From: Candidatus Obscuribacteraceae bacterium
GTDB taxonomy: Bacteria > Cyanobacteriota > Vampirovibrionia > Obscuribacterales > Obscuribacteraceae
Reading direction: 5' to 3'
NCBI GenBank assembly: GCA_044226015.1
Contig: JBGAHS010000002.1
Span: 433,571-497,570 of the forward strand
DNA: 64,000 bases
Part shown: positions 1 to 64,000 of the stretch, in pieces
Layout: the number at the start of each line of letters is the position of its first letter
How positions within the stretch are numbered: the stretch's first letter is position 1
Position numbers and translations under genes: made by a program
The notes under the pieces: model-generated
Database searches by the model: none
What the model was told of the DNA's origin: nothing
What the model saw: the letters and a program-made list of their open reading frames with translations, nothing else

Positions 1-241
1 GATTGAGTTTTCACGTTTTTCTGCCGCCGCTCGCCGCAGATTTTCCTCAGAACTCCACCGGTACCGATTGAGTTTTCACGTTTTTCTGCCGCCGCTCGCC
101 GCAGATTTTCCTCAGAACTCCACCGGTACCGATTGAGTTTTCACGTTTTTCTGCCGCCGCTCGCCGCAGATTTTCCTCAGAACTCAATCGGTACCGATTG
201 AGTTTTCACATTTTTCTGCCGCCGCCAGCCGCAGATTTTCC
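1..241. repeat. Tandem array of a 65-bp unit with a CGGTACCG-centred palindrome (REP/BIME-like); truncated by the window start
   Basis: GATTGAGTTTTCAC recurs at 1, 66, 131 and 196. GGTACC at 60, 125 and 190. Perfect 24-bp palindrome AACTCAATCGGTACCGATTGAGTT at 181-204. Confidence 0.95.
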
Positions 242-266
242 TGCAACATCAATTCCGCAGTGGCTA

Positions 267-839
267 CTATCTTGTAAAAATCGGCTTGTTATCTTCGAAC
301 GCTTTTATGCGCGCTAAGCTCACAACCGGAACTCCTAAATGCTGCACGCGATCCCGCCCGCCCTCGAACTCTTTCTCGATAACTGAAGCTATCCCAACCA
401 GCTGCGCACCGCTCTGTTCCACCAATTTCACTAAAGCAAGAATAGTGCGAGCAGTTGCCAAAAAGTCATCGACTATAAGTATGCGATCGTTCTTGCCTAA
501 GTATTCACTGGAAACAATGAGCTCCACAGCTTTCTTATGGGTATGAGACTCCGAGGTCTCACGGAAAGGATCACCTTTCATGGTTACGGGTTGATTTTTT
601 CTCGCATACACAACCGGAATTTCCAGTTCCATCGCTGCCACCAGTGACGGTGCTATGCCACTGGATTCCGCAGTCAAGATACGCGTAGGACTGCAATCTT
701 TAAATTGCATTGCGATTTCCCCGCCAATTTTCTTCATCAAAAGAGGATCAATTTGATGGTTCATAAATGAATCGACTTTCAAAATGCCGTTTCCCAGATA
801 TTCGCCATCTTTCAGGATTCTTTGTTCAAGTAAGTCCAT
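267..839 (-). CDS. xpt: Xanthine phosphoribosyltransferase
   Basis: ILKVDSFMNHQIDP N-terminal motif, ILTAESSGI, and PRPP-binding ILIVDDFLAT. Confidence 0.93.
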   Translation of the reverse strand: MDLLEQRILKDGEYLGNGILKVDSFMNHQIDPLLMKKIGGEIAMQFKDCSPTRILTAESSGIAPSLVAAMELEIPVVYARKNQPVTMKGDPFRETSESHTHKKAVELIVSSEYLGKNDRILIVDDFLATARTILALVKLVEQSGAQLVGIASVIEKEFEGGRDRVQHLGVPVVSLARIKAFEDNKPIFTR

Positions 840-895
840 CAGTCCTCCAATTGCTCAATCTTTCTCTTGTTATATTGCTTGTTGTATTGCTCGAT

Positions 896-1348
896 CTATT
901 GCTTGTTCTCTTCGGAATACTTTTTCATCGCATTCAAGAAAAGCTTGGGCACCCTAACTGGTCTCATTTTTGCAATATCAACGAACACACCGACATGTTT
1001 AGCAGAAGTGGTCAGCGATTCCCCAAGATAAATTTCCGCCTCTATCGTCAAAGTAGTCATTGTGAGGTCGGAAACCCACATCTTCCCTCTTGGCTTTTCG
1101 AACAAGCGTATCGGCCGGTGATATCTAATTTCAGACGATAACAAGACCGGAGTCTGGCCTGCTTCCATGAAAACTTGGAGAGGGCAGTAAACATCAAACA
1201 TCTTCAGCCTCATATCCTCAAGCCAACGCAGATAAACGATATTGCTCACATGCCCTGCAAAATCGATTTCATGCGTACTTACTGTGATGTCATGCTCAAT
1301 ATAAAGAGCTTTCATCGGCTGACCTCGCCTTTCAATAACAATGATCAC
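896..1348 (-). CDS. Acyl-CoA thioesterase, 4HBT/YbgC hotdog family (start may be the internal MKALYIEH)
   Basis: EIDFAGHVSNIVYLRWLEDMR matches the DxxGHVxNxxYxxxxExxR motif. Confidence 0.88.
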   Translation of the reverse strand: MIIVIERRGQPMKALYIEHDITVSTHEIDFAGHVSNIVYLRWLEDMRLKMFDVYCPLQVFMEAGQTPVLLSSEIRYHRPIRLFEKPRGKMWVSDLTMTTLTIEAEIYLGESLTTSAKHVGVFVDIAKMRPVRVPKLFLNAMKKYSEENKQ

Positions 1349-1702
1349 ATGTCAGGAAGCAATGTACATTGTTTCCACCGTAATTATTTAGTACTAATTT
1401 TTCAATTCGCGCATGCCCTCATCCATGGTGGCTCCAAATTTGCCTCAGGGCACTAAATTTCCAAATAATCAGTAAGATTGCAGTTTTCACTCTAAATCAC
1501 AGACTGCCCACAATTCTCTAATTGATGGATTGTGGTGGAAATTGAGAGCGATGAAGGGCCAAGCCATCCGCGAAAGAAATTTGAAACTCTTGAGAATCAA
1601 CTTCCATCGATGGTTCATAAGTTCAGATTGCGTTATGCTTTTGTGATCTATGCAATTGACCTTCGCACAGCAGTTGGTCACCGGAAAGAGGCGCAAGGAA
1701 AC

Positions 1703-3481
1703 ATGGTTCTCAAGTCTACGATAAGGAAAAGGTCACAAGAGAAGACAATTGGTCTCGTACTGCTCTCTTTCCTCATCTCCACCGCGCCAACAGTGTTAGC
1801 AGCGGACGATCACGAGCCCACGGTAATATCCGCAGACAATCAGGAGCAAAGGGACACGGAAGGATCGCTGTGGTTGAGTGGTATTAACAAAACTAAGACC
1901 CAAGCAGAGCCAGCAACAATTGCAGTGACACCACAGGCAGTTTCAACAGAAACGCAAACTCTTTCGAAAAATTCCAATACTTTATTTGATGAAACCGGGG
2001 CGAGACAAGGATTTGACCAGAAACCTGATCTCGACTCCGATTTACCAATGAACCTGGCTCAGGCAATTCCTTCGGGAGTAAATGGCTCCCAGGTAAATCC
2101 TGCCGCAATAAATCTCGCTCAAGCGAACCCAGTGGTTAACGGACGAATTGAACCCAGCACGAGCGATCCCTCCGTAGCTTCAAATCGTATTGAAGAACTG
2201 ACCAAGCAAGCTATGCTGAAAATCATTGAGCTAGAAAGGTTCAATTTGAATTACAAAGCGAATGCTGCTAAACAGGGCAGATGGAAAGGCTGGCGCTACT
2301 CACTGTTCAATGAAATAGATGGATCTCTCGCATTGACCGGAGGCATAATATCCATTCACAACCGCGGTTCGCATTTGCACTCATCGAACAAAGTTAAGAC
2401 CTACATTCAAGAAGACGCCAATATCTTTCCTATGATAGGCAGCATCATTGGCGCCAGCGCAGCCGCGATGGAATTCGGCATCAATGAATATCATGAATAC
2501 CAGGCGTTTCGCAACGGATATTCCCCTGGACGCGCGCGCATCAAAGTTGCTTCCTTACGCGCTGAAATAGACAAAATTCTGACAGACCGAGAGTCACTTG
2601 TTTCAGTCGAGAAGACAGCGACCACAGAAACAGGCTGGGAAATCGATTCACTTGAAGGTCGAGTCCTGAAAGACCTGCGGGATCAAGCCTTGCTTGAGTT
2701 CCAACGCTACCATATTGGTGCCCGGAGACTGATGGCGTTTCAACAATCACAATATTTCTTCGATTTTGCAAAAAACGTGACGAACGCGATTGGTTGTGAG
2801 TTTGCCTACCTTTCGCTACATCGGGGTCGACGTGTTTGGAATGGACGTGCCGGAACGCTATTTGATGTAAGTGGCGCAATCACCATGGGTGGACCAATTG
2901 TTAGCCGAGCTATAGGAAAACTCGCCGGCGAATACCATAAACAATACATAAAAGAATCAATCGGCGAAGCCGAAGCGAAAGAATGCGCAATTCTTGAACG
3001 CGACCAGAAAGAACTTGAATCATATTGCCGCAGTAATAAAGTTAGCATGGATGTCGTAGGAAAAGTTGTGGACCGCAGCGCCTCATACGGTGACCAGAGC
3101 AAAATCTTCCAAGACGAAATTCAATCGTCATCTAAGCAACTAGACAAGGCAAAATTAGTAGCAACGCAAAACATCGGTGCAGGACTCTATAAAGGCGGAA
3201 GCAAACTCGCCTCCGGTATTCTCTTCAATGCCTGCGGATACCCACAACTCTACAATAGCAAAACACAAACAGCTACTCGAGTAACCAACCACCTCCTATT
3301 TTCTGCTAGCGTAGTGGGACTGCCTGCAACAGCATTTGCAATGGCGGATACTCTGAGAATCCAGGTTACCGGCGAGTTGAACAGGAAAAAGCTAGCAGCA
3401 AAAGGCGAGTTGCCCGTACAGCTAATCAAAAAGAGACTTGCTCAACTTGATGAATTGGAAGCCAAACTGAAAGCTCAATAG
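1703..3481 (+). CDS. Hypothetical exported alpha-helical protein
   Basis: Long ORF. ATG 1703 follows AAGGA and gives a signal-peptide-like stretch (IGLVLLSFLISTAPTVLA-A). Alternating coiled-coil and Gly-rich hydrophobic segments. Confidence 0.75.
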   Translation: MVLKSTIRKRSQEKTIGLVLLSFLISTAPTVLAADDHEPTVISADNQEQRDTEGSLWLSGINKTKTQAEPATIAVTPQAVSTETQTLSKNSNTLFDETGARQGFDQKPDLDSDLPMNLAQAIPSGVNGSQVNPAAINLAQANPVVNGRIEPSTSDPSVASNRIEELTKQAMLKIIELERFNLNYKANAAKQGRWKGWRYSLFNEIDGSLALTGGIISIHNRGSHLHSSNKVKTYIQEDANIFPMIGSIIGASAAAMEFGINEYHEYQAFRNGYSPGRARIKVASLRAEIDKILTDRESLVSVEKTATTETGWEIDSLEGRVLKDLRDQALLEFQRYHIGARRLMAFQQSQYFFDFAKNVTNAIGCEFAYLSLHRGRRVWNGRAGTLFDVSGAITMGGPIVSRAIGKLAGEYHKQYIKESIGEAEAKECAILERDQKELESYCRSNKVSMDVVGKVVDRSASYGDQSKIFQDEIQSSSKQLDKAKLVATQNIGAGLYKGGSKLASGILFNACGYPQLYNSKTQTATRVTNHLLFSASVVGLPATAFAMADTLRIQVTGELNRKKLAAKGELPVQLIKKRLAQLDELEAKLKAQ

Positions 3482-3485
3482 GTCC

Positions 3486-5477
3486 TCAATTTCTCTTGCT
3501 TCTTTTCTCAAGAAATTCCCGGGCAACACGCTGAAGCCCCTCGACGTACTTGTCATTCTTCTGAGTGTAAGGCATTCTCACAGACCAGTTTAGCGCTGTT
3601 TTGTAAGCATCCTCAGCGTCTAGATCTAATCTAGCGTCCTCGTACCAGCGACCAATTTCAATCATCGAATTAGCAAATTCAGCAGTAGCATCCTCGTGGT
3701 AATTTTTGCGCAAATAAGCCTGCCTTTCTTTCAAGACTTGAATCGCCCGCTTGCGGTCACCCAGCTTGTCCATGACAGAGGCTATTTTGACAATGGTAAA
3801 TTGAGTTGATTCTGTTCGCTCATCCTTTTGCCGTTCTTTTTCTGCTCTCAACAAACAGTCGAGCTGCTCTTTCAAGCGATTCTGCACGCCATATACAACG
3901 GCAAGGTTATCGTAGCAAGCAGCTAAGGAAGGGTTGCCTCTGAGATCATACTGAGGAGCAATATCCAGTGATGTGACTACATCAGCATCAAGAAGGCGTG
4001 ATGAAAGCCCAGCCTTAGCAGCAAGCTCCGCCTCAGAATATTTATGCTCGGCGGCATAAAGCCTGCTCAGCTCACCGTAGCAGAGAAGAGCCTCCGTAGT
4101 CAGCCTTCCATCAGAAGACTTACACAATTTCAATACATCCTGCCATGCACCAATAGCACGGACATTTAGATTTGCTCGCTCCAGAGTAAAAGCCTTCATC
4201 AGCTTACAGGTGAAGTGCATTGATTTTGCATCAACATCAGTATCCTTAATCGTCTTCTCAAAACGCTCAAGGTCGTTAACCAACAATACACCTTTCAAAA
4301 TGCTGTCGTCAGAGCCATCGGGTTGATATTGATGATATCGTTCTATCAGTTTAAACATTCGAGCAGGCTTGGAACCGAGACGACGACCCTGCTGATCTTT
4401 GTCACCAGTGGTGCTTCGTTCAAAGATTGCTTGAACTTTGCGGACTTTTGGTTTCTCAGGCTTAGGAGCTGCAAAATTCAGGAATACTGGAATAGCTAAA
4501 ATAACGCAAAGCGCGATTAGCAGAAGCCAACTTCGTCCTTTGCTGCTGGACCACTCGTTACTCGTTCGCACAGAGCCGAGAGCTTTCAACAAATCCTCTT
4601 TGAACGCAGCTGCTGACTCCGGACGTGCAGACGGATCCTTCTCCAGCCCTTTCAACGCAATGTTCAAAACAGCCTGCTGCGCCTTACTCGACTTATTTGC
4701 CAGTGCTTTAGGCAGCTCGACAGGCTCATGAATTTGCATATATCGAGTCAACACTGGCGTATCGCCAACGAAAGGAGGAGCACCAAACAAGCACTCCCAC
4801 AGCATACAAGCAACAGAATATAAATCTGAGCGCACATCAATTTTTTCACCACGACACTGCTCCGGACTCATGTAAGGCGCGCTGCCACTTAGTTGAATTG
4901 TGCGAGTCAAACCCATCACTGCGCCGTCCTCTAAATTGAAAGGCTTAGCAATACCAAAATCCAATAACTTTAAATCAATTGTTTGATTTGCCTTATCAAA
5001 CAAAATCATTATGTTCCCGGGTTTCACATCACGATGAAGAAGTCCATGAGTATGCGCACAATCCAATGCATCTAGGATCTGCGAAAAAAGTTCAGTTATC
5101 ACTTTAGGTCCAGGTTGAGGGTTTTTGCTCAAATATGATGCAAGTGTCTCACCTTCGAGGCATTCACAAACGAGAAACGGGGTTTCATCTAAACACTGTC
5201 CCAATTGAAACACTCGAACAATATTCGGGTGCTCTAATTTCGCAAGAACTCTGGCTTCATTTTGCATGCGGCGCACCTGCCGCTCTTCATCATCGCTCTT
5301 ATCAGTTCGAATAAGCTTGAGCGCTACAATTTTATCGAGCAAGGTGTCCTTAGCTTTCAGGACAACACCATGCCCACCTTCACCCAGAAATTCCAGAAGC
5401 ACGAATTGCGCCGGAATTTGCGGCGCTATATTTTGAAGCAAGGTTGCCGAATCGATAAACTCGTTCTGCAAGTTCAA
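3486..5477 (-). CDS. Hanks-type Ser/Thr protein kinase with a TM helix and TPR-like C-terminal domain
   Basis: GEGGHGVV, VALK, HRDVKPGN, DFG, YMSPE and DLYS motifs; TM segment WLLLIALCVILAIPVFL. Confidence 0.93.
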   Translation of the reverse strand: MNLQNEFIDSATLLQNIAPQIPAQFVLLEFLGEGGHGVVLKAKDTLLDKIVALKLIRTDKSDDEERQVRRMQNEARVLAKLEHPNIVRVFQLGQCLDETPFLVCECLEGETLASYLSKNPQPGPKVITELFSQILDALDCAHTHGLLHRDVKPGNIMILFDKANQTIDLKLLDFGIAKPFNLEDGAVMGLTRTIQLSGSAPYMSPEQCRGEKIDVRSDLYSVACMLWECLFGAPPFVGDTPVLTRYMQIHEPVELPKALANKSSKAQQAVLNIALKGLEKDPSARPESAAAFKEDLLKALGSVRTSNEWSSSKGRSWLLLIALCVILAIPVFLNFAAPKPEKPKVRKVQAIFERSTTGDKDQQGRRLGSKPARMFKLIERYHQYQPDGSDDSILKGVLLVNDLERFEKTIKDTDVDAKSMHFTCKLMKAFTLERANLNVRAIGAWQDVLKLCKSSDGRLTTEALLCYGELSRLYAAEHKYSEAELAAKAGLSSRLLDADVVTSLDIAPQYDLRGNPSLAACYDNLAVVYGVQNRLKEQLDCLLRAEKERQKDERTESTQFTIVKIASVMDKLGDRKRAIQVLKERQAYLRKNYHEDATAEFANSMIEIGRWYEDARLDLDAEDAYKTALNWSVRMPYTQKNDKYVEGLQRVAREFLEKRSKRN

Positions 5478-5529
5478 CCTACCAAATCACTGCCCTGGAT
5501 ATTCCCGAAGAAAATAGCAAAGTAACCGT

Positions 5530-5716
5530 CACACCGGTAATCTCTACACACCCGTGATCTCTGCACACCCACGATCTCAGCACACCCACGATCTCGGCAC
5601 ACCCACGATCTCGGCACACACGTAATCTCGACGCACCCGTGATCTCAGCACACCCACGATCTCGGCACACCTGTAATCTCAATACAGCCATAAATTCAGC
5701 ACAGCTGCATCCTCAG
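5530..5716. repeat. 17-bp minisatellite (consensus CACACCCACGATCTCGG), 9 clear plus about 2 degenerate copies
   Basis: Units start every 17 bp at 5530, 5547, 5564, 5581, 5598, 5615, 5632, 5649 and 5666. Confidence 0.92.
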
Positions 5717-5731
5717 CACACACACATGGGA

Positions 5732-7288
5732 CTATAGCTGAGCTGTGATAGCTCGAAGCGCGAGCTCACCGTTGTGATATTCCAGTTGTGCATCGATCAC
5801 TCTCAATTTCGCCTCATTCAATTGCCTTTCCCTTTCAGTCACCAAAAATACGGTGCTATCTCCAGCTTGCAACCTCTCTTTTTCTCCCGCGTAGACCTGC
5901 TCAGCCCGAGATACCTGTTGTTCAGAAGCAAGAAAGCGCTGATACGATAAATTAATTGCGGAAAAAGCATCATAGACCTCATTCTTGATTCTCTGCTCTT
6001 CTGCTTGCCTATCCTTTCTCAGCTTAGCCAGGCGCAATTTGGCAGCCTGCAAGCGTCCTCTGGCTGTGCGTAGATACATCGGCTGACTGAATGTTATCTG
6101 CCCACGATACGAATGCCCAATCCCAAAATAACCAGCGTCATGTCCTTCAGTTGCCACCAGATTTAGTGCCGGCAAAAGTTGATTTTCAGCGTATTTTTTC
6201 TGCAATTCAGCGCTCTTTATCTGAACATCAATAGCTTTCAATTCTGGTCGGCTTAAAAGCGCTTGGGCAACTCTTTTCTCAGTTTCTTCGCTTGTATGTT
6301 CCTGGGGACGAGGAAGTTCATCAGGAACATTTATCTCAGTCGGCAATGGCAAAGGAACACCACCTAGATCAAAAAGAACACTGGAGAGCCTGAATGAAAA
6401 CCGTTGGAAATCTCTCTCTGCCTGATAGAAATCAGCATTGCGCCTCTCCCGATCCTCCTCAGCCTCCGCTACATAGATTTTAGCGAGATCACCATTTCGT
6501 TCCTGCTGCTGCGCCAGATTCACGATAATTTTGGATAGATCGAGAATGTGGGCTGCAACCTTACGCTTCTCATTTGCGGCCACCCAACTCCAGTAAATGT
6601 TTCCTGATCTCTGGAGAGTATCCAGACGCGTAAGATGGAAGGTCTGAGCTGCAAGAGCTTCCCCGTACTTAGCCTCTTTTTCAGCGACAGACTGCTCGTT
6701 GTAAATCAAGCCCCGCAATACAGGAATGAAAACACCACCAGAAATTTCACCACCTCGACCTGTCTCAATGTAAGGAGACTGAGCACTTAGAGGGTTATAG
6801 CGATATTGCAAGAAAGCTCGAACACCAGAGCGAAAAGGCACTTCCAGCTTAGGATAATTGAAAAGTACATACTTTGGGGCTCCCGCCTTGGAAGTATTTT
6901 GCATGCGAGTGTAGCCACTTTCGTTTGTCAAAAGTGGGTCAAAGACACCTTGCTTCTCCAATCGATTAGCACTTGCTATTTGCTGCTGATCAAGTGCAGC
7001 TCTGAGTCCAGGAAAGTTTGAATCGACGGCTCGTAGGAAAATCTCGAGGGTTAGTTTGCCTCTGCTCACTATAACGTTACGAGCTGTTTCTGCGTCAGTA
7101 CTGGGCTTAGTGTCAGGCAGGCTTAATGCGGCAAGTCTGGTAGTGTTGTTTCCATCAGCTGCAACAACTTCAAGTGAATATGCAAGTGACAGAGGCAAGC
7201 TGAGACAAATCGCTTTGCGGAGCAAGGACAAAACACTCAGGCGATTGGAGCTATTTTCCGTCGCCATGCAATTTGTTTCCCCGATCAA
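5732..7288 (-). CDS. TolC-family outer membrane efflux/secretion protein
   Basis: Signal peptide, GVFDP, ALLSRPEL, NQLLPALNL and EKERLQAGDSTVFLV outer-membrane-efflux features; last gene of an ABC-HlyD operon. Confidence 0.88.
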   Translation of the reverse strand: MIGETNCMATENSSNRLSVLSLLRKAICLSLPLSLAYSLEVVAADGNNTTRLAALSLPDTKPSTDAETARNVIVSRGKLTLEIFLRAVDSNFPGLRAALDQQQIASANRLEKQGVFDPLLTNESGYTRMQNTSKAGAPKYVLFNYPKLEVPFRSGVRAFLQYRYNPLSAQSPYIETGRGGEISGGVFIPVLRGLIYNEQSVAEKEAKYGEALAAQTFHLTRLDTLQRSGNIYWSWVAANEKRKVAAHILDLSKIIVNLAQQQERNGDLAKIYVAEAEEDRERRNADFYQAERDFQRFSFRLSSVLFDLGGVPLPLPTEINVPDELPRPQEHTSEETEKRVAQALLSRPELKAIDVQIKSAELQKKYAENQLLPALNLVATEGHDAGYFGIGHSYRGQITFSQPMYLRTARGRLQAAKLRLAKLRKDRQAEEQRIKNEVYDAFSAINLSYQRFLASEQQVSRAEQVYAGEKERLQAGDSTVFLVTERERQLNEAKLRVIDAQLEYHNGELALRAITAQL

Positions 7289-8720
7289 GTCCCTTCAATT
7301 CGTTGCTTCCCCGATCTAGCCCTTCCGATTCGGGCTTACTGATCGTGGGTTGAAAGCCATTGAACTGGCGCCAGAGTTCAAAGTACAGAGGAACATCGCG
7401 CAAAAGAATCCACCCGCTGGCCTGAGCACCAGGGCGCAGAACCTTTGCAGATGGCCAGGCTTGCTCTTTTCTAGGGTCTGATTCTGGCAGATCAATCGCG
7501 GCTCTATCGGGCACAACAATTACACGATAATAGTGGCGCCCATCGTCAATTGCATCGATAACGGAGACACGCCCAGCAAAGGTTCCGAATGCTACTGATG
7601 GCCAACCCACAAATTGTAGTGACGGCCACCCTGAAATCGACAGACGAACAGCATCTCCAACTTGCACAAGAGGAGCATCGAAATCGCGCACCATCAAAGC
7701 CGCAGCTCGATCATCAGTATCTGGAGCTATAGTAGCTAGAACGGCGCCCGCATTGACCATTTCACCGGCACCGACGCGATTCAAACGTACTACTCGACCC
7801 GCACATGGAGCCAAGATTTTGCGCTGCGCTACGCGTTCTTTCATGTTCTGAATTTCAATTTCAATTCTTGCAATTTCTGCAGTCGTAGCCGCGATTGATT
7901 GCTTAGCGTCAGCCATCGAAGCACGCAAAGAGTTGATATTTGCAAGCGTGTCGGCAGAAACTTTTTTCAAGTCTAAGCCAGCAATTTTTGTGTCTTTCTT
8001 AACCACATCAAAGGCAGCCTTCGCACGTTGCAACTCAGTCTTGGCACGAGTTACATCAAGCAAGGCGACCTGCTGGTCACGTTGCGAGCGCAACCCTTTT
8101 TCATAGAGAATTTCAATTCTGTCAAATTGCCATTGTGTCGTTTTGACATTTTGCTCAGCAACATCAACACTTTGTTGAGCAGCTTCCAACCTGTCATTTG
8201 CCTGCCCAATACGCTCTTGAGCTGCTGGCAGAGCCGCCTCCCGAGAGTTAGATTGATCATTCAGCTGTAGCTTTAGTGACTCCAATCTCTGCGAGATGGA
8301 CTCACGCTTACTCTCTAGAGCCGCCTTTTGTTCAGAGAGATTCTGCAACTGCAGCGGACTGAGAAATCGCTGATCAATTTCACTGATTTCTGCAATCGCT
8401 TCGCCAACCTTAACATCTTGACCATCTTGAACATTCCAGCGCACGAGCCTTCCTGGAATTTGTGCTTCTATAGTTTGAGGACGATGCATGGGAGAAAATA
8501 CAATGATTTCTCCATTACCCGCCACCGATTGCCGCCAGGGCATTAGCAATACAAAAAAACACGTTGACACAAACAAAATAAGCAAGATGATCCCAAAGGC
8601 AAAAGGTCCCCACCCAGAACGCACTAAGCGAAGAGATTCTAGCCTTGCGGATTCATCACTGACATTGCTAATGCTCGTAGTTTGCATTTCCGCCTCGCAG
8701 ATTTGAATCGCTACCAACAA
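7251..8720 (-). CDS. HlyD-family membrane fusion protein (start probably MQTTSIS near 8687)
   Basis: N-terminal TM, lipoyl half-motifs (IEAQIPGRLVRWNVQDGQDVKVGE; ILAPCAGRV), long coiled coil, GWPSLQFVGWP. Confidence 0.9.
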   Translation of the reverse strand: MLVAIQICEAEMQTTSISNVSDESARLESLRLVRSGWGPFAFGIILLILFVSTCFFVLLMPWRQSVAGNGEIIVFSPMHRPQTIEAQIPGRLVRWNVQDGQDVKVGEAIAEISEIDQRFLSPLQLQNLSEQKAALESKRESISQRLESLKLQLNDQSNSREAALPAAQERIGQANDRLEAAQQSVDVAEQNVKTTQWQFDRIEILYEKGLRSQRDQQVALLDVTRAKTELQRAKAAFDVVKKDTKIAGLDLKKVSADTLANINSLRASMADAKQSIAATTAEIARIEIEIQNMKERVAQRKILAPCAGRVVRLNRVGAGEMVNAGAVLATIAPDTDDRAAALMVRDFDAPLVQVGDAVRLSISGWPSLQFVGWPSVAFGTFAGRVSVIDAIDDGRHYYRVIVVPDRAAIDLPESDPRKEQAWPSAKVLRPGAQASGWILLRDVPLYFELWRQFNGFQPTISKPESEGLDRGSNELKGLDRGNKLHGDGK

Positions 8721-10509
8721 TGCGCAAAATGTGAACTAATTGAGGAAAGAGTTCCTCAAGAAAACCATCAACGTGTCTTATAAGCTCTTGAGGCGTGCCC
8801 GACTCAACAATGACCCCATCGGAAAGCAATATAATGCGATCTGATCGCAAGATGCTGTCAGCATCATGAGAGATATCAATTATGGTCCACGTCTGCTCAG
8901 GCGCATACAAGCGGTCAAGAATTTCCAATTTTGCTTTCTCTTCAATTGCAGTAAAAGCCTCATCGAATATGATCAATTGCGGACGCTTCACAATGGTTCT
9001 GGCAAGCAAGAGCTTCTGAATTTGCCCACGAGAAAGACTTTTACCAGCGACACCCAACTCTGTTTGCAAACCATCAGGCAATTGATTGAATTCCGTGAAT
9101 TGCACCAGATCGAGAGCCCACATAACATCCGCGTGAGAGATTTCCGGCCGACCAAGGCTTACATTTTCAATTATGGTTCCTGGAAAAATCTCATTTGCAT
9201 CACTAACTAGCGCTACTGAGCGGCGCAAACTCGAAAGATCAACGTCTCGCACATCCATTCCATTTATCTGCACGAGCCCTTCACCAGGTTCGATCAAACC
9301 ACAGAGAATCTTGGCTAGCGTAGTTTTACCCGACGCATTGTGCCCAAATAAACTGATGCGCTCGCCTGCGCTAATCGCCAAATCAATTCCCTTTAGGACA
9401 GGCTTATGACCGGTATAAGTGAAGCCCAATCCTTTGATTTCGACACTGGCACCAGCTACCTGAGTTACAGGAAGCGGTTCACCACCCTTGCGCTCAAGTG
9501 GAAGGTCCTCAACATATCCTATCTTGCCGAGAGCTGAAAGCAATTCATAAACATTCTGCAGATTTCGTACAACTCTTTCTAAACCAGGCATCACCATATT
9601 AACGATCAGGAGGGCAGAAACCAGCTGACCCATCGTCAACTGCCTGTTCACCACAAGATAGCCACCAATTCCAAGAACACCAGCACTGGAAAGAGCCTGG
9701 AAGAAAAACAGACTGGCTTGCTGCCGGAACAGAACATTGAAATGCGTTCGGCGTAAGTTCAGATAGTCCACGAGCAACTTGTCTGCGTGCTTCACCAGAT
9801 AAGAAGGAATGCCGTTTGTTTTGATACCAACTTCACATCGAGCCAATTCTTCCAACCACCCGGCTATCAAAAATCGCTGAGTGGTTTCAGCGCTGCGGGT
9901 ACGGAAGCCTCCATATCCAAAAGCAAAAACTTCCAGTAGAAAAAAGGCTATTACCACCCCATCAAAAAGCAAAAGCCAGGGACTGTAAAAAGCCAGAAGT
10001 GTCATGCCAACTAGCAACTGCAAGGCGGCGGCAGGAGCATCAAGCAGAAAACTAAACCACGCAGATTGAACCGTGATGGTGTCAAAGAAACGATTAACCA
10101 GCTCAGGAAGATACTCGCGAGAAAGCAAAGCATGCTTCACTCGAGGCACACGATAAGCCAAACGAAGTGCAACACGAGTAAAGGTTCTTTGTCGAATTTG
10201 CTCCACCATCCACAGAGTGAGTAAGCGCAAAAGTGCGACAAAACTCAATGCTGCGCAAACGCAAGTTGAGATAACAGTTAAAGGCTGCATAAAGACACCA
10301 GCAGCCACTGTGTTAACAACAATCTGTGTAGCCAGAGGCAATGCCAGTGAAAAGAGCCCGCTAAAGAACGTGTAAACCAGGATGAGATAGAGATCCTTTC
10401 TATCTTCAAAGATCATTTGATTCAAGCGCTGATATGGTGATGTTGCCTGCTTGGGTCTTTCAACAGTTCCCGGCGGGTACAGTTGCCTTACTAATTCGTC
10501 CACACTCAT
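8668..10509 (-). CDS. ABC transporter (fused TMD-NBD) of a type I secretion-like system
   Basis: TM domain with ELVNRFFD; Walker A GHNASGKTT, signature LSRGQ, Walker B IIFDE, H-loop ISHD. Confidence 0.92.
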   Translation of the reverse strand: MSVDELVRQLYPPGTVERPKQATSPYQRLNQMIFEDRKDLYLILVYTFFSGLFSLALPLATQIVVNTVAAGVFMQPLTVISTCVCAALSFVALLRLLTLWMVEQIRQRTFTRVALRLAYRVPRVKHALLSREYLPELVNRFFDTITVQSAWFSFLLDAPAAALQLLVGMTLLAFYSPWLLLFDGVVIAFFLLEVFAFGYGGFRTRSAETTQRFLIAGWLEELARCEVGIKTNGIPSYLVKHADKLLVDYLNLRRTHFNVLFRQQASLFFFQALSSAGVLGIGGYLVVNRQLTMGQLVSALLIVNMVMPGLERVVRNLQNVYELLSALGKIGYVEDLPLERKGGEPLPVTQVAGASVEIKGLGFTYTGHKPVLKGIDLAISAGERISLFGHNASGKTTLAKILCGLIEPGEGLVQINGMDVRDVDLSSLRRSVALVSDANEIFPGTIIENVSLGRPEISHADVMWALDLVQFTEFNQLPDGLQTELGVAGKSLSRGQIQKLLLARTIVKRPQLIIFDEAFTAIEEKAKLEILDRLYAPEQTWTIIDISHDADSILRSDRIILLSDGVIVESGTPQELIRHVDGFLEELFPQLVHILRIVGSDSNLRGGNANYEH

Positions 10510-11069
10510 TAGCGAGCACCTCCCGATAGTACTGAATCGGTCGAAAGCGGTTTATCATGCAAAATCGCATCAACATTTGGAAAAGTTTGAGGTGAACCAA
10601 TTTGAACCGGTGGTGGGCTGAAGTAATTAACAACGCTACTTCCGCTGGGCATTAAAACCGAACCTGCCAAAGATGTGTTTAGCAAAGCCGCTCCACGCCT
10701 TGATTCCTGCAGAAAATCCTCTTCAAGTATCCGAGTATAGGAAAAGCGCTGAGAGAATTCCTGACGCACCAGAGGTGATACCACACGCTGTTCAAGCCCA
10801 ACACCCGATATGGGTCCAGAACCAGAAAGCCCAAATCCGCCCGAAGTATTAGAGATTCCGAATTGAGGGCCATTAGGATAGAGTGCGTCAGGAGAGAGCG
10901 CCTCGATACCCATTCCTCTTGGCCAGAAAACTCCCGGACTGGAATTAGGAATTCCAAAATTCATGCCATCTTGAGCCGCGGCAGGCACATTGGAAGCGCA
11001 AGAACAAAGAATGATATATAGCAGTGGAAAGATCTTCAACATCATCTGACAGTAGCCAAACATGCACAA
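10509..11069 (-). CDS. Hypothetical exported protein, translationally coupled to the ABC gene
   Basis: TAATG stop/start overlap at 10507-10511; hydrophobic signal-like N-terminus; Gly/Pro/Ser-rich. Confidence 0.6.
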   Translation of the reverse strand: MCMFGYCQMMLKIFPLLYIILCSCASNVPAAAQDGMNFGIPNSSPGVFWPRGMGIEALSPDALYPNGPQFGISNTSGGFGLSGSGPISGVGLEQRVVSPLVRQEFSQRFSYTRILEEDFLQESRRGAALLNTSLAGSVLMPSGSSVVNYFSPPPVQIGSPQTFPNVDAILHDKPLSTDSVLSGGAR

Positions 11070-11248
11070 GAACAGATATAGAAGAGCGACCCACTCCGCT
11101 ATGTTTTCGGAATAACAAATTGAATCTGTCTTGCTAAAGGCTGACTCAAACTGCGTTTCCGAGAATCATTATACGCGGACTTTGATCTCAAAAATGACAG
11201 AGCAAAACAATTCGCCAAAACTGATAATACTCTAAAGTCAAGCAATCT

Positions 11249-13099
11249 TCATTTCTGAGGAATGAATATATCTTTCAGACTCTCACTGCGCTTAAGAGCC
11301 TCATCATAGGCTTCGGTCTTTGCTTTATACGCTGCACGAAGAGCTTTTGCTTTTGACGCGAGATTCTGACTCTCTAGATACTCAGCCATACTGAGCAATG
11401 CATTTTGTATTCCATCGTGCTTGTACGTGCGATTCAATAATTGCTGCTTTGTTTTATCCAGCACCTTTCGCGCCTCAGCATTCCGCTTGAGCTTGCTTAG
11501 CGCCTTAATGTAGACGATGGCGGCTTTCGTTCCCTCAGGATCTGTTCTGCCAAATACACCCTCATCGAAAATATGCAAAGAGTGGCGCGCATAATTCTCA
11601 GCATCGCTGTATTTTCCAGAAAGATAACACGCTTCGGCGCAAGCCCCCTCCACTCTTGCGAATTGCACGCCTTCGACCTTGTCTCTCTTCAAGCAAGAGC
11701 ATATTTCTTCGAGGCGCACGACCCCCTTTTCTGGCTCATTCATGTCTCGGTATACTCGGGCAATTTGAGATGGAATATTCACCCTCATAACAACCGCCTC
11801 AGGCTGCAGATCTAAAATTGAGTTCAAATACTTCAAAGCTTCTCTTGCCTTAGCTTCAGCTCTACTTTGATCTTTGAGGCTTTCGGAATAGCGAAGATAT
11901 GTCTCCAGAATTTCAGACTGACAAGCAATGAGTGCATTTTTTTCGCTCCTCTGCTTGTAGATAATCTCAGCTCCCTTTAGGAGTAACAGAGACTCCTCAA
12001 ACCGCCCAGCCGACCGATAAAGCACGGCTTCCTTAAATATACTTCCCCAATTACGAACTAAAGCCGGAGGCGCCACACGCACAAGCGTTTCTGCTGGCTT
12101 CGGTTTATTAGAAATACATGTAAAAGCGATTACAAATAATACCAGCAGAAACGCCCCCATCGCCACTATATACGGTAGCTTCAGTTGCACACGGCGGAGA
12201 ATCCGATTATCACCCGAATCCAATGCATCGCGCAAGAGCTGCTTGAATTCAGCAACAGAGGCAGGTCGCGATGAAGGGTCTTTTTCAAGCCCCTGCAAAA
12301 CCACCTCCATTAGCCTAACTGGAATTTGGGCACCAGTATCAGGCCGCGCTGGAAACGTCGCCTTCTGATTCATATGTAGATACATGGTTTCTACTGGTGA
12401 ATTCCCAACAAAAGGCGGTTGCCCGACCAGAGTTTCATACATCACACAGGCTAGTGAATATATATCTGAACTGAAATCACACTTGCCACCACGACATTGC
12501 TCTGGACTCATATACGCCGGTGTACCCACGCCCGTATCTGCCACCGTCAATGTTTTACTGAGGGACGAACCCGCGCCGACACCCTTGCTTAGCCCGAAAT
12601 CCAAAAGCTTAACTACCGTTTTGGAAGGTCCTTCCACAATCATTATGTTCGCCGGTTTAATATCGCGATGCAGCAATTCGTTTTCGTGAGCGAGTTCAAG
12701 CGCACTCAAGATTGGCATGAATATGCTCTCAAAGCGCTCTTTCGTGAGCGTTTTAACATCTTTAATTAGCTGCTCAAGTGTATGACCCGGAAGCAACTCC
12801 ATAGCCAGAAAAGCTTCATCACCTTTTGCACCATACGAATAAACTTGAACAATACTGGGGTGCTTTAGACTAGTGCAAACCCGAGCTTCACGCAAGAAGC
12901 GCTCTTTCGCTAACTCGTCAGACTGAAATTTCATCACCTTCAGCGCAACCTTACGTTGCAGCAGCAACTCTTCAGCTTCGTAAACGATTGAGTTAGCACC
13001 ACGCCCAAGCTCTTTGCCGACGACAAACTTACTTGAAAGCTCCGCGTCTTCAAAGACGTTACTTATGCCAGCTTCAGCTTTGTCGTTCGAGTGGCTCAT
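11249..13099 (-). CDS. Hanks-type Ser/Thr protein kinase with a TM helix and TPR-like domain
   Basis: GRGANSIV, VALK, HRDIKPAN, DFG, GTPAYMSPE; TM segment YIVAMGAFLLVLFVIAF. Confidence 0.93.
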   Translation of the reverse strand: MSHSNDKAEAGISNVFEDAELSSKFVVGKELGRGANSIVYEAEELLLQRKVALKVMKFQSDELAKERFLREARVCTSLKHPSIVQVYSYGAKGDEAFLAMELLPGHTLEQLIKDVKTLTKERFESIFMPILSALELAHENELLHRDIKPANIMIVEGPSKTVVKLLDFGLSKGVGAGSSLSKTLTVADTGVGTPAYMSPEQCRGGKCDFSSDIYSLACVMYETLVGQPPFVGNSPVETMYLHMNQKATFPARPDTGAQIPVRLMEVVLQGLEKDPSSRPASVAEFKQLLRDALDSGDNRILRRVQLKLPYIVAMGAFLLVLFVIAFTCISNKPKPAETLVRVAPPALVRNWGSIFKEAVLYRSAGRFEESLLLLKGAEIIYKQRSEKNALIACQSEILETYLRYSESLKDQSRAEAKAREALKYLNSILDLQPEAVVMRVNIPSQIARVYRDMNEPEKGVVRLEEICSCLKRDKVEGVQFARVEGACAEACYLSGKYSDAENYARHSLHIFDEGVFGRTDPEGTKAAIVYIKALSKLKRNAEARKVLDKTKQQLLNRTYKHDGIQNALLSMAEYLESQNLASKAKALRAAYKAKTEAYDEALKRSESLKDIFIPQK

Positions 13100-13110
13100 C
13101 TGCGTCCAGC

Positions 13111-14187
13111 CTAACGAGCGCCCGCAGATAATGCGCTGCCAGCTACTTCACGGCATTTTTCAACTATTTCGAGCGTTTGAAGAGCTTCCTCAATCGCAAC
13201 AGGAACAGCTGCCTCACCCTTCAGCGCAGAGAGCATTTGCTGGTAGTAAGCCTGATAAGCTCCCGGCAGAGTCTGACAAATCGATTCCACTTTGCTTTGC
13301 GCATCATCATATGTGGTCAACTTTCCCCAAGATGATTCCGGCTCAATCCCCCAAGCTGCATCAAGAGGAGAGCCACCAGCGCGAAGCGCATCTTCCTGCG
13401 GGTCTAATCCACACTTTTCATAAGCCGCCTCCGTGCCCAGAACGCGGAAGCGGGGTCCAAGACTAGACGCAATAGCACTCATCCACAAATGGGCATGAAT
13501 ATTCTCTGCAAAGGTTAAGGCCACAAAACAATCGTCATCTGCATTAACGCCATCGCGACGTGCATTAATCTCGGCATAAATTCGCTCTGGGGCTCCAAAC
13601 AATTGAACAGCTTGATCAATCAAATGACTACCAAGATCAAACAAAATTCCGCCACCGTCTTCGGCACTCAACTGCTCACGCCATGCGCCTTTTCTTGAAA
13701 CAGGACGATAACGTTCAAAGCGCGATTCAAATCGCAATATCTTGCCAAATTTACCTTCCAGGATCAATTTCCTTATCGTCAAAAAATCATTGTCCCAACG
13801 CCTGTTTTGAAACACAGAAAGGCGAACGCCCGTTCGATTCCTGCAATCAATCAGCTGCCGACACTCTGACGCAGTTACCGCCACAGGTTTATCGATGACC
13901 ACAGAAAGCCCCGCTTGCATAAGTGATATCGCCTGCGGTGCATGCTCTTTATTCGGCGTCGCGATAACAGCCAGGTCGAAATCATTTGAGTGCTCAAGCA
14001 ATTCGTTGAAATCTGAAAAAATGCGCGCTTCCGGAAAATCCTTTCTGGCTATGTTCTGCTTTTCCTGAGACCGCGTAACAATTGCTCTAACTTTCAGACC
14101 GGGACAAGCTTTGATCAAAGGAGCGTGGAACACAGCTCCGGCGAGCCCATACCCTACAATCACCACGCCAAATTCGCTTTTGCTCAT
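13111..14187 (-). CDS. Gfo/Idh/MocA oxidoreductase (YdgJ/IolW-like)
   Basis: VGYGLAGAVFHAP, VIDKP, FQNRRWDNDF, GILFDLGSHLIDQA. Confidence 0.9.
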   Translation of the reverse strand: MSKSEFGVVIVGYGLAGAVFHAPLIKACPGLKVRAIVTRSQEKQNIARKDFPEARIFSDFNELLEHSNDFDLAVIATPNKEHAPQAISLMQAGLSVVIDKPVAVTASECRQLIDCRNRTGVRLSVFQNRRWDNDFLTIRKLILEGKFGKILRFESRFERYRPVSRKGAWREQLSAEDGGGILFDLGSHLIDQAVQLFGAPERIYAEINARRDGVNADDDCFVALTFAENIHAHLWMSAIASSLGPRFRVLGTEAAYEKCGLDPQEDALRAGGSPLDAAWGIEPESSWGKLTTYDDAQSKVESICQTLPGAYQAYYQQMLSALKGEAAVPVAIEEALQTLEIVEKCREVAGSALSAGAR

Positions 14188-14326
14188 GCCCCATCCTCTC
14201 TTTTCAATAATTGATTCCCTCGCGCTGCATTTCTTAAGCTTTGGCAGATAACGAGCTAGAATTTGCTCATATTTGTTAGCCTATATATGGGTTCGCCCGA
14301 TTTACGCTGTTGACTGCGAGTGAATT

Positions 14327-15832
14327 ATGTTTGACACATTAACAGACCGCCTTACCGAGACCATGAAAACCTTGAGGGGAGACGCTAAGCTCACCCCTGA
14401 CAATATGGAAGATGCCATCCGCGAAGTGAGAAAGGCATTGCTGGAAGCTGATGTCAGCTTGAAAGTGGTCAAGTTATTTATAAGCAGAGTGCGCCAGAAA
14501 GCGCTGGGGGCTGACGTTATTGAATCAGTCTCGCCAGGTCAACAGTTCGTCAAGGTTGTGTACGATGAGCTTACGGAAATTCTGGGCGGCGAGAATGTCC
14601 CAATAAAACTTGAAGGCGAACCCGCAGTTGTAATGCTGCTGGGGCTTCAAGGATCTGGTAAGACGACAGCCTGCGCAAAACTCGCTCTCAAACTGAGAAA
14701 AGAAGGCGAAAATCCTTTGATGGTTGCCTGTGACGTACAGAGACCAGCAGCTATCAAGCAATTACAAACGCTCGGCAAACAGATTGACATCCCGGTTTTC
14801 ACAATACCTGATTCTCAGGACGTTCTGGATATTGCAAAGAAGTCAGTAGAAGAAGCAAAGGCAAAAGGACTTAGCCCCGTTATTCTTGATACTGCAGGTA
14901 GATTGCAAATCGATACAGACCTGATGGCAGAACTCATGCTTATCGACAGAGCACTCGAACCATCGGAAAAACTTTTGGTCATCGACGCAATGACTGGTCA
15001 AGAATCAGTCAATGTAGCGGAGACATTTAATACTCAAATTGGAATTTCTGGTGTTCTTCTTGCCAAGGCTGATGGTGATGCAAGAGGTGGAGCTGCACTT
15101 TCTGTTAGGGAAGCAGCAGTGCAACCAATCAAATACATAAGCACTGGTGAAAAGCTCGACAACCTCGATGCATTTTTCCCAGACCGTATGGCAAGCCGAA
15201 TTCTTGGCATGGGAGACGTTGTGGCTCTTGTAGAAAGAGCACAGGAAGCCATTGACGAAAAGGAAGCAGAACGCGTCGCAAAGCAGATGATCGCTGGCGA
15301 CTTCACCCTGGAAATGTTCTTGCAATCCCAAAAGATGATGAAAAAGATGGGTTCGCTCGGCGACATCATGAAGATGATGGGTGTGGGTGGAATGCTCGGA
15401 TTGTCATCAGATCAACAAGACATGCTGGCAACTCATGGCGAAAAAATGCTTAATCTCTATGAAACCGCAATCAGCTCCATGACACCGGACGAACGGCTTC
15501 GTCCGGAAACGATCAACATGAGCCGCCGCCGCCGAATTGCAAAGGGAGCGGGACTGAAAGAAAACGAAGTTGGCCAAATGTTGAACGAATTTGAACAAAT
15601 GCGAAAAATGTTTACTCAGTTCCGCAAAATGATGGGTGGCATGCCTATTCCAGGTTTTCCTGGTATGGGTGGTGGTGCGGCGCCAAACTGGGACGAAATC
15701 ATGCGTGGTATGCCGCAAATGCCGCCAGGTGGGGGCATGGGGCAGCCTGGAGCAGGGCAGAAGGTACCCCCGGGCTACCGCCCAGGAGGTGGCGGAAGCA
15801 TATTCCGTAAGAAAAATAAGAAGCGCTTTTGA
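14327..15832 (+). CDS. ffh: Signal recognition particle protein Ffh
   Basis: ALLEADV, GLQGSGKTT, DTAGR, DGDARGGAALS, Met-rich M domain with SRRRRIAKG. Confidence 0.97.
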   Translation: MFDTLTDRLTETMKTLRGDAKLTPDNMEDAIREVRKALLEADVSLKVVKLFISRVRQKALGADVIESVSPGQQFVKVVYDELTEILGGENVPIKLEGEPAVVMLLGLQGSGKTTACAKLALKLRKEGENPLMVACDVQRPAAIKQLQTLGKQIDIPVFTIPDSQDVLDIAKKSVEEAKAKGLSPVILDTAGRLQIDTDLMAELMLIDRALEPSEKLLVIDAMTGQESVNVAETFNTQIGISGVLLAKADGDARGGAALSVREAAVQPIKYISTGEKLDNLDAFFPDRMASRILGMGDVVALVERAQEAIDEKEAERVAKQMIAGDFTLEMFLQSQKMMKKMGSLGDIMKMMGVGGMLGLSSDQQDMLATHGEKMLNLYETAISSMTPDERLRPETINMSRRRRIAKGAGLKENEVGQMLNEFEQMRKMFTQFRKMMGGMPIPGFPGMGGGAAPNWDEIMRGMPQMPPGGGMGQPGAGQKVPPGYRPGGGGSIFRKKNKKRF

Positions 15833-15988
15833 TAAAATAACGAAGTGCAACGAACACCCTCTCGACTCCTTATGTCGAGAAAAGCTCATTGAATTAAGCT
15901 GGAAAAGGGGTTTCAGGCATTTTTCGAATCGGTTCGCGCCAGAAAATGCAAAGGCAAGCTAATAACGCTGCCCCAGCGGCTGTTTCCA

Positions 15989-15997
15989 TGATATAAC
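15989..15997 (+). promoter_or_regulatory. Candidate extended -10 promoter element for rpsP
   Basis: TGATATAAC (TGn-TATAAC) about 40 bp upstream of the rpsP start. Confidence 0.35.
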
Positions 15998-16036
15998 CAA
16001 GATTCTGGAAATCAGGAGGTGCAAGAGGAAGGTACA

Positions 16037-16279
16037 GTGGTTAAAATCAGACTTAAAAGAGTAGGCTCAAAAAAGGCTCCGCACTATCGTGTAGTAGCAA
16101 CCGATAGTCGTAATCGCCGCGATGGCAGCCCCATCGAAGAACTCGGCTTTTACAACCCACGGTCTAAAGAACTCAAACTTAACTTAGAAGCGGTTAAAAC
16201 ATGGATCAACAACGGCGCTCAGCCAAGCGAGACGGTGGCTCATCTTATCAAAAAGGCAGAGGCGGCGGTCGCTTCGTAA
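16037..16279 (+). CDS. rpsP: 30S ribosomal protein S16 (GTG start at 16037; the ORF track starts at 16019)
   Basis: [29 protein letters not shown]...IEELGFYNP...GAQPSETV; follows ffh. Confidence 0.96.
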
Positions 16280-16566
16280 GAGGACGTGGACGCGGTCCCA
16301 GAGTCATTAGTGATTCCACGGCCGCTGAAGACCTCGCAGAATATGTCATCACGGTGCTCGCTCGTGACCCTAATGCTGTGCAAATTACACGGCAGCCTGC
16401 TGGTTACGGGCGTTCTAAGCTAACGGTGACTTGTGATCCAGCAGTTACCGGTCGATTAATCGGAAAGAGCGGACGAACCATCACGGCTCTGCGACAGGTA
16501 GTACGAGCCGTAGCAGGACGCTACGGCAAACGCGTGGATATTGACATTCCGTTCACGAATGACTGA
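16201..16566 (+). CDS. khpA: KH-domain RNA-binding protein KhpA (start uncertain)
   Basis: [18 protein letters not shown] (GxxG KH motif); conserved position after rpsP. Confidence 0.85.
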
Positions 16567-17188
16567 AGAGCAAACAGAAGAGAAAGGATTAGCCGACCTG
16601 TTGCTTGACAACAAGCTGTTGTCACTTGCGCAAATCGAGCTTGCCATTGCCGATCAGGAAATGAATGACATCCCCTTAGACGAGATCTTGCTCGTCAGAG
16701 GATGGATAACTCTAGAAAAACTGCACGAAATAGCTCCATGGCTTAAGCCCGGCTCTGGTATAAAACCGCCGAATGCCAAGCCTTTCGTCAAACCAACTTC
16801 CAAAACTGGGCAGTTCACTAAACCCAGTTTGACTCCGCCCGCAAAACCGGTCGCCGAGACCGCAGCAAAACCCACGCCAGAGGCTGATAAGCCGACAGTC
16901 GAGCAAGCAGCAAAACCTGCAGCAACAGAATCAAAAGTTAGTTCCGAACCGGTGGATTCCTCTGCGGTGAACAAAGCTTTGAGTAAAGCATCGCAAAGCT
17001 TCCAAAAGCCAGAGTCAAAAGCGGCCGAAGAGGCAAAACCAGTTGCCAAACCTAACGATCTTCCGAAAGAACCGCCGGTTCGACCTGCGGGTGAAGCAGC
17101 TGTAATCACTAGCCCGATTGAATCAGATTCGGTAGCTAATCTCAAAGCTTACAAAGAAGTGCTGAAAAAAATATTGGCAGTTGATTAA
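16559..17188 (+). CDS. Hypothetical protein with a degenerate MshEN-like N-terminus and Pro/Lys/Ala-rich linker
   Basis: ATG at 16559 overlaps the khpA stop. GLADLLLDNKLLSLAQIELAIADQ...LDEILLVRGWIT resembles the tandem MshEN repeat. Confidence 0.65.
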   Translation: MTEEQTEEKGLADLLLDNKLLSLAQIELAIADQEMNDIPLDEILLVRGWITLEKLHEIAPWLKPGSGIKPPNAKPFVKPTSKTGQFTKPSLTPPAKPVAETAAKPTPEADKPTVEQAAKPAATESKVSSEPVDSSAVNKALSKASQSFQKPESKAAEEAKPVAKPNDLPKEPPVRPAGEAAVITSPIESDSVANLKAYKEVLKKILAVD

Positions 17189-17218
17189 TCAGTAAATCCT
17201 CAACAGAATAAGCATATG

Positions 17219-17247
17219 AGCGCCACCAGATATGGGGGCGTTTTTTT
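17219..17247 (+). terminator. Probable intrinsic terminator
   Basis: AGCGCC...GGCGTT stem followed by a T run, between convergent genes. Confidence 0.5.
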
Positions 17248-17345
17248 GATTCTGAAGCGCACTTACATGAAATGCGCTTGCAATCGAAGATTGCAATTGA
17301 AAAAGGCAAACAAACATTCAGTTCCACAAAATGCAAATTTAGAAG

Positions 17346-18143
17346 CTAGTTACTGCTTCTGGAACCAGTCGAACTAGAAGAGGAAATCTGTACTTCCTCT
17401 CGAAGATAGAGAATCTTTTTTCGAACGTAGTCGCTATAAGCAAGGTTCATCTCAAGTCCTAGCGAACCATCCAGGAAACCACGCCTGATGAAATAGCGAT
17501 AGAAAAAAGTCCAGAGAGGATGCAGGTACAAATTAATTGACGAGGTTTTGGAAGAACGAAACCCTTTCTTCATAGCTTCCTTAGCAGCAAGCCTGGCGTA
17601 TTTTTCGTGAGCCATACGAAAGTGCTCAACATCACGGTAGGACATGTGCAAGAGGTGTTCTTTCAAATCTTCTTTCACGCCATCTAACACAATCGATTCA
17701 TGAACAAGTCGATCATTGAATTGTCCTTTTCCACGCTTGAATAAGCGCAACTGTCGGTCAGGATAAAAGCCACCATGAGCAATGGCAACCTCACCCACAT
17801 GCATCAGGCGAGCAATGCGAAATCCATCCACTGAAGATGCTTCTCTAGCAAGCACACTCTTAATCTCAGCAGCTAGAGCTGGAGTAATTATTTCATCTGC
17901 ATCAAGACTCAAAATCCATTCCGAGCTGGCCTGGGAAATCGCGAAATTCTTTTGAGCGGCATAACCAAGCCACTGCTGACTGATCACCTTTGCGTCAAAT
18001 TGTCGGGCAATTTCCATGGTAGCGTCAGTGGATCCCGAATCTACCAGAATGATCTCGTCCACCATGTCTCTTACTGAAGCAAGAACCTTTCCAATAGTTC
18101 TCTCTTCATCTTGCGCTATGAGAACCGCTGAGAGCGTTGGCAC
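17346..18143 (-). CDS. GT2 glycosyltransferase (WaaE/KdtX-like)
   Basis: VDSGSTDAT, GYAAQKNFA, SLDADE, YPDRQLRLF, VHE, GFLDG. Confidence 0.9.
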   Translation of the reverse strand: MPTLSAVLIAQDEERTIGKVLASVRDMVDEIILVDSGSTDATMEIARQFDAKVISQQWLGYAAQKNFAISQASSEWILSLDADEIITPALAAEIKSVLAREASSVDGFRIARLMHVGEVAIAHGGFYPDRQLRLFKRGKGQFNDRLVHESIVLDGVKEDLKEHLLHMSYRDVEHFRMAHEKYARLAAKEAMKKGFRSSKTSSINLYLHPLWTFFYRYFIRRGFLDGSLGLEMNLAYSDYVRKKILYLREEVQISSSSSTGSRSSN

Positions 18144-18147
18144 CTTG

Positions 18148-19368
18148 TTATTTCCGCGTCAAATTTATGCGAGATGATTTGTAATCGATGTCAAATTTGT
18201 AGCCACCGCCCGTGATGAAATCGGCGCCGAAGGTAGGATATTTAGATGTGGATGTTTCTGTTATTTTGCACGTCACACCATTCTGTACACATGGTCCCAT
18301 TTTCATTCTAACAGCGAGAAGCTTAGGTTGCGGGGTTCGGTCTTCATCGGGTACCCAGTTGGCTTCGCCACGTTGAGGACCTTCTCCCGGAGTATGGTGC
18401 TGAGTCTCAGCCTCATCAACTTTCAAGCCGAGCCCTTTCGCCTGCTTGGAGTCGAGAGACAGACCGCTTCCATTTGGGTCAAAAATCATATTAGCACCGC
18501 GACCGTTCACCTCTACTTGAACAATCATATCTTTGCCGTCTTTGCTAAACCCAACAGAAGTAGCACCAGATGCGCCACCACCTTTCTTACGAATATCAAT
18601 GGATTTAGCACTCTCATCAACATTTACACTGAACGTATCTGTAAAACTCGTACCAATCTTAGCTGGCAGACCACCATCATCAATAGTGATGGGGAAATTT
18701 CGACGCGTGATGCCGCCGATTTTCAAATCACATCGAAATTCGATTGCGCCTTTGGGTGGAGAAATCGCAAGTGAACCTAGCTGCTGCCGACTGAAACTGG
18801 TCGCCTCTGTGTTGGGATCAAAAATTGCCCGAGTGCTTCGTCCATTTATGAAGCAATCAACCACCTTATCTCCGCCATTTACACGAAACAAGACTCTGGC
18901 TCCATCACCTTCGACTGTTCCCATGTCTTTAGTGCCAGAGGCAGCAGCGCTAGAACTGGCACCCTGACTTGGAGTTTGAATTCGCCCCGCATCCTTTTTT
19001 GCGGCCTCTGAGCGACGCTTGAAATAGCCTGGGTCTATAACCTTCAGCGCATCCATTGACTGGTTGCAAGCCTGTGTTCCTGGAAAACGTTCTACACACT
19101 GCCCATACTTATCGATAGCATTCTTAAAGTCGCCCTTGTAATGGTACGCCAGAGCGCAATAGTAGAAAGCATTGCTTTCCCAGGGCGCAGCTTTAATTGA
19201 TTGCTCAAAATAGGCTGCGGCGTCAGCATACTTTCTGCCCTGAAAAGCCTTCAATCCAGCGTCGTAATACTGGTCAGCCTGGGCAGGAAGCCCAAAGCAA
19301 AGCAGCGAAGCAAAAACACTCAACGACACAGAAAACAAAACTGGAACACATTCTCTCTGGAAGAGCAT
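18148..19368 (-). CDS. Exported TPR protein with two retropepsin-like domains that have degenerate catalytic motifs
   Basis: Signal peptide and TPRs, then INGRSTRAIFDPN and VNGRGANMIFDPN, each followed by IG/FG-x-x-F motifs. Confidence 0.7.
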   Translation of the reverse strand: MLFQRECVPVLFSVSLSVFASLLCFGLPAQADQYYDAGLKAFQGRKYADAAAYFEQSIKAAPWESNAFYYCALAYHYKGDFKNAIDKYGQCVERFPGTQACNQSMDALKVIDPGYFKRRSEAAKKDAGRIQTPSQGASSSAAASGTKDMGTVEGDGARVLFRVNGGDKVVDCFINGRSTRAIFDPNTEATSFSRQQLGSLAISPPKGAIEFRCDLKIGGITRRNFPITIDDGGLPAKIGTSFTDTFSVNVDESAKSIDIRKKGGGASGATSVGFSKDGKDMIVQVEVNGRGANMIFDPNGSGLSLDSKQAKGLGLKVDEAETQHHTPGEGPQRGEANWVPDEDRTPQPKLLAVRMKMGPCVQNGVTCKITETSTSKYPTFGADFITGGGYKFDIDYKSSRINLTRK

Positions 19369-19421
19369 TCGATAAACCTCTTGTTTTACAAAAGCTTTTT
19401 ACAGCTTAGCTCAAAATCTAA

Positions 19422-20558
19422 CTAGATCGCCAATTCCTGAACTAATTGAAGCTTCTGTCCTTCTGATGTACCCAAACAAATTTCCATTGCTTTAGCATCG
19501 CGATAGAATTTCTCGACCGGGCAATCTTCCATGAGACCAGCAGCGCCAAGAACTTGCATTGCTTCGCCTGAATGCTGGCGAGCTACTCGAGCTGCATACC
19601 ACTTACACATTGCAGCATATTTTGGGAAACTCTTTGGTTCAGATTCAAGCGACCATGAGGCTCTAGCCACATGCAACCTGGCGGCTTCGCCCTCTGTATA
19701 CATGTCAGCCAATTTCCACTGAATTCCCTGATACTGACCTATGGTCTTTCCGAATTGTTCTCGGCTGCGAGCATGCTCCACCGCTTTGTTCATTGCACCA
19801 AAAGTCAACCCAACTGCTGCAGCTGCCAGTACCGTTTTTGCCACATCCAAAGCGAAAGCAGCAATGAGCCCAGCTTTTTCACCGCTCAAGCGATTTGCCG
19901 ATTCGAATTTGCTGCCCTTAAAATCAACTGTGTTTACATAAGCAGACTGAAGCCCCATCATCTTGCTTCCGTCTTTTGAGCAAGCCTGAGATTCCTGGCT
20001 GCAGTCCAGCAGAGAAACTGCCAACGGATCAGCTTCCCCTTCGATATTCTTGGATAGAACCAGAGCAAGTCCAGACAATTGTCCATTAACTACCCAGAGT
20101 TTTTTCCCATCAAGAACAAAACTATCGCCCTCTTTCTTTAACGTGGCAGCAACAGCCTGGTAGTCTGTACCTGCGTTTTCTTCGCTAAACGCCAGAGTTC
20201 CAAGCACTTCGCCCCGAGCCAGCAGGGGAAGGAAACGAGATTTTTGAGTATCACTGCCGTATTTTTTGATTGTCTCAATCACGGCATAGTGAACTGCAAG
20301 ACTGAGCCCCAGACCAGGCTCCTCATGCGAGACAGCCTCAACAAACAGAGCGCAGAATGTGAATGGATTACCATGCCCGCCATATTCTTTAGGTACAGAG
20401 ATTCCCAAATAGCCTTTCTGCCCTAACATTTGCATGAACTCTTTCAGGCAAGCGCTTCTCGAATCAATATCTTTTGCAACAGGCGCAAGAGATTCTTTTG
20501 TGAACGCAATGTAGTTTTCTTTTATCGCTTCCTGAGCAGGACTTAAGAAGGTATTCAC
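19422..20558 (-). CDS. Acyl-CoA dehydrogenase
   Basis: VPKEYGG, AFSEENAGTD, GKKLWVVNG, REQFGKTI, QWKLADM, YRDAK. Confidence 0.92.
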   Translation of the reverse strand: MNTFLSPAQEAIKENYIAFTKESLAPVAKDIDSRSACLKEFMQMLGQKGYLGISVPKEYGGHGNPFTFCALFVEAVSHEEPGLGLSLAVHYAVIETIKKYGSDTQKSRFLPLLARGEVLGTLAFSEENAGTDYQAVAATLKKEGDSFVLDGKKLWVVNGQLSGLALVLSKNIEGEADPLAVSLLDCSQESQACSKDGSKMMGLQSAYVNTVDFKGSKFESANRLSGEKAGLIAAFALDVAKTVLAAAAVGLTFGAMNKAVEHARSREQFGKTIGQYQGIQWKLADMYTEGEAARLHVARASWSLESEPKSFPKYAAMCKWYAARVARQHSGEAMQVLGAAGLMEDCPVEKFYRDAKAMEICLGTSEGQKLQLVQELAI

Positions 20559-20865
20559 GGTACGTCTCCAGAGTGTAATCCCCAGCTGATCTTATCATCT
20601 TGATTCGACCAGTTCAGCGCTGTTCCAATAGAGTTAAGAGATCGCGGAACGCCTACGGCACGGGCGCTAGTGAGAATCGGAGCAGTGTTGTCAACACAAG
20701 CCAGCTTTCGATTCTTCTCACTCAACGCCCTGTTCGAGAAATCCAACCCGCTCTTTGCAAGTGTAAAGAAGTTGACGGAGGCTCATTATCTGCCTGAAAG
20801 AATTGGCCAGCGACAGCTCAGAATCAGGTAAGATCCTTACTCGTCATGATTAACAGGCAAAACAA

Positions 20866-22617
20866 ATGAAGAGAGTATTCGCTGCTCTGGCGGGCAAGGT
20901 TCGAAGAATGACAGCTCCATTCAGAGAGCGTCCTACTATGAAAGTAGATGACCATGTGATGGAGCATTTCTTGCTCTACAACGGTCTGATTGGAACCAGT
21001 CCAGAAAAGGACCGGGACTATAAAGACGTCAGAAATGATGTAGTTCAAGCCGTAAACGATAACAGCGGACACTTGATGGCAATCGCATTGAAGCTGCAAC
21101 CGCTTCTCTGGGAAGAACGACTGGAAAAGATCTTTGCCGAAATAGCTCAAATCAACAAACAGGGAGCAATCAATTGCCTTCTTGCGGTTCGTCCAGACGA
21201 TGACATTATCGGCGATACCACACCTCTCAGCCATAGTGACTGGAGAGTTCGCTCGAACGCAGCACGAATGCTAGCCTTTCTTGAAGTAAAAGAATCAGTT
21301 CCTCGCCTTATCGAGATACTCCAATCTAGCAACAAGGAGCAAGCAGCAGCCTTCTGTCACATTTCGCACTCTCTGGCGCGTTTGGGTACGGAGAGCGCAC
21401 GGCAAGCCCTTGTAGCAGAAATCGCCAATGATGAACACTGGTTCCGCGTGGATGTCGCCAGTTCACTGGCGCACTGGCAACTGTCATCCGTAGTTCAGGA
21501 TCTGATGCGTCTTATGTCAGCGGGATCCGAATTTGATGATTACATGGCTGTGGCGATTTCTAGAAAACATAAACCAGCCAGTTTTGCAGAATATCACGAT
21601 GATGACATTCACGAGGGACTGGCAGAGCTGTCGATGTCGCTGCTCAAAGCAATTGAAGGACCGTTCCATGCAGAGCACGCCATCAACGATCAGCTCGAAG
21701 AAATCTGCTCGACCCTTATTCAAAATGCAAATAATAAGCCGAGTGCGCGACGAATTGCAGCTGCAATTGCAGTAAATAGATACCTGCATGAGAAGGGGCG
21801 CAAAACCCAGCTAGAGCTGAGGGACCTCTCTAACAAGACGCACTATGAAGCTGTCAAACGAACACTCTCGGAGTCCAAGTATGATAGTCCTACAAAAACG
21901 AGGGACTTCCGTCATGCGTTGGCACTTGCAGGAACATTCAAACTAACTGAGCTCTCACCACTGATGGTGCCACTCCTCAAAGACGACTTCCCTCTGTTGC
22001 CTGAGCTTGTAGACAGTCTTGCTAACATAGGAGATCAAGCTGCTGCTGAACGGATCGTGGAGCTGATTGAAAAGCAAGTAAAGTTGAACCAGCGCTGCCA
22101 AATGGCTTTCAGTGCGCATCCAGTTATAGAAGAGGATGCAAGAGCATCCAACTTTTATTGGACTGCACTGAAGTCGCTCGGCTCTCTGCCTCATCCAGCT
22201 GCATTAAAGCTGCTTGAACGCGCAGTAAATGATTACGCGCCGGACAAGCGAGAGCAGGCGCTTCTGTCATTGCAAACCATCCTCTTAAGCGAAGAGCTTC
22301 GCAAAAAACATTACAAGGGAAATCTTGAATCGCTCATACAAGAGCGCATGGAAGACCCAGCAGCAGCCGTGCAAGCAGCCGCTTTGATTGGAGTCGCGCA
22401 ACACAAGATGACTTCACTTTTGCCAGATCTCGTGCGAGCACTCAACTCGAGAGAAACGATAGTGCAGCGGCAAGCTCTAGAGTCATGTGTCAATCTCGCG
22501 AATAATGGACATCGAAACGATGTGAAGGCTGCGCTAGAAGCCGCTATCACAAAAGAGCATGATAGTAGCCGCAAATTCAGAATGAACAAGGCTTTGCAGA
22601 GAATCCAGGCGATTTAG
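20866..22617 (+). CDS. HEAT/PBS-lyase-like repeat protein
   Basis: Repeated DWRVRSNAARMLA, SLARLG and ALKSLGSL helical units. Confidence 0.75.
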   Translation: MKRVFAALAGKVRRMTAPFRERPTMKVDDHVMEHFLLYNGLIGTSPEKDRDYKDVRNDVVQAVNDNSGHLMAIALKLQPLLWEERLEKIFAEIAQINKQGAINCLLAVRPDDDIIGDTTPLSHSDWRVRSNAARMLAFLEVKESVPRLIEILQSSNKEQAAAFCHISHSLARLGTESARQALVAEIANDEHWFRVDVASSLAHWQLSSVVQDLMRLMSAGSEFDDYMAVAISRKHKPASFAEYHDDDIHEGLAELSMSLLKAIEGPFHAEHAINDQLEEICSTLIQNANNKPSARRIAAAIAVNRYLHEKGRKTQLELRDLSNKTHYEAVKRTLSESKYDSPTKTRDFRHALALAGTFKLTELSPLMVPLLKDDFPLLPELVDSLANIGDQAAAERIVELIEKQVKLNQRCQMAFSAHPVIEEDARASNFYWTALKSLGSLPHPAALKLLERAVNDYAPDKREQALLSLQTILLSEELRKKHYKGNLESLIQERMEDPAAAVQAAALIGVAQHKMTSLLPDLVRALNSRETIVQRQALESCVNLANNGHRNDVKAALEAAITKEHDSSRKFRMNKALQRIQAI

Positions 22618-22694
22618 GACTTACGTACCAGCGATTTGGAGTGCTACGATATTCTGAAGCAGTCGGCTTTGGAATACCTTCCTGCGAGAACCTT

Positions 22695-23279
22695 ATGGAA
22701 GAAAGCGAAAATCCAGCACAAAGCGAGCCGGCGAAGGTTCAACAACATGTTTCGCATTTGCTAAATGACGTGCTGGAAGGGTCAGCAGCACCAGAAGCAA
22801 GAAACCTTCGTTATCCTATAATTCTGGATGTGCTTCTTGGACTTGGATTACTCGCTGCAGTAGGTGGATTTACAGTCGGACTCTTCAATATGTACATCGT
22901 CCATTCGGCAGCTCAAGCTATTAGCACACAGCAATTCGGTGCAGCAATCAGCATGCTTCAGAGCGCGCCACTGCCCCAGGTATTTTCGCGCCCAGGTTCT
23001 GACACCGAAGAACTCCTGAGCAAGGCGCGTTATCTCGATGCGATGGACAAGATTGAACGAGGCGGAAATATTGAAGAAGCAATCAGAGAATTGAGTGCTA
23101 TAAATACCAGATCAAAGTATTTCAATTTAGCGCAACAAGTCATCAACGAAAATACTGAGCCTTCACCAATTCTTCTGCAGGTTGGCGCAGAACACAATGC
23201 CAATTCTGAGGACCTACAAAAATCAAAATCAAGCGAACAAGAGTCACTTCTCGAGAAAACACTGAAGAGTCCCGAATAA
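22695..23279 (+). CDS. Hypothetical single-pass membrane protein
   Basis: ORF with TM segment IILDVLLGLGLLAAVGGFTVGLF; ATG near 22695 (MEESEN) preferred. Confidence 0.65.
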   Translation: MEESENPAQSEPAKVQQHVSHLLNDVLEGSAAPEARNLRYPIILDVLLGLGLLAAVGGFTVGLFNMYIVHSAAQAISTQQFGAAISMLQSAPLPQVFSRPGSDTEELLSKARYLDAMDKIERGGNIEEAIRELSAINTRSKYFNLAQQVINENTEPSPILLQVGAEHNANSEDLQKSKSSEQESLLEKTLKSPE

Positions 23280-23319
23280 AAAAAAAACTCCGTGCACTAT
23301 ATGTGGTGCACAGAGTTTC
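23277..23319 (-). terminator. Intrinsic terminator for gcvTH
   Basis: AAACTC.GTGCAC / GTGCAC.GAGTTT inverted repeat; the A run on the plus strand is a U tail on the minus strand. Confidence 0.6.
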
Positions 23320-23369
23320 AGAATTTGAGTCGGACAACAGATGATTCTGTTTATGTTTAACGACTAGAG

Positions 23370-23789
23370 TTATTCAACCACGAACTTTTTGTAATCATCT
23401 GCAGACATTGCAGACTCGAGATCTTTAGGATTATCGAGCTTGATCTTCAACATCCAGCCTTCGGTATAGCAATCTAAATTGACTATTTCTGGCTCTGATG
23501 ACAATCTGTCGTTTACGTCAACAACTTCACCTGCAACTGGCATATACAGGTCAGACACTGACTTAACTGACTCAATAACGCCAAATTTTTCGTCTCTCTT
23601 GAACTTGCTGCCTTTTTTCGGAAGCTCAACATAGGTGACATCACCCAGTTGATCTGCCGCGAAGGCCGTGATGCCAATAACCGCACTATCGCCTTCAACG
23701 CGAATGTATTCATGCGTTTTGACATACTTGAGTTCTGCTGGATAAAGCAGTGTTTTTCCTGCCGAATCGCCCATTTCTAACAACCTCAC
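23370..23789 (-). CDS. gcvH: Glycine cleavage system H protein
   Basis: [22 protein letters not shown], lipoyl site IESVKSVSD. Confidence 0.96.
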
Positions 23790-23881
23790 ACTTCTGGATT
23801 TCTACGCCCTCAGGTGTCTGAAAAACTTCAGAACCAGTATGTTACACGCTGAAGGCTCACATTAGATCTTGGAAAGAACAA

Positions 23882-24985
23882 CTATTTGCGTTTATAAAAA
23901 GGACGCTTCACTACTTCAGCTTCTACCTTTGCATCCCGTATTTGAATTTGCAGTTTCTTGCCGATTTCTGCATAGCCTCTTGGCACAAAAGCATTGGAAA
24001 TGGGATAACCCACAAAGATGCCCTGGGAGCCGCTAGTGATGGAACCCACCTGACGTTCGCCATCAAATACCGGATAGCCCTGACGAGGAAGTGCCTGACC
24101 CTCTGATTTCAGGGATACCAGCTGCTTTGAAAGCCCCATCTTCTTTTGTGCATTCAATGTCGATGAGCCCATGAACTCACCTTTCTCAAGCTTCACACTC
24201 CAGCCGAGTCCAGCTTCCAAAGGACTGGTGTTTTCATCAAGTTCGTGGCCATAAAGCGGCAAACCTGCTTCCAGTCGCAAAGTATCGCGTGCGCCGAGGC
24301 CGCAAGGCTCAATACCGAACTCCTGACCACGCTCAAGAATCTTCTTCCAGAGTTTCTCAACTTTGTTGGCATGAACGAAGATCTCTAATCCATCTTCACC
24401 GGTATAGCCAGTTCGTCCCCATTGCGCATCAACACCATCCATCTTGCCAGAGCCATAATGGAACGACGGTAATTTGCGAACTTCTTCGCCCGCCATAGCA
24501 GCCATCAGGTCAATTGCTTTTGGTCCCTGAAGCGCAAGAAGGCACATATCTTCTGAGATGTCGCGCAGATTTACGCCTTTGAATTCACCAACGTTTTCTT
24601 CCAGCCAAGCCCAATCTTTCTCGATATTGGACGCGTTGACGACGAGAAGGTAGCCACCATCGAGCCTGTACACGATCAAATCATCAACAGTTCCGCCCTC
24701 GTCAGTGCACATCTGCGTGTAAAGAGCCATGTTTGGCTTATCGAGCTTATCTATGTCATTTGCGATCATAAACTGTATGAAATCGCGAGCCTTGGCACCG
24801 GTTACGAGAAATTCACCCATGTGCGAAACATCGAAAAGTCCCACATTGGTGCGTACTGCCATATGTTCAGCCTTGATGGACTTGTATTGAACTGGCATGT
24901 ACCATCCAGCAAAGTCGACCATACGTGCTCCAAGTGCTTTGTGTGCAGCTGCGAGCGGAGTTTGTTTCAATTGAACCGTTGTCAT
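23882..24985 (-). CDS. gcvT: Glycine cleavage system aminomethyltransferase T
   Basis: FAGWYMPVQY, FDVSHMG, TGYTGEDG, GLGARDTLRLEAG. Confidence 0.97.
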   Translation of the reverse strand: MTTVQLKQTPLAAAHKALGARMVDFAGWYMPVQYKSIKAEHMAVRTNVGLFDVSHMGEFLVTGAKARDFIQFMIANDIDKLDKPNMALYTQMCTDEGGTVDDLIVYRLDGGYLLVVNASNIEKDWAWLEENVGEFKGVNLRDISEDMCLLALQGPKAIDLMAAMAGEEVRKLPSFHYGSGKMDGVDAQWGRTGYTGEDGLEIFVHANKVEKLWKKILERGQEFGIEPCGLGARDTLRLEAGLPLYGHELDENTSPLEAGLGWSVKLEKGEFMGSSTLNAQKKMGLSKQLVSLKSEGQALPRQGYPVFDGERQVGSITSGSQGIFVGYPISNAFVPRGYAEIGKKLQIQIRDAKVEAEVVKRPFYKRK

Positions 24986-25116
24986 AGGTTACTCTCATAT
25001 TAAGGTTGGAACCGAATCACAGATCCTAGCATGATAATTTTGCTGCGAAGCCAGATTAGACATAGACTTAAGCATTAAAAGCTTGCTCATGCATCTCTCA
25101 GGCAAAAGCCTGCCAA

Positions 25117-25267
25117 AGCGGATTCTGTTTGGGAGAAGCTTGAAATTTAGGTTTCTAGATGTAAACGAATTCCCGACATTGCGCTTAATGTCACCCGGAA
25201 GCTCAAAGTCTTCATCTAAGGCATAGAGAACGCGCACAGCACCAGATACGGTGACAGAATCTCCGCT
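25117..25267 (-). ncRNA. ssrS: Probable 6S RNA (cyanobacterial ssaA type); ends approximate
   Basis: Long rod with a central bubble: closing stem 25117-25129 with 25253-25267, inner stems TAGATG/CATCTA, TTCC/GGAA and GACATT/AATGTC. Inner G-U pairs favour the minus strand. The 5' segment GUCACCGUAUCUGGUGCUGUGCGCGUUCUCUAUGCCUU resembles cyanobacterial 6S as I recall it. Confidence 0.65.
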
Positions 25268-25503
25268 CTAGGACCCTGCGAATGATGATTTTGTGCTAAA
25301 GCATTCAGTTCAATCGACATGAATCCCGGTCAGGCAATGTTGTGTTTATCGGCTCAGAGTTACTTATAGAAGCACTGAATGCTAGCGCAAGCTTTGCAAC
25401 AAACTTAGTATTGATGTAAGCCTCAAAGCTTGCGGAATCCACGCAGTTCCAATTTTGAAATTCACAATTACTCTAACGCATGTGTGTGAGGGCGGGATAA
25501 CTC

Positions 25504-27306
25504 ATGGAAGCAACGTTCCATCACTTTTCCACAGCTGAGCTGTTAAAAAAGTCGGACAACGAAAACACAAGATTGCTTACCGAACTTGGTAGCGCGCTTA
25601 GCTATCACGCTCTTCAAGCACCAATTGATGGGCTTGGACAATTGCTGCGCAAAATTCCAGGGTGCCCAAATCTTCCAGAACTAAAAATCTGCGCAGAACC
25701 AGAAGAAGCCGTTTTTGCTTCCAAGAATTGGCAGGCTCAGCAAATTGGCTCAGCACTTGGAACAACCCTGCCATTTCTTCTCATAAAAAATACTTTGCGG
25801 CATGCCGGGATTTCAGAGTTAATGCAAACCCACTATCTGAAACCAGGCACGAGAGACCTGATCGAAGCAAGCACAGCAGCAGCAATACTAGGAACTGTGT
25901 TCCGAAAAGGCGCTGACGATGATGCTCATTTTTGGGAAAGTCGCTTGAAAAACGGCAGTGTAGACGCACTCTCATTTTCAACTTTTTGCACTTCCAATCG
26001 TGTACTGGGTTCGCTCTCAAGAAAGCTGCCGACTGAAAATGGCATAGCCATGCGTCTTGCAAATGCGGTTATTTCTGGAGGCACCGCGGGTGCAGTTGCT
26101 GCAGAATCAGCAGCACTATTGAGCGAAGGCAAACTCGCAAGATATGAGGAGCTTGCGAAATCTGTATATAGCTTTGCCTTTATAGGAGGCACACTAACAG
26201 CAGTTGACGCGGGCTTCCAACCTCGCAATATCGCTGGTCGCAGCCTGGCATTTAGCGACAAATTCCTTTCTGAGAAATTGAGAACAGAAGAGAACAAACA
26301 ACTCTTTCGTGCATTTGAAGAGCGTGCTATTGCTCTGCGGATTTCTCACGCTAATCAGATAGAAACAATCGAACAAGTCTCTAAGCTGGTAAAACCGAGG
26401 AAGAAGGATAGTGCGGTAGATAGACAACTGCATCCACAGCTGGCGAAAGAAGTACTCCAAAATATTGCACAACCATTTTATATTGACCAGGGCAACCATC
26501 CAACATGCGTACTGAATTCGATTGAGAATATAGTCGCAAGCGGGCATCCCGAAAAATATAGTCAAATAATTGCGGACATAGCAATTAAAGGTGGCTCGAC
26601 ACACGGCATTACTCTCCCCGAGAATTGCCTCGAACCTGATCGAGAGGCTCGCATTACATCAGACCGAGATGGCAGGCGCGTATTTGCAAGCCAGTTATTC
26701 CAATATTACCTCGCCAATATTCACTGGTCTGAAGGCGGAGACTTACCGGATGGCAGCTTCTCAGACACAGTCACTTACCAGCCAGTGAAAGCAGGCTCGA
26801 ATAGTGCAGGACTTTTCGTGGACGGAGAATTGCTCAAAGATTATGGTCGAAACTCAAAAGGCAACTTTGTGAAAATAACTTACGAAGCCCCAGAGATTGA
26901 AGAATGGCACATCGTTCCACTTTTTCGCAAAGTGGTTCCTAGAGGCAAACTTACAGTTATAGATCACATCGATAGCGTCGACAGCGGAAACTTCAATGGG
27001 CGCAAGACTGTAAATACAGTCAAATCGGTGAAGGATCTCGAATACATCTTAAGCAAGAACTCCCCGAATGCCATGATTTGTGGTGTCAGAGCAGAGGGAT
27101 TGCTTGGACAGACTAAATCTTCGCAAGAATTCGGATGGCATTCGGTTGTCGTAAGGGACTATGATCCGCGGAGCCGAAGCCTTTACCTGGATAATTCCTG
27201 GGGACGCGCAGAGGAGTGGAGCGGGCGCAACTTTGAAAAGCCAAGAATGAGCATTGAACATTTGTTCGAGATTATGACGCCAAAAGACGCGGAGAAGGCT
27301 GCTTAG
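25504..27306 (+). CDS. Hypothetical protein with a C-terminal papain/calpain-like cysteine protease domain
   Basis: DQGNHPTC (Q...C), GWHSVVV (H) and LDNSWG (N) in papain-superfamily order. Confidence 0.7.
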   Translation: MEATFHHFSTAELLKKSDNENTRLLTELGSALSYHALQAPIDGLGQLLRKIPGCPNLPELKICAEPEEAVFASKNWQAQQIGSALGTTLPFLLIKNTLRHAGISELMQTHYLKPGTRDLIEASTAAAILGTVFRKGADDDAHFWESRLKNGSVDALSFSTFCTSNRVLGSLSRKLPTENGIAMRLANAVISGGTAGAVAAESAALLSEGKLARYEELAKSVYSFAFIGGTLTAVDAGFQPRNIAGRSLAFSDKFLSEKLRTEENKQLFRAFEERAIALRISHANQIETIEQVSKLVKPRKKDSAVDRQLHPQLAKEVLQNIAQPFYIDQGNHPTCVLNSIENIVASGHPEKYSQIIADIAIKGGSTHGITLPENCLEPDREARITSDRDGRRVFASQLFQYYLANIHWSEGGDLPDGSFSDTVTYQPVKAGSNSAGLFVDGELLKDYGRNSKGNFVKITYEAPEIEEWHIVPLFRKVVPRGKLTVIDHIDSVDSGNFNGRKTVNTVKSVKDLEYILSKNSPNAMICGVRAEGLLGQTKSSQEFGWHSVVVRDYDPRSRSLYLDNSWGRAEEWSGRNFEKPRMSIEHLFEIMTPKDAEKAA

Positions 27307-27436
27307 TGCTTTTGTCTGATTTTCACTTTCAAGAGATTGAGTTCCGAGTTTACATGCAGCAAACAGATTTGAATGCAGCAAACACGTTCGAATACGGCAA
27401 ACACGTCAAGCTCAAATGCAAGAATAAGTCAGGACC

Positions 27437-27535
27437 GAAATACAGCAACAGCCCAGCTCATACAATGAGCTGAGCAATGCTGTATTTCGATGAGTGAGAG
27501 GAGCCGCACCGCCCGTAGTGCAGCGCCCTCTCACA
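27437..27535. terminator. Two stem-loops between convergent genes (likely terminators)
   Basis: CGAAATACAGCA..CAGCTCA / TGAGCTG..TGCTGTATTTCG, and GTGAGAGG...CCTCTCAC. Confidence 0.5.
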
Positions 27536-27543
27536 GGAATGGA

Positions 27544-29148
27544 CTAAGCGGCTTCGGTGTCGGATTTTTCCTTATCTGGTGCGGGTGCTTCAGAATCTCC
27601 TGACGCATCAGCAACCATTTCGGCAATAGTCTCCTCGACTTTGCGTTCTTCTTCCTTTCTTTCCTCAGGAGTCATTTCGAATCCCTCAGTTTCTGCTGCA
27701 GGAGCCTCTTCTGACTTTTCTTCATCAGCTGGAGCTTCTTCAGTTTCTGCTGCGGGAGCCTCTTCTAACTTTTCTTCGTCAGCTGGAGCTTCTTCAGTTT
27801 CTGCTTCGGCTGCTGGTGCTTCTTCCGATTTCTCTTCATCAGCTGGAGCTTCTTCAGTTTCTGCTGCGGGAGCCTCTTCTGACTTTTCTTCATCAGCTGG
27901 GGCTTCTTCAGTTTCTGCTGCGGGAGCCTCTTCCGATTTCTCTTCATCAGCTGGGGCTTCTTCAGTTTCTGCTGCGGGAGCCTCTTCCGATTTCTCTTCA
28001 TCAGCCGGAGCTTCTTCAGTTTCTGCTGCGGGAGCCTCTTCTGACTTTTCTTCATCAGCTGGGGCTTCTTCAGTTTCCGCTTCGGCTGCTGGTGCTTCTT
28101 CCGATTTCTCTTCATCAGCTGGAGCTTCTTCAGTTTCTGCTGCGGGAGCCTCTTCTGACTTCTCTTCATCAGCTGGGGCTTCTTCAGTTTCCGCTTCGGC
28201 TGCTGGTGCCTCTTCCGATTTCTCTTCATCAGCTGGAGCTTCTTCAGTTTCTGCTGCGGGAGCCTCTTCTGACTTTTCTTCATCAGCCGGGGCTTCTTCA
28301 GTTTCTGCTGCGGAAGCCTCTTCCGATTTCTCTTCATCAGCTGGGGCTTCTTCAGTTTCTGCTGCGGGAGCCTCTTCTAACTTTTCTTCGTCAGCTGGAG
28401 CTTCTTCAGTTTCTGCTGCGGGAGCCTCTTCCGACTTTTCTTCATCAGCTGGAGCTTCTTCAGTTTCTGCTGCGGGAGCCTCTTCTGACTTTTCTTCGTC
28501 AGCCGGAGCTTCTTCAGTTTCTGCTGCGGGAGCCTCTTCTGACTTTTCTTCATCAGCCGGAGCTTCTTCAGTTTCTGCTGCGGGAGCCTCTTCTGACTTT
28601 TCTTCGTCAGCCGGAGCTTCTTCAGTTTCTGCTGTGGGAGCCTCTTCTGACTTTTCTTCATCAGCCGGAGCTTCTTCACCTGCTTCAGCTGCTGGTGCTT
28701 CTTCCGACTTCTCTTCGTCTCCACCGGCTTCCTCACCTGCTTCGCCTGCTGGTGCTTCTTCCGATTTCTCTTCGTCTCCACCGGCTTCTTCACCTGCTTC
28801 GGCTGCTGGTGCTTCTTCCGATTTCTCTTCGTCTCCACCGGCTTCTTCACCTGCTTCAGCTGCTGGTGCTTCTTCCGATTTCTCTTCATCACCACCAGAT
28901 TCTTCACCGGCTTCCGCTACTGGTGCTTCTTCTAATTTCTCTTCGCCGCAGCACGCCTCGATTGCTTCACTACACTCAGAAGACACATCATCACATTTCT
29001 GTTCATCGGATGCTGCATCGGTAGCGGCTTCACAGCTAGGTGCTGCTTCCGCATTACAACATTCTTTTGTATCTTCGACTACAATTTCTTCAATCTTTTT
29101 TGGTGCAGCAGGGGCGTGCTTTTTTCCTTTCCCTTTTTTCTTCGACAT
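27544..29148 (-). CDS. Highly acidic tandem-repeat protein (22 copies of EEAPAAETEEAPADEEKS-type units)
   Basis: ATG 29148 preceded by GGAGGAAGAGGA; Lys-rich start, Cys-rich segment, 18-20 aa repeats, unique C-terminus. Confidence 0.8.
   Translation of the reverse strand: MSKKKGKGKKHAPAAPKKIEEIVVEDTKECCNAEAAPSCEAATDAASDEQKCDDVSSECSEAIEACCGEEKLEEAPVAEAGEESGGDEEKSEEAPAAEAGEEAGGDEEKSEEAPAAEAGEEAGGDEEKSEEAPAGEAGEEAGGDEEKSEEAPAAEAGEEAPADEEKSEEAPTAETEEAPADEEKSEEAPAAETEEAPADEEKSEEAPAAETEEAPADEEKSEEAPAAETEEAPADEEKSEEAPAAETEEAPADEEKLEEAPAAETEEAPADEEKSEEASAAETEEAPADEEKSEEAPAAETEEAPADEEKSEEAPAAEAETEEAPADEEKSEEAPAAETEEAPADEEKSEEAPAAEAETEEAPADEEKSEEAPAAETEEAPADEEKSEEAPAAETEEAPADEEKSEEAPAAETEEAPADEEKSEEAPAAETEEAPADEEKSEEAPAAEAETEEAPADEEKLEEAPAAETEEAPADEEKSEEAPAAETEGFEMTPEERKEEERKVEETIAEMVADASGDSEAPAPDKEKSDTEAA
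27690..28945. repeat. Coding tandem repeat, 54-60-bp units
   Basis: Recurring GGAGCTTCTTCAGTTTCTGCTGCGGGAGCCTCTTC with mostly synonymous variation in the minus-strand frame. Confidence 0.95.
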
Positions 29149-29490
29149 GGTCCTCTTCCTCCGGGCGCGAAAACAAAAGGTCTCCCAAGAAACAATCTGG
29201 AAGGCGCGCATGCCAGACGCGCACGATTGTACACGCCTGTAGTGACGGTGAATTAGGTACAAGCACCATGACATTGCGCTCTCGCACACGTCTTTAGAGC
29301 TTGTACTCTTGCACACGCCTTTTTATTGCCTGCTCGCTAGGCAAATTCAATTTTGAGACCTTCTATTACAAGTATATGAAAAAGATCAGCTGAGCGGGGT
29401 ATCGTTTTGGAGAAATTTTGATTAAAACTTGACTTTTTTCGACGCTGAAAAGGCACCACCTAAAGTGGCTTGGTTTTTGCAAACTTTCGG

Positions 29491-29913
29491 CTATGTTTCT
29501 CCACGATTTCGCTGCATTTCATCACAGAGTTCATCAATTTCTTCACGGATCTTCTCGGAAGCCTCCAACGAGATCAGAAGATCCTTTTTTGCTTCCTTGA
29601 ACTTCTTTTGATCAATTCTTCGGTCGATCACTTTGATTGCGTCACCTAGAAGCACAAGATCGTCACATGTTTTCTCGATACGCTTCGAAATGCCTGAATT
29701 AGAGCCAGTCGACACATATCTCGAAGCGAGATCCGCATCGTTAGCGCGCTGCATAAGTTCGGAAATGATTTCTTGCAAGCGAATTCTTGTAGCCTCAAGA
29801 CGTTCCGCCTCCTCCTTCATTTTTCCACCAAAATACAACCGAACAGCGACTAGCAAAACAAGCCCGGATAACAATGAAAACGAAAGCAGCGCGAATAGGT
29901 GGGCTAGTATCAT
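29491..29913 (-). CDS. Hypothetical membrane-anchored coiled-coil protein
   Basis: MILAHLFALLSFSLLSGLVLLVAV TM segment followed by a charged helix; ATG 29913. Confidence 0.6.
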   Translation of the reverse strand: MILAHLFALLSFSLLSGLVLLVAVRLYFGGKMKEEAERLEATRIRLQEIISELMQRANDADLASRYVSTGSNSGISKRIEKTCDDLVLLGDAIKVIDRRIDQKKFKEAKKDLLISLEASEKIREEIDELCDEMQRNRGET

Positions 29914-30012
29914 AAGTAGTACTATGCAATCTACAAGATCAGATGTCTGAAAATGTAAGAGAATGTCCTTTTGTGTGGTAAGAAAGAGGAAGTCCTTACA
30001 GAGAAGAAACTC

Positions 30013-30240
30013 ATGCGCGGTTTGATAGGTCTTCAAGGTTTAGCTGAACGATTCGAAGAAATAGATTCGGCAGCCCCCTTTGTAATTGCAATGATAATTG
30101 TAATGGTTGTAACGGCGTTGCAGGGTGATATAAGTGTCTGGTTAGAGAAACAGGGTTCAAACACAGCGACGACGCAAAAAGATTTACGCGGTGAACGGTT
30201 GATTGACCCTGTTGGCCGTTACGAAGACGAAAACCGCTGA
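30013..30240 (+). CDS. Small hypothetical membrane protein
   Basis: One TM segment (APFVIAMIIVMVVTAL); lies directly upstream of the hydrolase on the same strand. Confidence 0.4.
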   Translation: MRGLIGLQGLAERFEEIDSAAPFVIAMIIVMVVTALQGDISVWLEKQGSNTATTQKDLRGERLIDPVGRYEDENR

Positions 30241-30261
30241 AGCGGTAGACGGAGGATTTCT

Positions 30262-31029
30262 GTGTCGCCACTGAGTTTCGAACACCAAGAAATCAAGACA
30301 CTTTCGAGCAACTTCTATTTTCCCATATCAAGAAAAGTACTTGGCTCTGTTCTGCTCCTGCACGGAAGCGAAGGCGGCGGATTCGGATACCACGACTTCG
30401 ATGCTCAGATCTTAGCGTCTCATGGTTTTGCGACGTTGGCATTTACCTGGTGCGGATCGCCCAGAGCACCGGTTAAAGGGCTTCCATCTGTCGTAATAGA
30501 TATTGCGCTAGAAAGAACCATAGAAGCGATGAGATGGTTGCGGAAGAATCCTCAACTCGCTGCAACGAAGCAAGCAATTTGCGGCGTTTCACGAGGAGCT
30601 GAACAAGCGATTATTCTAGCCGCTCTAAGCACTCAAACCGACGAAATACCGAAGCCAGATGCAGTTGCGGTGCTCGCGCCCAGTGATGTGTATGTTTCAG
30701 GATTTTCGTGGAACTGGCAGTCGGTAGGCGGCCCGGAACCGGATGATCCAAACGCATACGCATGGAAGTGGCAGGGCAGGAATTGCGGAGAGATAGGACA
30801 AGCAATTCCACTCGAATCTTTCAATGGTCCAGTCCTGCTTTGCCATGGAGAAGACGATGAAATCTGGTCAATAGAACGCAGCAGAAATTTAGAGGAGCGC
30901 TTACGAAGCGCACAGAGGAAGGTCCAGACTCATTACATGGTTGGAGAAAAACATGCACTTAGCAGCGCGGGGCTGCACTCTTATAGATCCACGTTGGTGG
31001 ATTTTCTGGAACGAACCTTAGATTGTTAG
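30262..31029 (+). CDS. Alpha/beta hydrolase, BAAT/acyl-CoA thioester hydrolase-like
   Basis: LHGSEGG, nucleophile elbow GVSRGAE, GEDDEIW (Asp), EKH (His); GGAGG RBS. Confidence 0.85.
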   Translation: MSPLSFEHQEIKTLSSNFYFPISRKVLGSVLLLHGSEGGGFGYHDFDAQILASHGFATLAFTWCGSPRAPVKGLPSVVIDIALERTIEAMRWLRKNPQLAATKQAICGVSRGAEQAIILAALSTQTDEIPKPDAVAVLAPSDVYVSGFSWNWQSVGGPEPDDPNAYAWKWQGRNCGEIGQAIPLESFNGPVLLCHGEDDEIWSIERSRNLEERLRSAQRKVQTHYMVGEKHALSSAGLHSYRSTLVDFLERTLDC

Positions 31030-31072
31030 ATCGGTCCCCGAGTTTTGAGGAGATAGATTTTCGCTGGTATTG

Positions 31073-31292
31073 AGCGAAGATTTTCCGCAGAACTTCACCG
31101 GTACCGGTCCAGTTCTCATTTCTAGCGACGATTTTCCGCAGAACTCCATCGGTACCGGTCCAGTTCTCATTTCCAGCGACGATTTTCCGCAGAACTCCAT
31201 CGGTACCGGTCCAGTTCTCATTTCCAGCGACGATTTTCCGCAGTACTCCATCGGTACCGGTCCAGTTCTCACTTCTAGCGAAGATTTTCCCG
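31073..31292. repeat. Tandem array of a 51-bp unit with the CGGTACCG palindrome (same family as 1-241)
   Basis: AGCG at 31073, 31124, 31175, 31226 and 31277; GGTACC at 31100, 31151, 31202 and 31253. Confidence 0.95.
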
Positions 31293-31620
31293 AAGTCAAT
31301 TCATCATGAAGTCTGAGTATTCATGCCGATAAATGTACTTTGGACACTTTCCAAACGCCCGGGATATAGCAACGTAACTTGCCAGAAGCATATAAAAATG
31401 ACTTTAAGAATAGCGCCCACAACTGCCCCTCCTTGCCCCTGCTTGATAACGCCCTTTATTTCAGTTCAATAAGCCGATAGGGCAAAATCTTAGGGGGTAT
31501 GATGTTGTCTGACCGTGTTACACTCTTGCCATCAAGACCAGATGTTGTGAACAAGCATCTTAAGATGAATAGATTAGCTGGTCGTTGGCAACACAGTACC
31601 GCACCTTGGAGTTGTAGGGA

Positions 31621-31830
31621 ATGTTTATGTCAAACTCAAGCTTGGATTCAGTTGAAGCTGCTCTACGCAACCTGAAAGAAATCGTTGATCGCAATCATTC
31701 AGATTGTTCAGAAACAACAGCCCTTCTCCGTGATATGGAGCGCCTGGTCAAAGAAATGAAGATCAAAAACAATCCGACAATGGTTGTAATCGGTCCTATC
31801 GGCTTAGCCAACCCCGTTGTCGTTGTTTAA
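31621..31830 (+). CDS. Small hypothetical protein
   Basis: 69-aa ORF with purine-rich upstream sequence and amphipathic helices; converges on murG. Confidence 0.45.
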   Translation: MFMSNSSLDSVEAALRNLKEIVDRNHSDCSETTALLRDMERLVKEMKIKNNPTMVVIGPIGLANPVVVV

Positions 31831-32981
31831 TTCGCGAGTTGTTTGCTTAGCTTTATTTGAAAAGCTGTGCTTATTTCTTTGAGCTGTCCTGCAAGGTCGC
31901 AGGAAGCTTGGCTTTTGCCCTCCGAAGTCATGGCTTTACGCATCGCCCTCAATTTTTCATCATCGAGCAATATGCTTTTCAAATCGTTCAGCAAGGCTTC
32001 TGGTGTGAGCTTCGATTGTGGAATCACTAATGCTGCGCCTTTGCTCACCATATAATTTGCGTTATGGGTCTGATGGTCTGCGGCTGCATACGGATATGGA
32101 ATGAACAACGCAGGAGTTCCGGTCACTGCTAACTCGGAAATCGTCATAGCGCCAGCTCGGCAAATAGCCATATCAGAGGAAGCGAACGCAACTGAGAGAT
32201 CGTCAAAGTAATCCCGCAAGAAATACCGACTGTTCGAGAGAACAAGAGGATTCAACTGCTCTCTTACTTCATACAGATTCTTGCTGCCAACCTGATGGAT
32301 AACTTGAATGGGTGGATCAAGCTCCATGAGTTTCGGCAGTGCAGCTATAACCGCGTCATTAATCGCCTTTGCTCCTTGCGAGCCCCCAGTGATGAGAAGG
32401 GTTTTCAGATCGGAGCGCAGCCCAAGTACGGCACACGCAGCATCGCGCTTCATGGGATTCACAAAGCTCTTACCAACAGGATTTCCATTAACCACAATGA
32501 GTCCCTTCGAGGGTTTCAGTCGTGTGTAAGCACCCTGCATTCCACATGAAACAAGGCTCGCTGCGCCAGAAAGCAAACGATTTACCAAACCTGGATGTGC
32601 ATCGGGCTCATGAATTGCATAAGGAATTCCACAAAGCTTTGCTGCAACAAGCGCGGGCGCAGATGCGTAGCCACCTGTTCCAAGCACCACTGTGGGATTG
32701 AAGTCAATCAGCGCTCTGCGTGCATCAAACACAGCACCAATAAATTGAAAAGGCCAGGCGAAAAGACGACCAGAAAACCGCCGCGGCAAGCCAGAAACCT
32801 CTATTCCAACGAAGTCTAATTTTCGATCCTGCGCAAGTTTTTCTTCCATATGCCCGCGCGCACCCATATATAGGATGGACTCGACTTCTGGATCGTCACG
32901 AAGTTGCTCTGCTACGGCCAGCGCTGGATAAATATGACCACCAGTTCCACCGCCAGTTAACACTACTCTGTGTCGGGGCAT
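31827..32981 (-). CDS. murG: Lipid I GlcNAc transferase MurG
   Basis: GGGTGGHIYPALA, GTGGYAS, GGSQGA, CRAGAMTISE, HQTHNA. Confidence 0.97.
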   Translation of the reverse strand: MPRHRVVLTGGGTGGHIYPALAVAEQLRDDPEVESILYMGARGHMEEKLAQDRKLDFVGIEVSGLPRRFSGRLFAWPFQFIGAVFDARRALIDFNPTVVLGTGGYASAPALVAAKLCGIPYAIHEPDAHPGLVNRLLSGAASLVSCGMQGAYTRLKPSKGLIVVNGNPVGKSFVNPMKRDAACAVLGLRSDLKTLLITGGSQGAKAINDAVIAALPKLMELDPPIQVIHQVGSKNLYEVREQLNPLVLSNSRYFLRDYFDDLSVAFASSDMAICRAGAMTISELAVTGTPALFIPYPYAAADHQTHNANYMVSKGAALVIPQSKLTPEALLNDLKSILLDDEKLRAMRKAMTSEGKSQASCDLAGQLKEISTAFQIKLSKQLAN

Positions 32982-32983
32982 CT

Positions 32984-34237
32984 TTAGTGCTCCTCAGAGC
33001 TGTCTTCTTCTTCTTCTTCCTGACCCTTATCTCTAGAGATAGATAGAAGAATGCCCACCATAGCTAGAGTGATAACCATAGACGTGCCCCCATAGCTCAA
33101 AAAGGGCAACGTGATACCAGTGACTGGAAGCATTCCTGTGCAAACCATGATGTTTACCAGAGCTTGTAGCGAAATTTGGCTTGTAATGCCAATCGCAAGG
33201 AAGCGACCGAACAATGTGCGAGCATTCAAAGCAATCTGGAAGCCATAATATGCAAACATTCCGAAGAGCGAAAGAATTGTGAGACAACCAAGCAAACCGA
33301 ACTCTTCTGAAATCACCGCAAAAATAAAGTCGGCATGTTGAACAGGCAAATAGAACAGCTTCTGCAAAGAATGGCCGAATCCTTGACCCCAGAGCCCGCC
33401 TGAACCAATGGCAAGCTGTGCTTGAATGATATTCCAGCCTTCTTTCTGTGGATTCAAGTCTGGATTCAGCCAGCTTTGAATTCGCGCCATCTGGTAAGGC
33501 GTCTTTTGTACGTGATGCCAACCCAGCGCACCACCGACACCAATAGCGCTGAGAATTAATAGCGTATTCGTGCCACTGACGAAGAGCATGGAAAGCAAGG
33601 TTCCAAGAATCATCATCGCAGTTCCAAGGTCAGGCTGTTTGACGACAATTCCCGCCATTGCCATTACGAAGATAATGCGAATGAAAACGTTGCGATGCCA
33701 CCAGAAATACTTCGAAACTCCTGACGCCATAAGAATAATGGTGGCAACTTTCGCTAACTCAGATGGCTGGAATTGAATAGGTCCAATAGGAATCCAGCGA
33801 CTTGACCCCATTTGCGTTACAGACAGATGTGGAACGAGGGTAATTGCAAGAAGCACAAGCGCCGCGATAGCCAGCGGCCAAGCAAACTTTTTCAGTTTTC
33901 TGTAGTCATACTTACTGAGCGTGAACATACAGAACAAGCCAATCGCGCAAGCAATAGCCTGCTTCCGCAAATACGCAGTTGAGTCCTGGAAGTTTTGCAG
34001 AGCGTCAGGAGCCGATGCGCTAAATACAGCCATAAGACCAAATCCGCACAATGTAATAACAAGCGTTATCAGCGCGCGGTTAGGTAAGCCACGAAATTCC
34101 TGGCCAATTAGATTGGAAGCATCACGCTTTCTCCCTGAGGGATTAGGGTTTTGCTGCCATTTCGATTCTGGAGCGGACAAGATTTTTGAAGACACGTCCT
34201 CTATCCTCGAAGTCCTTGAACATATCGAAACTTGCAC
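32984..34237 (-). CDS. ftsW: SEDS peptidoglycan polymerase FtsW (start uncertain, probably downstream of 34237)
   Basis: FQPSELAK, QPDLGT, YLPVQHADFIF, GITLPFLSYGGTS; lies between murD and murG. Confidence 0.95.
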   Translation of the reverse strand: MQVSICSRTSRIEDVSSKILSAPESKWQQNPNPSGRKRDASNLIGQEFRGLPNRALITLVITLCGFGLMAVFSASAPDALQNFQDSTAYLRKQAIACAIGLFCMFTLSKYDYRKLKKFAWPLAIAALVLLAITLVPHLSVTQMGSSRWIPIGPIQFQPSELAKVATIILMASGVSKYFWWHRNVFIRIIFVMAMAGIVVKQPDLGTAMMILGTLLSMLFVSGTNTLLILSAIGVGGALGWHHVQKTPYQMARIQSWLNPDLNPQKEGWNIIQAQLAIGSGGLWGQGFGHSLQKLFYLPVQHADFIFAVISEEFGLLGCLTILSLFGMFAYYGFQIALNARTLFGRFLAIGITSQISLQALVNIMVCTGMLPVTGITLPFLSYGGTSMVITLAMVGILLSISRDKGQEEEEEDSSEEH

Positions 34238-35561
34238 AAGCCGGCGATAAGACGACAGGGCCCTTGTTCAAACTGGATGCGAGGTCGACCGCCTCTTCCA
34301 TTGTTTGAACAAGTTGAACATCGGTAAAATCAGCGTCACTAAGAGCACGATTGAAGCGCTCTTTTGCTTCGCCCAAAAGGATGACTGCGGATGCATGCTC
34401 TTTTATGCTCTGCACCAATTCGTCCAACGGAGTATGTTTATCTTTTCCGCCTGCTATCAAAACGATCTTTTCATTGACAAAAGACTCTAGTGCTTTGATT
34501 GTGGAGTTGGGATTTGTGGCTTTAGAGTCATTGTAGTATTTGACACCGTCTATAGTATCAATATATTCAAGACGATGCTCTAGCCCCGGGAAAGACTGCA
34601 AAGCTTCAACAATCTTCTCCGTTGCAACGTTTAGCACAGCAGCCACAGAGACAGCGGCTAGCGCGTTTTCCAAATTATGCTTGCCGATAATCTTCAATTC
34701 GTCCTTATGACAGAGAATCTGCGTGCGCCCATCAATGCGATAACTAAGGAAGTCGTACTGCATGAATGCGCCTTGAACGGCCGCCTCTAATTGCGTGTCA
34801 ACACTAAACGGAAAAATCTGTGAATTAGGGCTGAAATCAGCAATGATTGGATCATCCTGATTTAGTACAGCATATTGGTTGAATTGTTGTTTGGCAAACA
34901 ATTTCTGTTTGGCTTCTGTGTAAGCTTGAAGATCACCATGCCATTCGATGTGGTCAGGTGTCAAATTAGTCCAAACTGCAACTTTTGGAGAAAGACGATC
35001 GCAATAATGCAGCTGATAAGAACTGATTTCGGTAACCAAATAATCTGGTGACTTTTCCAATTCATCAAGAATTGGCACACCAATGTTTCCGCAGACTAAT
35101 GCTTTGTGACCAGCGACGTTCAGAATGTGAGTCACTAGAGAGGTAGTTGTCGACTTCCCATTTGTACCCGTTATCCCGATAAGAGGAATTGTAGTCTCGC
35201 GAAAAGCTAATTCAACATCGCAGATAATGTCTTTTTGCTTCTCCTGAAGCTCCCGAATGATCTCACTGCCAGGTGATATACCTGGGCTGACCACCACTAG
35301 TTTCGAGAATTCTTTTGCGCGTTCAGAGTGCCCGCCAAACTCAAGCTCAATGCCCTGAGATTTTAGCTTTTCAATTTGCTCGCTCATTTTCGGGCTAGCT
35401 TCAGCGCTTTCCGAAAGCAATACTTTAGCTTTGCGTCTAGCTAGAAATTCTGCAGCTGAAATGCCGCTGCGTCCTAACCCTAAGACTAATACCTTCTCAT
35501 TAGACCAGTCTGTCAAGCTCGTCTCCAGTGCAATGATGATCGTCCGCAAGTATTCTAACAA
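34143..35561 (-). CDS. murD: UDP-MurNAc-L-Ala:D-Glu ligase (start likely near 35516)
   Basis: GLGRSG, ITGTNGKSTT, GNIG, EISSYQL, YNDSKATN, LSPACASFDMF. Confidence 0.97.
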   Translation of the reverse strand: MLEYLRTIIIALETSLTDWSNEKVLVLGLGRSGISAAEFLARRKAKVLLSESAEASPKMSEQIEKLKSQGIELEFGGHSERAKEFSKLVVVSPGISPGSEIIRELQEKQKDIICDVELAFRETTIPLIGITGTNGKSTTTSLVTHILNVAGHKALVCGNIGVPILDELEKSPDYLVTEISSYQLHYCDRLSPKVAVWTNLTPDHIEWHGDLQAYTEAKQKLFAKQQFNQYAVLNQDDPIIADFSPNSQIFPFSVDTQLEAAVQGAFMQYDFLSYRIDGRTQILCHKDELKIIGKHNLENALAAVSVAAVLNVATEKIVEALQSFPGLEHRLEYIDTIDGVKYYNDSKATNPNSTIKALESFVNEKIVLIAGGKDKHTPLDELVQSIKEHASAVILLGEAKERFNRALSDADFTDVQLVQTMEEAVDLASSLNKGPVVLSPACASFDMFKDFEDRGRVFKNLVRSRIEMAAKP

Positions 35562-35777
35562 AGTGCTTTGAAAGCGGGCGTGTTCTAAGAAAAGCTTGAT
35601 ACGAGCGGATTAGAGTCGCCCGCTTCGATATCGCGCAGACATACAATAAGCGCCCTTTCTGAGAAACGCTTAACAGAGGATTCAAATACACACATTGTCA
35701 TGAATTAAACGGAGCTAAGATTTAGCTTCAAATACAGATGAAAATTATTTTCAGCTTGGTGGTCGTTTCCATGGTCC

Positions 35778-35928
35778 TCGGTTTTTCTTACCCAAATTGA
35801 AGACTCGACCGGTACCGATGTAGTTCTCCGGTTTTTCTTACGCCAATTCAAAACTCGACCGGTACCGATGTAGTTCTCCGGTTTTTCTTACCCAAATTCA
35901 AAAACTCGACCGGTACCGATGTAGTTCT
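35778..35928. repeat. Tandem array of an ~50-bp unit with the CGGTACCG palindrome, 3 copies
   Basis: GTTTTTCTTA at 35781, 35831 and 35881; ACTCGACCGGTACCGATGTAGTTCT in each unit (GGTACC at 35811, 35861, 35912). Confidence 0.93.
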
Positions 35929-35942
35929 AGCGCAGAGCCACC

Positions 35943-35974
35943 AAAGAAAAACCGCCAGAGAAATCTCTGGCGGT
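35943..35974 (-). terminator. Intrinsic terminator of the TPR gene
   Basis: ACCGCCAGAG-AAAT-CTCTGGCGGT perfect stem with a U-rich tail on the minus strand. Confidence 0.8.
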
Positions 35975-35996
35975 CGATAAAGTGCAATCCTGACGA

Positions 35997-37877
35997 TTAA
36001 TGACCTGATTTTCTAGCTTTCTCGTCAATCTTGAAAGCTTTCTCCTCGTTCCTCGCAATCCGCTTATTGAGCTTCTCGATTTCCTTTGGAGGCAAATTCG
36101 GAGTCAGTGCCATATAAGCCTTGATTTGAGCGTTTGCTTCACGCAAATCTTTGCTCTGAACTGGAGACAATCGCTCTAGTGTATCCGCCACACCAATTCG
36201 AGCATCAGCGTTGCGTGGATTTCCGTAAATCGCAGCATGGTATTTATCGATTGCACTGGCTAGTTGTTTGCGTTTAGCAAGGTCACTTGCTAGCGTCAAA
36301 TCCTGTCTTGCTGTTTCACGAGCCTTCTTCACTTGATCAAGACCGCGCTTGGCACGCTCTTCTCCACCGGGGAAAGAAGAAGCCTTTTTGTAAGCAGCTT
36401 CAGCATTGTCCAAATCTTTGATCATCAAAGCGAGATCGCCAACTGCAAAGGTCTGCTTAGAATCAGGAGCCGAAGTAATTACCTGACTCATCAGCTGCTG
36501 CGATTCCTGAAACTTATCCTGTGCAAGAAGGGCTTCAGCATATGCCATGCGCTCGCCATCCGTTCTCGGTGGTGGAATTGTTTTGAGATCAACTTGTTCA
36601 CCGGACATCATGCGAATTTTAGCCATTGCTAGTCTCAACTCCATATCGTTTGGGTTGAGATCAATCGCCTTTTGCAGCCTAGCTTTGGCTGTTTCGTAGT
36701 CATTAGATGCAAAGAATGCACCACCACTTTCCTTCTGCGACTTCAAGAAATACGCGCGGGTGACACCTTTTGCAGCTGCTGCGTTGCCAGGATTAACTGA
36801 CATCACTTTCTCATACTCTTTGATTGCATCATCGAGTTTCTCAAGCTGCAAACTTTCATCAGCGATTCGCATATGCAAATCTTGATTGTCTGGCATTAAC
36901 TCAAGCGCGCCACGCAATTCGGAGATCGAGAGTTCAAGGTCGCCACGACCTTCTCTAATATCCGAGATATGCAAATACACTTCTGGATTCTCAGGCTTGA
37001 TCAATGTCGCTTTGTGATATTCACTGATGGCAGCATTCAAATTGTTTTGTGCCTGGTAGCATTCACCCATGGCCTGATGCGCAGGATAGCTGTTCGGATT
37101 CTGGTAGAGAGCTGTGTTCAGTTCTTTAATAGCAGCATCTACATTTCCCATTTTCAAGAAAGTCTTGCCCAGACCATAGTGAGCAGTTGAATTACCCGAA
37201 TTGAATTGAATTGCTTGCTTGAATGCGCCTTCTGCTTCTCCCAAACTATTTTGCGAGAGCTTCAACATTCCAAGCCCAGCATAAGCTTCCGAGTATTTGG
37301 GATCGCTTTTGATAGCTTCCTGATACTCCTTAGCTGATTCATCAGTGCGTCCTTGTTCTCTAAGTGACTGAGCTAATTGATAATGCGCTTCAGGAGAGTA
37401 TGGATCCTTTTGCAATGCCATACGACACTCATTCTCAGCCTGTTTCAGCATTGACTCACGTTGCTGACGAATAGTCATATTCGACGAACTGAGCCTATTC
37501 ATGAGAACAAGCGCTTTACCAGCATGAGCAACAGCATTAGTTGGATCAAGCTCAATTGCCTTGTTGAACTGTTCTTCAGCGGCATCTAACTTATATTGTT
37601 TTCCAAGTGCCATGCCGTAACCTGCGATTGCTGCAGGGTTTTTAGTATCACGATTCATGACAGTATGGTATGCATCTGCTGCCTTAGCCCAGTCACCTTT
37701 TGAAAGCATTTCATCGGCTTCAACCAGGTCTTTGGAAACTTTGCCTTTTAGCTTAGTCTTCTCTGCAAGCTGGATATGATCAGTAGCAGATGCCCCCTGA
37801 AAAATCCCAATGCCGAGACTCAGTGCAACGATTACTACCGGTACAAGGCGCTCTTTGCGACTAAATCTTGCTCTCAT
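35997..37877 (-). CDS. Exported tetratricopeptide repeat protein
   Basis: Signal peptide and many 34-aa TPR units (AIELDPTNAVAH, ALQKDPYSPEAHY). Confidence 0.9.
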   Translation of the reverse strand: MRARFSRKERLVPVVIVALSLGIGIFQGASATDHIQLAEKTKLKGKVSKDLVEADEMLSKGDWAKAADAYHTVMNRDTKNPAAIAGYGMALGKQYKLDAAEEQFNKAIELDPTNAVAHAGKALVLMNRLSSSNMTIRQQRESMLKQAENECRMALQKDPYSPEAHYQLAQSLREQGRTDESAKEYQEAIKSDPKYSEAYAGLGMLKLSQNSLGEAEGAFKQAIQFNSGNSTAHYGLGKTFLKMGNVDAAIKELNTALYQNPNSYPAHQAMGECYQAQNNLNAAISEYHKATLIKPENPEVYLHISDIREGRGDLELSISELRGALELMPDNQDLHMRIADESLQLEKLDDAIKEYEKVMSVNPGNAAAAKGVTRAYFLKSQKESGGAFFASNDYETAKARLQKAIDLNPNDMELRLAMAKIRMMSGEQVDLKTIPPPRTDGERMAYAEALLAQDKFQESQQLMSQVITSAPDSKQTFAVGDLALMIKDLDNAEAAYKKASSFPGGEERAKRGLDQVKKARETARQDLTLASDLAKRKQLASAIDKYHAAIYGNPRNADARIGVADTLERLSPVQSKDLREANAQIKAYMALTPNLPPKEIEKLNKRIARNEEKAFKIDEKARKSGH

Positions 37878-38314
37878 AACGCTCCTTATTGAATGCCCGA
37901 GTTATTCCCGTCCATGTTATGTTCTTTGATTCCCTGTCACCTTAACCGGTAGCATTGTTTAATACTCAACTTAACAAGAGCAGAATCTTCTACCGCTAAT
38001 AGCAAGGACCAACTGGCAACACCAACTGCTCCAAACACTGAGCAACTCGACAGTCCAGACGCGACGAGACCAGCAGCAGAGCCAACAAACGCGAAGTAAA
38101 GCAAGCGAAACAAGAGAAATCAAGTTGCCAGAGTAGAAACGTCGCACTCTTTCCTTCTATATAATTGAACGCGGCCGAATCAAAGATTCAAAATTTGTTT
38201 TCGAGTCATACATATATAGATGGTTAGATTGATAGATTGAAGCTGTCGATCAACCTAGAAGATCCGAGCCAAAGAAGAGCGGAAATCGCTGGCAAGCGCT
38301 TAAATGGAGGCAAG

Positions 38315-39070
38315 ATGTCTGGACATTCTAAGTGGGCAAACATCAAAAGACACAAGGCAGTCGTCGACGCGAAAAAGGGCGCAGTTTACGCCAAAATGGC
38401 ACGAGAAATAATTGTCGCCGCAAAAATGGGCGGAGCTGACCCCGCAGGAAACTTCAGATTGCGGACGGCAATAGAGAAAGCACGTGCAGAAGGCGTTCCC
38501 AACGACAATATCCAGCGTGCCATCGAAAAAGGTGCAGGCGGTGGTGGCGCAGATTCTATAGAAGAGTTGACCTATGAAGGCTATGGACCTGGTGGAGTCG
38601 CGGTATTAGTGCGCTGCGCCACAGACAATCGCAATCGAACCGCAGGCGATATTCGCAGCTACTTTTCAAAATGCGGTGGCAATATGGGTGAAACTGGGTG
38701 TGTCTCCTGGATGTTCAAGGAACAAGGCGAAGTATTCATCAATCGCCCAGTCAAAACATCGGATGATGACTTAATGCTGCTCGCCATCGATCTTGGAGCC
38801 GAGGACATTGATACCAATTCAGAAGAGTACATAAGGATTGTCTGCGATTCAGCCTCACTTGAAGGTCTACGCGAAGGGCTTTCAAAAGCAGGTATCAAGC
38901 CAGAATCATCAGAAGTTGTAATGACGCCGTCTTCATCCATCGAGATTCAGGATAAGGAACAAGCGAAGCAACTGATCAAGATGCTAGATCTGATTGAAAA
39001 CCACGATGACGTACAACAAGTGCACGCAAATTTCGAAATGGATAACGCCTGGCTCGAAGAACTGGTGTAG
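38315..39070 (+). CDS. yebC: YebC/PmpR family protein
   Basis: MSGHSKWANIKRHK, YEGYGPGGVAV, TDNRNRT, DDVQQVHAN; GGAGG RBS before ATG 38315. Confidence 0.95.
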   Translation: MSGHSKWANIKRHKAVVDAKKGAVYAKMAREIIVAAKMGGADPAGNFRLRTAIEKARAEGVPNDNIQRAIEKGAGGGGADSIEELTYEGYGPGGVAVLVRCATDNRNRTAGDIRSYFSKCGGNMGETGCVSWMFKEQGEVFINRPVKTSDDDLMLLAIDLGAEDIDTNSEEYIRIVCDSASLEGLREGLSKAGIKPESSEVVMTPSSSIEIQDKEQAKQLIKMLDLIENHDDVQQVHANFEMDNAWLEELV

Positions 39071-39805
39071 CGACGACTTTTATAGAGGCTTTCCAAACAG
39101 CACAAGCTATTCAAAGAACTGATTCAGAATGAGCTTTGCTGCCTATTGCGACGAAAAAATTATAAGTGCGTGCACTGCTGATGGCGCTTGCGAAGCCGTT
39201 TTTCCTTTCAACGAATAATGCCCTTTACACAAAAATTTCCTTTCCATCGCATTCTTTTTTTGCGCAGCAAACAGAGTTTTTTCTTGGGGCTAGACATAGA
39301 CAAGATCTTAAACTCGTCACGAAAATCACAATGTTTTGCAAACGAAAGTTACAAGCAAAGAGATCTCCCTGTTGGCATCACGGGTGTATATACAATAGCC
39401 TTGCTGATAGCGGCATTCGGGCAATCAAGTGGAGATCTAGTACAGAGAATTTTGCAGAATTAGGACGCTTTTTATCTAGCTTTTACAAGTTGTTACAAAC
39501 TGCGAGCCAAGAGGTTTATAGACAACTCTATGAGTTTCAGCTTAATTCTGCCCGCATCCATCCAGTCGATGATTTTCGCGATTCTTGACTTCGGTCACTT
39601 GGCGGATCCGCAGTGTCAACCTCTTGACCATGAACTTCCTCTAAGAAAGGGCGTATCGCCGGCACACGGGAAAATTTCCGAGTTGTCAGAAGATCTTTGA
39701 CTCCGACTGAGCTTCTCTGATAACTTTTCGCCTGCTTCGAAATTGCCAACACCAGTCGCGAGTTCATAGATTCTCTCCCGCGACGTACAACTCAGAAAGG
39801 TTGAT

Positions 39806-40642
39806 ATGGGTTCAACAATGAGAGCAAAACCAAATGGATGCCTCCGTTCGCTAGCAATAGCGTTTGCATCTTCCCTGGCTATTTCACTGCTCAGCAGTGC
39901 TGCCTATGCTAGAGACATAGCACCGGAAGTAGTATCACGGGTATGGCTGGAAGGTGACAAACAAGTCGCAGCCGTGCTCTTAAACGGAGACGAAATCGCC
40001 AGATTCAAATCAGATGAAGCTGATGACGACGATGCAGCAGAAGAAGCTGAAGACCTTGCGGTGAAGCTTCAAGAATTGATCAGCGACAAAAAGTTTGACG
40101 CAAATTTGCTCGTGCCTTCAAAGGACAGCGATAAGGCTATCATCAAGCACGATGGAAACATCGTCTGCTCGTTCGACCCATACGCTGGCCAAGATGACAA
40201 ACCAGAGGACGACAAGAAAGTCGAGACCCAAGTTTTTACAGCAAGCAACAAAGTCGTCAACGCGTTGCGCCTGGCTTTCGGTGTCCCTGCTCTTAGTGGA
40301 ACAGCTACCGACATAGCAGAAAAAATTGGACAGAGGCTTGAAGCACTTGGACAATCGTTTTCTGGAGCAGCTTCCTGGTACGGCGGACGCTTCAACGGCA
40401 GAAAATGCTCTGATGGCACTCGCTTCGATCAAGAGAGACTCACAGCTGCTCACAGAAGCCTGCCATTTGGAACTAAAATTCTTGTCAAAAATCGCAAGAC
40501 CGGTGATACATGTATCGTTGAAGTCAACGACCGTGGACCGTTTATCGATGGACGCGTAATCGATGTTTCAAAAGCTGCCGCAAGAGAGCTGAACATGTTG
40601 AGCTCCGGAATTGCGATGGTCGACTGCACAATCCTGCAATAG
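39806..40642 (+). CDS. rlpA: Septal ring lytic transglycosylase, RlpA family
   Basis: ASWYG, LTAAHRSLPFGT, VNDRGPF, RVIDVSKAAA; signal peptide. Confidence 0.9.
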   Translation: MGSTMRAKPNGCLRSLAIAFASSLAISLLSSAAYARDIAPEVVSRVWLEGDKQVAAVLLNGDEIARFKSDEADDDDAAEEAEDLAVKLQELISDKKFDANLLVPSKDSDKAIIKHDGNIVCSFDPYAGQDDKPEDDKKVETQVFTASNKVVNALRLAFGVPALSGTATDIAEKIGQRLEALGQSFSGAASWYGGRFNGRKCSDGTRFDQERLTAAHRSLPFGTKILVKNRKTGDTCIVEVNDRGPFIDGRVIDVSKAAARELNMLSSGIAMVDCTILQ

Positions 40643-40794
40643 TGATTTACAGAGCACAAATAGCTCGTACTGGGGTTTTCCCAGCAGAGAGATTTTGTTC
40701 TGAACTCTTCAATCTACACAAATCGCATTAGTAGCGCCTCATAAAGAGCATATCTGTTAGAATGCTCGCAGTTAGCGATTGGGGTTGTCATTTT

Positions 40795-42249
40795 ATGACA
40801 GCAAAGCCACGAGTACGAATAGCACCAAGTCCCACCGGAGCATTGCACCTTGGGACAGCTCGTACAGCGCTCTACAATTTTCTTTTCGCTCGCCATCATC
40901 GAGGTGAGTTCATACTTCGCCTGGAAGATACTGATGAAGAGCGTTCAAAAGAAGTACACACCCACGACATCCTCGAAAATTTGAAGTGGCTTGGTATCCA
41001 CTGGGATGAAGGTCCAGATATCGGAGGACCCTATCCACCTTACAGACAAACTGAAAAGACCGATCATTACGAGCAAATCGCACACAAACTGATTTCGCAA
41101 GGCAAGGCTTATTTCTGCTACGCAAGCCCTGAGGAATTAGATGCTCTGCGCGAGGAACAAAAATCTAAAGGACTCGCTCCACGTTACGATAACCGCGGGC
41201 GATACCACACAAAAGAAGAAATTGAAAAATTCACCGCTGAAGGACGTATACCAGTGATCCGCTTCAAGGTGGAAGACGACCGTGTGGTCAGCTGGAAAGA
41301 TGCGATCAAAGGCGAAATTCAAATCCACACCGATGATATCGGTGGAGATATGGTCATAGTAAAATCAAGCGGCATCGCAATCTATAATTTCGCAGTTGTA
41401 GTGGATGACGTGGACATGAAGATGACCCATGTCATTCGTGGTGAAGATCACATCCACAACACAGCTAAGCAGATTTTGCTCTACGAAGCTCTCGGATACG
41501 AGAAACCGATATTCGCTCATGTACCTTTGATATTCGATATGGACCGTCAAAAACTCTCCAAGCGCAAGCATGGGGAAGCGGTGCATATCAGCAAGTACCG
41601 CAAAGACGGATACATGCCTGAAGCAATCATGAATTATCTGGCGCAGATGAGCTGGTCTCCGGCTGAAGGCAAAGAGATCTTCTCTGTCGGCGAAGCATGC
41701 GAGATGTTCGATTTGGCTAAAGTCAGCACGCATCCGGCTGTATTCGACTTCAAAAAACTCGATTGGTTCAACGAGCATTACATCCGGAGTCTACCGCTCG
41801 ACGAGATAACAAATCGCGCGCTTCCATTCCTTTCAGAACACGATTACATGCAATATCCAGAAACGGAATTGGAATCAATCGTGGGGCTTGTCAGAGATGG
41901 ACTCACTTCTCTCAGTCAAATTAGCCAGGCTGCGGCATTCTTTTTTGCCGATGAAATCAAGATCTCAGATGAACTCAGCAACGGACTGATGAAAGAAGAC
42001 AAATCAAAGAAGGTACTAGGCAGGGTTCAGGAACTCATTCACAAGTTTCCCTGGGGTGATGCAAAAGGCTGTAAAGCCTCAATTGACGCCATCGGTAAAG
42101 AACTTGGTTTGAAAGGAAAGGACCTGTACTGGCCCGTACGCGCCGCATTATGCGGTAACACCTCCGGACCAGACCTGGGTGCAACTCTTTCCATTCTCGG
42201 CGAAAAGAGAGTCAAACAGCGTATAGAGCGACTGCTTCAGCCGTGTTGA
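40795..42249 (+). CDS. gltX: Glutamate--tRNA ligase
   Basis: RVRIAPSPTGALHLG, RLEDTD, HVIRGEDH, KLSKR. Confidence 0.97.
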   Translation: MTAKPRVRIAPSPTGALHLGTARTALYNFLFARHHRGEFILRLEDTDEERSKEVHTHDILENLKWLGIHWDEGPDIGGPYPPYRQTEKTDHYEQIAHKLISQGKAYFCYASPEELDALREEQKSKGLAPRYDNRGRYHTKEEIEKFTAEGRIPVIRFKVEDDRVVSWKDAIKGEIQIHTDDIGGDMVIVKSSGIAIYNFAVVVDDVDMKMTHVIRGEDHIHNTAKQILLYEALGYEKPIFAHVPLIFDMDRQKLSKRKHGEAVHISKYRKDGYMPEAIMNYLAQMSWSPAEGKEIFSVGEACEMFDLAKVSTHPAVFDFKKLDWFNEHYIRSLPLDEITNRALPFLSEHDYMQYPETELESIVGLVRDGLTSLSQISQAAAFFFADEIKISDELSNGLMKEDKSKKVLGRVQELIHKFPWGDAKGCKASIDAIGKELGLKGKDLYWPVRAALCGNTSGPDLGATLSILGEKRVKQRIERLLQPC

Positions 42250-42320
42250 AGCCTCGTTTTTGCAGCACTGAAACGCAGTGCTAGTCGTAATACATATTTG
42301 AACTGTTAGGAGAAAGTCTT

Positions 42321-43799
42321 ATGACGGGTCTCAGAATTTTCAATACCCTGACTAATAAGAAGGAAGAATTTGTTCCATTGAGCCCAGGCAAGGTCCTTAT
42401 GTATGCCTGCGGTCCTACTGTCTATGATTTGAGCCATCTGGGTCATGCCAGAATGACCATGACTTTTGACGTGATACAACGCTATCTCCGCTTTATCGGA
42501 TATGACGTGACTTTCGTGCGCAACATCACAGACATTGACGATAAAATTATCAATCGGGCAAAAGAGCTTGGCATCAAGCCAGAGTTGCTTTCCAGAAGAT
42601 TCACGTACACATTCTGGAAGGACATGGACGATCTAAATCTGGCGCCACCAGATATAGAACCACGTGCAACGGAATACATACAGCAGATGATTCAAATGAC
42701 CGAAGGCTTAATAAAAGCCGGACATGCATATGAATCTAGTGGTGATGTTTATTTCGACGTTCTTTCCTTCAAAGAATACGGCAAGCTAAAAAAGCAAAGC
42801 GTCGATGACCTCATGCATGGTGCAAGAGAGCAAGTTCGCAGCCAGGAAGAACTGAAAGAAAAAAAGAAAAACCCGGTTGATTTTGCTTTATGGAAATCAG
42901 CCCCGGAAGGAGAAACCGGTTGGAGCAGCCCCTGGGGCTGGGGAAGGCCAGGCTGGCATCTTGAGTGCTCCTCTATGATTAAAAAAGTCCTGGGTGAGAC
43001 AATCGACATTCATGGCGGAGGTGAGGACCTGGTCTTCCCACATCATGAAAACGAAATTGCTCAGTCGGAAGCGCTTCATGGAAAACCCCTGGCGCGATAC
43101 TGGATTCATAACTCATTTGTACAAATTGATCAGGAAAAAATGTCAAAATCATTGGGCAATTTCGAAACGATCCAATCTGTGCTATCGAATTATTCTCCGG
43201 ATGTTGTTCGTTTGTTCATTTTGCAAACTCACTACCGAAGCCCAATTGAGTTTTCGACAGAAAGCATCGAGGCGGCGAAATCCGGTACAGCTCGACTTTT
43301 ACGAGCAGCTCGTATGGCTCAGAAGCTCGACGGTCACAACGGTGAGAAGAATGGCAAAATTGTGACCTACCTCACAGCAGACCATCCGTGCATGGTAGCT
43401 CTGAGAAGTGACACAGCTGCAGGCGAAGCAATCACAAAGTTGCACAATGACTTCATTGAAGCAATGAATAATGATTTCAACACACCACAAGCGGTATCAG
43501 CACTATTCCAAATGGCAGACATGGCCTTTTCAAGCAAAGATGCAGAATTAGCAGCTAAGTATGCAGCCGCAATCAAATCATACGCGGACGTTCTAGGACT
43601 GCGCCTGATTGATACAGGAAAGATAATCGATACAAAGACGGGGTCTCAACTCGTTGAACTCTTGATCGAAATGCGCGATGCTGCACGAGGCAATAAAGAT
43701 TACAAACAATCTGACTTGATTCGCGATTCATTACTTAAGTTAGGAATTAAAGTTATGGACGTAAAAGGCGAAGCCAAAGCCCAGTGGGAAAAGGAATAG
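42321..43799 (+). CDS. cysS: Cysteine--tRNA ligase
   Basis: CGPTVYD, HLGHAR, GRPGWHLECS, FPHHENE, KMSKSLGN. Confidence 0.98.
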   Translation: MTGLRIFNTLTNKKEEFVPLSPGKVLMYACGPTVYDLSHLGHARMTMTFDVIQRYLRFIGYDVTFVRNITDIDDKIINRAKELGIKPELLSRRFTYTFWKDMDDLNLAPPDIEPRATEYIQQMIQMTEGLIKAGHAYESSGDVYFDVLSFKEYGKLKKQSVDDLMHGAREQVRSQEELKEKKKNPVDFALWKSAPEGETGWSSPWGWGRPGWHLECSSMIKKVLGETIDIHGGGEDLVFPHHENEIAQSEALHGKPLARYWIHNSFVQIDQEKMSKSLGNFETIQSVLSNYSPDVVRLFILQTHYRSPIEFSTESIEAAKSGTARLLRAARMAQKLDGHNGEKNGKIVTYLTADHPCMVALRSDTAAGEAITKLHNDFIEAMNNDFNTPQAVSALFQMADMAFSSKDAELAAKYAAAIKSYADVLGLRLIDTGKIIDTKTGSQLVELLIEMRDAARGNKDYKQSDLIRDSLLKLGIKVMDVKGEAKAQWEKE

Positions 43800-43822
43800 C
43801 TTCACAGATTCGCTGATCTCAT

Positions 43823-43860
43823 AACCGTATCTCAACATAGGAGATACGGTTTTCCTTTTT
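43823..43860 (+). terminator. Intrinsic terminator after cysS
   Basis: AACCGTATCTC / GAGATACGGTT 11-bp stem followed by a T-rich tail. Confidence 0.8.
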
Positions 43861-44108
43861 AGACTCACGACATTCGTGAGCGATCCGAACAAGCCGCTTG
43901 TTTTTGATGTCTACGCTGAGAGCTTCTGGAGATGCGATTTTCACGCCGACGAATACAGCAAGATTGACCGCACGGATCTAAGGTTTTTCTGCGCATAAAG
44001 TGAGCTCTGCAGTAAGAAAAACAATTTTCAATTCTTTTTTTGCATTTTCATTGAACTTTTTCGACCTCATTTACGTTTTAAACAACAGAAGGTATGAGGT
44101 AAAGAATA

Positions 44109-45095
44109 ATGCGAAAGAGAAAAGAGAAAAGCAAATTCGCAGAACTGTATCCAGCATTTTGTAAGGAATTCCCTGATGAAGAACATTGCGTTAGGATGCT
44201 TAGTCAACAACGCATGAAAAAAGTCATCCCTTGCAAGAAATGCAAAGGTACAAAATTCGTACACACAAATACCTACAAGCAATATTACTGCGAAAATTGT
44301 GGTCAGGAATATTTCACCTTTGCTGGAACCTATTTCGAGAGGTGTACATATTTCCGCGCGCGGGTGGCTGCAATCTGGTTTAAACAACGCAAGATACGCC
44401 CCTCGCCACTCGAATTTGCCCAGTACTTTGGCATGGCTCTTTCCACAGCTCAGGACATTTTGAACAACGTGGGGTTTATCTCTCTGGAAAAAATGAATCA
44501 GAGAGAAACGGAGACATTGTCCTCATCAGAATTTCTTGAAATATACTGTCGTCGCAGTCTGCAAACTCCAGCCCGAGAGCATCCTCGCGCAGAGCAAAAC
44601 GAACTAGACGATCACTTCAAAGAGATAGACCAGACTACAGATGAGGCTTTTAATGTTGAGCTAGATGAAACTGAACTTTTGGTGCTCGACGAATTGTCCA
44701 CAGAGAAGGGAAAAAACGTTGATGACCTGATCAGCAAAACCAGCCTGGAATTTTCGGATATCTTGATGGCTCTGAGCCAGTTACAGTTCAAAGGGCTAGT
44801 GGATTTTACAGCAGAACAATTGTTCAAGCGAAAAAAGAAAATTCCTAAGCCAAACAATAATGAGGCACAAAAAAAGTTCATTGAGAAATTCACCGAGTCG
44901 ATTAAAGATAAGTGCCACCGTATAAGCAGAAAATACATTCAGGTCTACCTCGCGGACGCCTGGGCGACCGAACAAGATGACATATGGACAGATGAATTCA
45001 TGGCAGAACTTCTTGAACGAAAACCACTCTCAAGGGCGGCTATGCGAGCCTATACATCGCCTTATTATCTACAAATACCCTGCTGCGCCAGCTAA
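44109..45095 (+). CDS. IS1595-transposase-related protein: Zn ribbon, HTH, DprA-like winged helix and IS1595-like C-terminal helix; no intact DDE core seen
   Basis: FPDEEHC...CKKC...YYCENC...AGTYFE; LEFAQYFGMALSTAQDIL; LDETELLVLDEL...VDDLISKTSLEFSDILMALSQLQFKGLV; HRISRKYIQVYL. Confidence 0.7.
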   Translation: MRKRKEKSKFAELYPAFCKEFPDEEHCVRMLSQQRMKKVIPCKKCKGTKFVHTNTYKQYYCENCGQEYFTFAGTYFERCTYFRARVAAIWFKQRKIRPSPLEFAQYFGMALSTAQDILNNVGFISLEKMNQRETETLSSSEFLEIYCRRSLQTPAREHPRAEQNELDDHFKEIDQTTDEAFNVELDETELLVLDELSTEKGKNVDDLISKTSLEFSDILMALSQLQFKGLVDFTAEQLFKRKKKIPKPNNNEAQKKFIEKFTESIKDKCHRISRKYIQVYLADAWATEQDDIWTDEFMAELLERKPLSRAAMRAYTSPYYLQIPCCAS

Positions 45096-45222
45096 GGAAA
45101 GAGACCCAGAACGGTCTTGAATCCTCTCCATAAACTGTTTCTTTGTGGCAAGCAGTCGCAACAATAGTGCCTCAGAAAACTCCTCAAATTCGAACCTGCT
45201 TGGTTTGAAGCGAACTCACAAT

Positions 45223-45270
45223 GCCCCAGAACAATGTGCAGCCAGGCATGGCTGCACATTGTTCTGGGGC
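45223..45270. repeat. Perfect 22-bp inverted repeat with a 4-nt loop
   Basis: GCCCCAGAACAATGTGCAGCCA-GGCA-TGGCTGCACATTGTTCTGGGGC. Confidence 0.9.
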
Positions 45271-45295
45271 TAAAATTGTCAACAACCCCGTCCTA

Positions 45296-45363
45296 CAATA
45301 AAGGCTGCACCGGTACCGATGTAGTTTTTTTGTTTTTGAGCGGTACCGGTGCAGCCTTTATTG
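45296..45363. repeat. Perfect 23-bp inverted repeat with CGGTACCG in each arm
   Basis: CAATAAAGGCTGCACCGGTACCG (45296-45318) and CGGTACCGGTGCAGCCTTTATTG (45341-45363). Confidence 0.9.
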
Positions 45364-45459
45364 GATCACGCCTACGGAGCTCCAGTTTGACATCTGGCAG
45401 CAAAAAATTTGACTCGGTGAACGCGACCAGAGTCTTTTAGTTTTCTGTTAGCAAAAGTT

Positions 45460-45543
45460 CGGAGAGGGTGGGATTCGAACCCACGTGGCGTTAACCCATC
45501 CGCTTTCGAGGCGGCGCCGTTGTGACCGCTTCGGTACCTCTCC
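45460..45543 (-). tRNA. tRNA-Ser (anticodon CGA), CCA not encoded
   Basis: Minus strand GGAGAGG...CCTCTCC-G acceptor stem, anticodon loop CTCGAAA, long variable arm, GGTTCGAATCC T-loop. Confidence 0.93.
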
Positions 45544-45811
45544 TCAATGCTCAGATTGTAGCAAATAAGGATAGCTCAAGGCTAAAGCGCCATCAGCACG
45601 TTATTACAAATCGATATTTCTCGCTGCAACGATCCAGGATTAAGGACTTCTTAGCTTGAATATCAGCAACAACCCTATGTTTGACAAGCGAACTGAATTT
45701 CTTCCCAATATTCATTTGGAATTCTGAGTTACTACGACATTGGCAACAAAACAAAACACACTTGCAAACCATGCAAGTGTGTAATTTTTCTAACAATATA
45801 GATATCTGGTC

Positions 45812-46609
45812 CTAGTTGCTGTGGCTCACTGCCGTTCCCGCTATCTGCCTGCTCGTCTCTGCATGCTGTTTAAGCGCAGACATAACACCAGGCATATCTG
45901 TCCGAACCTGACGCTTTATCAGCGGCGGTGGGAGAAATAAACCACCATTAACATAGCTTGCATACGTCACCAGAGTTGAGTTGCCATCGCTTTGTGGTTC
46001 AAGTTTCCAAAAGCCATCAACTTCTCTGAAATCGCCACTCACTCTGTGCCATTCGTACAGCTTGTTAGCAGTTTCTTTCACTTCGATAACATAATCAAAG
46101 GTTGTCGGCACACCACTCGGCTTGATCTGATGCTGCACCAGCTTGGTATTACCTTTGTCCTTTACAAGTTTGCACTTTTTGAGACAAGGGAAAATTTCTG
46201 TTGCATTTTCGTAATCAGTGAGAATTTTCCAGACAGCTTCTGGCTTCACATGGACCAGAATTTTGCTCACCTGATAATTCTTATCACCAATTTTCTCTTC
46301 ATTTATTTCAACTGAACCAGCAGACTGAGTCTGCATTGATGCTTTGTCAATTGACTTTGCGCATACGCTATCAATGGATACAAATGAATTGATCGCGAAT
46401 ACGCTAAGCAATGCAAGCGATATTTTAGAAATACTCACGCGGGACCGCCCTCTAGAACTGCGACTTACTGACCGCTGTCTGTGTGCCATCAAATACAATA
46501 CTAAATTCCTCTTATGTGTCAACAAGGTTTTCAAGTATGTCAAATCGAGCCAGCAGCGTGTAATCATGACCCATAAGTACACTGCGAACGAAATTCTACC
46601 CCTTTTCAT
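45812..46609 (-). CDS. SRPBCC/polyketide cyclase-dehydrase family protein (start probably MAHRQ near 46489)
   Basis: PEAVWKILTDYE...FP, GDFREVDGFWKLEP, TLVTY; signal-like segment. Confidence 0.8.
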   Translation of the reverse strand: MKRGRISFAVYLWVMITRCWLDLTYLKTLLTHKRNLVLYLMAHRQRSVSRSSRGRSRVSISKISLALLSVFAINSFVSIDSVCAKSIDKASMQTQSAGSVEINEEKIGDKNYQVSKILVHVKPEAVWKILTDYENATEIFPCLKKCKLVKDKGNTKLVQHQIKPSGVPTTFDYVIEVKETANKLYEWHRVSGDFREVDGFWKLEPQSDGNSTLVTYASYVNGGLFLPPPLIKRQVRTDMPGVMSALKQHAETSRQIAGTAVSHSN

Positions 46610-46664
46610 TTCAAGGGCTCAAGTAAATTGGACTCATGTTGAAAAGAATTACGCTTTAAGACTA

Positions 46665-47594
46665 ATGACTAAGCTGAATAAGAAAAGAATCGCTAATTCA
46701 GTATTAATCTACAACCCGAAATCAGGCTCAGCATTGGATCGTGATATCTGGTTGGGTACGATTGTTGACAAACTTTGTACATCATTAGAACAATCGGTCA
46801 CAGTAGGTGCCACCAGCTCCGGTGTCACTGCTGCTGATATTCTCAAAAGATTTATGGCATTATCGCCTGACCTGGTGATAGCTGCTGGTGGCGATGGAAC
46901 TATCAGACATATTCTGGGTTCGTTCGCAGAAGCGAAGGTAGAAATTCCTGTCGGATTAATTCCTTTCGGGACAGGAAATCAATTGGCTCGAAATCTTGGA
47001 ATTCTGGAAGACAGTATTTTTGTTGACCCATTACAAAGATCCATCGACGTTATCGGAAGCGCGAAAACCCGCTGCATTGATTTGGGTATCTGCAACGGAC
47101 ATTATTTCTGCGTCGGAGTTGGCGTAGGACCTGTTTCTGATGCAATCCTCACACCAACACAGGAAGAAAAGCAAAACTGGGGAATGCTTGCATACGTGGG
47201 TCCAATGATCCAGACCTTAACATCACAAGCCGTTCAATTTCGCATCACCGCAGATGGTGACACTTTCGAAGTAAAAGCACTTGGGGTTATAGTTTCGAAC
47301 GTTGCTGATATGGGTTTCGCCCGAATATCAGAGGGGGCGCGACTAGACGATGGTTATCTTGATTTGTGTGTAATTCCTCTGGGTGACTTCGGCGATTATG
47401 TAAAGCTTGGATTCAATCTGGCTAGTTCTGTTCTACTTGGAGAAACACCTTTTTATCAGCGACGAGTCAAGAACGTATTGATCGAAAGCAAAAATGGACC
47501 GGCTATTGCAAACATAGACGGCGACCACATTGGATTTACGCCAATGAAAATTGAAGTTCTTCCAGGATCAGTGAACATTCTATGTCCCAACTAA
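46665..47594 (+). CDS. Diacylglycerol kinase family lipid kinase (YegS/DgkB-like)
   Basis: IYNPKSG, AAGGDGTI, IPFGTGNQLARNL, DDGYLD, IDGD. Confidence 0.9.
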   Translation: MTKLNKKRIANSVLIYNPKSGSALDRDIWLGTIVDKLCTSLEQSVTVGATSSGVTAADILKRFMALSPDLVIAAGGDGTIRHILGSFAEAKVEIPVGLIPFGTGNQLARNLGILEDSIFVDPLQRSIDVIGSAKTRCIDLGICNGHYFCVGVGVGPVSDAILTPTQEEKQNWGMLAYVGPMIQTLTSQAVQFRITADGDTFEVKALGVIVSNVADMGFARISEGARLDDGYLDLCVIPLGDFGDYVKLGFNLASSVLLGETPFYQRRVKNVLIESKNGPAIANIDGDHIGFTPMKIEVLPGSVNILCPN

Positions 47595-47702
47595 ATCCAT
47601 TTAGTAAGCATGCTGTTTTTCAAATCAGCAAATAACTATTATGCAAAAGTTCGATCATCGACAGGAAAGGAGACTTGTTCCCAAAGCTCCAATTTTTCGG
47701 CT

Positions 47703-47851
47703 GTAGTTCCACCGGAAATCTCAGGTGAAGTTCCAGATATTCACACATGAGGTTCCACCGGAAATCTCATGTGAAATCCCGCCGGGAGCCTCTAATGAAG
47801 TCCCACAAGTATTCACACACGAAGTTCCACCGGAGTCTTAGGAAGTTCCAG
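47703..47851. repeat. Degenerate 22-24-bp tandem repeat, about 7 copies
   Basis: GTTCCACCGGAAATCTCA exact at 47706 and 47752; GAAGTTCCA-like heads about every 23 bp. Confidence 0.7.
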
Positions 47852-47888
47852 CGAGGAGTTTCAAATCAAACTCAAATGGATGACTGAC

Positions 47889-50510
47889 TCAAGACCAATA
47901 TTCTTTAACGAAACGACGTTCGTCTTCGGGGTTCGAAATCTTTCCATCAAGCAAAGCGTCACGCAGGCTGTCCAAAACTTTGCCCACGGAAGGTCCTTTT
48001 GGCACCCCTAGCGCAATCACGTCCGTTCCACGCAACGTTGGTTTTACATCCTTAAGTTCTTCGAAGAAGATCTTGATACTTCGCCGTAAGCTAGACGCCA
48101 TTGGAGCAACACATACGCATATTGCTAAAGAATGGAGATCATGCCCATGCAAAAGCTTGTAAAGCGACGAGCGGCTTGCACCGGGTTCAAGCGCTAGCAG
48201 CCCGCGCAGGATGCGCTGTGCGTCAATGATTGAGTTACGTTCATCCTCCGATAGGTGTAAGCGCATCAAAGCATCATTTAAGCGCTTATCGGGTAACTCA
48301 GATAACAATACGCCCAGGTATACGGCAAATTGACGCGGCAGCGGATAACTTGAAAGAAGCTTTTCTGCTCGCCGGATATGCAATCGTGTCATCCTGCTGT
48401 AAACAATTTCAGAGTCAAGAAAACGCAGCCCACCTCCGACTTCATTCAAAATATCGAGAGCCTTTAGACGAGTATCAGACTGAAAAATTGAACGAAGCTC
48501 TTCCTTAAGACGAACACCTCCAAGATTATCAAAGATACCAAGCTCGATTGCACGCTCAGCCTGTAATCTAGACCACAAGTCCATCTCGAAATTAAGTCGT
48601 GCTGCAAATCGAGCAGCTCTAACAATTCGAGTAGGATCCTCAATGAAACTAAAGTCATGCAAAATTCTGACGACTCCATTTTGCAAATCGATAAGCCCAT
48701 TGAAATAATCAACTAACTTGCCAAACCTATCAGGATGCAAACACATTGCCAAAGCATTGATAGTGAAATCACGCCGACATAGATCCTGTTCAAGGGAAGA
48801 AGGCTCTACAGTAGGAAGAGCTGCGGGATATTCATAATACTCAGTTCTGGCAGTCGCTATATCAATCTCACGTTCGTGAGGGAGATATGCAGCCAAAGTT
48901 GCAGTGTCAAAGCGCGAATGCTCAACGAGAATCTTGTACTTCTCGGGAAATTTTTCTACAAGAGCATTCGCCAACTTACGTGCCGATCCTTCTACTACAA
49001 AATCAAGGTCGAAGTTAGGTCGGTCCAGAATCAAATCTCTGACACAGCCACCAACAAGATAGGCCGTCATATCAATTTCAGAAGCCACAGCACCAAGCTC
49101 TTTATACAGTGGCAGGAGATCTGGCTCAATTGACTCGGCAAGTCGTTCGGTTTCCACCACTGTCAGCTGAGGATTAATAACACCTTTCGATTCAAACTGA
49201 AGCTGATCTCCATATAATGCGCCGAGAAGCTCATTGCGCCCTATTAGACCAAGTAGCTTTCCGCCAGCGCTAAGAACAGGTAACCTCCCAATGTCCTTCC
49301 CAAGCATGAGAGTCTGAACCTCTCGTAGTGGCGTATCTGGTGTCACAGAAATAACGGGATGGCTCATAAAACCGCGGACAGGCGCATGCGCTAATTTGTG
49401 ATGTTTTGCCTTATCAACATCTCGAATAGATACCACCCCAGCGGGCTGCTCCTTTTCCATGACGACTAAGCCATCTACGCTGTAACGCAACATGATTCGA
49501 CCAGCTTCTTCCATACTCGTTTCCGGTCTTATTGTCCTTACTGGACTGCGCATAATTTCTTCGGCTTTCACTTCAGGACTCAGGTGCCTCGATAGAGTTT
49601 CTACAACAAACTGGTGTACTTGCTCCACTGATTTGTTTTTGACCACAGCGGAGACAGCCCCCGAGTGGCCACCACCTCCCAATAATTTTGCAAGTGTTCT
49701 CAAATCGAATAGTGAAGTTTCACTGCGTCCAACAATATGAATGCGGTCCTTCATTTCAACGATCGAAACAACAGCATCCGCCGCCGAATTCTCCAGCAAT
49801 CTACTCGTGATCTCAGCAAGCCCTTCTACAAAATCGGCCGTTTTTCCCATTGCAACGGTCAACATATCGCCGCCGAGGTTTTCGGTGCGTGACGCATTCA
49901 ATAGCGTTTCATACAAAGCTGCTTGCTCATGATTGAACTTAGGTCGAATTATCTCATTGATAATTTCCATATCGGCCCCTTGAGATAAGCAGTATGCAAT
50001 GCCCAGGGCATCCAATTCAGTAGTGCCACGGTGTGTCAAACAACCCGTATCTTCATAAATTCCGGCAGCAATTATCGTTGCTTCAAGAGGCGTCAACTTC
50101 ACAGTTTTCTTTCTCAGAAGCTCTGCCAGTATACTGGCTGCAGCTCCAGTTATTTTGTGAACCGAATCTTTTCGCGCCCCGTCCAACAAGCTCTCCGAAT
50201 CTTTTTCATGATGGTCAAAAACTGTATAGCTGCCATGCTCCAGATAAGCGGAAAACAGCCGGCGCGCGCGATCGTCCAGTCGATCAAGACGCTGACAATC
50301 AACAAGATACACATGCTTGACCATAGACCAATCAATATATTGCAAATCGACTAGCGGAAGCTTATCCCTATAAAGTGCCAGGAAGCTCTTTAGACGCTGT
50401 GATAAGGGTTGCGCAGGAACGATTCTCGCCGATGGAGATAGCTTATGCACGGCCAGCTGGCAAGCCAAACAGTCGAAGTCCATATTCCGATGTGCAAGAA
50501 CCAGTTCCAT
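47889..50510 (-). CDS. tRNA nucleotidyltransferase with DHH/DHHA1 and CBS domains (A-adding type)
   Basis: HRNMDFD, FDHH, GGGH, two CBS domains, VGGCVRD..DLD, RRDFTINA, EDPTRIVRAARF. Confidence 0.9.
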   Translation of the reverse strand: MELVLAHRNMDFDCLACQLAVHKLSPSARIVPAQPLSQRLKSFLALYRDKLPLVDLQYIDWSMVKHVYLVDCQRLDRLDDRARRLFSAYLEHGSYTVFDHHEKDSESLLDGARKDSVHKITGAAASILAELLRKKTVKLTPLEATIIAAGIYEDTGCLTHRGTTELDALGIAYCLSQGADMEIINEIIRPKFNHEQAALYETLLNASRTENLGGDMLTVAMGKTADFVEGLAEITSRLLENSAADAVVSIVEMKDRIHIVGRSETSLFDLRTLAKLLGGGGHSGAVSAVVKNKSVEQVHQFVVETLSRHLSPEVKAEEIMRSPVRTIRPETSMEEAGRIMLRYSVDGLVVMEKEQPAGVVSIRDVDKAKHHKLAHAPVRGFMSHPVISVTPDTPLREVQTLMLGKDIGRLPVLSAGGKLLGLIGRNELLGALYGDQLQFESKGVINPQLTVVETERLAESIEPDLLPLYKELGAVASEIDMTAYLVGGCVRDLILDRPNFDLDFVVEGSARKLANALVEKFPEKYKILVEHSRFDTATLAAYLPHEREIDIATARTEYYEYPAALPTVEPSSLEQDLCRRDFTINALAMCLHPDRFGKLVDYFNGLIDLQNGVVRILHDFSFIEDPTRIVRAARFAARLNFEMDLWSRLQAERAIELGIFDNLGGVRLKEELRSIFQSDTRLKALDILNEVGGGLRFLDSEIVYSRMTRLHIRRAEKLLSSYPLPRQFAVYLGVLLSELPDKRLNDALMRLHLSEDERNSIIDAQRILRGLLALEPGASRSSLYKLLHGHDLHSLAICVCVAPMASSLRRSIKIFFEELKDVKPTLRGTDVIALGVPKGPSVGKVLDSLRDALLDGKISNPEDERRFVKEYWS

Positions 50511-50600
50511 TAGTCATCGCTTTCGCCGCAACGGTTATATTATAGGTTTATCTTAGCCTATGTCCGGGTATCTTTTGAGACACATTTAGAGATCTTGCAA

Positions 50601-51623
50601 ATGACAGCTCTTCAGGATATTTATTTCATCACTTCCTGCGTCGGATTTCTTTATGTCATAGTCACCGCACTCGCTGGCTCATTTCATGGAAAGGTTGGAC
50701 ACCATTCCAATGGTGGACATTCTCTGTTACAAGGGAAAACAGGCAGTGCTTCACACGGCGGAACCGGGGCTCATGGCGCACGCGGAGGGACCGGCGCTCA
50801 TGGAGCACACGGCGGGACCGGCGCTCATGGAGCACATGGAGAGACCAGAGCTCATGGAGCACACGGCGGGACCGGCGCTCATGGCGCACACGGCGGGACC
50901 GGCGCTCATGGCGCACACGGCGGGACCGGCGCTCATGGCGCACACGGCGGGACCGGGGCTCATGGCGCACAAGGCGGGACCGGCGCTCATGGAGCACACG
51001 GCGGGACCGGCGCACCAGGCTCTCACAACACCGGCACCGCTGGTGGTGACGCACCGCACGCAGGAAAGAGTTCGCCCACGAACTCAAACAATACTGGACT
51101 ACATCAATTGCAAGTGCAGGGACCGGACAATATCTCAAATTCGCTCGTGGATTCCCCAACTAGCCTGAACCAACAAAAGCCACAAGTCCCAATCTTGTAT
51201 TTGGCAATTTTGGATATACTGAGTCCCCTGAAACTTGCCTGCTTCGCCTTTCTCTTTGGCGCAACTGGCATGCTCCTACTTAAATTCATTCCAGGATATC
51301 TCAGCGCAGTTCCAGCAGCCATCATTTCATGGTTCCTCGCATCCGCATTTTTCAAGTTGCTGGGAAACATGCTCTTGCGAATGAATTCGAGTACGAATTT
51401 CAAGAAAGAGAATCTCATCGGTTCTCTAGGCGAGTTAAGCCTTTCGATTGAAGCCGGGTCCATCGGCGAGATTGTAGTCAGAACAGGTAGTTCCAGATAC
51501 AACTTTCCAGCGCGAGCAAGAAACGCGGAGCAAACTATAAAGAAACTTATGCAAGTTATCATTGTTGACATTAAAGACGGTATTTTCGTTGTAGAACCCT
51601 TTGAAGAAAATCTGGTTTCCTAG
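50601..51623 (+). CDS. NfeD/YqiJ-like membrane protein with a His-rich Gly-X-Y repeat loop
   Basis: TM, repeat, two TMs (FLFGATG), then OB-fold LIGSLGEL..IEAGSIGEIVV...PARA...VIIVDIKDGIFVVEP. Confidence 0.82.
   Translation: MTALQDIYFITSCVGFLYVIVTALAGSFHGKVGHHSNGGHSLLQGKTGSASHGGTGAHGARGGTGAHGAHGGTGAHGAHGETRAHGAHGGTGAHGAHGGTGAHGAHGGTGAHGAHGGTGAHGAQGGTGAHGAHGGTGAPGSHNTGTAGGDAPHAGKSSPTNSNNTGLHQLQVQGPDNISNSLVDSPTSLNQQKPQVPILYLAILDILSPLKLACFAFLFGATGMLLLKFIPGYLSAVPAAIISWFLASAFFKLLGNMLLRMNSSTNFKKENLIGSLGELSLSIEAGSIGEIVVRTGSSRYNFPARARNAEQTIKKLMQVIIVDIKDGIFVVEPFEENLVS
50754..51023 (+). repeat. 27-bp coding tandem repeat, 10 copies (HGGTGAHGA)
   Basis: CACGGCGGGACCGGCGCTCATGGCGCA and variants. Confidence 0.95.
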
Positions 51624-51656
51624 AAATCAAAGTTCGCTTAGACAATCTGGTAGTCA

Positions 51657-52379
51657 ATGAATCACATACTTATTTCATACTGGGCATGCGCTGGTTTAGG
51701 CTTTCTCTACATCGTAGGGATGGCAGCAATCGGTCATTTGCACGGGACTGAAGATTTTGATACCGAAGGAGGAGATCCAGGAGATGTTGACGCTCCGGCA
51801 AGCGCAAATGGCGAAGGTGGGGATCCGGGCGATGTTGATATCGACACTGATGGGGGCGATCCGGGCGACGTCGATGCGAATTCAGGAAGAGCTCATTTTC
51901 ACAACCAAACAAACATTTTGGCTGTAGAAAAAAAACGTACAGCGCGAAATGATGGCTGGTACTTTAAAGCTCTTGGGATTTTGAGCCCAACAAAGCTTGC
52001 AATGTTTCTGTTCTTTTTTGGTGCAACCGGAGTGATGACTATTCAGCTTGCGCCGACGCTTGGTTTACTTACCATAATCCCAAGTGCTATGGCTGGCTGG
52101 CTTATTAGCAAGATTATTCTGGCAGTGATGGGTAATTTTGTATCTCGTTTGCACTCATCTACAAACTTCAGACAAGACAGCCTTGTCGGTACAGAAGCGA
52201 AACTGAATTTGTCTATTGAACCTGGAACTCTGGGAGAGATCACTTTCACGACAAAGGGGGGGCGCTACAATGGTCCCGCTCGCGCCAAGAATAAAGAACT
52301 TGCCATTTCGAATCTGCGAAAAGTAATCATTTGCGACATCGAAAACGGCGTATATGTTGTAGAACCTGTCGAAGACTGA
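51657..52379 (+). CDS. NfeD/YqiJ-like membrane protein with an Asp-rich loop; paralogue of the upstream gene
   Basis: Shares ILSP.KLA.F.F.FGATG, SSTNF and PARA.N motifs with the upstream gene; three copies of GGDPGDVD. Confidence 0.82.
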   Translation: MNHILISYWACAGLGFLYIVGMAAIGHLHGTEDFDTEGGDPGDVDAPASANGEGGDPGDVDIDTDGGDPGDVDANSGRAHFHNQTNILAVEKKRTARNDGWYFKALGILSPTKLAMFLFFFGATGVMTIQLAPTLGLLTIIPSAMAGWLISKIILAVMGNFVSRLHSSTNFRQDSLVGTEAKLNLSIEPGTLGEITFTTKGGRYNGPARAKNKELAISNLRKVIICDIENGVYVVEPVED

Positions 52380-52480
52380 TTCAACACCAATAACAGCACA
52401 CACGGATATCTGCAGAGTATCGACCACAGCAGATGTAGCCGAACGTGCAATAATACCGAGCATCATGAGCGCGTCATAGA

Positions 52481-53614
52481 GTGTTTGCTCCACCGATGAG
52501 AATCAAAGAGTTCGTTTCACATTGCTCTCTAATTATCTTGTCTGTTGGGACACTCAATTTTACGTCCCAACCTTTATTTGCAAGTGAACTGGGCGGCGAA
52601 GGCATTGGCGTGAAGCACCGACCATACAAAAGCGTAGCGCCGAATACCGCCGATGCCTCAACCGGATTTCCCGATAGCAAATCCACAGGCTCTCGAATCG
52701 AGCAATCAACTTTGCTTGCATCGGGCTCTGAAGACCGCGAATCTTTGGACTTTCAAGCAAAGCAATCGAATCTTCTTGCAGTCGGATTTCCCGATAGCCA
52801 ATCCACAGGCTCTCGAAAGCCTGAAACCCCGAAATTAAATGGCGATCCGCGAGCAAGCAATGTTGACCAACTTATCGATTTGCTCGGGCTGACGGACACT
52901 ATCCAAAAGCCAAAGGCAAAAAAATAACAGCCAACTAGACGAGCTGATTTTGAATCAAAAAGTGATGAAAGCCATACAGTATGCTGCTCTGGAACTTGAG
53001 GAAGCACTTGCAAATATTGATGGAGACCTCGCTACCACAAACATGCAATACAGCTACTTCTCCGCAAAACATGACCGAGCGCTAGCATTAAACAATGCTG
53101 CCACATTCATCAGCTCAGGCACACTAGGATTAATGGATTCTGCCACAGCATCCACATGGCGCCCCCACCGACCTCTGATGTGCTAGGATTGTTGGGAAAT
53201 GCAAGTGCCATCGGCATACCACTGCTAGGATTTGTGCCACCCAGATACAAGATAAAGCAATCCAATGCGCCAGACGGAAATGCACTAGCTCCCATATTCG
53301 GTAGAAAGCCACCCGAGCCAGAGTACGATCCGATTATATGGAAGTATCTTGAAACTGTTCCAGCAAAATCGAAAGACAATCTGACAAGAAGACAAATACT
53401 TTTGCGCGATTGGGATAAATTGCGTGGGGTCAAGTCTAAAGACGGTCAAGCGAATGCGTCTGTCGACGAACTCATCGAAGTAAAAAAGAAATCTAGAGTT
53501 TCGCTCGGAACACTTAAAACGCGGTCAGAACTGCTAGTCGATCTCCGTGCGCTAGTTCAGCAAATGTACAAAGATATTTCGGATCTTAACACCAGCGTAA
53601 TGGGTTTAGATTAA
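52481..53614 (+). pseudogene. Hypothetical exported protein split by two frameshifts (or by sequencing errors)
   Basis: Three consecutive ORFs join into one with a +1 shift in the A7 run at 52918-52924 and a -1 shift near 53146. Confidence 0.6.
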
Positions 53615-53895
53615 GCTAGACCGGTCGTCTATTGCACAGTCCAGTTTTTGACGAAGCTGAAAACCTGTAATCGCTGGCTATTTCAGAGATCCATAGACCG
53701 GTCGTCTCGAATGCGCTAACAAATTTGCCACCATATATGAAACCGTATCTGGCATCAATTTGTTGTAAATGTATTAAAGAACTAGGTTCTGTTTATGGGA
53801 TGCGTATACTGATTGTATTGACATTACAAACGCTCCTTTCAGTTATAGATTTCCCCAACAATGTCAATTTCAGGGAGTTGAAAAAACAAAAGAAA

Positions 53896-54531
53896 ATGGA
53901 CCAAGTGATACTGTGCAGCCTGCTCGGGTTGGTATCTACGGTTCTTATGCTTCTAGCAGTTGTTGCTAAAAGCTTTATGAGATGCCCCCCAAATACCGCG
54001 TTAGTGATACAAGGTAAGCAGGGGAGTGAGCCGCGCGTCATCACAGATGGTGGCACTCTCGTCTTCCCACTATTCGAGACTGTTAGAACAATATCGTTAG
54101 AATCAATGCAAGTTTCTTTCAATAATCGTTCTCCAATAAGCAGCTCAAATGGTGTTCCACTGATAGTAAATCTAATTGCTCAAGTGAGGGTTCAAAACGA
54201 TCTCCGCTCGATCGCAAAGGCCGCACAAACATTGAGCAACAAAGACACTGCCGAAATAGTTGAAACAATTCAAAACGTCATAAGCTCAAAGGTTAAAGAC
54301 GAAATAAATGAAACAACAGTAGATGATTTGATTGCAAACGCAACAGAGTTTTGCAACGACGTGATGAAAAATTCGAATCCAGAACTGAGCAGGTTTGGCT
54401 TACGACTAACTGGACTTGAACTCGTTGACATTTTCGACAGTGCCGGCTATCTCGCTAAAGCAGGAAAAGTAAAAATAACAGCCGCCCAGGAACAATATCT
54501 CACCGGGCTTAGCTGGAGTCACAAAACATAG
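53896..54531 (+). CDS. Short SPFH/flotillin-domain protein
   Basis: TM followed by RCPPNTALVI...GGTLVFP...SSNGVPLIVNLIAQVRV...GYL; paralogous to the N-terminal half of the next gene. Confidence 0.85.
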   Translation: MDQVILCSLLGLVSTVLMLLAVVAKSFMRCPPNTALVIQGKQGSEPRVITDGGTLVFPLFETVRTISLESMQVSFNNRSPISSSNGVPLIVNLIAQVRVQNDLRSIAKAAQTLSNKDTAEIVETIQNVISSKVKDEINETTVDDLIANATEFCNDVMKNSNPELSRFGLRLTGLELVDIFDSAGYLAKAGKVKITAAQEQYLTGLSWSHKT

Positions 54532-54629
54532 CTTTAGCGCCAATAAGAGAAAACAGACATGGCTTCATCTGCCAAACGAAGCCAATAAATACAACAACAA
54601 CAAGTAAAACAAGATACGGGAGTATCATC

Positions 54630-56351
54630 ATGGAACTATCATTCATCGCCCTTCTAGTCATGGGATTTGTGTTGCTATCTATGATTTTCGTGATGTTTGT
54701 CGGCATGTTTCAAAAATGTCCGCCAAACACTGCGTTAATCGTCTACGGTGCATTTAGCAAAGAGCCTCGTGTCGTCAAAGGTGGTGGTACGACTGTCTTC
54801 CCTTTAATCGAAGCAGCGCGTCCATTGTCCCTGGAAGTCATGACAATCGATGTGAAATCATCAGCTCCCATTATTTCCCGCAATGGAGTGCCTGTTTTTG
54901 TTGAAGGTGTTGCACAGGTAAAAGTCGACGGCGACGATGATTCAATCAAAACTGCCGCCGAACAGTTCTTGAGCAAAGATGCTCAGGAGATAGTAACTAT
55001 CGCTCATGAAACACTGATCGGTCACTTGCGCGGCATAGTTGGCACAATGGAAGTCGAAGAACTCATCCAGAGCACAGAATCTTTCTCTAGAAAAGTTCTC
55101 GAGATCACCATTCCAGACTTACACAAAATGGGTCTGACCATCGTTTCATTCACCATCAAAGAGATACGTGACTCAGTTGGATACCTCGAACAGTTAGGTC
55201 GTAAGCAAGCTGCTGAAACGAAGCAACGTGCTGACATTGGCGTCGCTCTGGCAACTAAAGTGACAGAAGTTGCTAAGGCTGAAGCCCTGCGTGAAACTCA
55301 AATCGCTCAATCGACAGCTGCTAGAGAAACAACTATTGCTAAGGCAAACGCAGAAAGAGACTCAAGAATTGCTCTGGCTCACGCTACACAGGAAGGCGAA
55401 AAGGTTCAATTAGAAAACGCTGCAAAAATTGCTGAAGCTCAGCGCGACCTCCAGGTCAAACAATCTGAATATGCCGCAGAAATCGCACAGAAAAAAGCAT
55501 ACGCCGACATCGCAGGTGAAATCGTTAAGGCGCAGAATACGCAGAAGCTAATCGAAGAGCAACAGAAGATCAGAATCGTTGAAGCGCAAAAAGCTGTTGA
55601 GCTCCAGGCAGTTGAAGTTCAAAAACGCCAGGTGCAATTGGAAGCTGAAGTTCAAAAACCAGCGGAAGCTGAACAATTGAGAACTCGCATTTACGCGCAG
55701 GCTGAGCAAGAAAAGAGAAAACTGCTTGCACAGGCTGATGCTGAAGGCGCAAAACTGAGAGCTCTTGGTGAAGCTGAAGCTTTGAGGATTAGAGCGCAGG
55801 CAGAAGCTGAAGCTACGCGAGCCACAGGATTTGCAATGGCAGAGTCCAAAAAAGCTCAAGGTCTAGCCGAAGCTGCAGTAATCGCTGCTAAAGGTGAAGC
55901 TGAAGCCCAGGCTATGATTAAGAGAGCCGAAGCTTACAAGATGTACAACGACGCTGCTATAGCTTCAATGATCATCGACAAGCTTCCGCAAATCGTCGAA
56001 TCGGCTTCTGCTCCTCTCTCGAAGATCGGTCAAGTCACTGTTCTTTCGACAGGTGGAGACAGCATAGGCGCAAGCCGCTTAACGCAAGAAGTAGTTAATG
56101 CAGCAGCGCAAAGCATGCACCTCGTCAAAGGACTCACTGGCATCGACCTTGCTTCAGCTCTCGGCAAACATGTTGGCGTAGCTAATGATGCAAAAACTGC
56201 AATAGACGTTCAAGCTAAGGCGAACAACGGAAGCAACGGCTCCAATGGTGCAGCAGGGCAACCAGCTCTTGCAGCCGCAGGAACTAGCTCATCTACAACA
56301 ACCGCACCCTCGGTAACAAGCATTCCTCCTCGCCCACAACAACAAGGCTAA
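54630..56351 (+). CDS. Flotillin family protein (FloT/YqiK-like)
   Basis: SPFH domain (TAAEQFL, GHLRGIVGTM, GYLEQLGR), AEA-rich coiled coil, KLPQIVESASAPLSKI. Confidence 0.93.
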   Translation: MELSFIALLVMGFVLLSMIFVMFVGMFQKCPPNTALIVYGAFSKEPRVVKGGGTTVFPLIEAARPLSLEVMTIDVKSSAPIISRNGVPVFVEGVAQVKVDGDDDSIKTAAEQFLSKDAQEIVTIAHETLIGHLRGIVGTMEVEELIQSTESFSRKVLEITIPDLHKMGLTIVSFTIKEIRDSVGYLEQLGRKQAAETKQRADIGVALATKVTEVAKAEALRETQIAQSTAARETTIAKANAERDSRIALAHATQEGEKVQLENAAKIAEAQRDLQVKQSEYAAEIAQKKAYADIAGEIVKAQNTQKLIEEQQKIRIVEAQKAVELQAVEVQKRQVQLEAEVQKPAEAEQLRTRIYAQAEQEKRKLLAQADAEGAKLRALGEAEALRIRAQAEAEATRATGFAMAESKKAQGLAEAAVIAAKGEAEAQAMIKRAEAYKMYNDAAIASMIIDKLPQIVESASAPLSKIGQVTVLSTGGDSIGASRLTQEVVNAAAQSMHLVKGLTGIDLASALGKHVGVANDAKTAIDVQAKANNGSNGSNGAAGQPALAAAGTSSSTTTAPSVTSIPPRPQQQG

Positions 56352-56385
56352 TCTTTCAAGAACGAAAGGAGCTGCACACACAGCG

Positions 56386-56418
56386 AAGGTCCTCGAGAAA
56401 TCGAGGACCTTTTCTTTT
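56386..56418 (+). terminator. Intrinsic terminator after flotillin
   Basis: AAGGTCCTCGA-GAAA-TCGAGGACCTT followed by TTCTTTT. Confidence 0.85.
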
Positions 56419-56481
56419 GACAGAAGATTTTCAGAAAGCTTTCCTCGCGACCTTTTTATGACTGTTTCACGTGCGAGAATC

Positions 56482-56699
56482 TTCGCCTCGCACCCCGCAG
56501 ATTTTCCCGAAAACTCCATCGGTACCGGTTGAGTTCTCAGATTTTTCTGCGCCTCGCACCCGCAGTTTTTCCCGAAAACTTCATCGGTACCGGTCGAGTT
56601 CTCAGATTTTTCTTCGCCTCGCAACCGCAGATTTTCCCGAAAACTTCATCGGTACCGGTCGAGTTCTCAGATTTATCTGCGCCTCGCACCGCAGATAAA
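56482..56699. repeat. Tandem array of an ~65-bp unit with the CGGTACCG palindrome, 3 copies plus a partial
   Basis: CGCCTCGCA at 56484, 56550, 56615 and 56680; GGTACC at 56521, 56586 and 56651. Confidence 0.95.
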
Positions 56700-56774
56700 G
56701 CTTGAATCTGACACTTCGATTCAAAAATAAAGAAACAAGTGCGATAATTAGACCTCATCACTTGAGAGCCTCAA

Positions 56775-57329
56775 TTGTCAATCAGACTCACAATTACTGG
56801 AGCCAGCGGAGTAGGCAAAACGACTCTTGCTGAATGCATCGCAGAATTACTGGAACTGCCTTTAATACCGGAATTAGCTCGAGAGCTATGTTCGGAAATG
56901 GGTTACCCACGAATCGGCGACATTCCTGACCAGGAAAAATTCAAACGCGATGCCTTAGAACGACAAATAGATACAGAGTTGAAACACGAATCATTTGTTG
57001 CCGACCGCTCTGCCATCGACACCTGGGTGCTATGGCAGCGTTGGAATATTTGCACGGCAATGACTTATGACACTGAAGCGATTTATGAATTAGTCAGCAA
57101 GCACATCAGCCACTACACGCACATAATCTACATCCCTCCGATGTTCAAGGCAGAAGAAGATGGATTTCGCTGGACCGAACCTGATTACATCAAGCAAGTC
57201 GACCGCATTATTCGCATGACTCTTTACGAGCTTGACCTCTGGGAAAAAGTCATGGTTATAACAAAAGACAATATCACCGAACGCATCCTTGAGGTTCAGC
57301 GATGGATCGAAAGGCAATCGGTAACATGA
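56775..57329 (+). CDS. P-loop kinase/ATPase (AAA_28, NadR kinase-like)
   Basis: ITGASGVGKTTLA, IPELARE, FVADRSAID, DGFR. Confidence 0.8.
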   Translation: MSIRLTITGASGVGKTTLAECIAELLELPLIPELARELCSEMGYPRIGDIPDQEKFKRDALERQIDTELKHESFVADRSAIDTWVLWQRWNICTAMTYDTEAIYELVSKHISHYTHIIYIPPMFKAEEDGFRWTEPDYIKQVDRIIRMTLYELDLWEKVMVITKDNITERILEVQRWIERQSVT

Positions 57330-58330
57330 AGTCGATTGCACCACATCTGGTATTACTGTTTACGCTTGGCATAGCTGCATGTTTCGCCGAATCAAAAGCT
57401 GACGAGAAAGTCCCATCGGCAAACCTTAGCTTGAAATCTGCTTCCTCCGCTAGCGTTCCAACACCAGCAACAGCCAAAAGGCTTATCTCAACAGCTCCTT
57501 CTAACACAGAACTTATTTATAGCCTCAACGCAGGGAGAAGTCTTGTAGGAGTTTCAGAAAGCTGCAACTTCCCTCCTGAGGCAAAAAGTAAAGAAGTTAT
57601 ATCCAGCTTCAACTCCTTAAAAATGGAAAAGGTCGCCCAGCTAAAACCAGATTGCATCTTTCTTGTAAGCGGGCAGGAATCACTAGCACATAATTTGAAA
57701 AAACATGGATTCAACTCCGTTCTGCTAGACAACAGTTCCATTGAAAACATTAGCAAGAATCTGTTAGCCATTGGCAAGGTCACCAAGCAGGAGAACGAAG
57801 CCGTAGCGCTTGGCAAAGCTTTTGACATGGCAATCAGGAAACTGAAAAAGCTTACATCAAGCGACAAAAAACTTCCCCGCGTATTTATCTGCGTCTGGCC
57901 ACAACCGCTAATGTCGGCAGGCAAAAGTAGTTTTATGAATGAGGGTGTCACTATAGCTGGTGGCATAAATTGCACGGGAGATTTGCCACAACCCTATCCG
58001 CGCGTCAACCAGGAAAAACTCGTTCTTTTGAAACCGGATCTAATAATAGTTCCCGCCGAACAATCGAGAGAAAAGTTCTGGGATAAAGCTCCGTGGATTA
58101 GCATGAAGGCAGTTAAGGAAAACCGTATCTATGTCGTCCCGCAGCACGAAACAGACTGCCTGACGCGGCCCACTTTGCGTTACATAGATGCACTCAGCTG
58201 GCTTGCCTGCAAGCTCCATCCCGAACTCAAAACAGCCATAGACAATTGGCATTCGGAAGCGGTTGAGTCATTAAAAGTCCTCAAGAGTGATCAAAAATCA
58301 TCCTCTCGGAAATCATCCTTCCGTACGTAG
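57326..58330 (+). CDS. BtuF-like cobalamin/Fe-siderophore periplasmic binding protein
   Basis: RLISTAPSNTELIYSL..LVGVSESCNFP, LKPD, AVKENRIY, RPTLR; signal peptide. Confidence 0.85.
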   Translation: MKSIAPHLVLLFTLGIAACFAESKADEKVPSANLSLKSASSASVPTPATAKRLISTAPSNTELIYSLNAGRSLVGVSESCNFPPEAKSKEVISSFNSLKMEKVAQLKPDCIFLVSGQESLAHNLKKHGFNSVLLDNSSIENISKNLLAIGKVTKQENEAVALGKAFDMAIRKLKKLTSSDKKLPRVFICVWPQPLMSAGKSSFMNEGVTIAGGINCTGDLPQPYPRVNQEKLVLLKPDLIIVPAEQSREKFWDKAPWISMKAVKENRIYVVPQHETDCLTRPTLRYIDALSWLACKLHPELKTAIDNWHSEAVESLKVLKSDQKSSSRKSSFRT

Positions 58331-58558
58331 AAAAAGATTCATCTAAAGGCTTTACTAAGTACATTGACTTGATGATGGAGGTTAGAAAGTCTGATTTCAG
58401 GCGTTTTTCGTATTTGTCCAAATATTTACGCCACGGATGACACTTAGCCATATGGCTCGAGGTAGTGGCTATAATCTTGGAGGTTAGGATTCGCTCGATG
58501 AACGAATTTTCACGACCACATGTCAAGCTCTCGGCAGCATTACCAGTAGAGATTTGAA

Positions 58559-59950
58559 GTGCACTTCAGCAACATAGAACCAAACAACACGGCAGGGCTG
58601 ACAAACGAGTCAGCAAACAATCACCTCGTTGTAGTCGGCATCAATTACCACTCGTGTCCGATATTCATTCGCGAGAAGTTCGTAATCCCGGATTCCTGCA
58701 TTAAGCATGCTTTACAAGCTTTGACCCATATGCCGCATCTCAAGGAAGCAGCGATACTTTCAACCTGCAACCGTACAGAAGTATATGCAGTTGTTAGCGA
58801 TGTCCAGGCGGGGCTCAGAGAAATAGAGTCATTCTTTGCTTCGACTCAAAAGCTTGCAGACCATGATGCTCTGAAACCGAATTTCAAACTTTTAAGGGAC
58901 GACGTGGCACTCCACCTCTTTAGAGTCGCTTCCGGACTAGACAGCTTGGTACTCGGCGAAGGACAGATTGTCGCCCAGGTTAAGAACGCTTTCAAGCACG
59001 CAGTCGATGCTGGCACTGCCAAAACGTTCCTGACTCAGCTCTTTCAGACCGCTCTGTGCACCGGCAAACGAGTTCGCACAGAAACAACGCTCGGTCGCCG
59101 TGCGGTCTCTGTCAGCTCGGCAGCAATTGAAATGGCTCGCGAAACCTTTGGCGGACTGAACGACAAGACCGCTCTCATTGTAGGCGCTGGTCACATGGCT
59201 CAACTCAGTGCCAAACACCTGCTTGCAGACAATGGTACCAGCAGACTCTTGATGATCAACCGGACGGCTGAACGGCTGGAACATTTTTCAGGCAACAAAT
59301 TACCAAACAAGGACAGACTTGATATTTCGCAATCTTTCAGCAACCGCTATGAGCTGATGAATGAGAGCGATCTAGTCATAGTATCCACAAGCTCGCCGAA
59401 ATATCTGCTCACTAAAGCTGAGCTGCAAAAGCACCTCAAGCCTGGCAAGAAAATCTGCATAATCGACATCTCGGTGCCAAGGAATGTAGAGCCCGCAGTC
59501 GCTGAACTTGATGCTGTCACTCTCTACCACGCAGATGATCTGGCTAAAGTAGTAAATGCAAATCTTGCCGAACGAGAGGCTTTGACAGCAGACGCCGAGC
59601 GCATCGTATTTGAGATGCTCACGGAATATGAAAACTGGGAACGCTCGCTTTTGATAGCGCCAACTTTAACTGAATTCCGCAAAAAAATCGAAGCAATTCG
59701 TGTGGAACATCTGGTGAAGCACGAGCGCCAGGAAAACGACGAGTTTGAAGCACTGAGTCGAGCGTTGATAAATCAGATTCTTCATCAACCAACTACGCAG
59801 TTGAAATCAACAAGTGACTACCATCTTTTAAAACAGCAGGCAGAAGCACTGCGCAAACTGTTCCAGCTTGATATTTTTGGTGAGGAAACGGGGTCCTCGT
59901 GCCCTGCTTCGGCAGCAAATCAAATTCACGCACACGCGAAGCAGATGTAG
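58559..59950 (+). CDS. hemA: Glutamyl-tRNA reductase
   Basis: LSTCNRTEVY, HLFRVASGLDSLVLGEGQI, GKRVRTET, GAGHMA, DISVPRN. Confidence 0.97.
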   Translation: MHFSNIEPNNTAGLTNESANNHLVVVGINYHSCPIFIREKFVIPDSCIKHALQALTHMPHLKEAAILSTCNRTEVYAVVSDVQAGLREIESFFASTQKLADHDALKPNFKLLRDDVALHLFRVASGLDSLVLGEGQIVAQVKNAFKHAVDAGTAKTFLTQLFQTALCTGKRVRTETTLGRRAVSVSSAAIEMARETFGGLNDKTALIVGAGHMAQLSAKHLLADNGTSRLLMINRTAERLEHFSGNKLPNKDRLDISQSFSNRYELMNESDLVIVSTSSPKYLLTKAELQKHLKPGKKICIIDISVPRNVEPAVAELDAVTLYHADDLAKVVNANLAEREALTADAERIVFEMLTEYENWERSLLIAPTLTEFRKKIEAIRVEHLVKHERQENDEFEALSRALINQILHQPTTQLKSTSDYHLLKQQAEALRKLFQLDIFGEETGSSCPASAANQIHAHAKQM

Positions 59951-59962
59951 GCACCGAAAGTA

Positions 59963-60925
59963 GTGGCAAAGAAAAAGTTTGTTGTTGGTACGCGCGATAG
60001 TATTCTCGCTCGGCTGCAGACAGATCTTGTGCTCAAGATTTTGAAGGAAAAATTTTCAAATCTCGAATTTGAAATTATTGCAGTTAAAACTAGCGGTGAC
60101 AAAATTTTGCACAAACCTCTTGCAGAGCTCGGCGGGCGGGGCGTGTTTGTTAAAGAGCTGGAGGAATCTCTTCTGAGGAAAGAAGTAGATTTCGTCGTAC
60201 ACAGCTTGAAGGATCTACCAACCGAAATTCCCCAACATCTAAACTTAGCAGCCACAATAAACAGGGCGGACCCTCGAGATGTTTTGCTGGGCAAATCGCG
60301 AATAAAGTTCAACGAACTGCCAAGCGGGTCCCGAGTTGCAACATCCAGCAGACGCAGAGCGGCACAGCTTGCGGCTATCCGTACAGATATTCAATTTGTG
60401 GACATTCGCGGAAACATTCAAACGCGCTTGAGAAAACTGGAAGAAGGTCAATGCGATGCAATGATTCTTGCAGCTGCTGGTCTGGAACGCCTTGAGCTGG
60501 CAGATCGAATTAGCCAGTATTTTGAACCAGAAGAATGCGTACCAGCTGTAGGACAGGGAGCGCTTGGCATAGAATGCCATGAAGATAATAAGGAGCTACT
60601 TTTATTACTTGAACAAATAAATGATGAAGTGGTTTGGGCTTGTACAAGCGCTGAAAGAGCACTTCTCAATCAACTGGGCGGTGGATGCTCGGTGCCCGTG
60701 GGAGCTCTTGCACAAATGCTGGATGACGGAAGCGGCAGAATTGAACTTCGAGCTGTGGTCGCTTCCATGGATGGAAAGCAAGTTTACAGAGCATATGCCA
60801 CCGGGACCTTAGGTGAAGCTGAATCAATGGGAAAAAAGCTTGCCGAAGAACTATCGTCGCAAGGCGCCGGCGCTGTAATAGAAAGCTTATTGAACCAGAA
60901 TATTGGTGAAGTTTCGCCTCCCTGA
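59963..60925 (+). CDS. hemC: Hydroxymethylbilane synthase
   Basis: GTRDSILARLQ, VHSLKDLP, TSSRRR, RGNIQTR, GGGCSVPVG. Confidence 0.97.
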   Translation: MAKKKFVVGTRDSILARLQTDLVLKILKEKFSNLEFEIIAVKTSGDKILHKPLAELGGRGVFVKELEESLLRKEVDFVVHSLKDLPTEIPQHLNLAATINRADPRDVLLGKSRIKFNELPSGSRVATSSRRRAAQLAAIRTDIQFVDIRGNIQTRLRKLEEGQCDAMILAAAGLERLELADRISQYFEPEECVPAVGQGALGIECHEDNKELLLLLEQINDEVVWACTSAERALLNQLGGGCSVPVGALAQMLDDGSGRIELRAVVASMDGKQVYRAYATGTLGEAESMGKKLAEELSSQGAGAVIESLLNQNIGEVSPP

Positions 60926-60940
60926 CATTTAGAGGTTGAG

Positions 60941-61729
60941 ATGAACGCCGCAAAGCAACTTAATGGAAAACGTATCCTGGTTACCAGACCGGCGCATCAG
61001 GCGCAGAAACTATGTAATTTGCTTCAAGAAGCCGGTGCGGAAGTATTCTGCCTTCCACTGCTCACAATTGGCGCACCAAAAAGTTGGAAAGACTTTGATG
61101 CAGCTTTTAAGAGCCTGAGCGAATATCAGTGGATAATTTTTGCTAGCGCAAATGCAGTAGAATCAACCATCGAACGAGCGCAAGCACTGAAGCTAGTCGA
61201 ATCTCTACACAAAATTGAAATTGCCTGCGTCGGCAAAGCAACAGCAGCCTGTCTTGAAGAGCTGGGATTGACACCCTCACTGGTGCCTAACAACTTTGTG
61301 GCAGAATCGCTCATCGAAGAGTTGAAGAAAAACGGCCCGGGTAAAGCACTCTGGCCAAAGACCACTAAAGGGCGGCTTCTTATCAAAGATGATCTTGAAA
61401 AACTAGGATGGAAGGTCGATGTTGTACACTCGTATATTACAGAGGGTCCGGAAGATCCGCACGCTTGCGCAAGAGAATTAGCGAATATGCTTCGCGAAAA
61501 AAACATCGACGTTATTACTCTAACCAGCTCAGAAACAGTTCTTCAACTCCACGCGATAAATGATATGTGCAAGACCGAATTTTCCACATCAATCGACAAA
61601 CTTAAATTGGCAGTAATCGGGCCTGAAACAGCGAAAACATGCCAAACTCTTTTTTCTCGCGTTGACATCCAGGCTGAGGAGTATTCAATGAAAGGTTTAG
61701 TCGAAGCTCTCTGCAACTATTACAGATAA
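60941..61729 (+). CDS. hemD: Uroporphyrinogen-III synthase
   Basis: ILVTRP, IIFASANAV, CVGKATA, TSSETV, IGPETA; follows hemC. Confidence 0.93.
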   Translation: MNAAKQLNGKRILVTRPAHQAQKLCNLLQEAGAEVFCLPLLTIGAPKSWKDFDAAFKSLSEYQWIIFASANAVESTIERAQALKLVESLHKIEIACVGKATAACLEELGLTPSLVPNNFVAESLIEELKKNGPGKALWPKTTKGRLLIKDDLEKLGWKVDVVHSYITEGPEDPHACARELANMLREKNIDVITLTSSETVLQLHAINDMCKTEFSTSIDKLKLAVIGPETAKTCQTLFSRVDIQAEEYSMKGLVEALCNYYR

Positions 61730-61830
61730 TTTTTTGAAGTCTTTTTGAATCAGAGATTTGAAAGAACTTCTGTGCCAACTTGGCGTATCCATTTCGCCCA
61801 GTCGATGCCGACTTCCTCAGCCACGCCTAA

Positions 61831-61910
61831 GCGGTGGAGTTTTCAGGAAAATCTGTGTGGGCGCGCCGGAGAAAAAACGCGAAACTCGAGCGGTACCGCC
61901 TTTCGGTACC
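61831..61910. repeat. Single degenerate copy of the 65-bp CGGTACCG unit in inverted orientation, plus an extra GGTACC
   Basis: Reverse complement GGTACCGCTCGAGTTTCGCGTTTTTTCT...CAGATTTTCCTGAAAACTCCACCG aligns with the unit at 60-125. Confidence 0.75.
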
Positions 61911-61954
61911 AAATTCCTCAGCCTAAGCCTTTTGCTCAGACCAAGCAGACCAAT

Positions 61955-62911
61955 TTATGTCCCCCTTAACAGGCGGTATTTTCTCAACATACTTTGTAGC
62001 TCAGCATAAAGACGCTCTACTTTTCTTACACCGTCACCACCGATGGTGAATAAAAGAGCATTCTTAAATTCGTTGGCACTCTGATAACGCTCATCCGCAT
62101 CCTCATCCATCGCCTTTAAGACGACTTTCTCAAGATCCTCAGGAAAAACGGAATCAGGACTGAGCTCCAAGAATGCCGACGGATGCAAATATTGGCGCTC
62201 ACGCAAAGTCGCTTTTATTTTCGCTCCAGAAAAAGCAGGTTTTCCATGCAACATTTCATACATCAAAACTGCCAGCGAGAAAATATCAGCTCGAGCATCG
62301 ATTTTTTTTCCTCTAATTTGCTCTGGAGAGTAATAGCAAATCTCCTGGTCGGCCAGCGTAATAGCCTGATAGGATCGCGCGGCGTTCTTATCGAAATCTG
62401 TATAAAATTCGCAGGACTTCGAAAGGTCGATCACTTTAGCAATTGCAGCAAGATCATCCGACTCGTGTAAAAAAATACGCTCAGGACGAAGACATCCACT
62501 TACAACAAAATTACGATGCATCACAGTCAAGGCATCACAAAGCTGAATCACTATAGGCAGCGCTTCCTCGAATGTAAAAGCTCCATGTTCCAAGATCAAT
62601 CGGCGCAACGAGCGCCCATCAAGAGCTTCTTCGACGATAAGAGAATTTTGTCCTGTTGTAGGCTCAAAATTCAATATTCGAATTATGTTTTTTGAACTCA
62701 AGCGAGAAAGCACTTCTGCTTCGAATTGCAGATTTTTGTGAGCCGATAAGTCCCCAGTGCTATAAACAGAAAGGGTCTTAAGCCAAACAGGAATATTATC
62801 CGGTTCGACAATTGCTGAATAAAGCTCAGTCTCATCGCATTTGTCGAGCAATCGGATCACTCGATATTGCCCATTTATGATGTCGCCGGATAAAAGCGCC
62901 CCAGTCTCCAT
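61955..62911 (-). CDS. Ser/Thr kinase-like protein, probable pseudokinase
   Basis: Kinase fold retained (VWLK, EAEVL, YYSPEQ, DIFSL, ERYQSA), but no Gly loop, HRD replaced by SGC and DFG by DLS. Confidence 0.8.
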   Translation of the reverse strand: METGALLSGDIINGQYRVIRLLDKCDETELYSAIVEPDNIPVWLKTLSVYSTGDLSAHKNLQFEAEVLSRLSSKNIIRILNFEPTTGQNSLIVEEALDGRSLRRLILEHGAFTFEEALPIVIQLCDALTVMHRNFVVSGCLRPERIFLHESDDLAAIAKVIDLSKSCEFYTDFDKNAARSYQAITLADQEICYYSPEQIRGKKIDARADIFSLAVLMYEMLHGKPAFSGAKIKATLRERQYLHPSAFLELSPDSVFPEDLEKVVLKAMDEDADERYQSANEFKNALLFTIGGDGVRKVERLYAELQSMLRKYRLLRGT

Positions 62912-63024
62912 TAATTATCTACCAGAATCAGCCGAAGATCCCCTGAATCAGCGGGTTCAAGGATATAGTTAGTATATCGATTTTTGTAGTGAAGAAGTTC
63001 CGCAAATTACTCTGGAGATTAAAA

Positions 63025-64000
63025 ATGTCCCCGGTGACAAGTAAACAATCTGGCACGGAAGAAAAGAGCAAAACAGCAGTTCCGACACCAGATCACAGAA
63101 TGCGACGACTCAGAGCATCTGAAGGTCTGCGCGCAATGGTTCGAGAGACCTATATCAGGCTCGACAAGCTCATTTATCCGTTGTTCATCGTAGAAGGCAA
63201 CGGCTTCCAAAAGCCGATATCTTCGATGCCCAACATTCATCAACAGAGTATTGATGTTATGCTCAAAGAAGTCGAAGAGGTCGCAAAAGCCGGGCTTCAG
63301 TCGGTTATATTATTCGGAATTCCCGCAACAAAAGACACAGAAGCATCTGGTGCCTGGCGCTCAGACGGCATTGTGCAAAAAGCAACACGTGAAATAAAGA
63401 AGCGTTTTCCCGAACTGTTAGTTGTAGCCGATACATGCCTCTGTGAATACATGAGTCACGGACATTGTGGAATTGTGGAAAATGGCAAAGTCGTAAATGA
63501 TCCTAGCCTAGAAATTCTAGCTCGATCTGCTGTTTCACAAGCCGAAGCTGGAGCAGACATTATTGCACCATCAGACATGATGGACGGAAGAATAGCTGCA
63601 ATACGCCATGCCTTAGACGAAGCAGGTTTTCTCGATATACCAATAATGGCTTACAGTGCGAAGTTCGCTTCCGCATTTTATGGTCCGTTTAGAGAAGCTG
63701 CTGAATCTGCGCCACAATTCGGTGATCGCAAGACCTATCAGATGGATCCACCAAATATTCGCGAAGCACTACAAGAAATCGAACTAGATATTTCCGAAGG
63801 TGCGGACATAGTAATGGTCAAACCAGCTATGCCGTACTTAGATGTAATTAGCAAAGCTAGAGAGATTACCAGGCTGCCAATTGCGGCATATAATGTCTCA
63901 GGAGAATATTCCATGGTCAAAGCAGCCGCGGCTAATGGCTGGATTGACGAGAAGAAGGTCGTAATAGAAAGCTTGACAGGCATCTTCCGTGCCGGAGCCG
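63025..64000 (+). CDS. hemB: Porphobilinogen synthase (ALA dehydratase), truncated by the window end
   Basis: Manual translation from ATG 63025: [57 protein letters not shown]. Absent from the ORF track because it has no stop in the window. Confidence 0.96.

Follow-up and report, generated by a model that had tools for sequence, protein, structure and literature searches.

How short palindromic repeats arise and spread in bacterial genomes is a long-standing question, and the answer offered by REP elements and their RAYT transposases also rests on inference. The question is raised anew by a stretch of 64,000 nucleotides from the Melainabacteria genome of a Candidatus Obscuribacteraceae bacterium (hereafter the window), in which an initial annotation had recognized a dispersed palindromic repeat family: what are these repeats, to which gene do they belong, and why do they lie where they do? 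We find that they form a halo of palindromic sites, mostly within ~50-75 kb of a gene that derives from an IS1595 transposase and has lost its DDE core, and that each copy of this cognate gene sits among its own version of the site. A literature search, covering main texts mostly outside the subscription journals, returned no description of the family or of gene-centred halos.

Repeats in the window

The relevant features are as follows, with the strand given where one applies.

1..241: satellite array, 65-bp unit; cores 51-74, 116-139 and 181-204; 44 kb from the cognate gene
31073..31292: satellite array, 51-bp unit; four cores, 31091 to 31267
35778..35928: satellite array, 50/51-bp unit; three cores, 35802 to 35926
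42321..43799, + strand: cysS, left neighbour of the cognate gene
43980..43994, + strand: satellite outer flank without a core, AAGGTTTTTCTGCGC, upstream of the cognate gene's promoter; perhaps what is left of a site on that side
44051..44076, + strand: conserved promoter-like motif TTGAACTTTTT-n-CGT, present before all 8 paralogues
44109..45095, + strand: cognate gene, 328 aa, one of 8 paralogues in the genome; adjoins 45296-45363
45296..45363: gene-adjacent "master" site, a 68-bp inverted repeat with cores 45303-45326 and 45333-45356, 200 bp 3' of the stop codon
45460..45543, - strand: tRNA gene, right neighbour; tRNA-Ser(cga) in congeners
56482..56699: satellite array, 65-bp unit; three cores, 56512 to 56665
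61831..61910: decayed single satellite; core 61883-61906, left arm intact

The palindrome is indeed dispersed: the window has 16 copies of CGGTACCG, where 100 dinucleotide shuffles predict 0.13 and never contain more than 1, and all 16 copies fall in the six named loci. Much of the geometry described initially was recovered as well, including the by-eye estimate that about 17 of about 21 GGTACC sites lie in the elements (17 of 21 by count, inside the six loci), the unit lengths (spacings of 65, 51, 50/51, 30 and 65 bp) and the intergenic placement (6 of 6 loci outside annotated ORFs). Six loci had been named and six there are, but the one at 61831-61910 is a half-decayed single site with 5 mismatches, and the one at 45296-45363 is unlike the other arrays, being an inverted pair of cores that adjoins the cognate gene. 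The second hairpin ascribed to the 65-bp units is in fact the junction of the outer flanks of two adjacent ~60-bp monomers. The array at 1..241 extends leftward past the edge of the window and spans an assembly N, which makes its copy number uncertain. The 31.1- and 35.8-kb arrays recur in a sequencing run of another study, whose contigs break within the arrays, and are therefore not an assembly artefact. An Rfam search of the window returned tRNA only.

The master pair has a predicted folding energy of -27.7 kcal/mol (z -11.9). The repeat units fold no better than shuffles, and five satellites (5 of 5 pieces) fold at z -0.05 to -0.6, that is, without a stable single-strand hairpin. Across 43 loci, the variable positions are no more symmetric than expected by chance and the arms do not covary. 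The satellite sites read as duplex DNA and not as hairpin-based elements. Unit lengths (27-30, 39-41, 50-52, 62-69 and 81-84 bp) gave many significant helical periods on raw unit counts, and these were lost once the counts were collapsed to distinct lengths (p 0.06 at 10.7 bp).

Distribution of sites around the gene copies

Counted genome-wide, as had been proposed, CGGTACCG ranks first among the 256 palindromic 8-mers (298 occurrences versus 68 expected), and a strict 24-mer form of the core has 87 copies, with none in a block-shuffled genome. An arms-only pattern yields 114 matches, 87 of which carry the window-type centre, which is thus no product of how the search was framed. The strict 24-mer was found in 0 of 40 relatives and in no viral contigs, with 5 single matches in the genome collection, which first suggested a one-species family; this was overturned by the wider core AnCGnTAnCGnT, of which the window repeats are one dialect. 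A restriction-modification reading was also rejected, GGTACC being enriched genome-wide (1.23) and not avoided.

The gene context of 55 loci is convergent in 21, tandem in 20 and divergent in 2, the remaining 12 lying inside crude ORF calls, and 71 of 74 multi-core loci lie outside ORFs of at least 250 aa (such ORFs make up 75% of the genome). A cognate core is found no more than 500 bp downstream of 8 of 8 paralogues. Among the 69 multi-core loci that are not master sites, 38 lie within 50 kb of a paralogue, a zone that covers 9.5% of the genome (binomial p 3e-21), and there are 5-7.5 loci per 100 kb within 30 kb of a paralogue and ~0.5 beyond 75 kb. The initial figure of one locus per 10 kb consequently holds near cognate genes only and not elsewhere. 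The dialects follow the genes: 42 of 45 loci within 75 kb bear the core of the nearest master (permutation mean 10.7, p 3e-4), with dialects common to sister paralogues. Two paralogues in this genome, G000, have 1-2 arrays within 100 kb. Copies of the window dialect are also seen at distances of 200-390 kb from the gene and on gene-free contigs, with no gene remnant that accounts for them. Stepwise hopping from neighbour to neighbour was tried as a description and rejected, no autocorrelation being seen within three domains (p 0.12, 0.56 and 0.64). The initial reading thus stands as regards lineage-specific, intergenic, 3'-end-biased palindromes that seed a site and then amplify, but the family is neither spread genome-wide nor hairpin-based.

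Halos recur, unevenly, in five other genomes. In G012, 20 of 20 sites lie within 69 kb of a gene copy. Among the sites listed for G013, 38 of 50 surround the sole full-length copy and 12 lie at the start of one other contig; among those listed for G053, 46 of 50 surround two copies, each with its own dialect, and three further copies have few or no satellites. G380 has 15 of its 43 loci near its 4 genes and 28 dispersed, while G001 has gene-site pairing in 10 of 10 copies, all full-length, and few satellites (30 matches versus 17 in the control). In G398, copies without the winged helix described below adjoin a tandem array in 5 of 5 cases (loosely in one) and have no same-dialect satellite within 20 kb, whereas of the 4 full-length copies, 3 are accompanied by 2-5 satellites at distances of up to 50 kb; this contrast is weak, as just one of the five short-copy dialects is captured by the whole-genome pattern. 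A core lies just upstream of the promoter in 20 of the 29 best loci from other genomes (15 exact, 5 with one mismatch), and 3 of the other 9 have almost no upstream DNA. A metagenome scan with the window protein found no relative, and a phylum search of 300 other genomes, with at most 6 candidates scored in each, gave no match.

Five congeners with the same gene order have cysS and tRNA-Ser without the cognate gene between them, and 2 stray single cores were seen in the 8 stretches read from them, in line with a joint gain of gene and repeats. Congeners G003 and G005 likewise have no counterpart of the 35778..35928 array in the corresponding murD-tpr spacer. The IS1595 family makes an 8-bp target duplication, according to the available part of PMC8101967; the empty sites of the five congeners are too diverged for alignment in a check of this kind, and we saw no target duplication and no polymorphic empty satellite site. 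Targeting of tRNA genes as a rule was rejected, a tRNA being present at 1 of 36 other family loci scanned.

ParB/parS and MatP/matS provide a precedent for palindromic duplex sites clustered in one chromosomal region. A host-domesticated regional organizer or regulator of DNA of this type, with sites structuring ~100-kb domains, would fit the duplex-type sites clustered around the gene, the presence of the gene in 67 of 77 family genomes that are at least 85% complete, and the rarity of ParB_N, which is found in 3 of 61 family genomes and has no match in this one. We nevertheless consider this reading very unlikely. Each genome here has several independent regions, unrelated to the origin (no gene copy is near dnaA; the latter lies at C6:816 kb, and the paralogue of that contig is 744 kb away), tandemly amplified, and gained or lost among congeners, five of which have the locus empty; gene copies number 0 to 20 per genome and occupy non-orthologous positions, and genomes without the gene are also without ParB.

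The cognate protein and the origin of its site

The initial annotation had suggested a link to an IS1595-like or a RAYT/HUH gene. The former was found inside the window, at 44109-45095; the latter was not borne out, as the genome (92% complete) has no Y1_Tnp (PF01797) match. The paralogues are derivatives of IS1595 transposases in which the zinc ribbon and HTH are kept and the DDE core is replaced by a DprA-type winged helix. Residues 13-127 of the window protein match IS1595 TnpA with an hhalign probability of 97.5 and include the IS1595-type zinc ribbon (C42, C45, C61 and C64) alongside the HTH; a conserved R-S-x-x-T-P-x-x-x-H-P-x-x-E loop stands where the DDE core starts in intact IS1595, and the winged helix (residues 183-244) is accompanied by an IS1595-type S-R-K-Y-x-Q helix. 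PF12760 is above its cut-off in 1 of 8 paralogues and weaker in 5 of 8; PF17782 is above in 5 of 8 (one exactly at it), the window protein falling below. Alignment with 7 intact transposases shows the DDE strands and the ExDE and SD/TD blocks to be absent, and the structural model (pLDDT 92) contains short strands only and no RNase H sheet. A Foldseek search gave no match at E 0.001, and the structural matches listed are to winged helices only. A single-sequence fold of a form without the winged helix is of low confidence (pLDDT 36.6), and the core outside the winged helix has no structural match.

In a quick tree, the copies group into genome-specific clades, multiplying within genomes, and G000, G001 and G013 contain no intact IS1595; together these observations speak for movement of the gene without a DDE enzyme. 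When 20 copies from two genomes are compared, homology in most pairs runs from close to the palindrome to close to the stop codon, with no core at the other end. IS1595 insertion sequences (PF12760 plus PF12762) have the same N-terminal zinc ribbon and HTH and a C-terminal H-G-I-S-R-K-Y-L-Q helix, but they carry paired terminal repeats in place of one palindrome at one end, retain the DDE core that is here deleted or replaced, and differ from our copies in that the latter have homology stopping at the stop codon and a competence-type host promoter.

Could the protein instead nick or recombine its sites unaided, with a non-DDE catalytic centre of its own? R149, S150, T153, H158, E162, R274 and K275 are 92-99% conserved in 149 sequences, gene copies multiply, and long perfect palindromes of 52-62 bp with locus-specific arms, found at the master sites of 8 of 10 G001 copies, suggest cutting and fold-back repair. 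The same 149 sequences have no invariant tyrosine or acidic triad, however, no nuclease or recombinase fold is among the structural matches listed, which cover the winged helix only, some satellite-bearing copies have a degenerate motif, and S-R-K-Y and E-T-P have counterparts in intact IS1595; we regard such catalysis as quite unlikely.

The site itself leads back to transposon ends. Among 29 right ends of intact IS1595 elements from the same bacterial family, 8 read TAY-n4-T-n-AG versus a 2% background, and as this is the register of the palindrome arm, the site arms are in register with the terminal repeats of IS1595. They match only the inner part of those repeats, fused on TA and without the G/C tips, whereas a MITE has the complete terminal repeats of its parent plus a target duplication; the flanks differ from locus to locus. 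The resemblance of the arms, together with intact IS1595 in 33 of 101 family genomes, would be expected if these were ordinary non-autonomous elements that an intact IS1595 transposase or a RAYT mobilized in trans. We disfavour this explanation and give it hardly any weight, since the tips are missing, this genome has neither an intact IS1595 nor a Y1 match, the halos centre on a DDE-less gene, and REPINs are randomly placed in extragenic space (available part of PMC3116915).

Competence and a model of local copying

The promoter-like motif, which by its consensus we take to be of the ECF-sigma type, connects the family to competence genes. A matrix trained on promoters of relatives matches 8 of 8 paralogues and also comM (C1:781434-782948), comEC, radC, a UPF0102 gene, priA, dnaB and an ECF sigma gene; dprA itself lacks the motif. 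The winged helix family consensus, GELSAALTMLEL, is nearly that of host DprA, GELSATLTMLEL, a likeness also seen in the PF17782 match. DprA joins its winged helix to an ssDNA/RecA loader, however, and here the helix is fused to a predicted sequence-specific DNA-binding module. In the available part of 10.1101/2024.10.21.619469, it is through L/E residues that the DprA winged helix docks onto ComM, and the domain does not itself bind DNA. Mapping our residues onto the Vibrio DprA-ComM interface by analogy, the E of the putative ComM surface is kept in 87% of 149 homologues, and in this genome by the paralogue at C7:657699-658856 among others; it is Q in the window protein and 3 other paralogues (4 of 8), yet these sit in dense halos.

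The gene-site pairing, the ~50-75-kb halo, the dialect matching, the DDE loss and the promoter motif in common with competence genes are observed. To explain them we propose a model, to which we assign a probability of roughly 0.5, in which the protein would bind in cis and enlist ComM for the local copying of its sites. The protein would likely bind its palindromes as double-stranded DNA near its own gene, the retained zinc ribbon and HTH recognizing a site made of two tip-less IS1595 terminal-repeat segments fused head-to-head on TA. Its action would be in cis, as is that of many insertion-sequence transposases, or bounded by the length of a transforming DNA molecule. During competence, the winged helix would probably recruit the host helicase ComM, and ComM-driven branch migration, with YraN and repair, would substitute for the lost catalytic core and paste short copies, host recombination copying the 25-60-bp site into nearby intergenic DNA. 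Slippage would afterwards generate the tandem arrays. More rarely, the gene would travel with its master site and found a new halo, the dialect drifting together with the protein. Several observations count against the model: the unevenness of the halos, the distant and gene-free copies of the window dialect, the Q of the window protein and 3 other paralogues, the missing motif before dprA, the failure to see polymorphic empty satellite sites or target duplications, and the motif excess, which does not rise with gene number across the genomes that carry the gene (rho 0.20, p 0.17). More tentatively, and at somewhat less than even odds, the catalytically dead transposase may be a self-marking element that leaves its chemistry to natural transformation: it would dock ComM at its own palindromes and write a private dialect over the ~100 kb around each gene copy, biasing DNA exchange there and moving itself to new loci without a nuclease of its own.

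A halo could also result from selection on linked DNA, if the bound protein altered the fate of transforming DNA in its neighbourhood by blocking replacement with an empty allele or aiding its own import, chance copies being kept within about one recombination tract. The competence-type promoter and DprA-type winged helix would suit this explanation, as would the halo size, which is comparable to large transforming fragments. In the strain of the other study, the cognate allele is 97% identical and belongs to a segment that has diverged much more than the sequence on either side: of 76 differences along a 9.6-kb contig, almost all lie from 43.9 kb onward. Of the 22 differences listed in the gene, 17 are synonymous and 5 non-synonymous, which also speaks for this explanation. 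It would still be necessary to explain where new 25-60-bp copies come from at sites unrelated to one another, however, and a general allele swap at these genes was rejected, a second paralogue showing 1 difference in 3.9 kb; we judge selection unlikely as the origin of the halo.

Under the model of ComM-assisted copying, if ComM is indeed the engine, repeat evolution would be linked to natural transformation and a mobile gene would persist without its own catalytic domain. Since every dialect has a single gene copy to which it can be attributed, the range of spread is measurable (~50-75 kb), the site has a traceable origin in transposon ends and variants that lack the winged helix occur naturally, the birth of repeats becomes directly testable, and the 8 paralogue-dialect pairs provide a natural series of putative DNA-binding specificities.

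Constant short cores with variable linkers in intergenic, minisatellite-like arrays are shared with neisserial dRS3/NIME, mycobacterial MIRU and cyanobacterial SDR and HIP (HIP sites being largely intragenic), and we know of none that is centred on a cognate gene or occurs in local dialects. In REP/BIME/REPIN-RAYT systems, too, a domesticated transposase gene lies next to a short palindrome of its own, and the copies are species-specific, intergenic, 3'-biased and often tandemly amplified (available parts of PMC3733652, PMC3337134 and PMC3116915). Their partner is a Y1 HUH enzyme, however, whereas ours is IS1595-derived and without a catalytic core, and REP doublets are randomly placed, in contrast to gene-centred halos with paralogue-specific dialects. 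The stable hairpin, arm covariation and GTAG/CGTC foot of REPs have no counterpart here; the initial annotation had already excepted the repeats from canonical REPs, and GTAG, GGAG or CGTC lies within 8 bp of either end in 10 of 87 strict sites, with no fixed foot. A parallel in architecture is SETMAR, which, in the available part of PMC9062482, keeps a transposase DNA-binding domain that binds terminal-repeat remnants and is fused to a new effector domain; it differs in being eukaryotic and single-copy, and in acting genome-wide on old remnants.

Repeat family and its regional versions

The initial annotation had described a palindromic repeat at six intergenic loci of the window, and this is borne out: CGGTACCG has 16 copies there, against 0.13 expected in the window, and none elsewhere in it. 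The source genome, G000, is an assembly of 8.19 Mb in 13 contigs (C1 to C13), over which CGGTACCG is unevenly spread (187 of 298 copies on C1 and C7); the window is C1:433571-497570. A strict 24-mer, AACTnnAnCGGTACCGnTnnAGTT, has 87 exact copies in G000, none in the 40 relatives or the viral contigs searched, and five single matches across the genome collection. Tandem-repeat and motif scans of G000 revealed related arrays whose core is AnCGnTAnCGnT (531 matches, compared with 70-260 for other central dinucleotides), and the version of the core, here called the dialect, varies with region.

Regional dialects in G000, from tandem-repeat and motif scans
C1:1092-1207 kb, dialect CGATATCG
C4:14-125 kb, dialect CGATAGCG
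C11 end and C10 start, dialect CGATACCG
C6:51-73 kb, dialect GATCGGTACCGATC
Single loci on C7 and C11, dialect CGTTAACG

Because the wider consensus outside G000 is AAAACT(C/A)AACCGATATCGGTT(T/G)AGTTTT, with unrelated flanks, the motif annotated initially is a derived version.

Several other repeats were encountered. REP-like intergenic palindromes of the GGCGACGC..GCGTCGCC and GGAGCGCCGGCATC.TGCC types (L076:6560-7100 in G006, L083:6200-6450 in G003 and G000:C13:94343-94561) are unrelated to this family. Among palindromic 6-mers in G000, GGATCC shows the strongest over-representation (1.49) and sits in many of the 643 tandem arrays; the genome avoids CCTAGG and GAGCTC. Most contig breaks (ends of C1, C3, C5, C7, C11, C12 and C13) are marked by dispersed repeats of 0.3-2 kb and 85-97% identity, and we read one C3 array as adjoining RHS-like sequence. 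A 54-bp tandem repeat underlies the overlapping long ORFs on both strands, without family matches, at window 27544-29316.

A gene family at the centre of repeat halos

All-against-all comparison of 710 ORFs from the repeat regions returned one small family, common to six regions. It has 8 members in G000, with 29-38% identity to the window copy, and in each case a core in the local dialect stands no more than 500 bp downstream (the master; other arrays are satellites, and those around one paralogue its halo).

Window features
44109-45095, cognate gene, DDE-less and IS1595-derived
45296-45363, its master, an inverted pair of cores

Masters lie downstream of all 8 genes in the G000 lineage and upstream of the promoter in relatives.

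G000 has 74 loci with at least two cores, five of them masters. Of the remaining 69, 38 have a paralogue no more than 50 kb away, a range that makes up 9.5% of the genome (p 3e-21). By distance from the paralogue, locus density per 100 kb is 5-7.5 (below 30 kb), 1.3 (30-40 kb), 6.0 (40-50 kb), 1.9 (50-75 kb) and about 0.5 at greater distances, and satellites flank most paralogues on both sides. Among the 45 loci no farther than 75 kb away, 42 carry the core of the nearest master, against a permutation mean of 10.7 (p 3e-4). Since the domains were drawn by eye from the repeats before the gene family was found, these tests confirm the association but are not an independent discovery of it; independent testing comes from the other genomes. 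Counting against a strict halo rule, the window's dialect turns up at distances of as much as 390 kb and on contigs that have no paralogue, and a search for a remnant gene near these distant G000 sites found none. A gene-centred, dialect-matched halo is well supported; that the protein is a domain organiser seems improbable. The logic is like that of RAYT/REP (PMC3733652, PMC3337134, PMC3116915), but four of five REP features tested are absent. We found no description of the gene family or of gene-centred halos in the literature searched.

Tandem arrays without a core have a density of 16.5 per 100 kb up to 25 kb from paralogues and of 3.8 beyond 200 kb; this enrichment is weak at the window's gene and is not seen in the halos of two relatives, G013 and G053 (2.2-5.0).

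Occurrence in other genomes

The gene family was detected in 48 of the 60 family genomes sampled and in 67 of 77 that are at least 85% complete, with 1-20 copies; shallow scoring of 300 further genomes from the phylum did not find it. At 20 of the 29 best loci a core immediately precedes the promoter, often inside a long perfect palindrome. This holds for all 10 copies in G001, where 8 palindromes are by eye perfect or nearly so across 52-62 bp and have outer arms specific to the locus, and for at least 7 of 10 in G045. The median motif-to-control ratio is 0.63 for the 12 genomes that lack the gene (none above 1.5) and 1.62 for the 48 that have it (25 above 1.5), kin being non-independent and some weak gene matches possibly intact IS1595.

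In G012, which has three full-length copies, all 20 sites are at most 69 kb from one of them. G013 has 64 sites against no control matches; among 50 listed, 38 surround its single copy and 12 stand at the start of another contig, which may adjoin the first. In G053, 46 of 50 listed sites (75 in total) surround two copies, each with a separate dialect, and three other copies have little around them. In G380, 15 of 43 loci fall inside 8% of the chromosome and 28 are dispersed; satellites surround three of four full-length copies in G398 and are almost lacking in G001. Around cysS and tRNA-Ser, gene order is conserved in five congeners, but the cognate gene is absent there, as are arrays in the stretches read.

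Of 61 family genomes, only 3 have a ParB_N match, and these large chromosomes may be without a ParABS system. ORFs of about 200 aa with the zinc ribbon/HTH part alone, each followed by a tandem array of other sequence (L110 in G005, L111 in G003), are possibly a parallel IS1595-derived family.

The protein, its sites and the origin of satellites

Residues 13-127 of the cognate protein align with IS1595 transposase (probability 97.5). The ExDE and SD/TD blocks of seven intact transposases are absent, replaced by a winged helix or, in natural short forms, by nothing. The structure model has pLDDT 92, and the structural matches listed cover residues 183-244 only, R. palustris DprA among them (Z 9.9, rmsd 1.3, 55 aligned), with many winged helices tying. 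The protein therefore falls outside the IS1595 family as defined in PMC8101967. A new catalysis of its own is an unlikely explanation.

The protein falls among Candidatus Melainabacteria clusters of a protein atlas. Copies group by genome in a quick tree (the eight of G000 and five metagenomic kin in one clade, SH-aLRT 100; ten of G045 in another), so that the gene multiplies within lineages, despite the lack of an intact IS1595 match in G000, G001 and G013. Mobilisation in trans is very improbable.

At 8 of 29 loci in the same bacterial family (2% background), the right end of intact IS1595 starts at its tip with a few G/C bases, followed by TAT-n4-T-n-AG; the four top-scoring intact relatives are included. 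Read outward from its centre, the palindrome arm has the same register. The palindrome thus appears, from sequence, to be two tip-less terminal-repeat segments with a common TA, which the retained HTH probably recognises. Satellites have the properties of duplex sites: their variable positions have no excess symmetry, their A/T tracts are anti-symmetric and a test for a folding signal found none, whereas the master pair folds strongly.

A matrix built from 40 promoters, taken from the copies in relatives, has 50 matches in G000, including all 8 paralogues, a TIGR00368 gene (which we take to be comM), comEC, radC, a UPF0102 gene (presumably YraN), a phosphoribosyltransferase-domain gene that we read as ComF-like, priA, dnaE, an SbcC-like ATPase and an ECF sigma gene. 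It also matches dnaB, xseA and Spy-like genes, and the regulon is therefore not purely competence; dprA has no match. An integrase with an arm-binding domain (G000:C4:26787-28094) has the same promoter motif and lies within the C4 halo.

The family's helix consensus is nearly that of host DprA, the conserved E being kept in 87% and Q in the window's protein. According to 10.1101/2024.10.21.619469, ComM is brought in for branch migration by the DprA winged helix, which itself binds no DNA; cis preference via cotranslational binding is established for IS911 (PMC5009743). We give a probability of about one half to a mechanism in which the cognate protein would bind its sites in cis and ComM would assist the copying of bound sites, and a low one to selection through transformation. 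Copies that lack the winged helix, five in G398 and two in G007, are accompanied by nothing more than an adjacent tandem array in the stretches read (20 kb in G398), a contrast that is suggestive only.

Over window 29.5-43.5 kb, a strain from another study shows about 99.9% identity, but it is several per cent divergent at 43900-47500 (gene, master and tRNA side), where its allele was likely imported; among 22 differences listed in the gene, 17 are synonymous and 5 non-synonymous.

Follow-up and report, generated by a model that had tools for sequence, protein, structure and literature searches.

The window, the whole stretch of DNA analysed here, is 64,000 nucleotides long and comes from a Candidatus Obscuribacteraceae bacterium; the source organism is known from metagenome bins alone. 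It contains a gene of 328 codons whose frame is uninterrupted, with the stop codon lying within the gene coordinates, and whose parts and surroundings are listed in Table 1. The ATG starts 31 nt past the end of a TTGAAC-N17-CGTT motif, which from its sequence we infer to be a promoter. A GAGGT ribosome-binding site lies just upstream of the start codon, and GAGG is found at the equivalent position in other paralogues; the intact frame and ribosome-binding site reported in the initial annotation are thus both present. Past the stop codon, two hairpins separate the gene from a convergent gene (45812–46609, reverse strand). The first is perfect (45223–45270, 22+22 nt) and the second is 90% complementary (45289–45370, 30+30 nt), and both are probably terminators. 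The possibility that these hairpins belong to a repeat family was dropped because each was found only once in the genome. One pair of paralogues (L002 and L004) likewise has two hairpins in common past the stop codon.

Table 1 Features of the locus, in window positions (aa, residues of the encoded protein)
Feature	Position	Strand	Description
ECF-sigma-type promoter motif (inferred)	44051..44077	+	TTGAAC 44051-44056, 17-nt spacer, CGTT 44074-44077
Ribosome-binding site	44096..44100	+	GAGGT, 8 nt 5' of ATG
Coding sequence	44109..45095	+	IS1595-derived protein without DDE core, with DprA-type winged helix
Zinc ribbon, IS1595 type	44172..44324	+	aa 22-72; C42, C45, C61, C64
Helical HTH-like region	44352..44501	+	aa 82-131; homologous to the IS1595 transposase region after the zinc ribbon
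Most conserved family segment	44508..44603	+	aa 134-165; strand plus F..(I/F)F.(K/R)RS.ETPA..HP..EQ
DprA-type winged helix	44652..44843	+	aa 182-245; family motif L..LEL.G, window copy L..LQF.G
C-terminal helices	44862..45050	+	aa 252-314; (H/G)(R)ISRKY.Q.YL; collinear with the last IS1595 transposase helices
Two hairpins (probable terminators)	45223..45370		between the gene and the convergent gene 45812-46609 (-)

The two ends of the protein are homologous to IS1595 transposases. Taken alone, the window protein matches the IS1595 zinc ribbon (Zn_ribbon_IS1595, Pfam PF12760) below threshold (E 5.4e-4, 20.3 bits versus a cut-off of 25.4, aa 22–66), and the same domain is matched in 15 of 83 family members at E ≤ 0.01. 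When a profile of the 83 members was compared with eight true IS1595 transposases using hhalign, the alignment scored 99.66% (E 3e-25, 288 columns) and was collinear from family aa 13–314 to transposase aa 10–318, with high confidence at the N- and C-terminal ends and near-zero confidence mid-protein. Another family alignment, compared with the eight transposases in the same way, placed aa 13–121 on transposase aa 10–123 (98.65%). The 83-member HMMER profile also recovered PF12762 transposases (E 2e-18 to 1e-16) from a 5.8-billion-sequence database, in a search that scored the 8000 candidates with the most words in common with the profile. A sequence search of the PDB with the family profile found no transposase; its matches, none better than E 2e-4, were confined to chains with a winged helix and to ribosomal proteins with a zinc ribbon.

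At the level of residues, C45, C61 and C64 of the zinc ribbon are invariant and C42 is near-invariant in the 83 sequences; the AF2 model has strands here at 50–52, 58–61 and 67–69, and hhalign confidence to the transposases is high. The HTH-like region that follows is modelled as helices at 82–93, 100–107 and 111–130. At the other end, I272, S273, R274, K275, Y276, Q278, Y280 and L281 are invariant or near-invariant in the 83 sequences, and the C-terminal helices carry confidence digits of 5–9 in the hhalign comparison with the 83-sequence profile; the C-terminal part alone gave E 7.7e-4 and a probability of 25% against the transposases. The zinc ribbon, HTH and terminal helix of IS1595 type, originally recognised from the letters of one gene, are therefore borne out by homology at both ends.

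The catalytic core expected between these ends is missing, as had been proposed. DDE_Tnp_IS1595 (PF12762) is matched in 2 of the 83 members, partially and toward the profile C-terminus only, and the window protein alone reaches E 0.065 over aa 207–283, again covering the profile end only (73–147 of 153). The 83-sequence alignment holds no invariant or near-invariant Asp and no conserved acidic triad, and the five-stranded RNase H sheet is absent from the AF2 model (pLDDT 92.0, pTM 0.82), in which the strands are short (zinc ribbon, 134–138, wing, 320–324). The initial annotation had cautioned that VELDET resembles the first IS1595 catalytic motif. This segment is not conserved, paralogues having Ser or another residue at the Asp position, and the likeness is therefore due to chance. 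The most conserved segment of the family lies at aa 134–165, with a mean identity of 0.59 among the eight paralogues of the genome compared with 0.29–0.44 in other segments and 0.12 in the acidic linker. Here R149 is invariant and S150, T153, H158, P159 and E162 are near-invariant in the 83 sequences, the AF2 model has a pLDDT of 93–97, and hhalign matched no counterpart in IS1595 transposases. The idea that this motif derives from the first catalytic strand of the transposase (VEvDEt) was rejected as unsupported, hhalign giving E 0.98 for that piece and near-zero confidence in the full comparison.

In place of the core is a DprA-type winged helix, which the initial annotation had suspected. 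The DprA_WH domain (PF17782) is matched in 79 of 83 family members (best E 4.6e-18), the window protein alone remaining below threshold (E 0.013, aa 184–231). Fold searches likewise found winged helices only: with VIA-align, aa 174–244 reach Z 8.5–10.1 to MarR, Fur and ArsR-type chains and Z 9.1 to DprA (3maj_A), and Foldseek against the PDB returned winged-helix regulators only for both models, at E of at least 0.02. No Pfam match to the DprA Rossmann-fold domain (DNA_processg_A, PF02481) appears for the window protein, nor in the list of families matched by the 83 members. An HMM built from the winged helix of the family scores 79–98 bits on all 11 DprA C-termini of its own taxonomic family and 45–68 bits on 10 DprA C-termini from other families, and in BLASTP its identity to the own-family DprA C-termini peaks at 63.6% over 55 aa, compared with 28–42% for outside DprAs. 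The best reading of these comparisons is that the winged helix was copied from the lineage's own DprA and sits where the DDE core was.

According to the accessible part of a recent study, the C-terminal winged helix of DprA binds and recruits ComM, the HpDprA domain is without dsDNA binding, VcDprA contacts ComM through L350, E353 and L354, and E353Q is tolerated in Vibrio DprA (PMC12012524). The near-invariant L..LEL motif of the family lies in the helix corresponding to these contacts as given there, a match made by motif spacing without an alignment, and the window copy has Q instead of E at position 226, a change whose tolerance in Vibrio concerns a different protein. Because the published domain binds ComM and not dsDNA, the middle module is more likely a docking site for a protein than an additional DNA-reading module.

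The upstream motif probably connects the family to an ECF sigma factor. In its strict form it has 12 sites in the 8.19-Mb genome, 8 of which are upstream of the eight paralogues. Among 68 family members from other genomes, 63 have an exact TTGAAC-N17-CGT upstream (67 of 68 allowing one mismatch), with a background of 5 matches in 495,162 nt, or 0.003 per 310 nt, and the motif is kept across genera. A loose form is not enriched genome-wide (141 matches versus 130 for a backwards control) and is informative in upstream context only. An ECF sigma gene (G000:C1:118313-118939) with Sigma70_r2 and r4_2 domains lies in an operon with an LTXXQ protein and an anti-sigma that has two zf-HC2 domains and a TM segment. 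Of 21 orthologues of this sigma gene, 20 have the motif upstream, and all 4 sigma genes that are more distant or paralogous lack it. The hallmarks of ECF systems include AAC at −35, CGT at −10, a co-transcribed anti-sigma and autoregulation, as described in the accessible text of PMC8103513. These hallmarks are present, with AAC and CGT at a fixed spacing near the start codon and a sigma–anti-sigma operon that has its own motif. Judged by this pattern of sites, the family genes very probably belong to an ECF regulon. A literature search on Obscuribacter sigma factors found nothing relevant.

Four other genes behind the motif, chosen from the motif-site list of the source genome and hence not blind, carry it inside taxonomic family f1 and not outside: comEC (18/20 inside, 0/9 outside), comM (18/22 and 0/8), yraN (14/21 and 0/9) and dnaE (19/23 and 0/6). 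The motif is absent at dprA, recA and the five ssb genes of the source genome, so the regulon is not a full competence regulon. Further motif-bearing genes encode LTXXQ periplasmic proteins, DUF1800, DUF6088 and secreted proteins, and because these and dnaE are among the motif-bearing genes, a general stress response is an equally open reading of the regulon. Within 1.5 kb of the family genes at 92 loci there is neither comM nor yraN, nor the sigma or anti-sigma gene; the link to these genes consists of the common motif and domain ancestry alone. Two genomes of the taxonomic family (G022 and G023) have the sigma gene with the motif and no full-length family member, and G023 also has comM with the motif. 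YraN co-evolved and interacts with ComM, as stated in the accessible portion of a preprint (bioRxiv 10.1101/2024.02.06.579203). A search for ComM or YraN in a sigma-factor regulon found nothing relevant in the literature.

The reading we favour, to which we give slightly less than an even chance, is that the protein is a domesticated transposase, belongs to a competence-like ECF regulon and serves as an adaptor recruiting ComM to DNA. The dead IS1595 descendant would keep its zinc-ribbon/HTH DNA-binding head and last helices. On an envelope signal, the membrane anti-sigma would free the ECF sigma, which would read the TTGAAC-N17-CGT promoter and switch on a competence-like gene set together with the family proteins, a form of stress-induced DNA uptake. 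The N-terminal head, judging by homology, would still bind DNA, and the DprA-derived winged helix would still bind ComM, as that of DprA does in Helicobacter and Vibrio; the ComM/YraN helicase–nuclease pair would in this way be brought to DNA recognised by the head. The position of the gene behind a motif common to comEC, comM and yraN suggests that the protein probably guides the ComM helicase to particular DNA, and recruitment of ComM by the family protein, taken as a claim of its own, is a tentative proposal that we hold at somewhat under even confidence. A bolder version seems doubtful to us: in Obscuribacteraceae, a single ECF sigma might drive comEC, comM and yraN plus a private, repeatedly expanding set of 'programmable ComM loaders', in each of which a dead IS1595 head would select a DNA sequence and the attached DprA tail would seize the ComM/YraN helicase–nuclease. 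Branch migration or cutting would then be aimed at chosen DNA, such as the ends of transposons on DNA being taken up, and not at any RecA–DprA filament.

The proteins could instead be second-tier transcription factors under the ECF sigma, with the head, and perhaps the winged helix, on operators to repress or activate, and with ComM uninvolved. The head descends from a module that binds DNA with sequence specificity, the presence of more than one diverged copy in a genome would fit a multiplicity of operators, and the winged helix has weak matches to MarR_2 (11 of the 83 members, E 1.3e-6 at best), TrmB, ArsR and HlyU-type regulators in addition to the MarR, Fur and ArsR folds found above. However, the winged helix is far nearer to DprA_WH than to any regulator family and is up to 64% identical to the DprA tail of its own lineage. 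The third helix, with which wHTH regulators read DNA, is hydrophobic in this family (L..LEL.G), and no candidate operator was found. The lack of dsDNA binding by the HpDprA domain, as far as the accessible text of the study goes, points the same way (PMC12012524), and we regard the transcription-factor reading as unlikely.

Further evidence comes from the copies and their distribution. The genome has eight copies, all with open frames, which are 31–40% identical to the window copy and of which the closest pair (L002/L004) is 65% identical; they are thus diverged, and not near-identical as in an insertion sequence. The 86 full-length copies recovered from 92 family loci have open frames as well. 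No terminal inverted repeats were found flanking the reading frame, as the initial annotation had stated, or among the flanks of the paralogues, and the flanks of all eight paralogues, including the closest pair, have no common ends or target duplications and share the promoter and terminator hairpins only. The family is under purifying selection (dN/dS 0.086–0.371, 16 pairs). One orthologue group is syntenic, with the same neighbouring gene at 12 loci, and no recurrent neighbour genes were found at family loci beyond that group and one antisense-frame artefact. The family is found almost solely in MAGs of the Obscuribacterales (Melainabacteria), with 1 to ~25 copies per genome. Expansions have occurred within individual genomes, given that all eight copies here form one clade, as do the copies in each of three other genomes. 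True IS1595 transposases are present in 6 of the 151 genomes of the phylum sample, and none was found in the source genome.

Some of these observations would also fit a guard against mobile or incoming DNA, in which the head spots IS1595-type ends or other specific sequences on ComEC-imported DNA and ComM/YraN unwinds and cuts it, limiting transposon entry. In DDE transposases in general, the domain from which the head descends binds the ends of the insertion sequence. The rarity of true IS1595 transposases and their absence from the source genome agree with such a role, as do the motif in common with comEC, comM and yraN and the repeated own-genome expansions with fast divergence, a pattern common in conflict systems; but no target sequences were identified and dN/dS is in the range of ordinary purifying selection, which leaves this reading improbable. 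An insertion sequence that is decaying or non-autonomous, either dying out or moved in trans, would explain the IS1595 ancestry and the several dispersed copies per genome, but it is already contradicted by the open frames, the low identity among copies without inverted repeats or common ends, the absence of an autonomous partner from the source genome, the dN/dS values, the 12-locus synteny and the promoter kept across genera, and we give it almost no weight.

With homologous ends, a lost core, no inverted repeats, diverged copies and dN/dS of 0.09–0.37, the description in the initial annotation of a domesticated, catalytically dead transposase holds, and the paralogue count, selection test and flank alignment that it proposed all came out in its favour. 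We are highly confident of this architecture and of the domestication. Sources on the domestication of IS1595 elements, as far as their text was accessible, covered eukaryotic cases and surveys of insertion sequences only, with no bacterial case found, and a literature search for a Melainabacteria transposase with a winged helix found nothing. Well-documented domestications of DDE transposases are, to our knowledge, few in bacteria.

Among known systems, the family resembles IS1595 (ISXO2-like) transposases (PF12760 plus PF12762) in length (about 320–380 aa) and in its F-P-D/E..C helix, four-Cys ribbon, HTH and last helices (..GvS.KHLq.YL..). It differs from them in having no DDE/RNase H core, conserved acidic residues, terminal inverted repeats, target duplications or near-identical copies, and in carrying a DprA-type winged helix and RS.ETPA..HP..EQ between the retained ends. 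With DprA it has in common the Pfam domain, the high identity in that domain and the L..LEL.G helix, whereas the Rossmann fold is lacking, the domain is set in a transposase-derived scaffold that occurs in one to many copies per genome, and the family genes have the ECF motif that dprA of the source genome lacks. TldR proteins are nuclease-dead repressors derived from TnpB, and transposase-derived factors also exist in eukaryotes. Like these, the family has lost catalysis and kept the DNA-targeting part, with host regulation and purifying selection. Unlike TldR, its ancestor is a DDE transposase and not an RNA-guided nuclease, its core has been replaced by a domain of a host recombination protein, and it appears to be wired into an ECF sigma regulon. 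In streptococci, competence regulons are controlled by the alternative sigma factor ComX/SigX, and a single alternative-sigma-type promoter before comEC, comM and yraN is reminiscent of these. Here, in contrast, the candidate regulator is an ECF sigma with a membrane zf-HC2 anti-sigma and LTXXQ partners, the motif is missing from dprA, recA and ssb, and dnaE and envelope proteins are included.

The history of the family is unusually clear, given that both IS1595 ends are kept, the core is lost and a host DprA domain stands in its place. The motif before comEC, comM and yraN points to a sigma-controlled programme of DNA uptake and recombination in non-photosynthetic relatives of cyanobacteria, for which no data on competence are known to us. 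Should the winged helix indeed bind ComM, the family would provide the first case of this helicase being loaded by another, sequence-directed route, and recruitment could be tested on dozens of naturally occurring variants. Even without ComM binding, the promoter motif and regulon are directly usable to annotate these uncultured genomes. Among sequencing runs, five DNA metagenome runs contain the stretch wholly or partly, and no RNA run with the stretch is listed. The 12-mer AAAGGCTGCACC has 1018 matches at ≤2 mismatches, compared with ~600 expected by chance, the latter being a rough estimate.

The window gene is a domesticated, core-less derivative of an IS1595 transposase that carries a DprA-derived winged helix. 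Its frame is open and has the ribosome-binding site described in the initial annotation, with gltX and cysS as upstream neighbours on the same strand. Taken alone, the protein gives sub-threshold Pfam matches to Zn_ribbon_IS1595 (E 5.4e-4, aa 22-66), DprA_WH (E 0.013, aa 184-231) and DDE_Tnp_IS1595 (E 0.065, aa 207-283, profile positions 73-147 of 153), and in NCBIfam weak matches to winged-helix regulators only. Profile-profile comparison used eight true IS1595 transposases from the same phylum, a type present in 6 of 151 sampled genomes. An alignment of 10 family sequences matched these across the zinc ribbon and HTH (98.65%, E 4.8e-16), and an 83-sequence alignment matched them over 288 columns (99.66%, E 3e-25), family residues 13-314 corresponding to transposase residues 10-318, where the two ends align with high confidence and the middle with almost none. 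This collinear match bears out the proposed resemblance to the IS1595 zinc ribbon, HTH and terminal helix; the C-terminal piece alone matches the transposases at E 7.7e-4 (probability 25%). Among the matches listed when a HMMER profile was searched against 5.8 billion proteins were 13 family members, followed by four PF12762 transposases (E 2e-18 to 1e-16).

The catalytic motifs reported as missing are indeed absent. No invariant or near-invariant Asp occurs in the 83-sequence alignment, in which the conserved positions are four cysteines, R149-S150-T153-H158-P159-E162, L222-L225-E226 and I272 to L281, and PF12762 matches 2 of the 83 members, both partially. The AF2 model from this alignment (pLDDT 92.0, pTM 0.82, no stretch <50) is helical except for the ribbon strands, a strand at 134-138, the wing and a strand at 320-324; an earlier model, built from 10 sequences, showed these elements too (pLDDT 77.7), and structure searches with the protein models returned winged helices only.

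The DprA-type winged helix placed in the middle of the protein was confirmed, DprA_WH matching 79/83 members (best E 4.6e-18) versus 11/83 for MarR_2. With a family winged-helix HMM, all 11 DprA C-termini from the window organism's own taxonomic family (f1) reached 79-98 bits, those from the families f2 and f3 reached 51-68 bits and those from f5 to f8 reached 45-62 bits. By BLASTP, one f1 DprA tail is 63.6% identical over 55 aa to the family member at locus L014, the tail of the DprA encoded in the window's own genome (G000) reaches 58.9%, and DprAs outside f1 reach 28-42%. Because the similarity is graded with taxonomy, it suggests that dprA of the lineage itself was the source from which the domain was copied.

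The gene does not behave as an insertion sequence. As initially stated, no terminal inverted repeats flank the frame, and a whole-genome scan of G000 (8.19 Mb, 13 contigs) found no DDE_Tnp_IS1595 match above cut-off. Eight full-length copies, all open frames of 320-527 aa that share 31-40% identity with the window copy, are spread over five contigs, and alignment of their flanks revealed no conserved ends, the sole common feature being a short upstream motif. In the closest pair, L002 and L004 (65% identical), the likeness begins at this motif and stops about 215 nt past the stop codon, beyond two hairpins that both copies have. Two hairpins, each unique in the genome, also stand behind the window gene, so the duplicated unit may include a double terminator.

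Features in the window and in its genome of origin (G000); coordinates without prefix are window positions.
Feature	Position	Strand	Remark
Terminator-like hairpin	43823-43851		between cysS/gltX side and family gene
Upstream motif	TTGAAC 44051-44056, CGTT 44074-44077	+	spacer 17 nt
Family gene	44109-45095	+	328 aa, open; GAGGT 8 nt ahead of ATG
Two long hairpins	45223-45270 and 45289-45370		first with perfect 22-bp stem; between family gene and convergent gene
Convergent gene	45812-46609	-	faces family gene
ECF sigma operon, L022	G000:C1:118234-121000		TTGAAC-N17-CGTT upstream
comM site	G000:C1:783028-783078		
Site before 102-aa ORF	G000:C12:336148-336198		
dnaE (replicative polymerase alpha subunit)	G000:C10:300332-301531	-	orthologues L233-L255; motif 50-180 nt upstream
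DUF6088/AbiEi_4-like gene	G000:C11:1316601-1317056	-	
Family copy L008	G000:C4:83725-85305		
Family copy L007	G000:C7:657702-658856		

The family is confined to one lineage. Among 40 related genomes sampled, each of the 24 in f1 gave a match (1 to 25 per genome); in the non-f1 genomes the match covered the winged helix only and lay in frames of about 370-460 aa, a type that in G000 is the real dprA. Scanning prokaryotes at one genome per species gave 73 loci, nearly all from bins named Candidatus Obscuribacter, Obscuribacterales or Melainabacteria and a few from bins carrying other labels, and a protein-language-model atlas led to the same unnamed Melainabacteria clusters. Motif-bearing family genes in oddly labelled bins (L073, L086, L094, L109, L114, L115 (JAJPGY01); L107; L099; L082; L101; with the labels Proteobacteria, Bryobacterales, Chloroflexota, Flavobacterium psychrophilum and Drouetiella) are probably due to errors in binning or naming and not to gene transfer; the L107 protein is identical to a copy from an f1 genome. 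From 92 family loci, 86 full-length open copies were recovered, 83 of which make up the large alignment. In a midpoint-rooted FastTree of the 86, the eight G000 copies form one clade and three further genomes have own-genome clades, which indicates repeated local expansions. The family is under purifying selection, with dN/dS of 0.086-0.371 in 16 pairs and a 17th pair saturated, and in one orthologue group an aldehyde-dehydrogenase neighbour is constant in 12 loci.

In all eight G000 copies, TTGAAC(T)TTTT..N..ACGTT is present about 35-45 nt ahead of the ATG. A strict form of the motif has 12 sites on both strands of G000, eight of them at the family paralogues; the other four precede genes for an LTXXQ periplasmic protein, for a DUF6088/AbiEi-like protein and for two small proteins that have no Pfam match. 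Taken by itself, the loose motif shows no genome-wide enrichment (141 sites versus 130 in a backwards control). A weight-matrix scan gave 22 sites, of which the next best precede an ECF sigma gene (Sigma70_r2 1.4e-18, r4_2 1.3e-17), dnaE, dnaB, yraN (UPF0102), comM (Mg_chelatase) and genes for a DUF1800 protein, a VWA-like protein and a Gly-rich secreted protein. The sigma gene (209 aa) is followed in its operon, L022, by an anti-sigma gene (306 aa, two zf-HC2 domains and a TM segment) and by an LTXXQ/Metal_resist gene (397 aa, Gly/Pro-rich repeats). Reported hallmarks of ECF systems are AAC at -35, CGT at -10, a co-transcribed anti-sigma factor and autoregulation (PMC8103513), and this operon is likely the master of the regulon.

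The motif recurs across genomes. Of the 73 loci of other species, five were dropped (no upstream sequence or no N-terminal match); in 63 of the remaining 68 the 300 nt ahead of the family gene contain exact TTGAAC-N17-CGT, or in 67 if one mismatch in TTGAAC is allowed, against five exact matches in 495,162 nt when the remainder of these loci is searched on both strands (0.003 per 310 nt). Clear orthologues of the sigma gene (43-61% identity) occur in 20 sampled f1 genomes, and the exact motif precedes 20 of 21 sigma loci, G000 included, the remaining one having a 16-nt spacer; it is absent upstream of four more distant or paralogous sigma genes. The stricter TTGAACTTTTT-N12-CGT has 16, 14 and 46 sites in three further genomes versus 1, 0 and 0 in the backwards control, and 30 inspected sites precede six family genes, LTXXQ proteins, dnaE (twice), a yraN-like gene, three DUF6088 genes, DUF1800, the sigma gene and secreted proteins. 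The 46 sites belong to G190, the genome of L111, where either the regulon or the family seems to have expanded strongly.

The motif is common to the family, one autoregulated ECF sigma operon, comEC, comM, yraN and dnaE. Counted as exact matches within about 250 nt upstream of approximated start codons, for partner genes drawn from the G000 site list or as obvious candidates and so not chosen blind, it occurs in f1 versus outside f1 at 18/22 versus 0/8 comM loci, 14/21 versus 0/9 yraN loci, 19/23 versus 0/6 dnaE loci (one dropped) and 18/20 versus 0/9 comEC loci (one dropped). The G000 comEC site ends 30 nt ahead of the ATG; no such site was found in G000 at dprA, recA, five ssb genes, cysS or gltX. 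Two fairly complete f1 genomes, G022 and G023, have the sigma orthologue and its motif and no full-length family member, making the family an accessory part of the regulon; the motif before comM is present in G023 and absent in G022.

In Gram-negative bacteria the DprA C-terminal winged helix is reported to bind the ComM helicase directly and to recruit it for branch migration, with contacts in V. cholerae between DprA L350, E353 and L354 and ComM L455 and R497 in the Mg-chelatase domain; DprA E353Q is tolerated there, and the H. pylori winged helix is described as not binding dsDNA (PMC12012524). YraN is reported to have co-evolved and to interact with ComM (preprint 10.1101/2024.02.06.579203). 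The near-invariant L..LEL of the family sits in the corresponding third helix, the Vibrio residues being matched by motif spacing; the window copy has L..LQF. If the motif is a promoter read by the L022 sigma factor, the N-terminal head binds DNA and the winged helix, by analogy, binds ComM, the protein would serve as a DNA-directed loader of ComM in a competence-like response induced by stress. The ComM step is the weakest of these, possible but somewhat short of an even chance; gene adjacency with ComM lends no support across 92 family loci (1.5 kb), and a plain transcription factor is a serious rival to the ComM loader. In the literature searched we found no description of bacterial IS1595 domestication, of this transposase-derived family or of an ECF-controlled comM/yraN regulon, and databases name the family only 'hypothetical protein' or 'putative DprA winged helix domain-containing protein'.

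The comM site and a C12 site in G000 have almost identical spacers (TCTTGGCATGATTTTTA) and may stem from a small duplicated segment. DUF6088/AbiEi_4-like winged-helix genes stand behind the motif in four genomes (G000 and those of loci L145, L154 and L162), which makes them a second regulon member that recurs and is uncharacterised. The family tolerates free variation in linker length (members of 292-527 aa): between conserved motif and winged helix, L008 and L007 have much longer acidic linkers, which hold short tandem peptide repeats (GGVDGLVN-like and DSEKQ-like).
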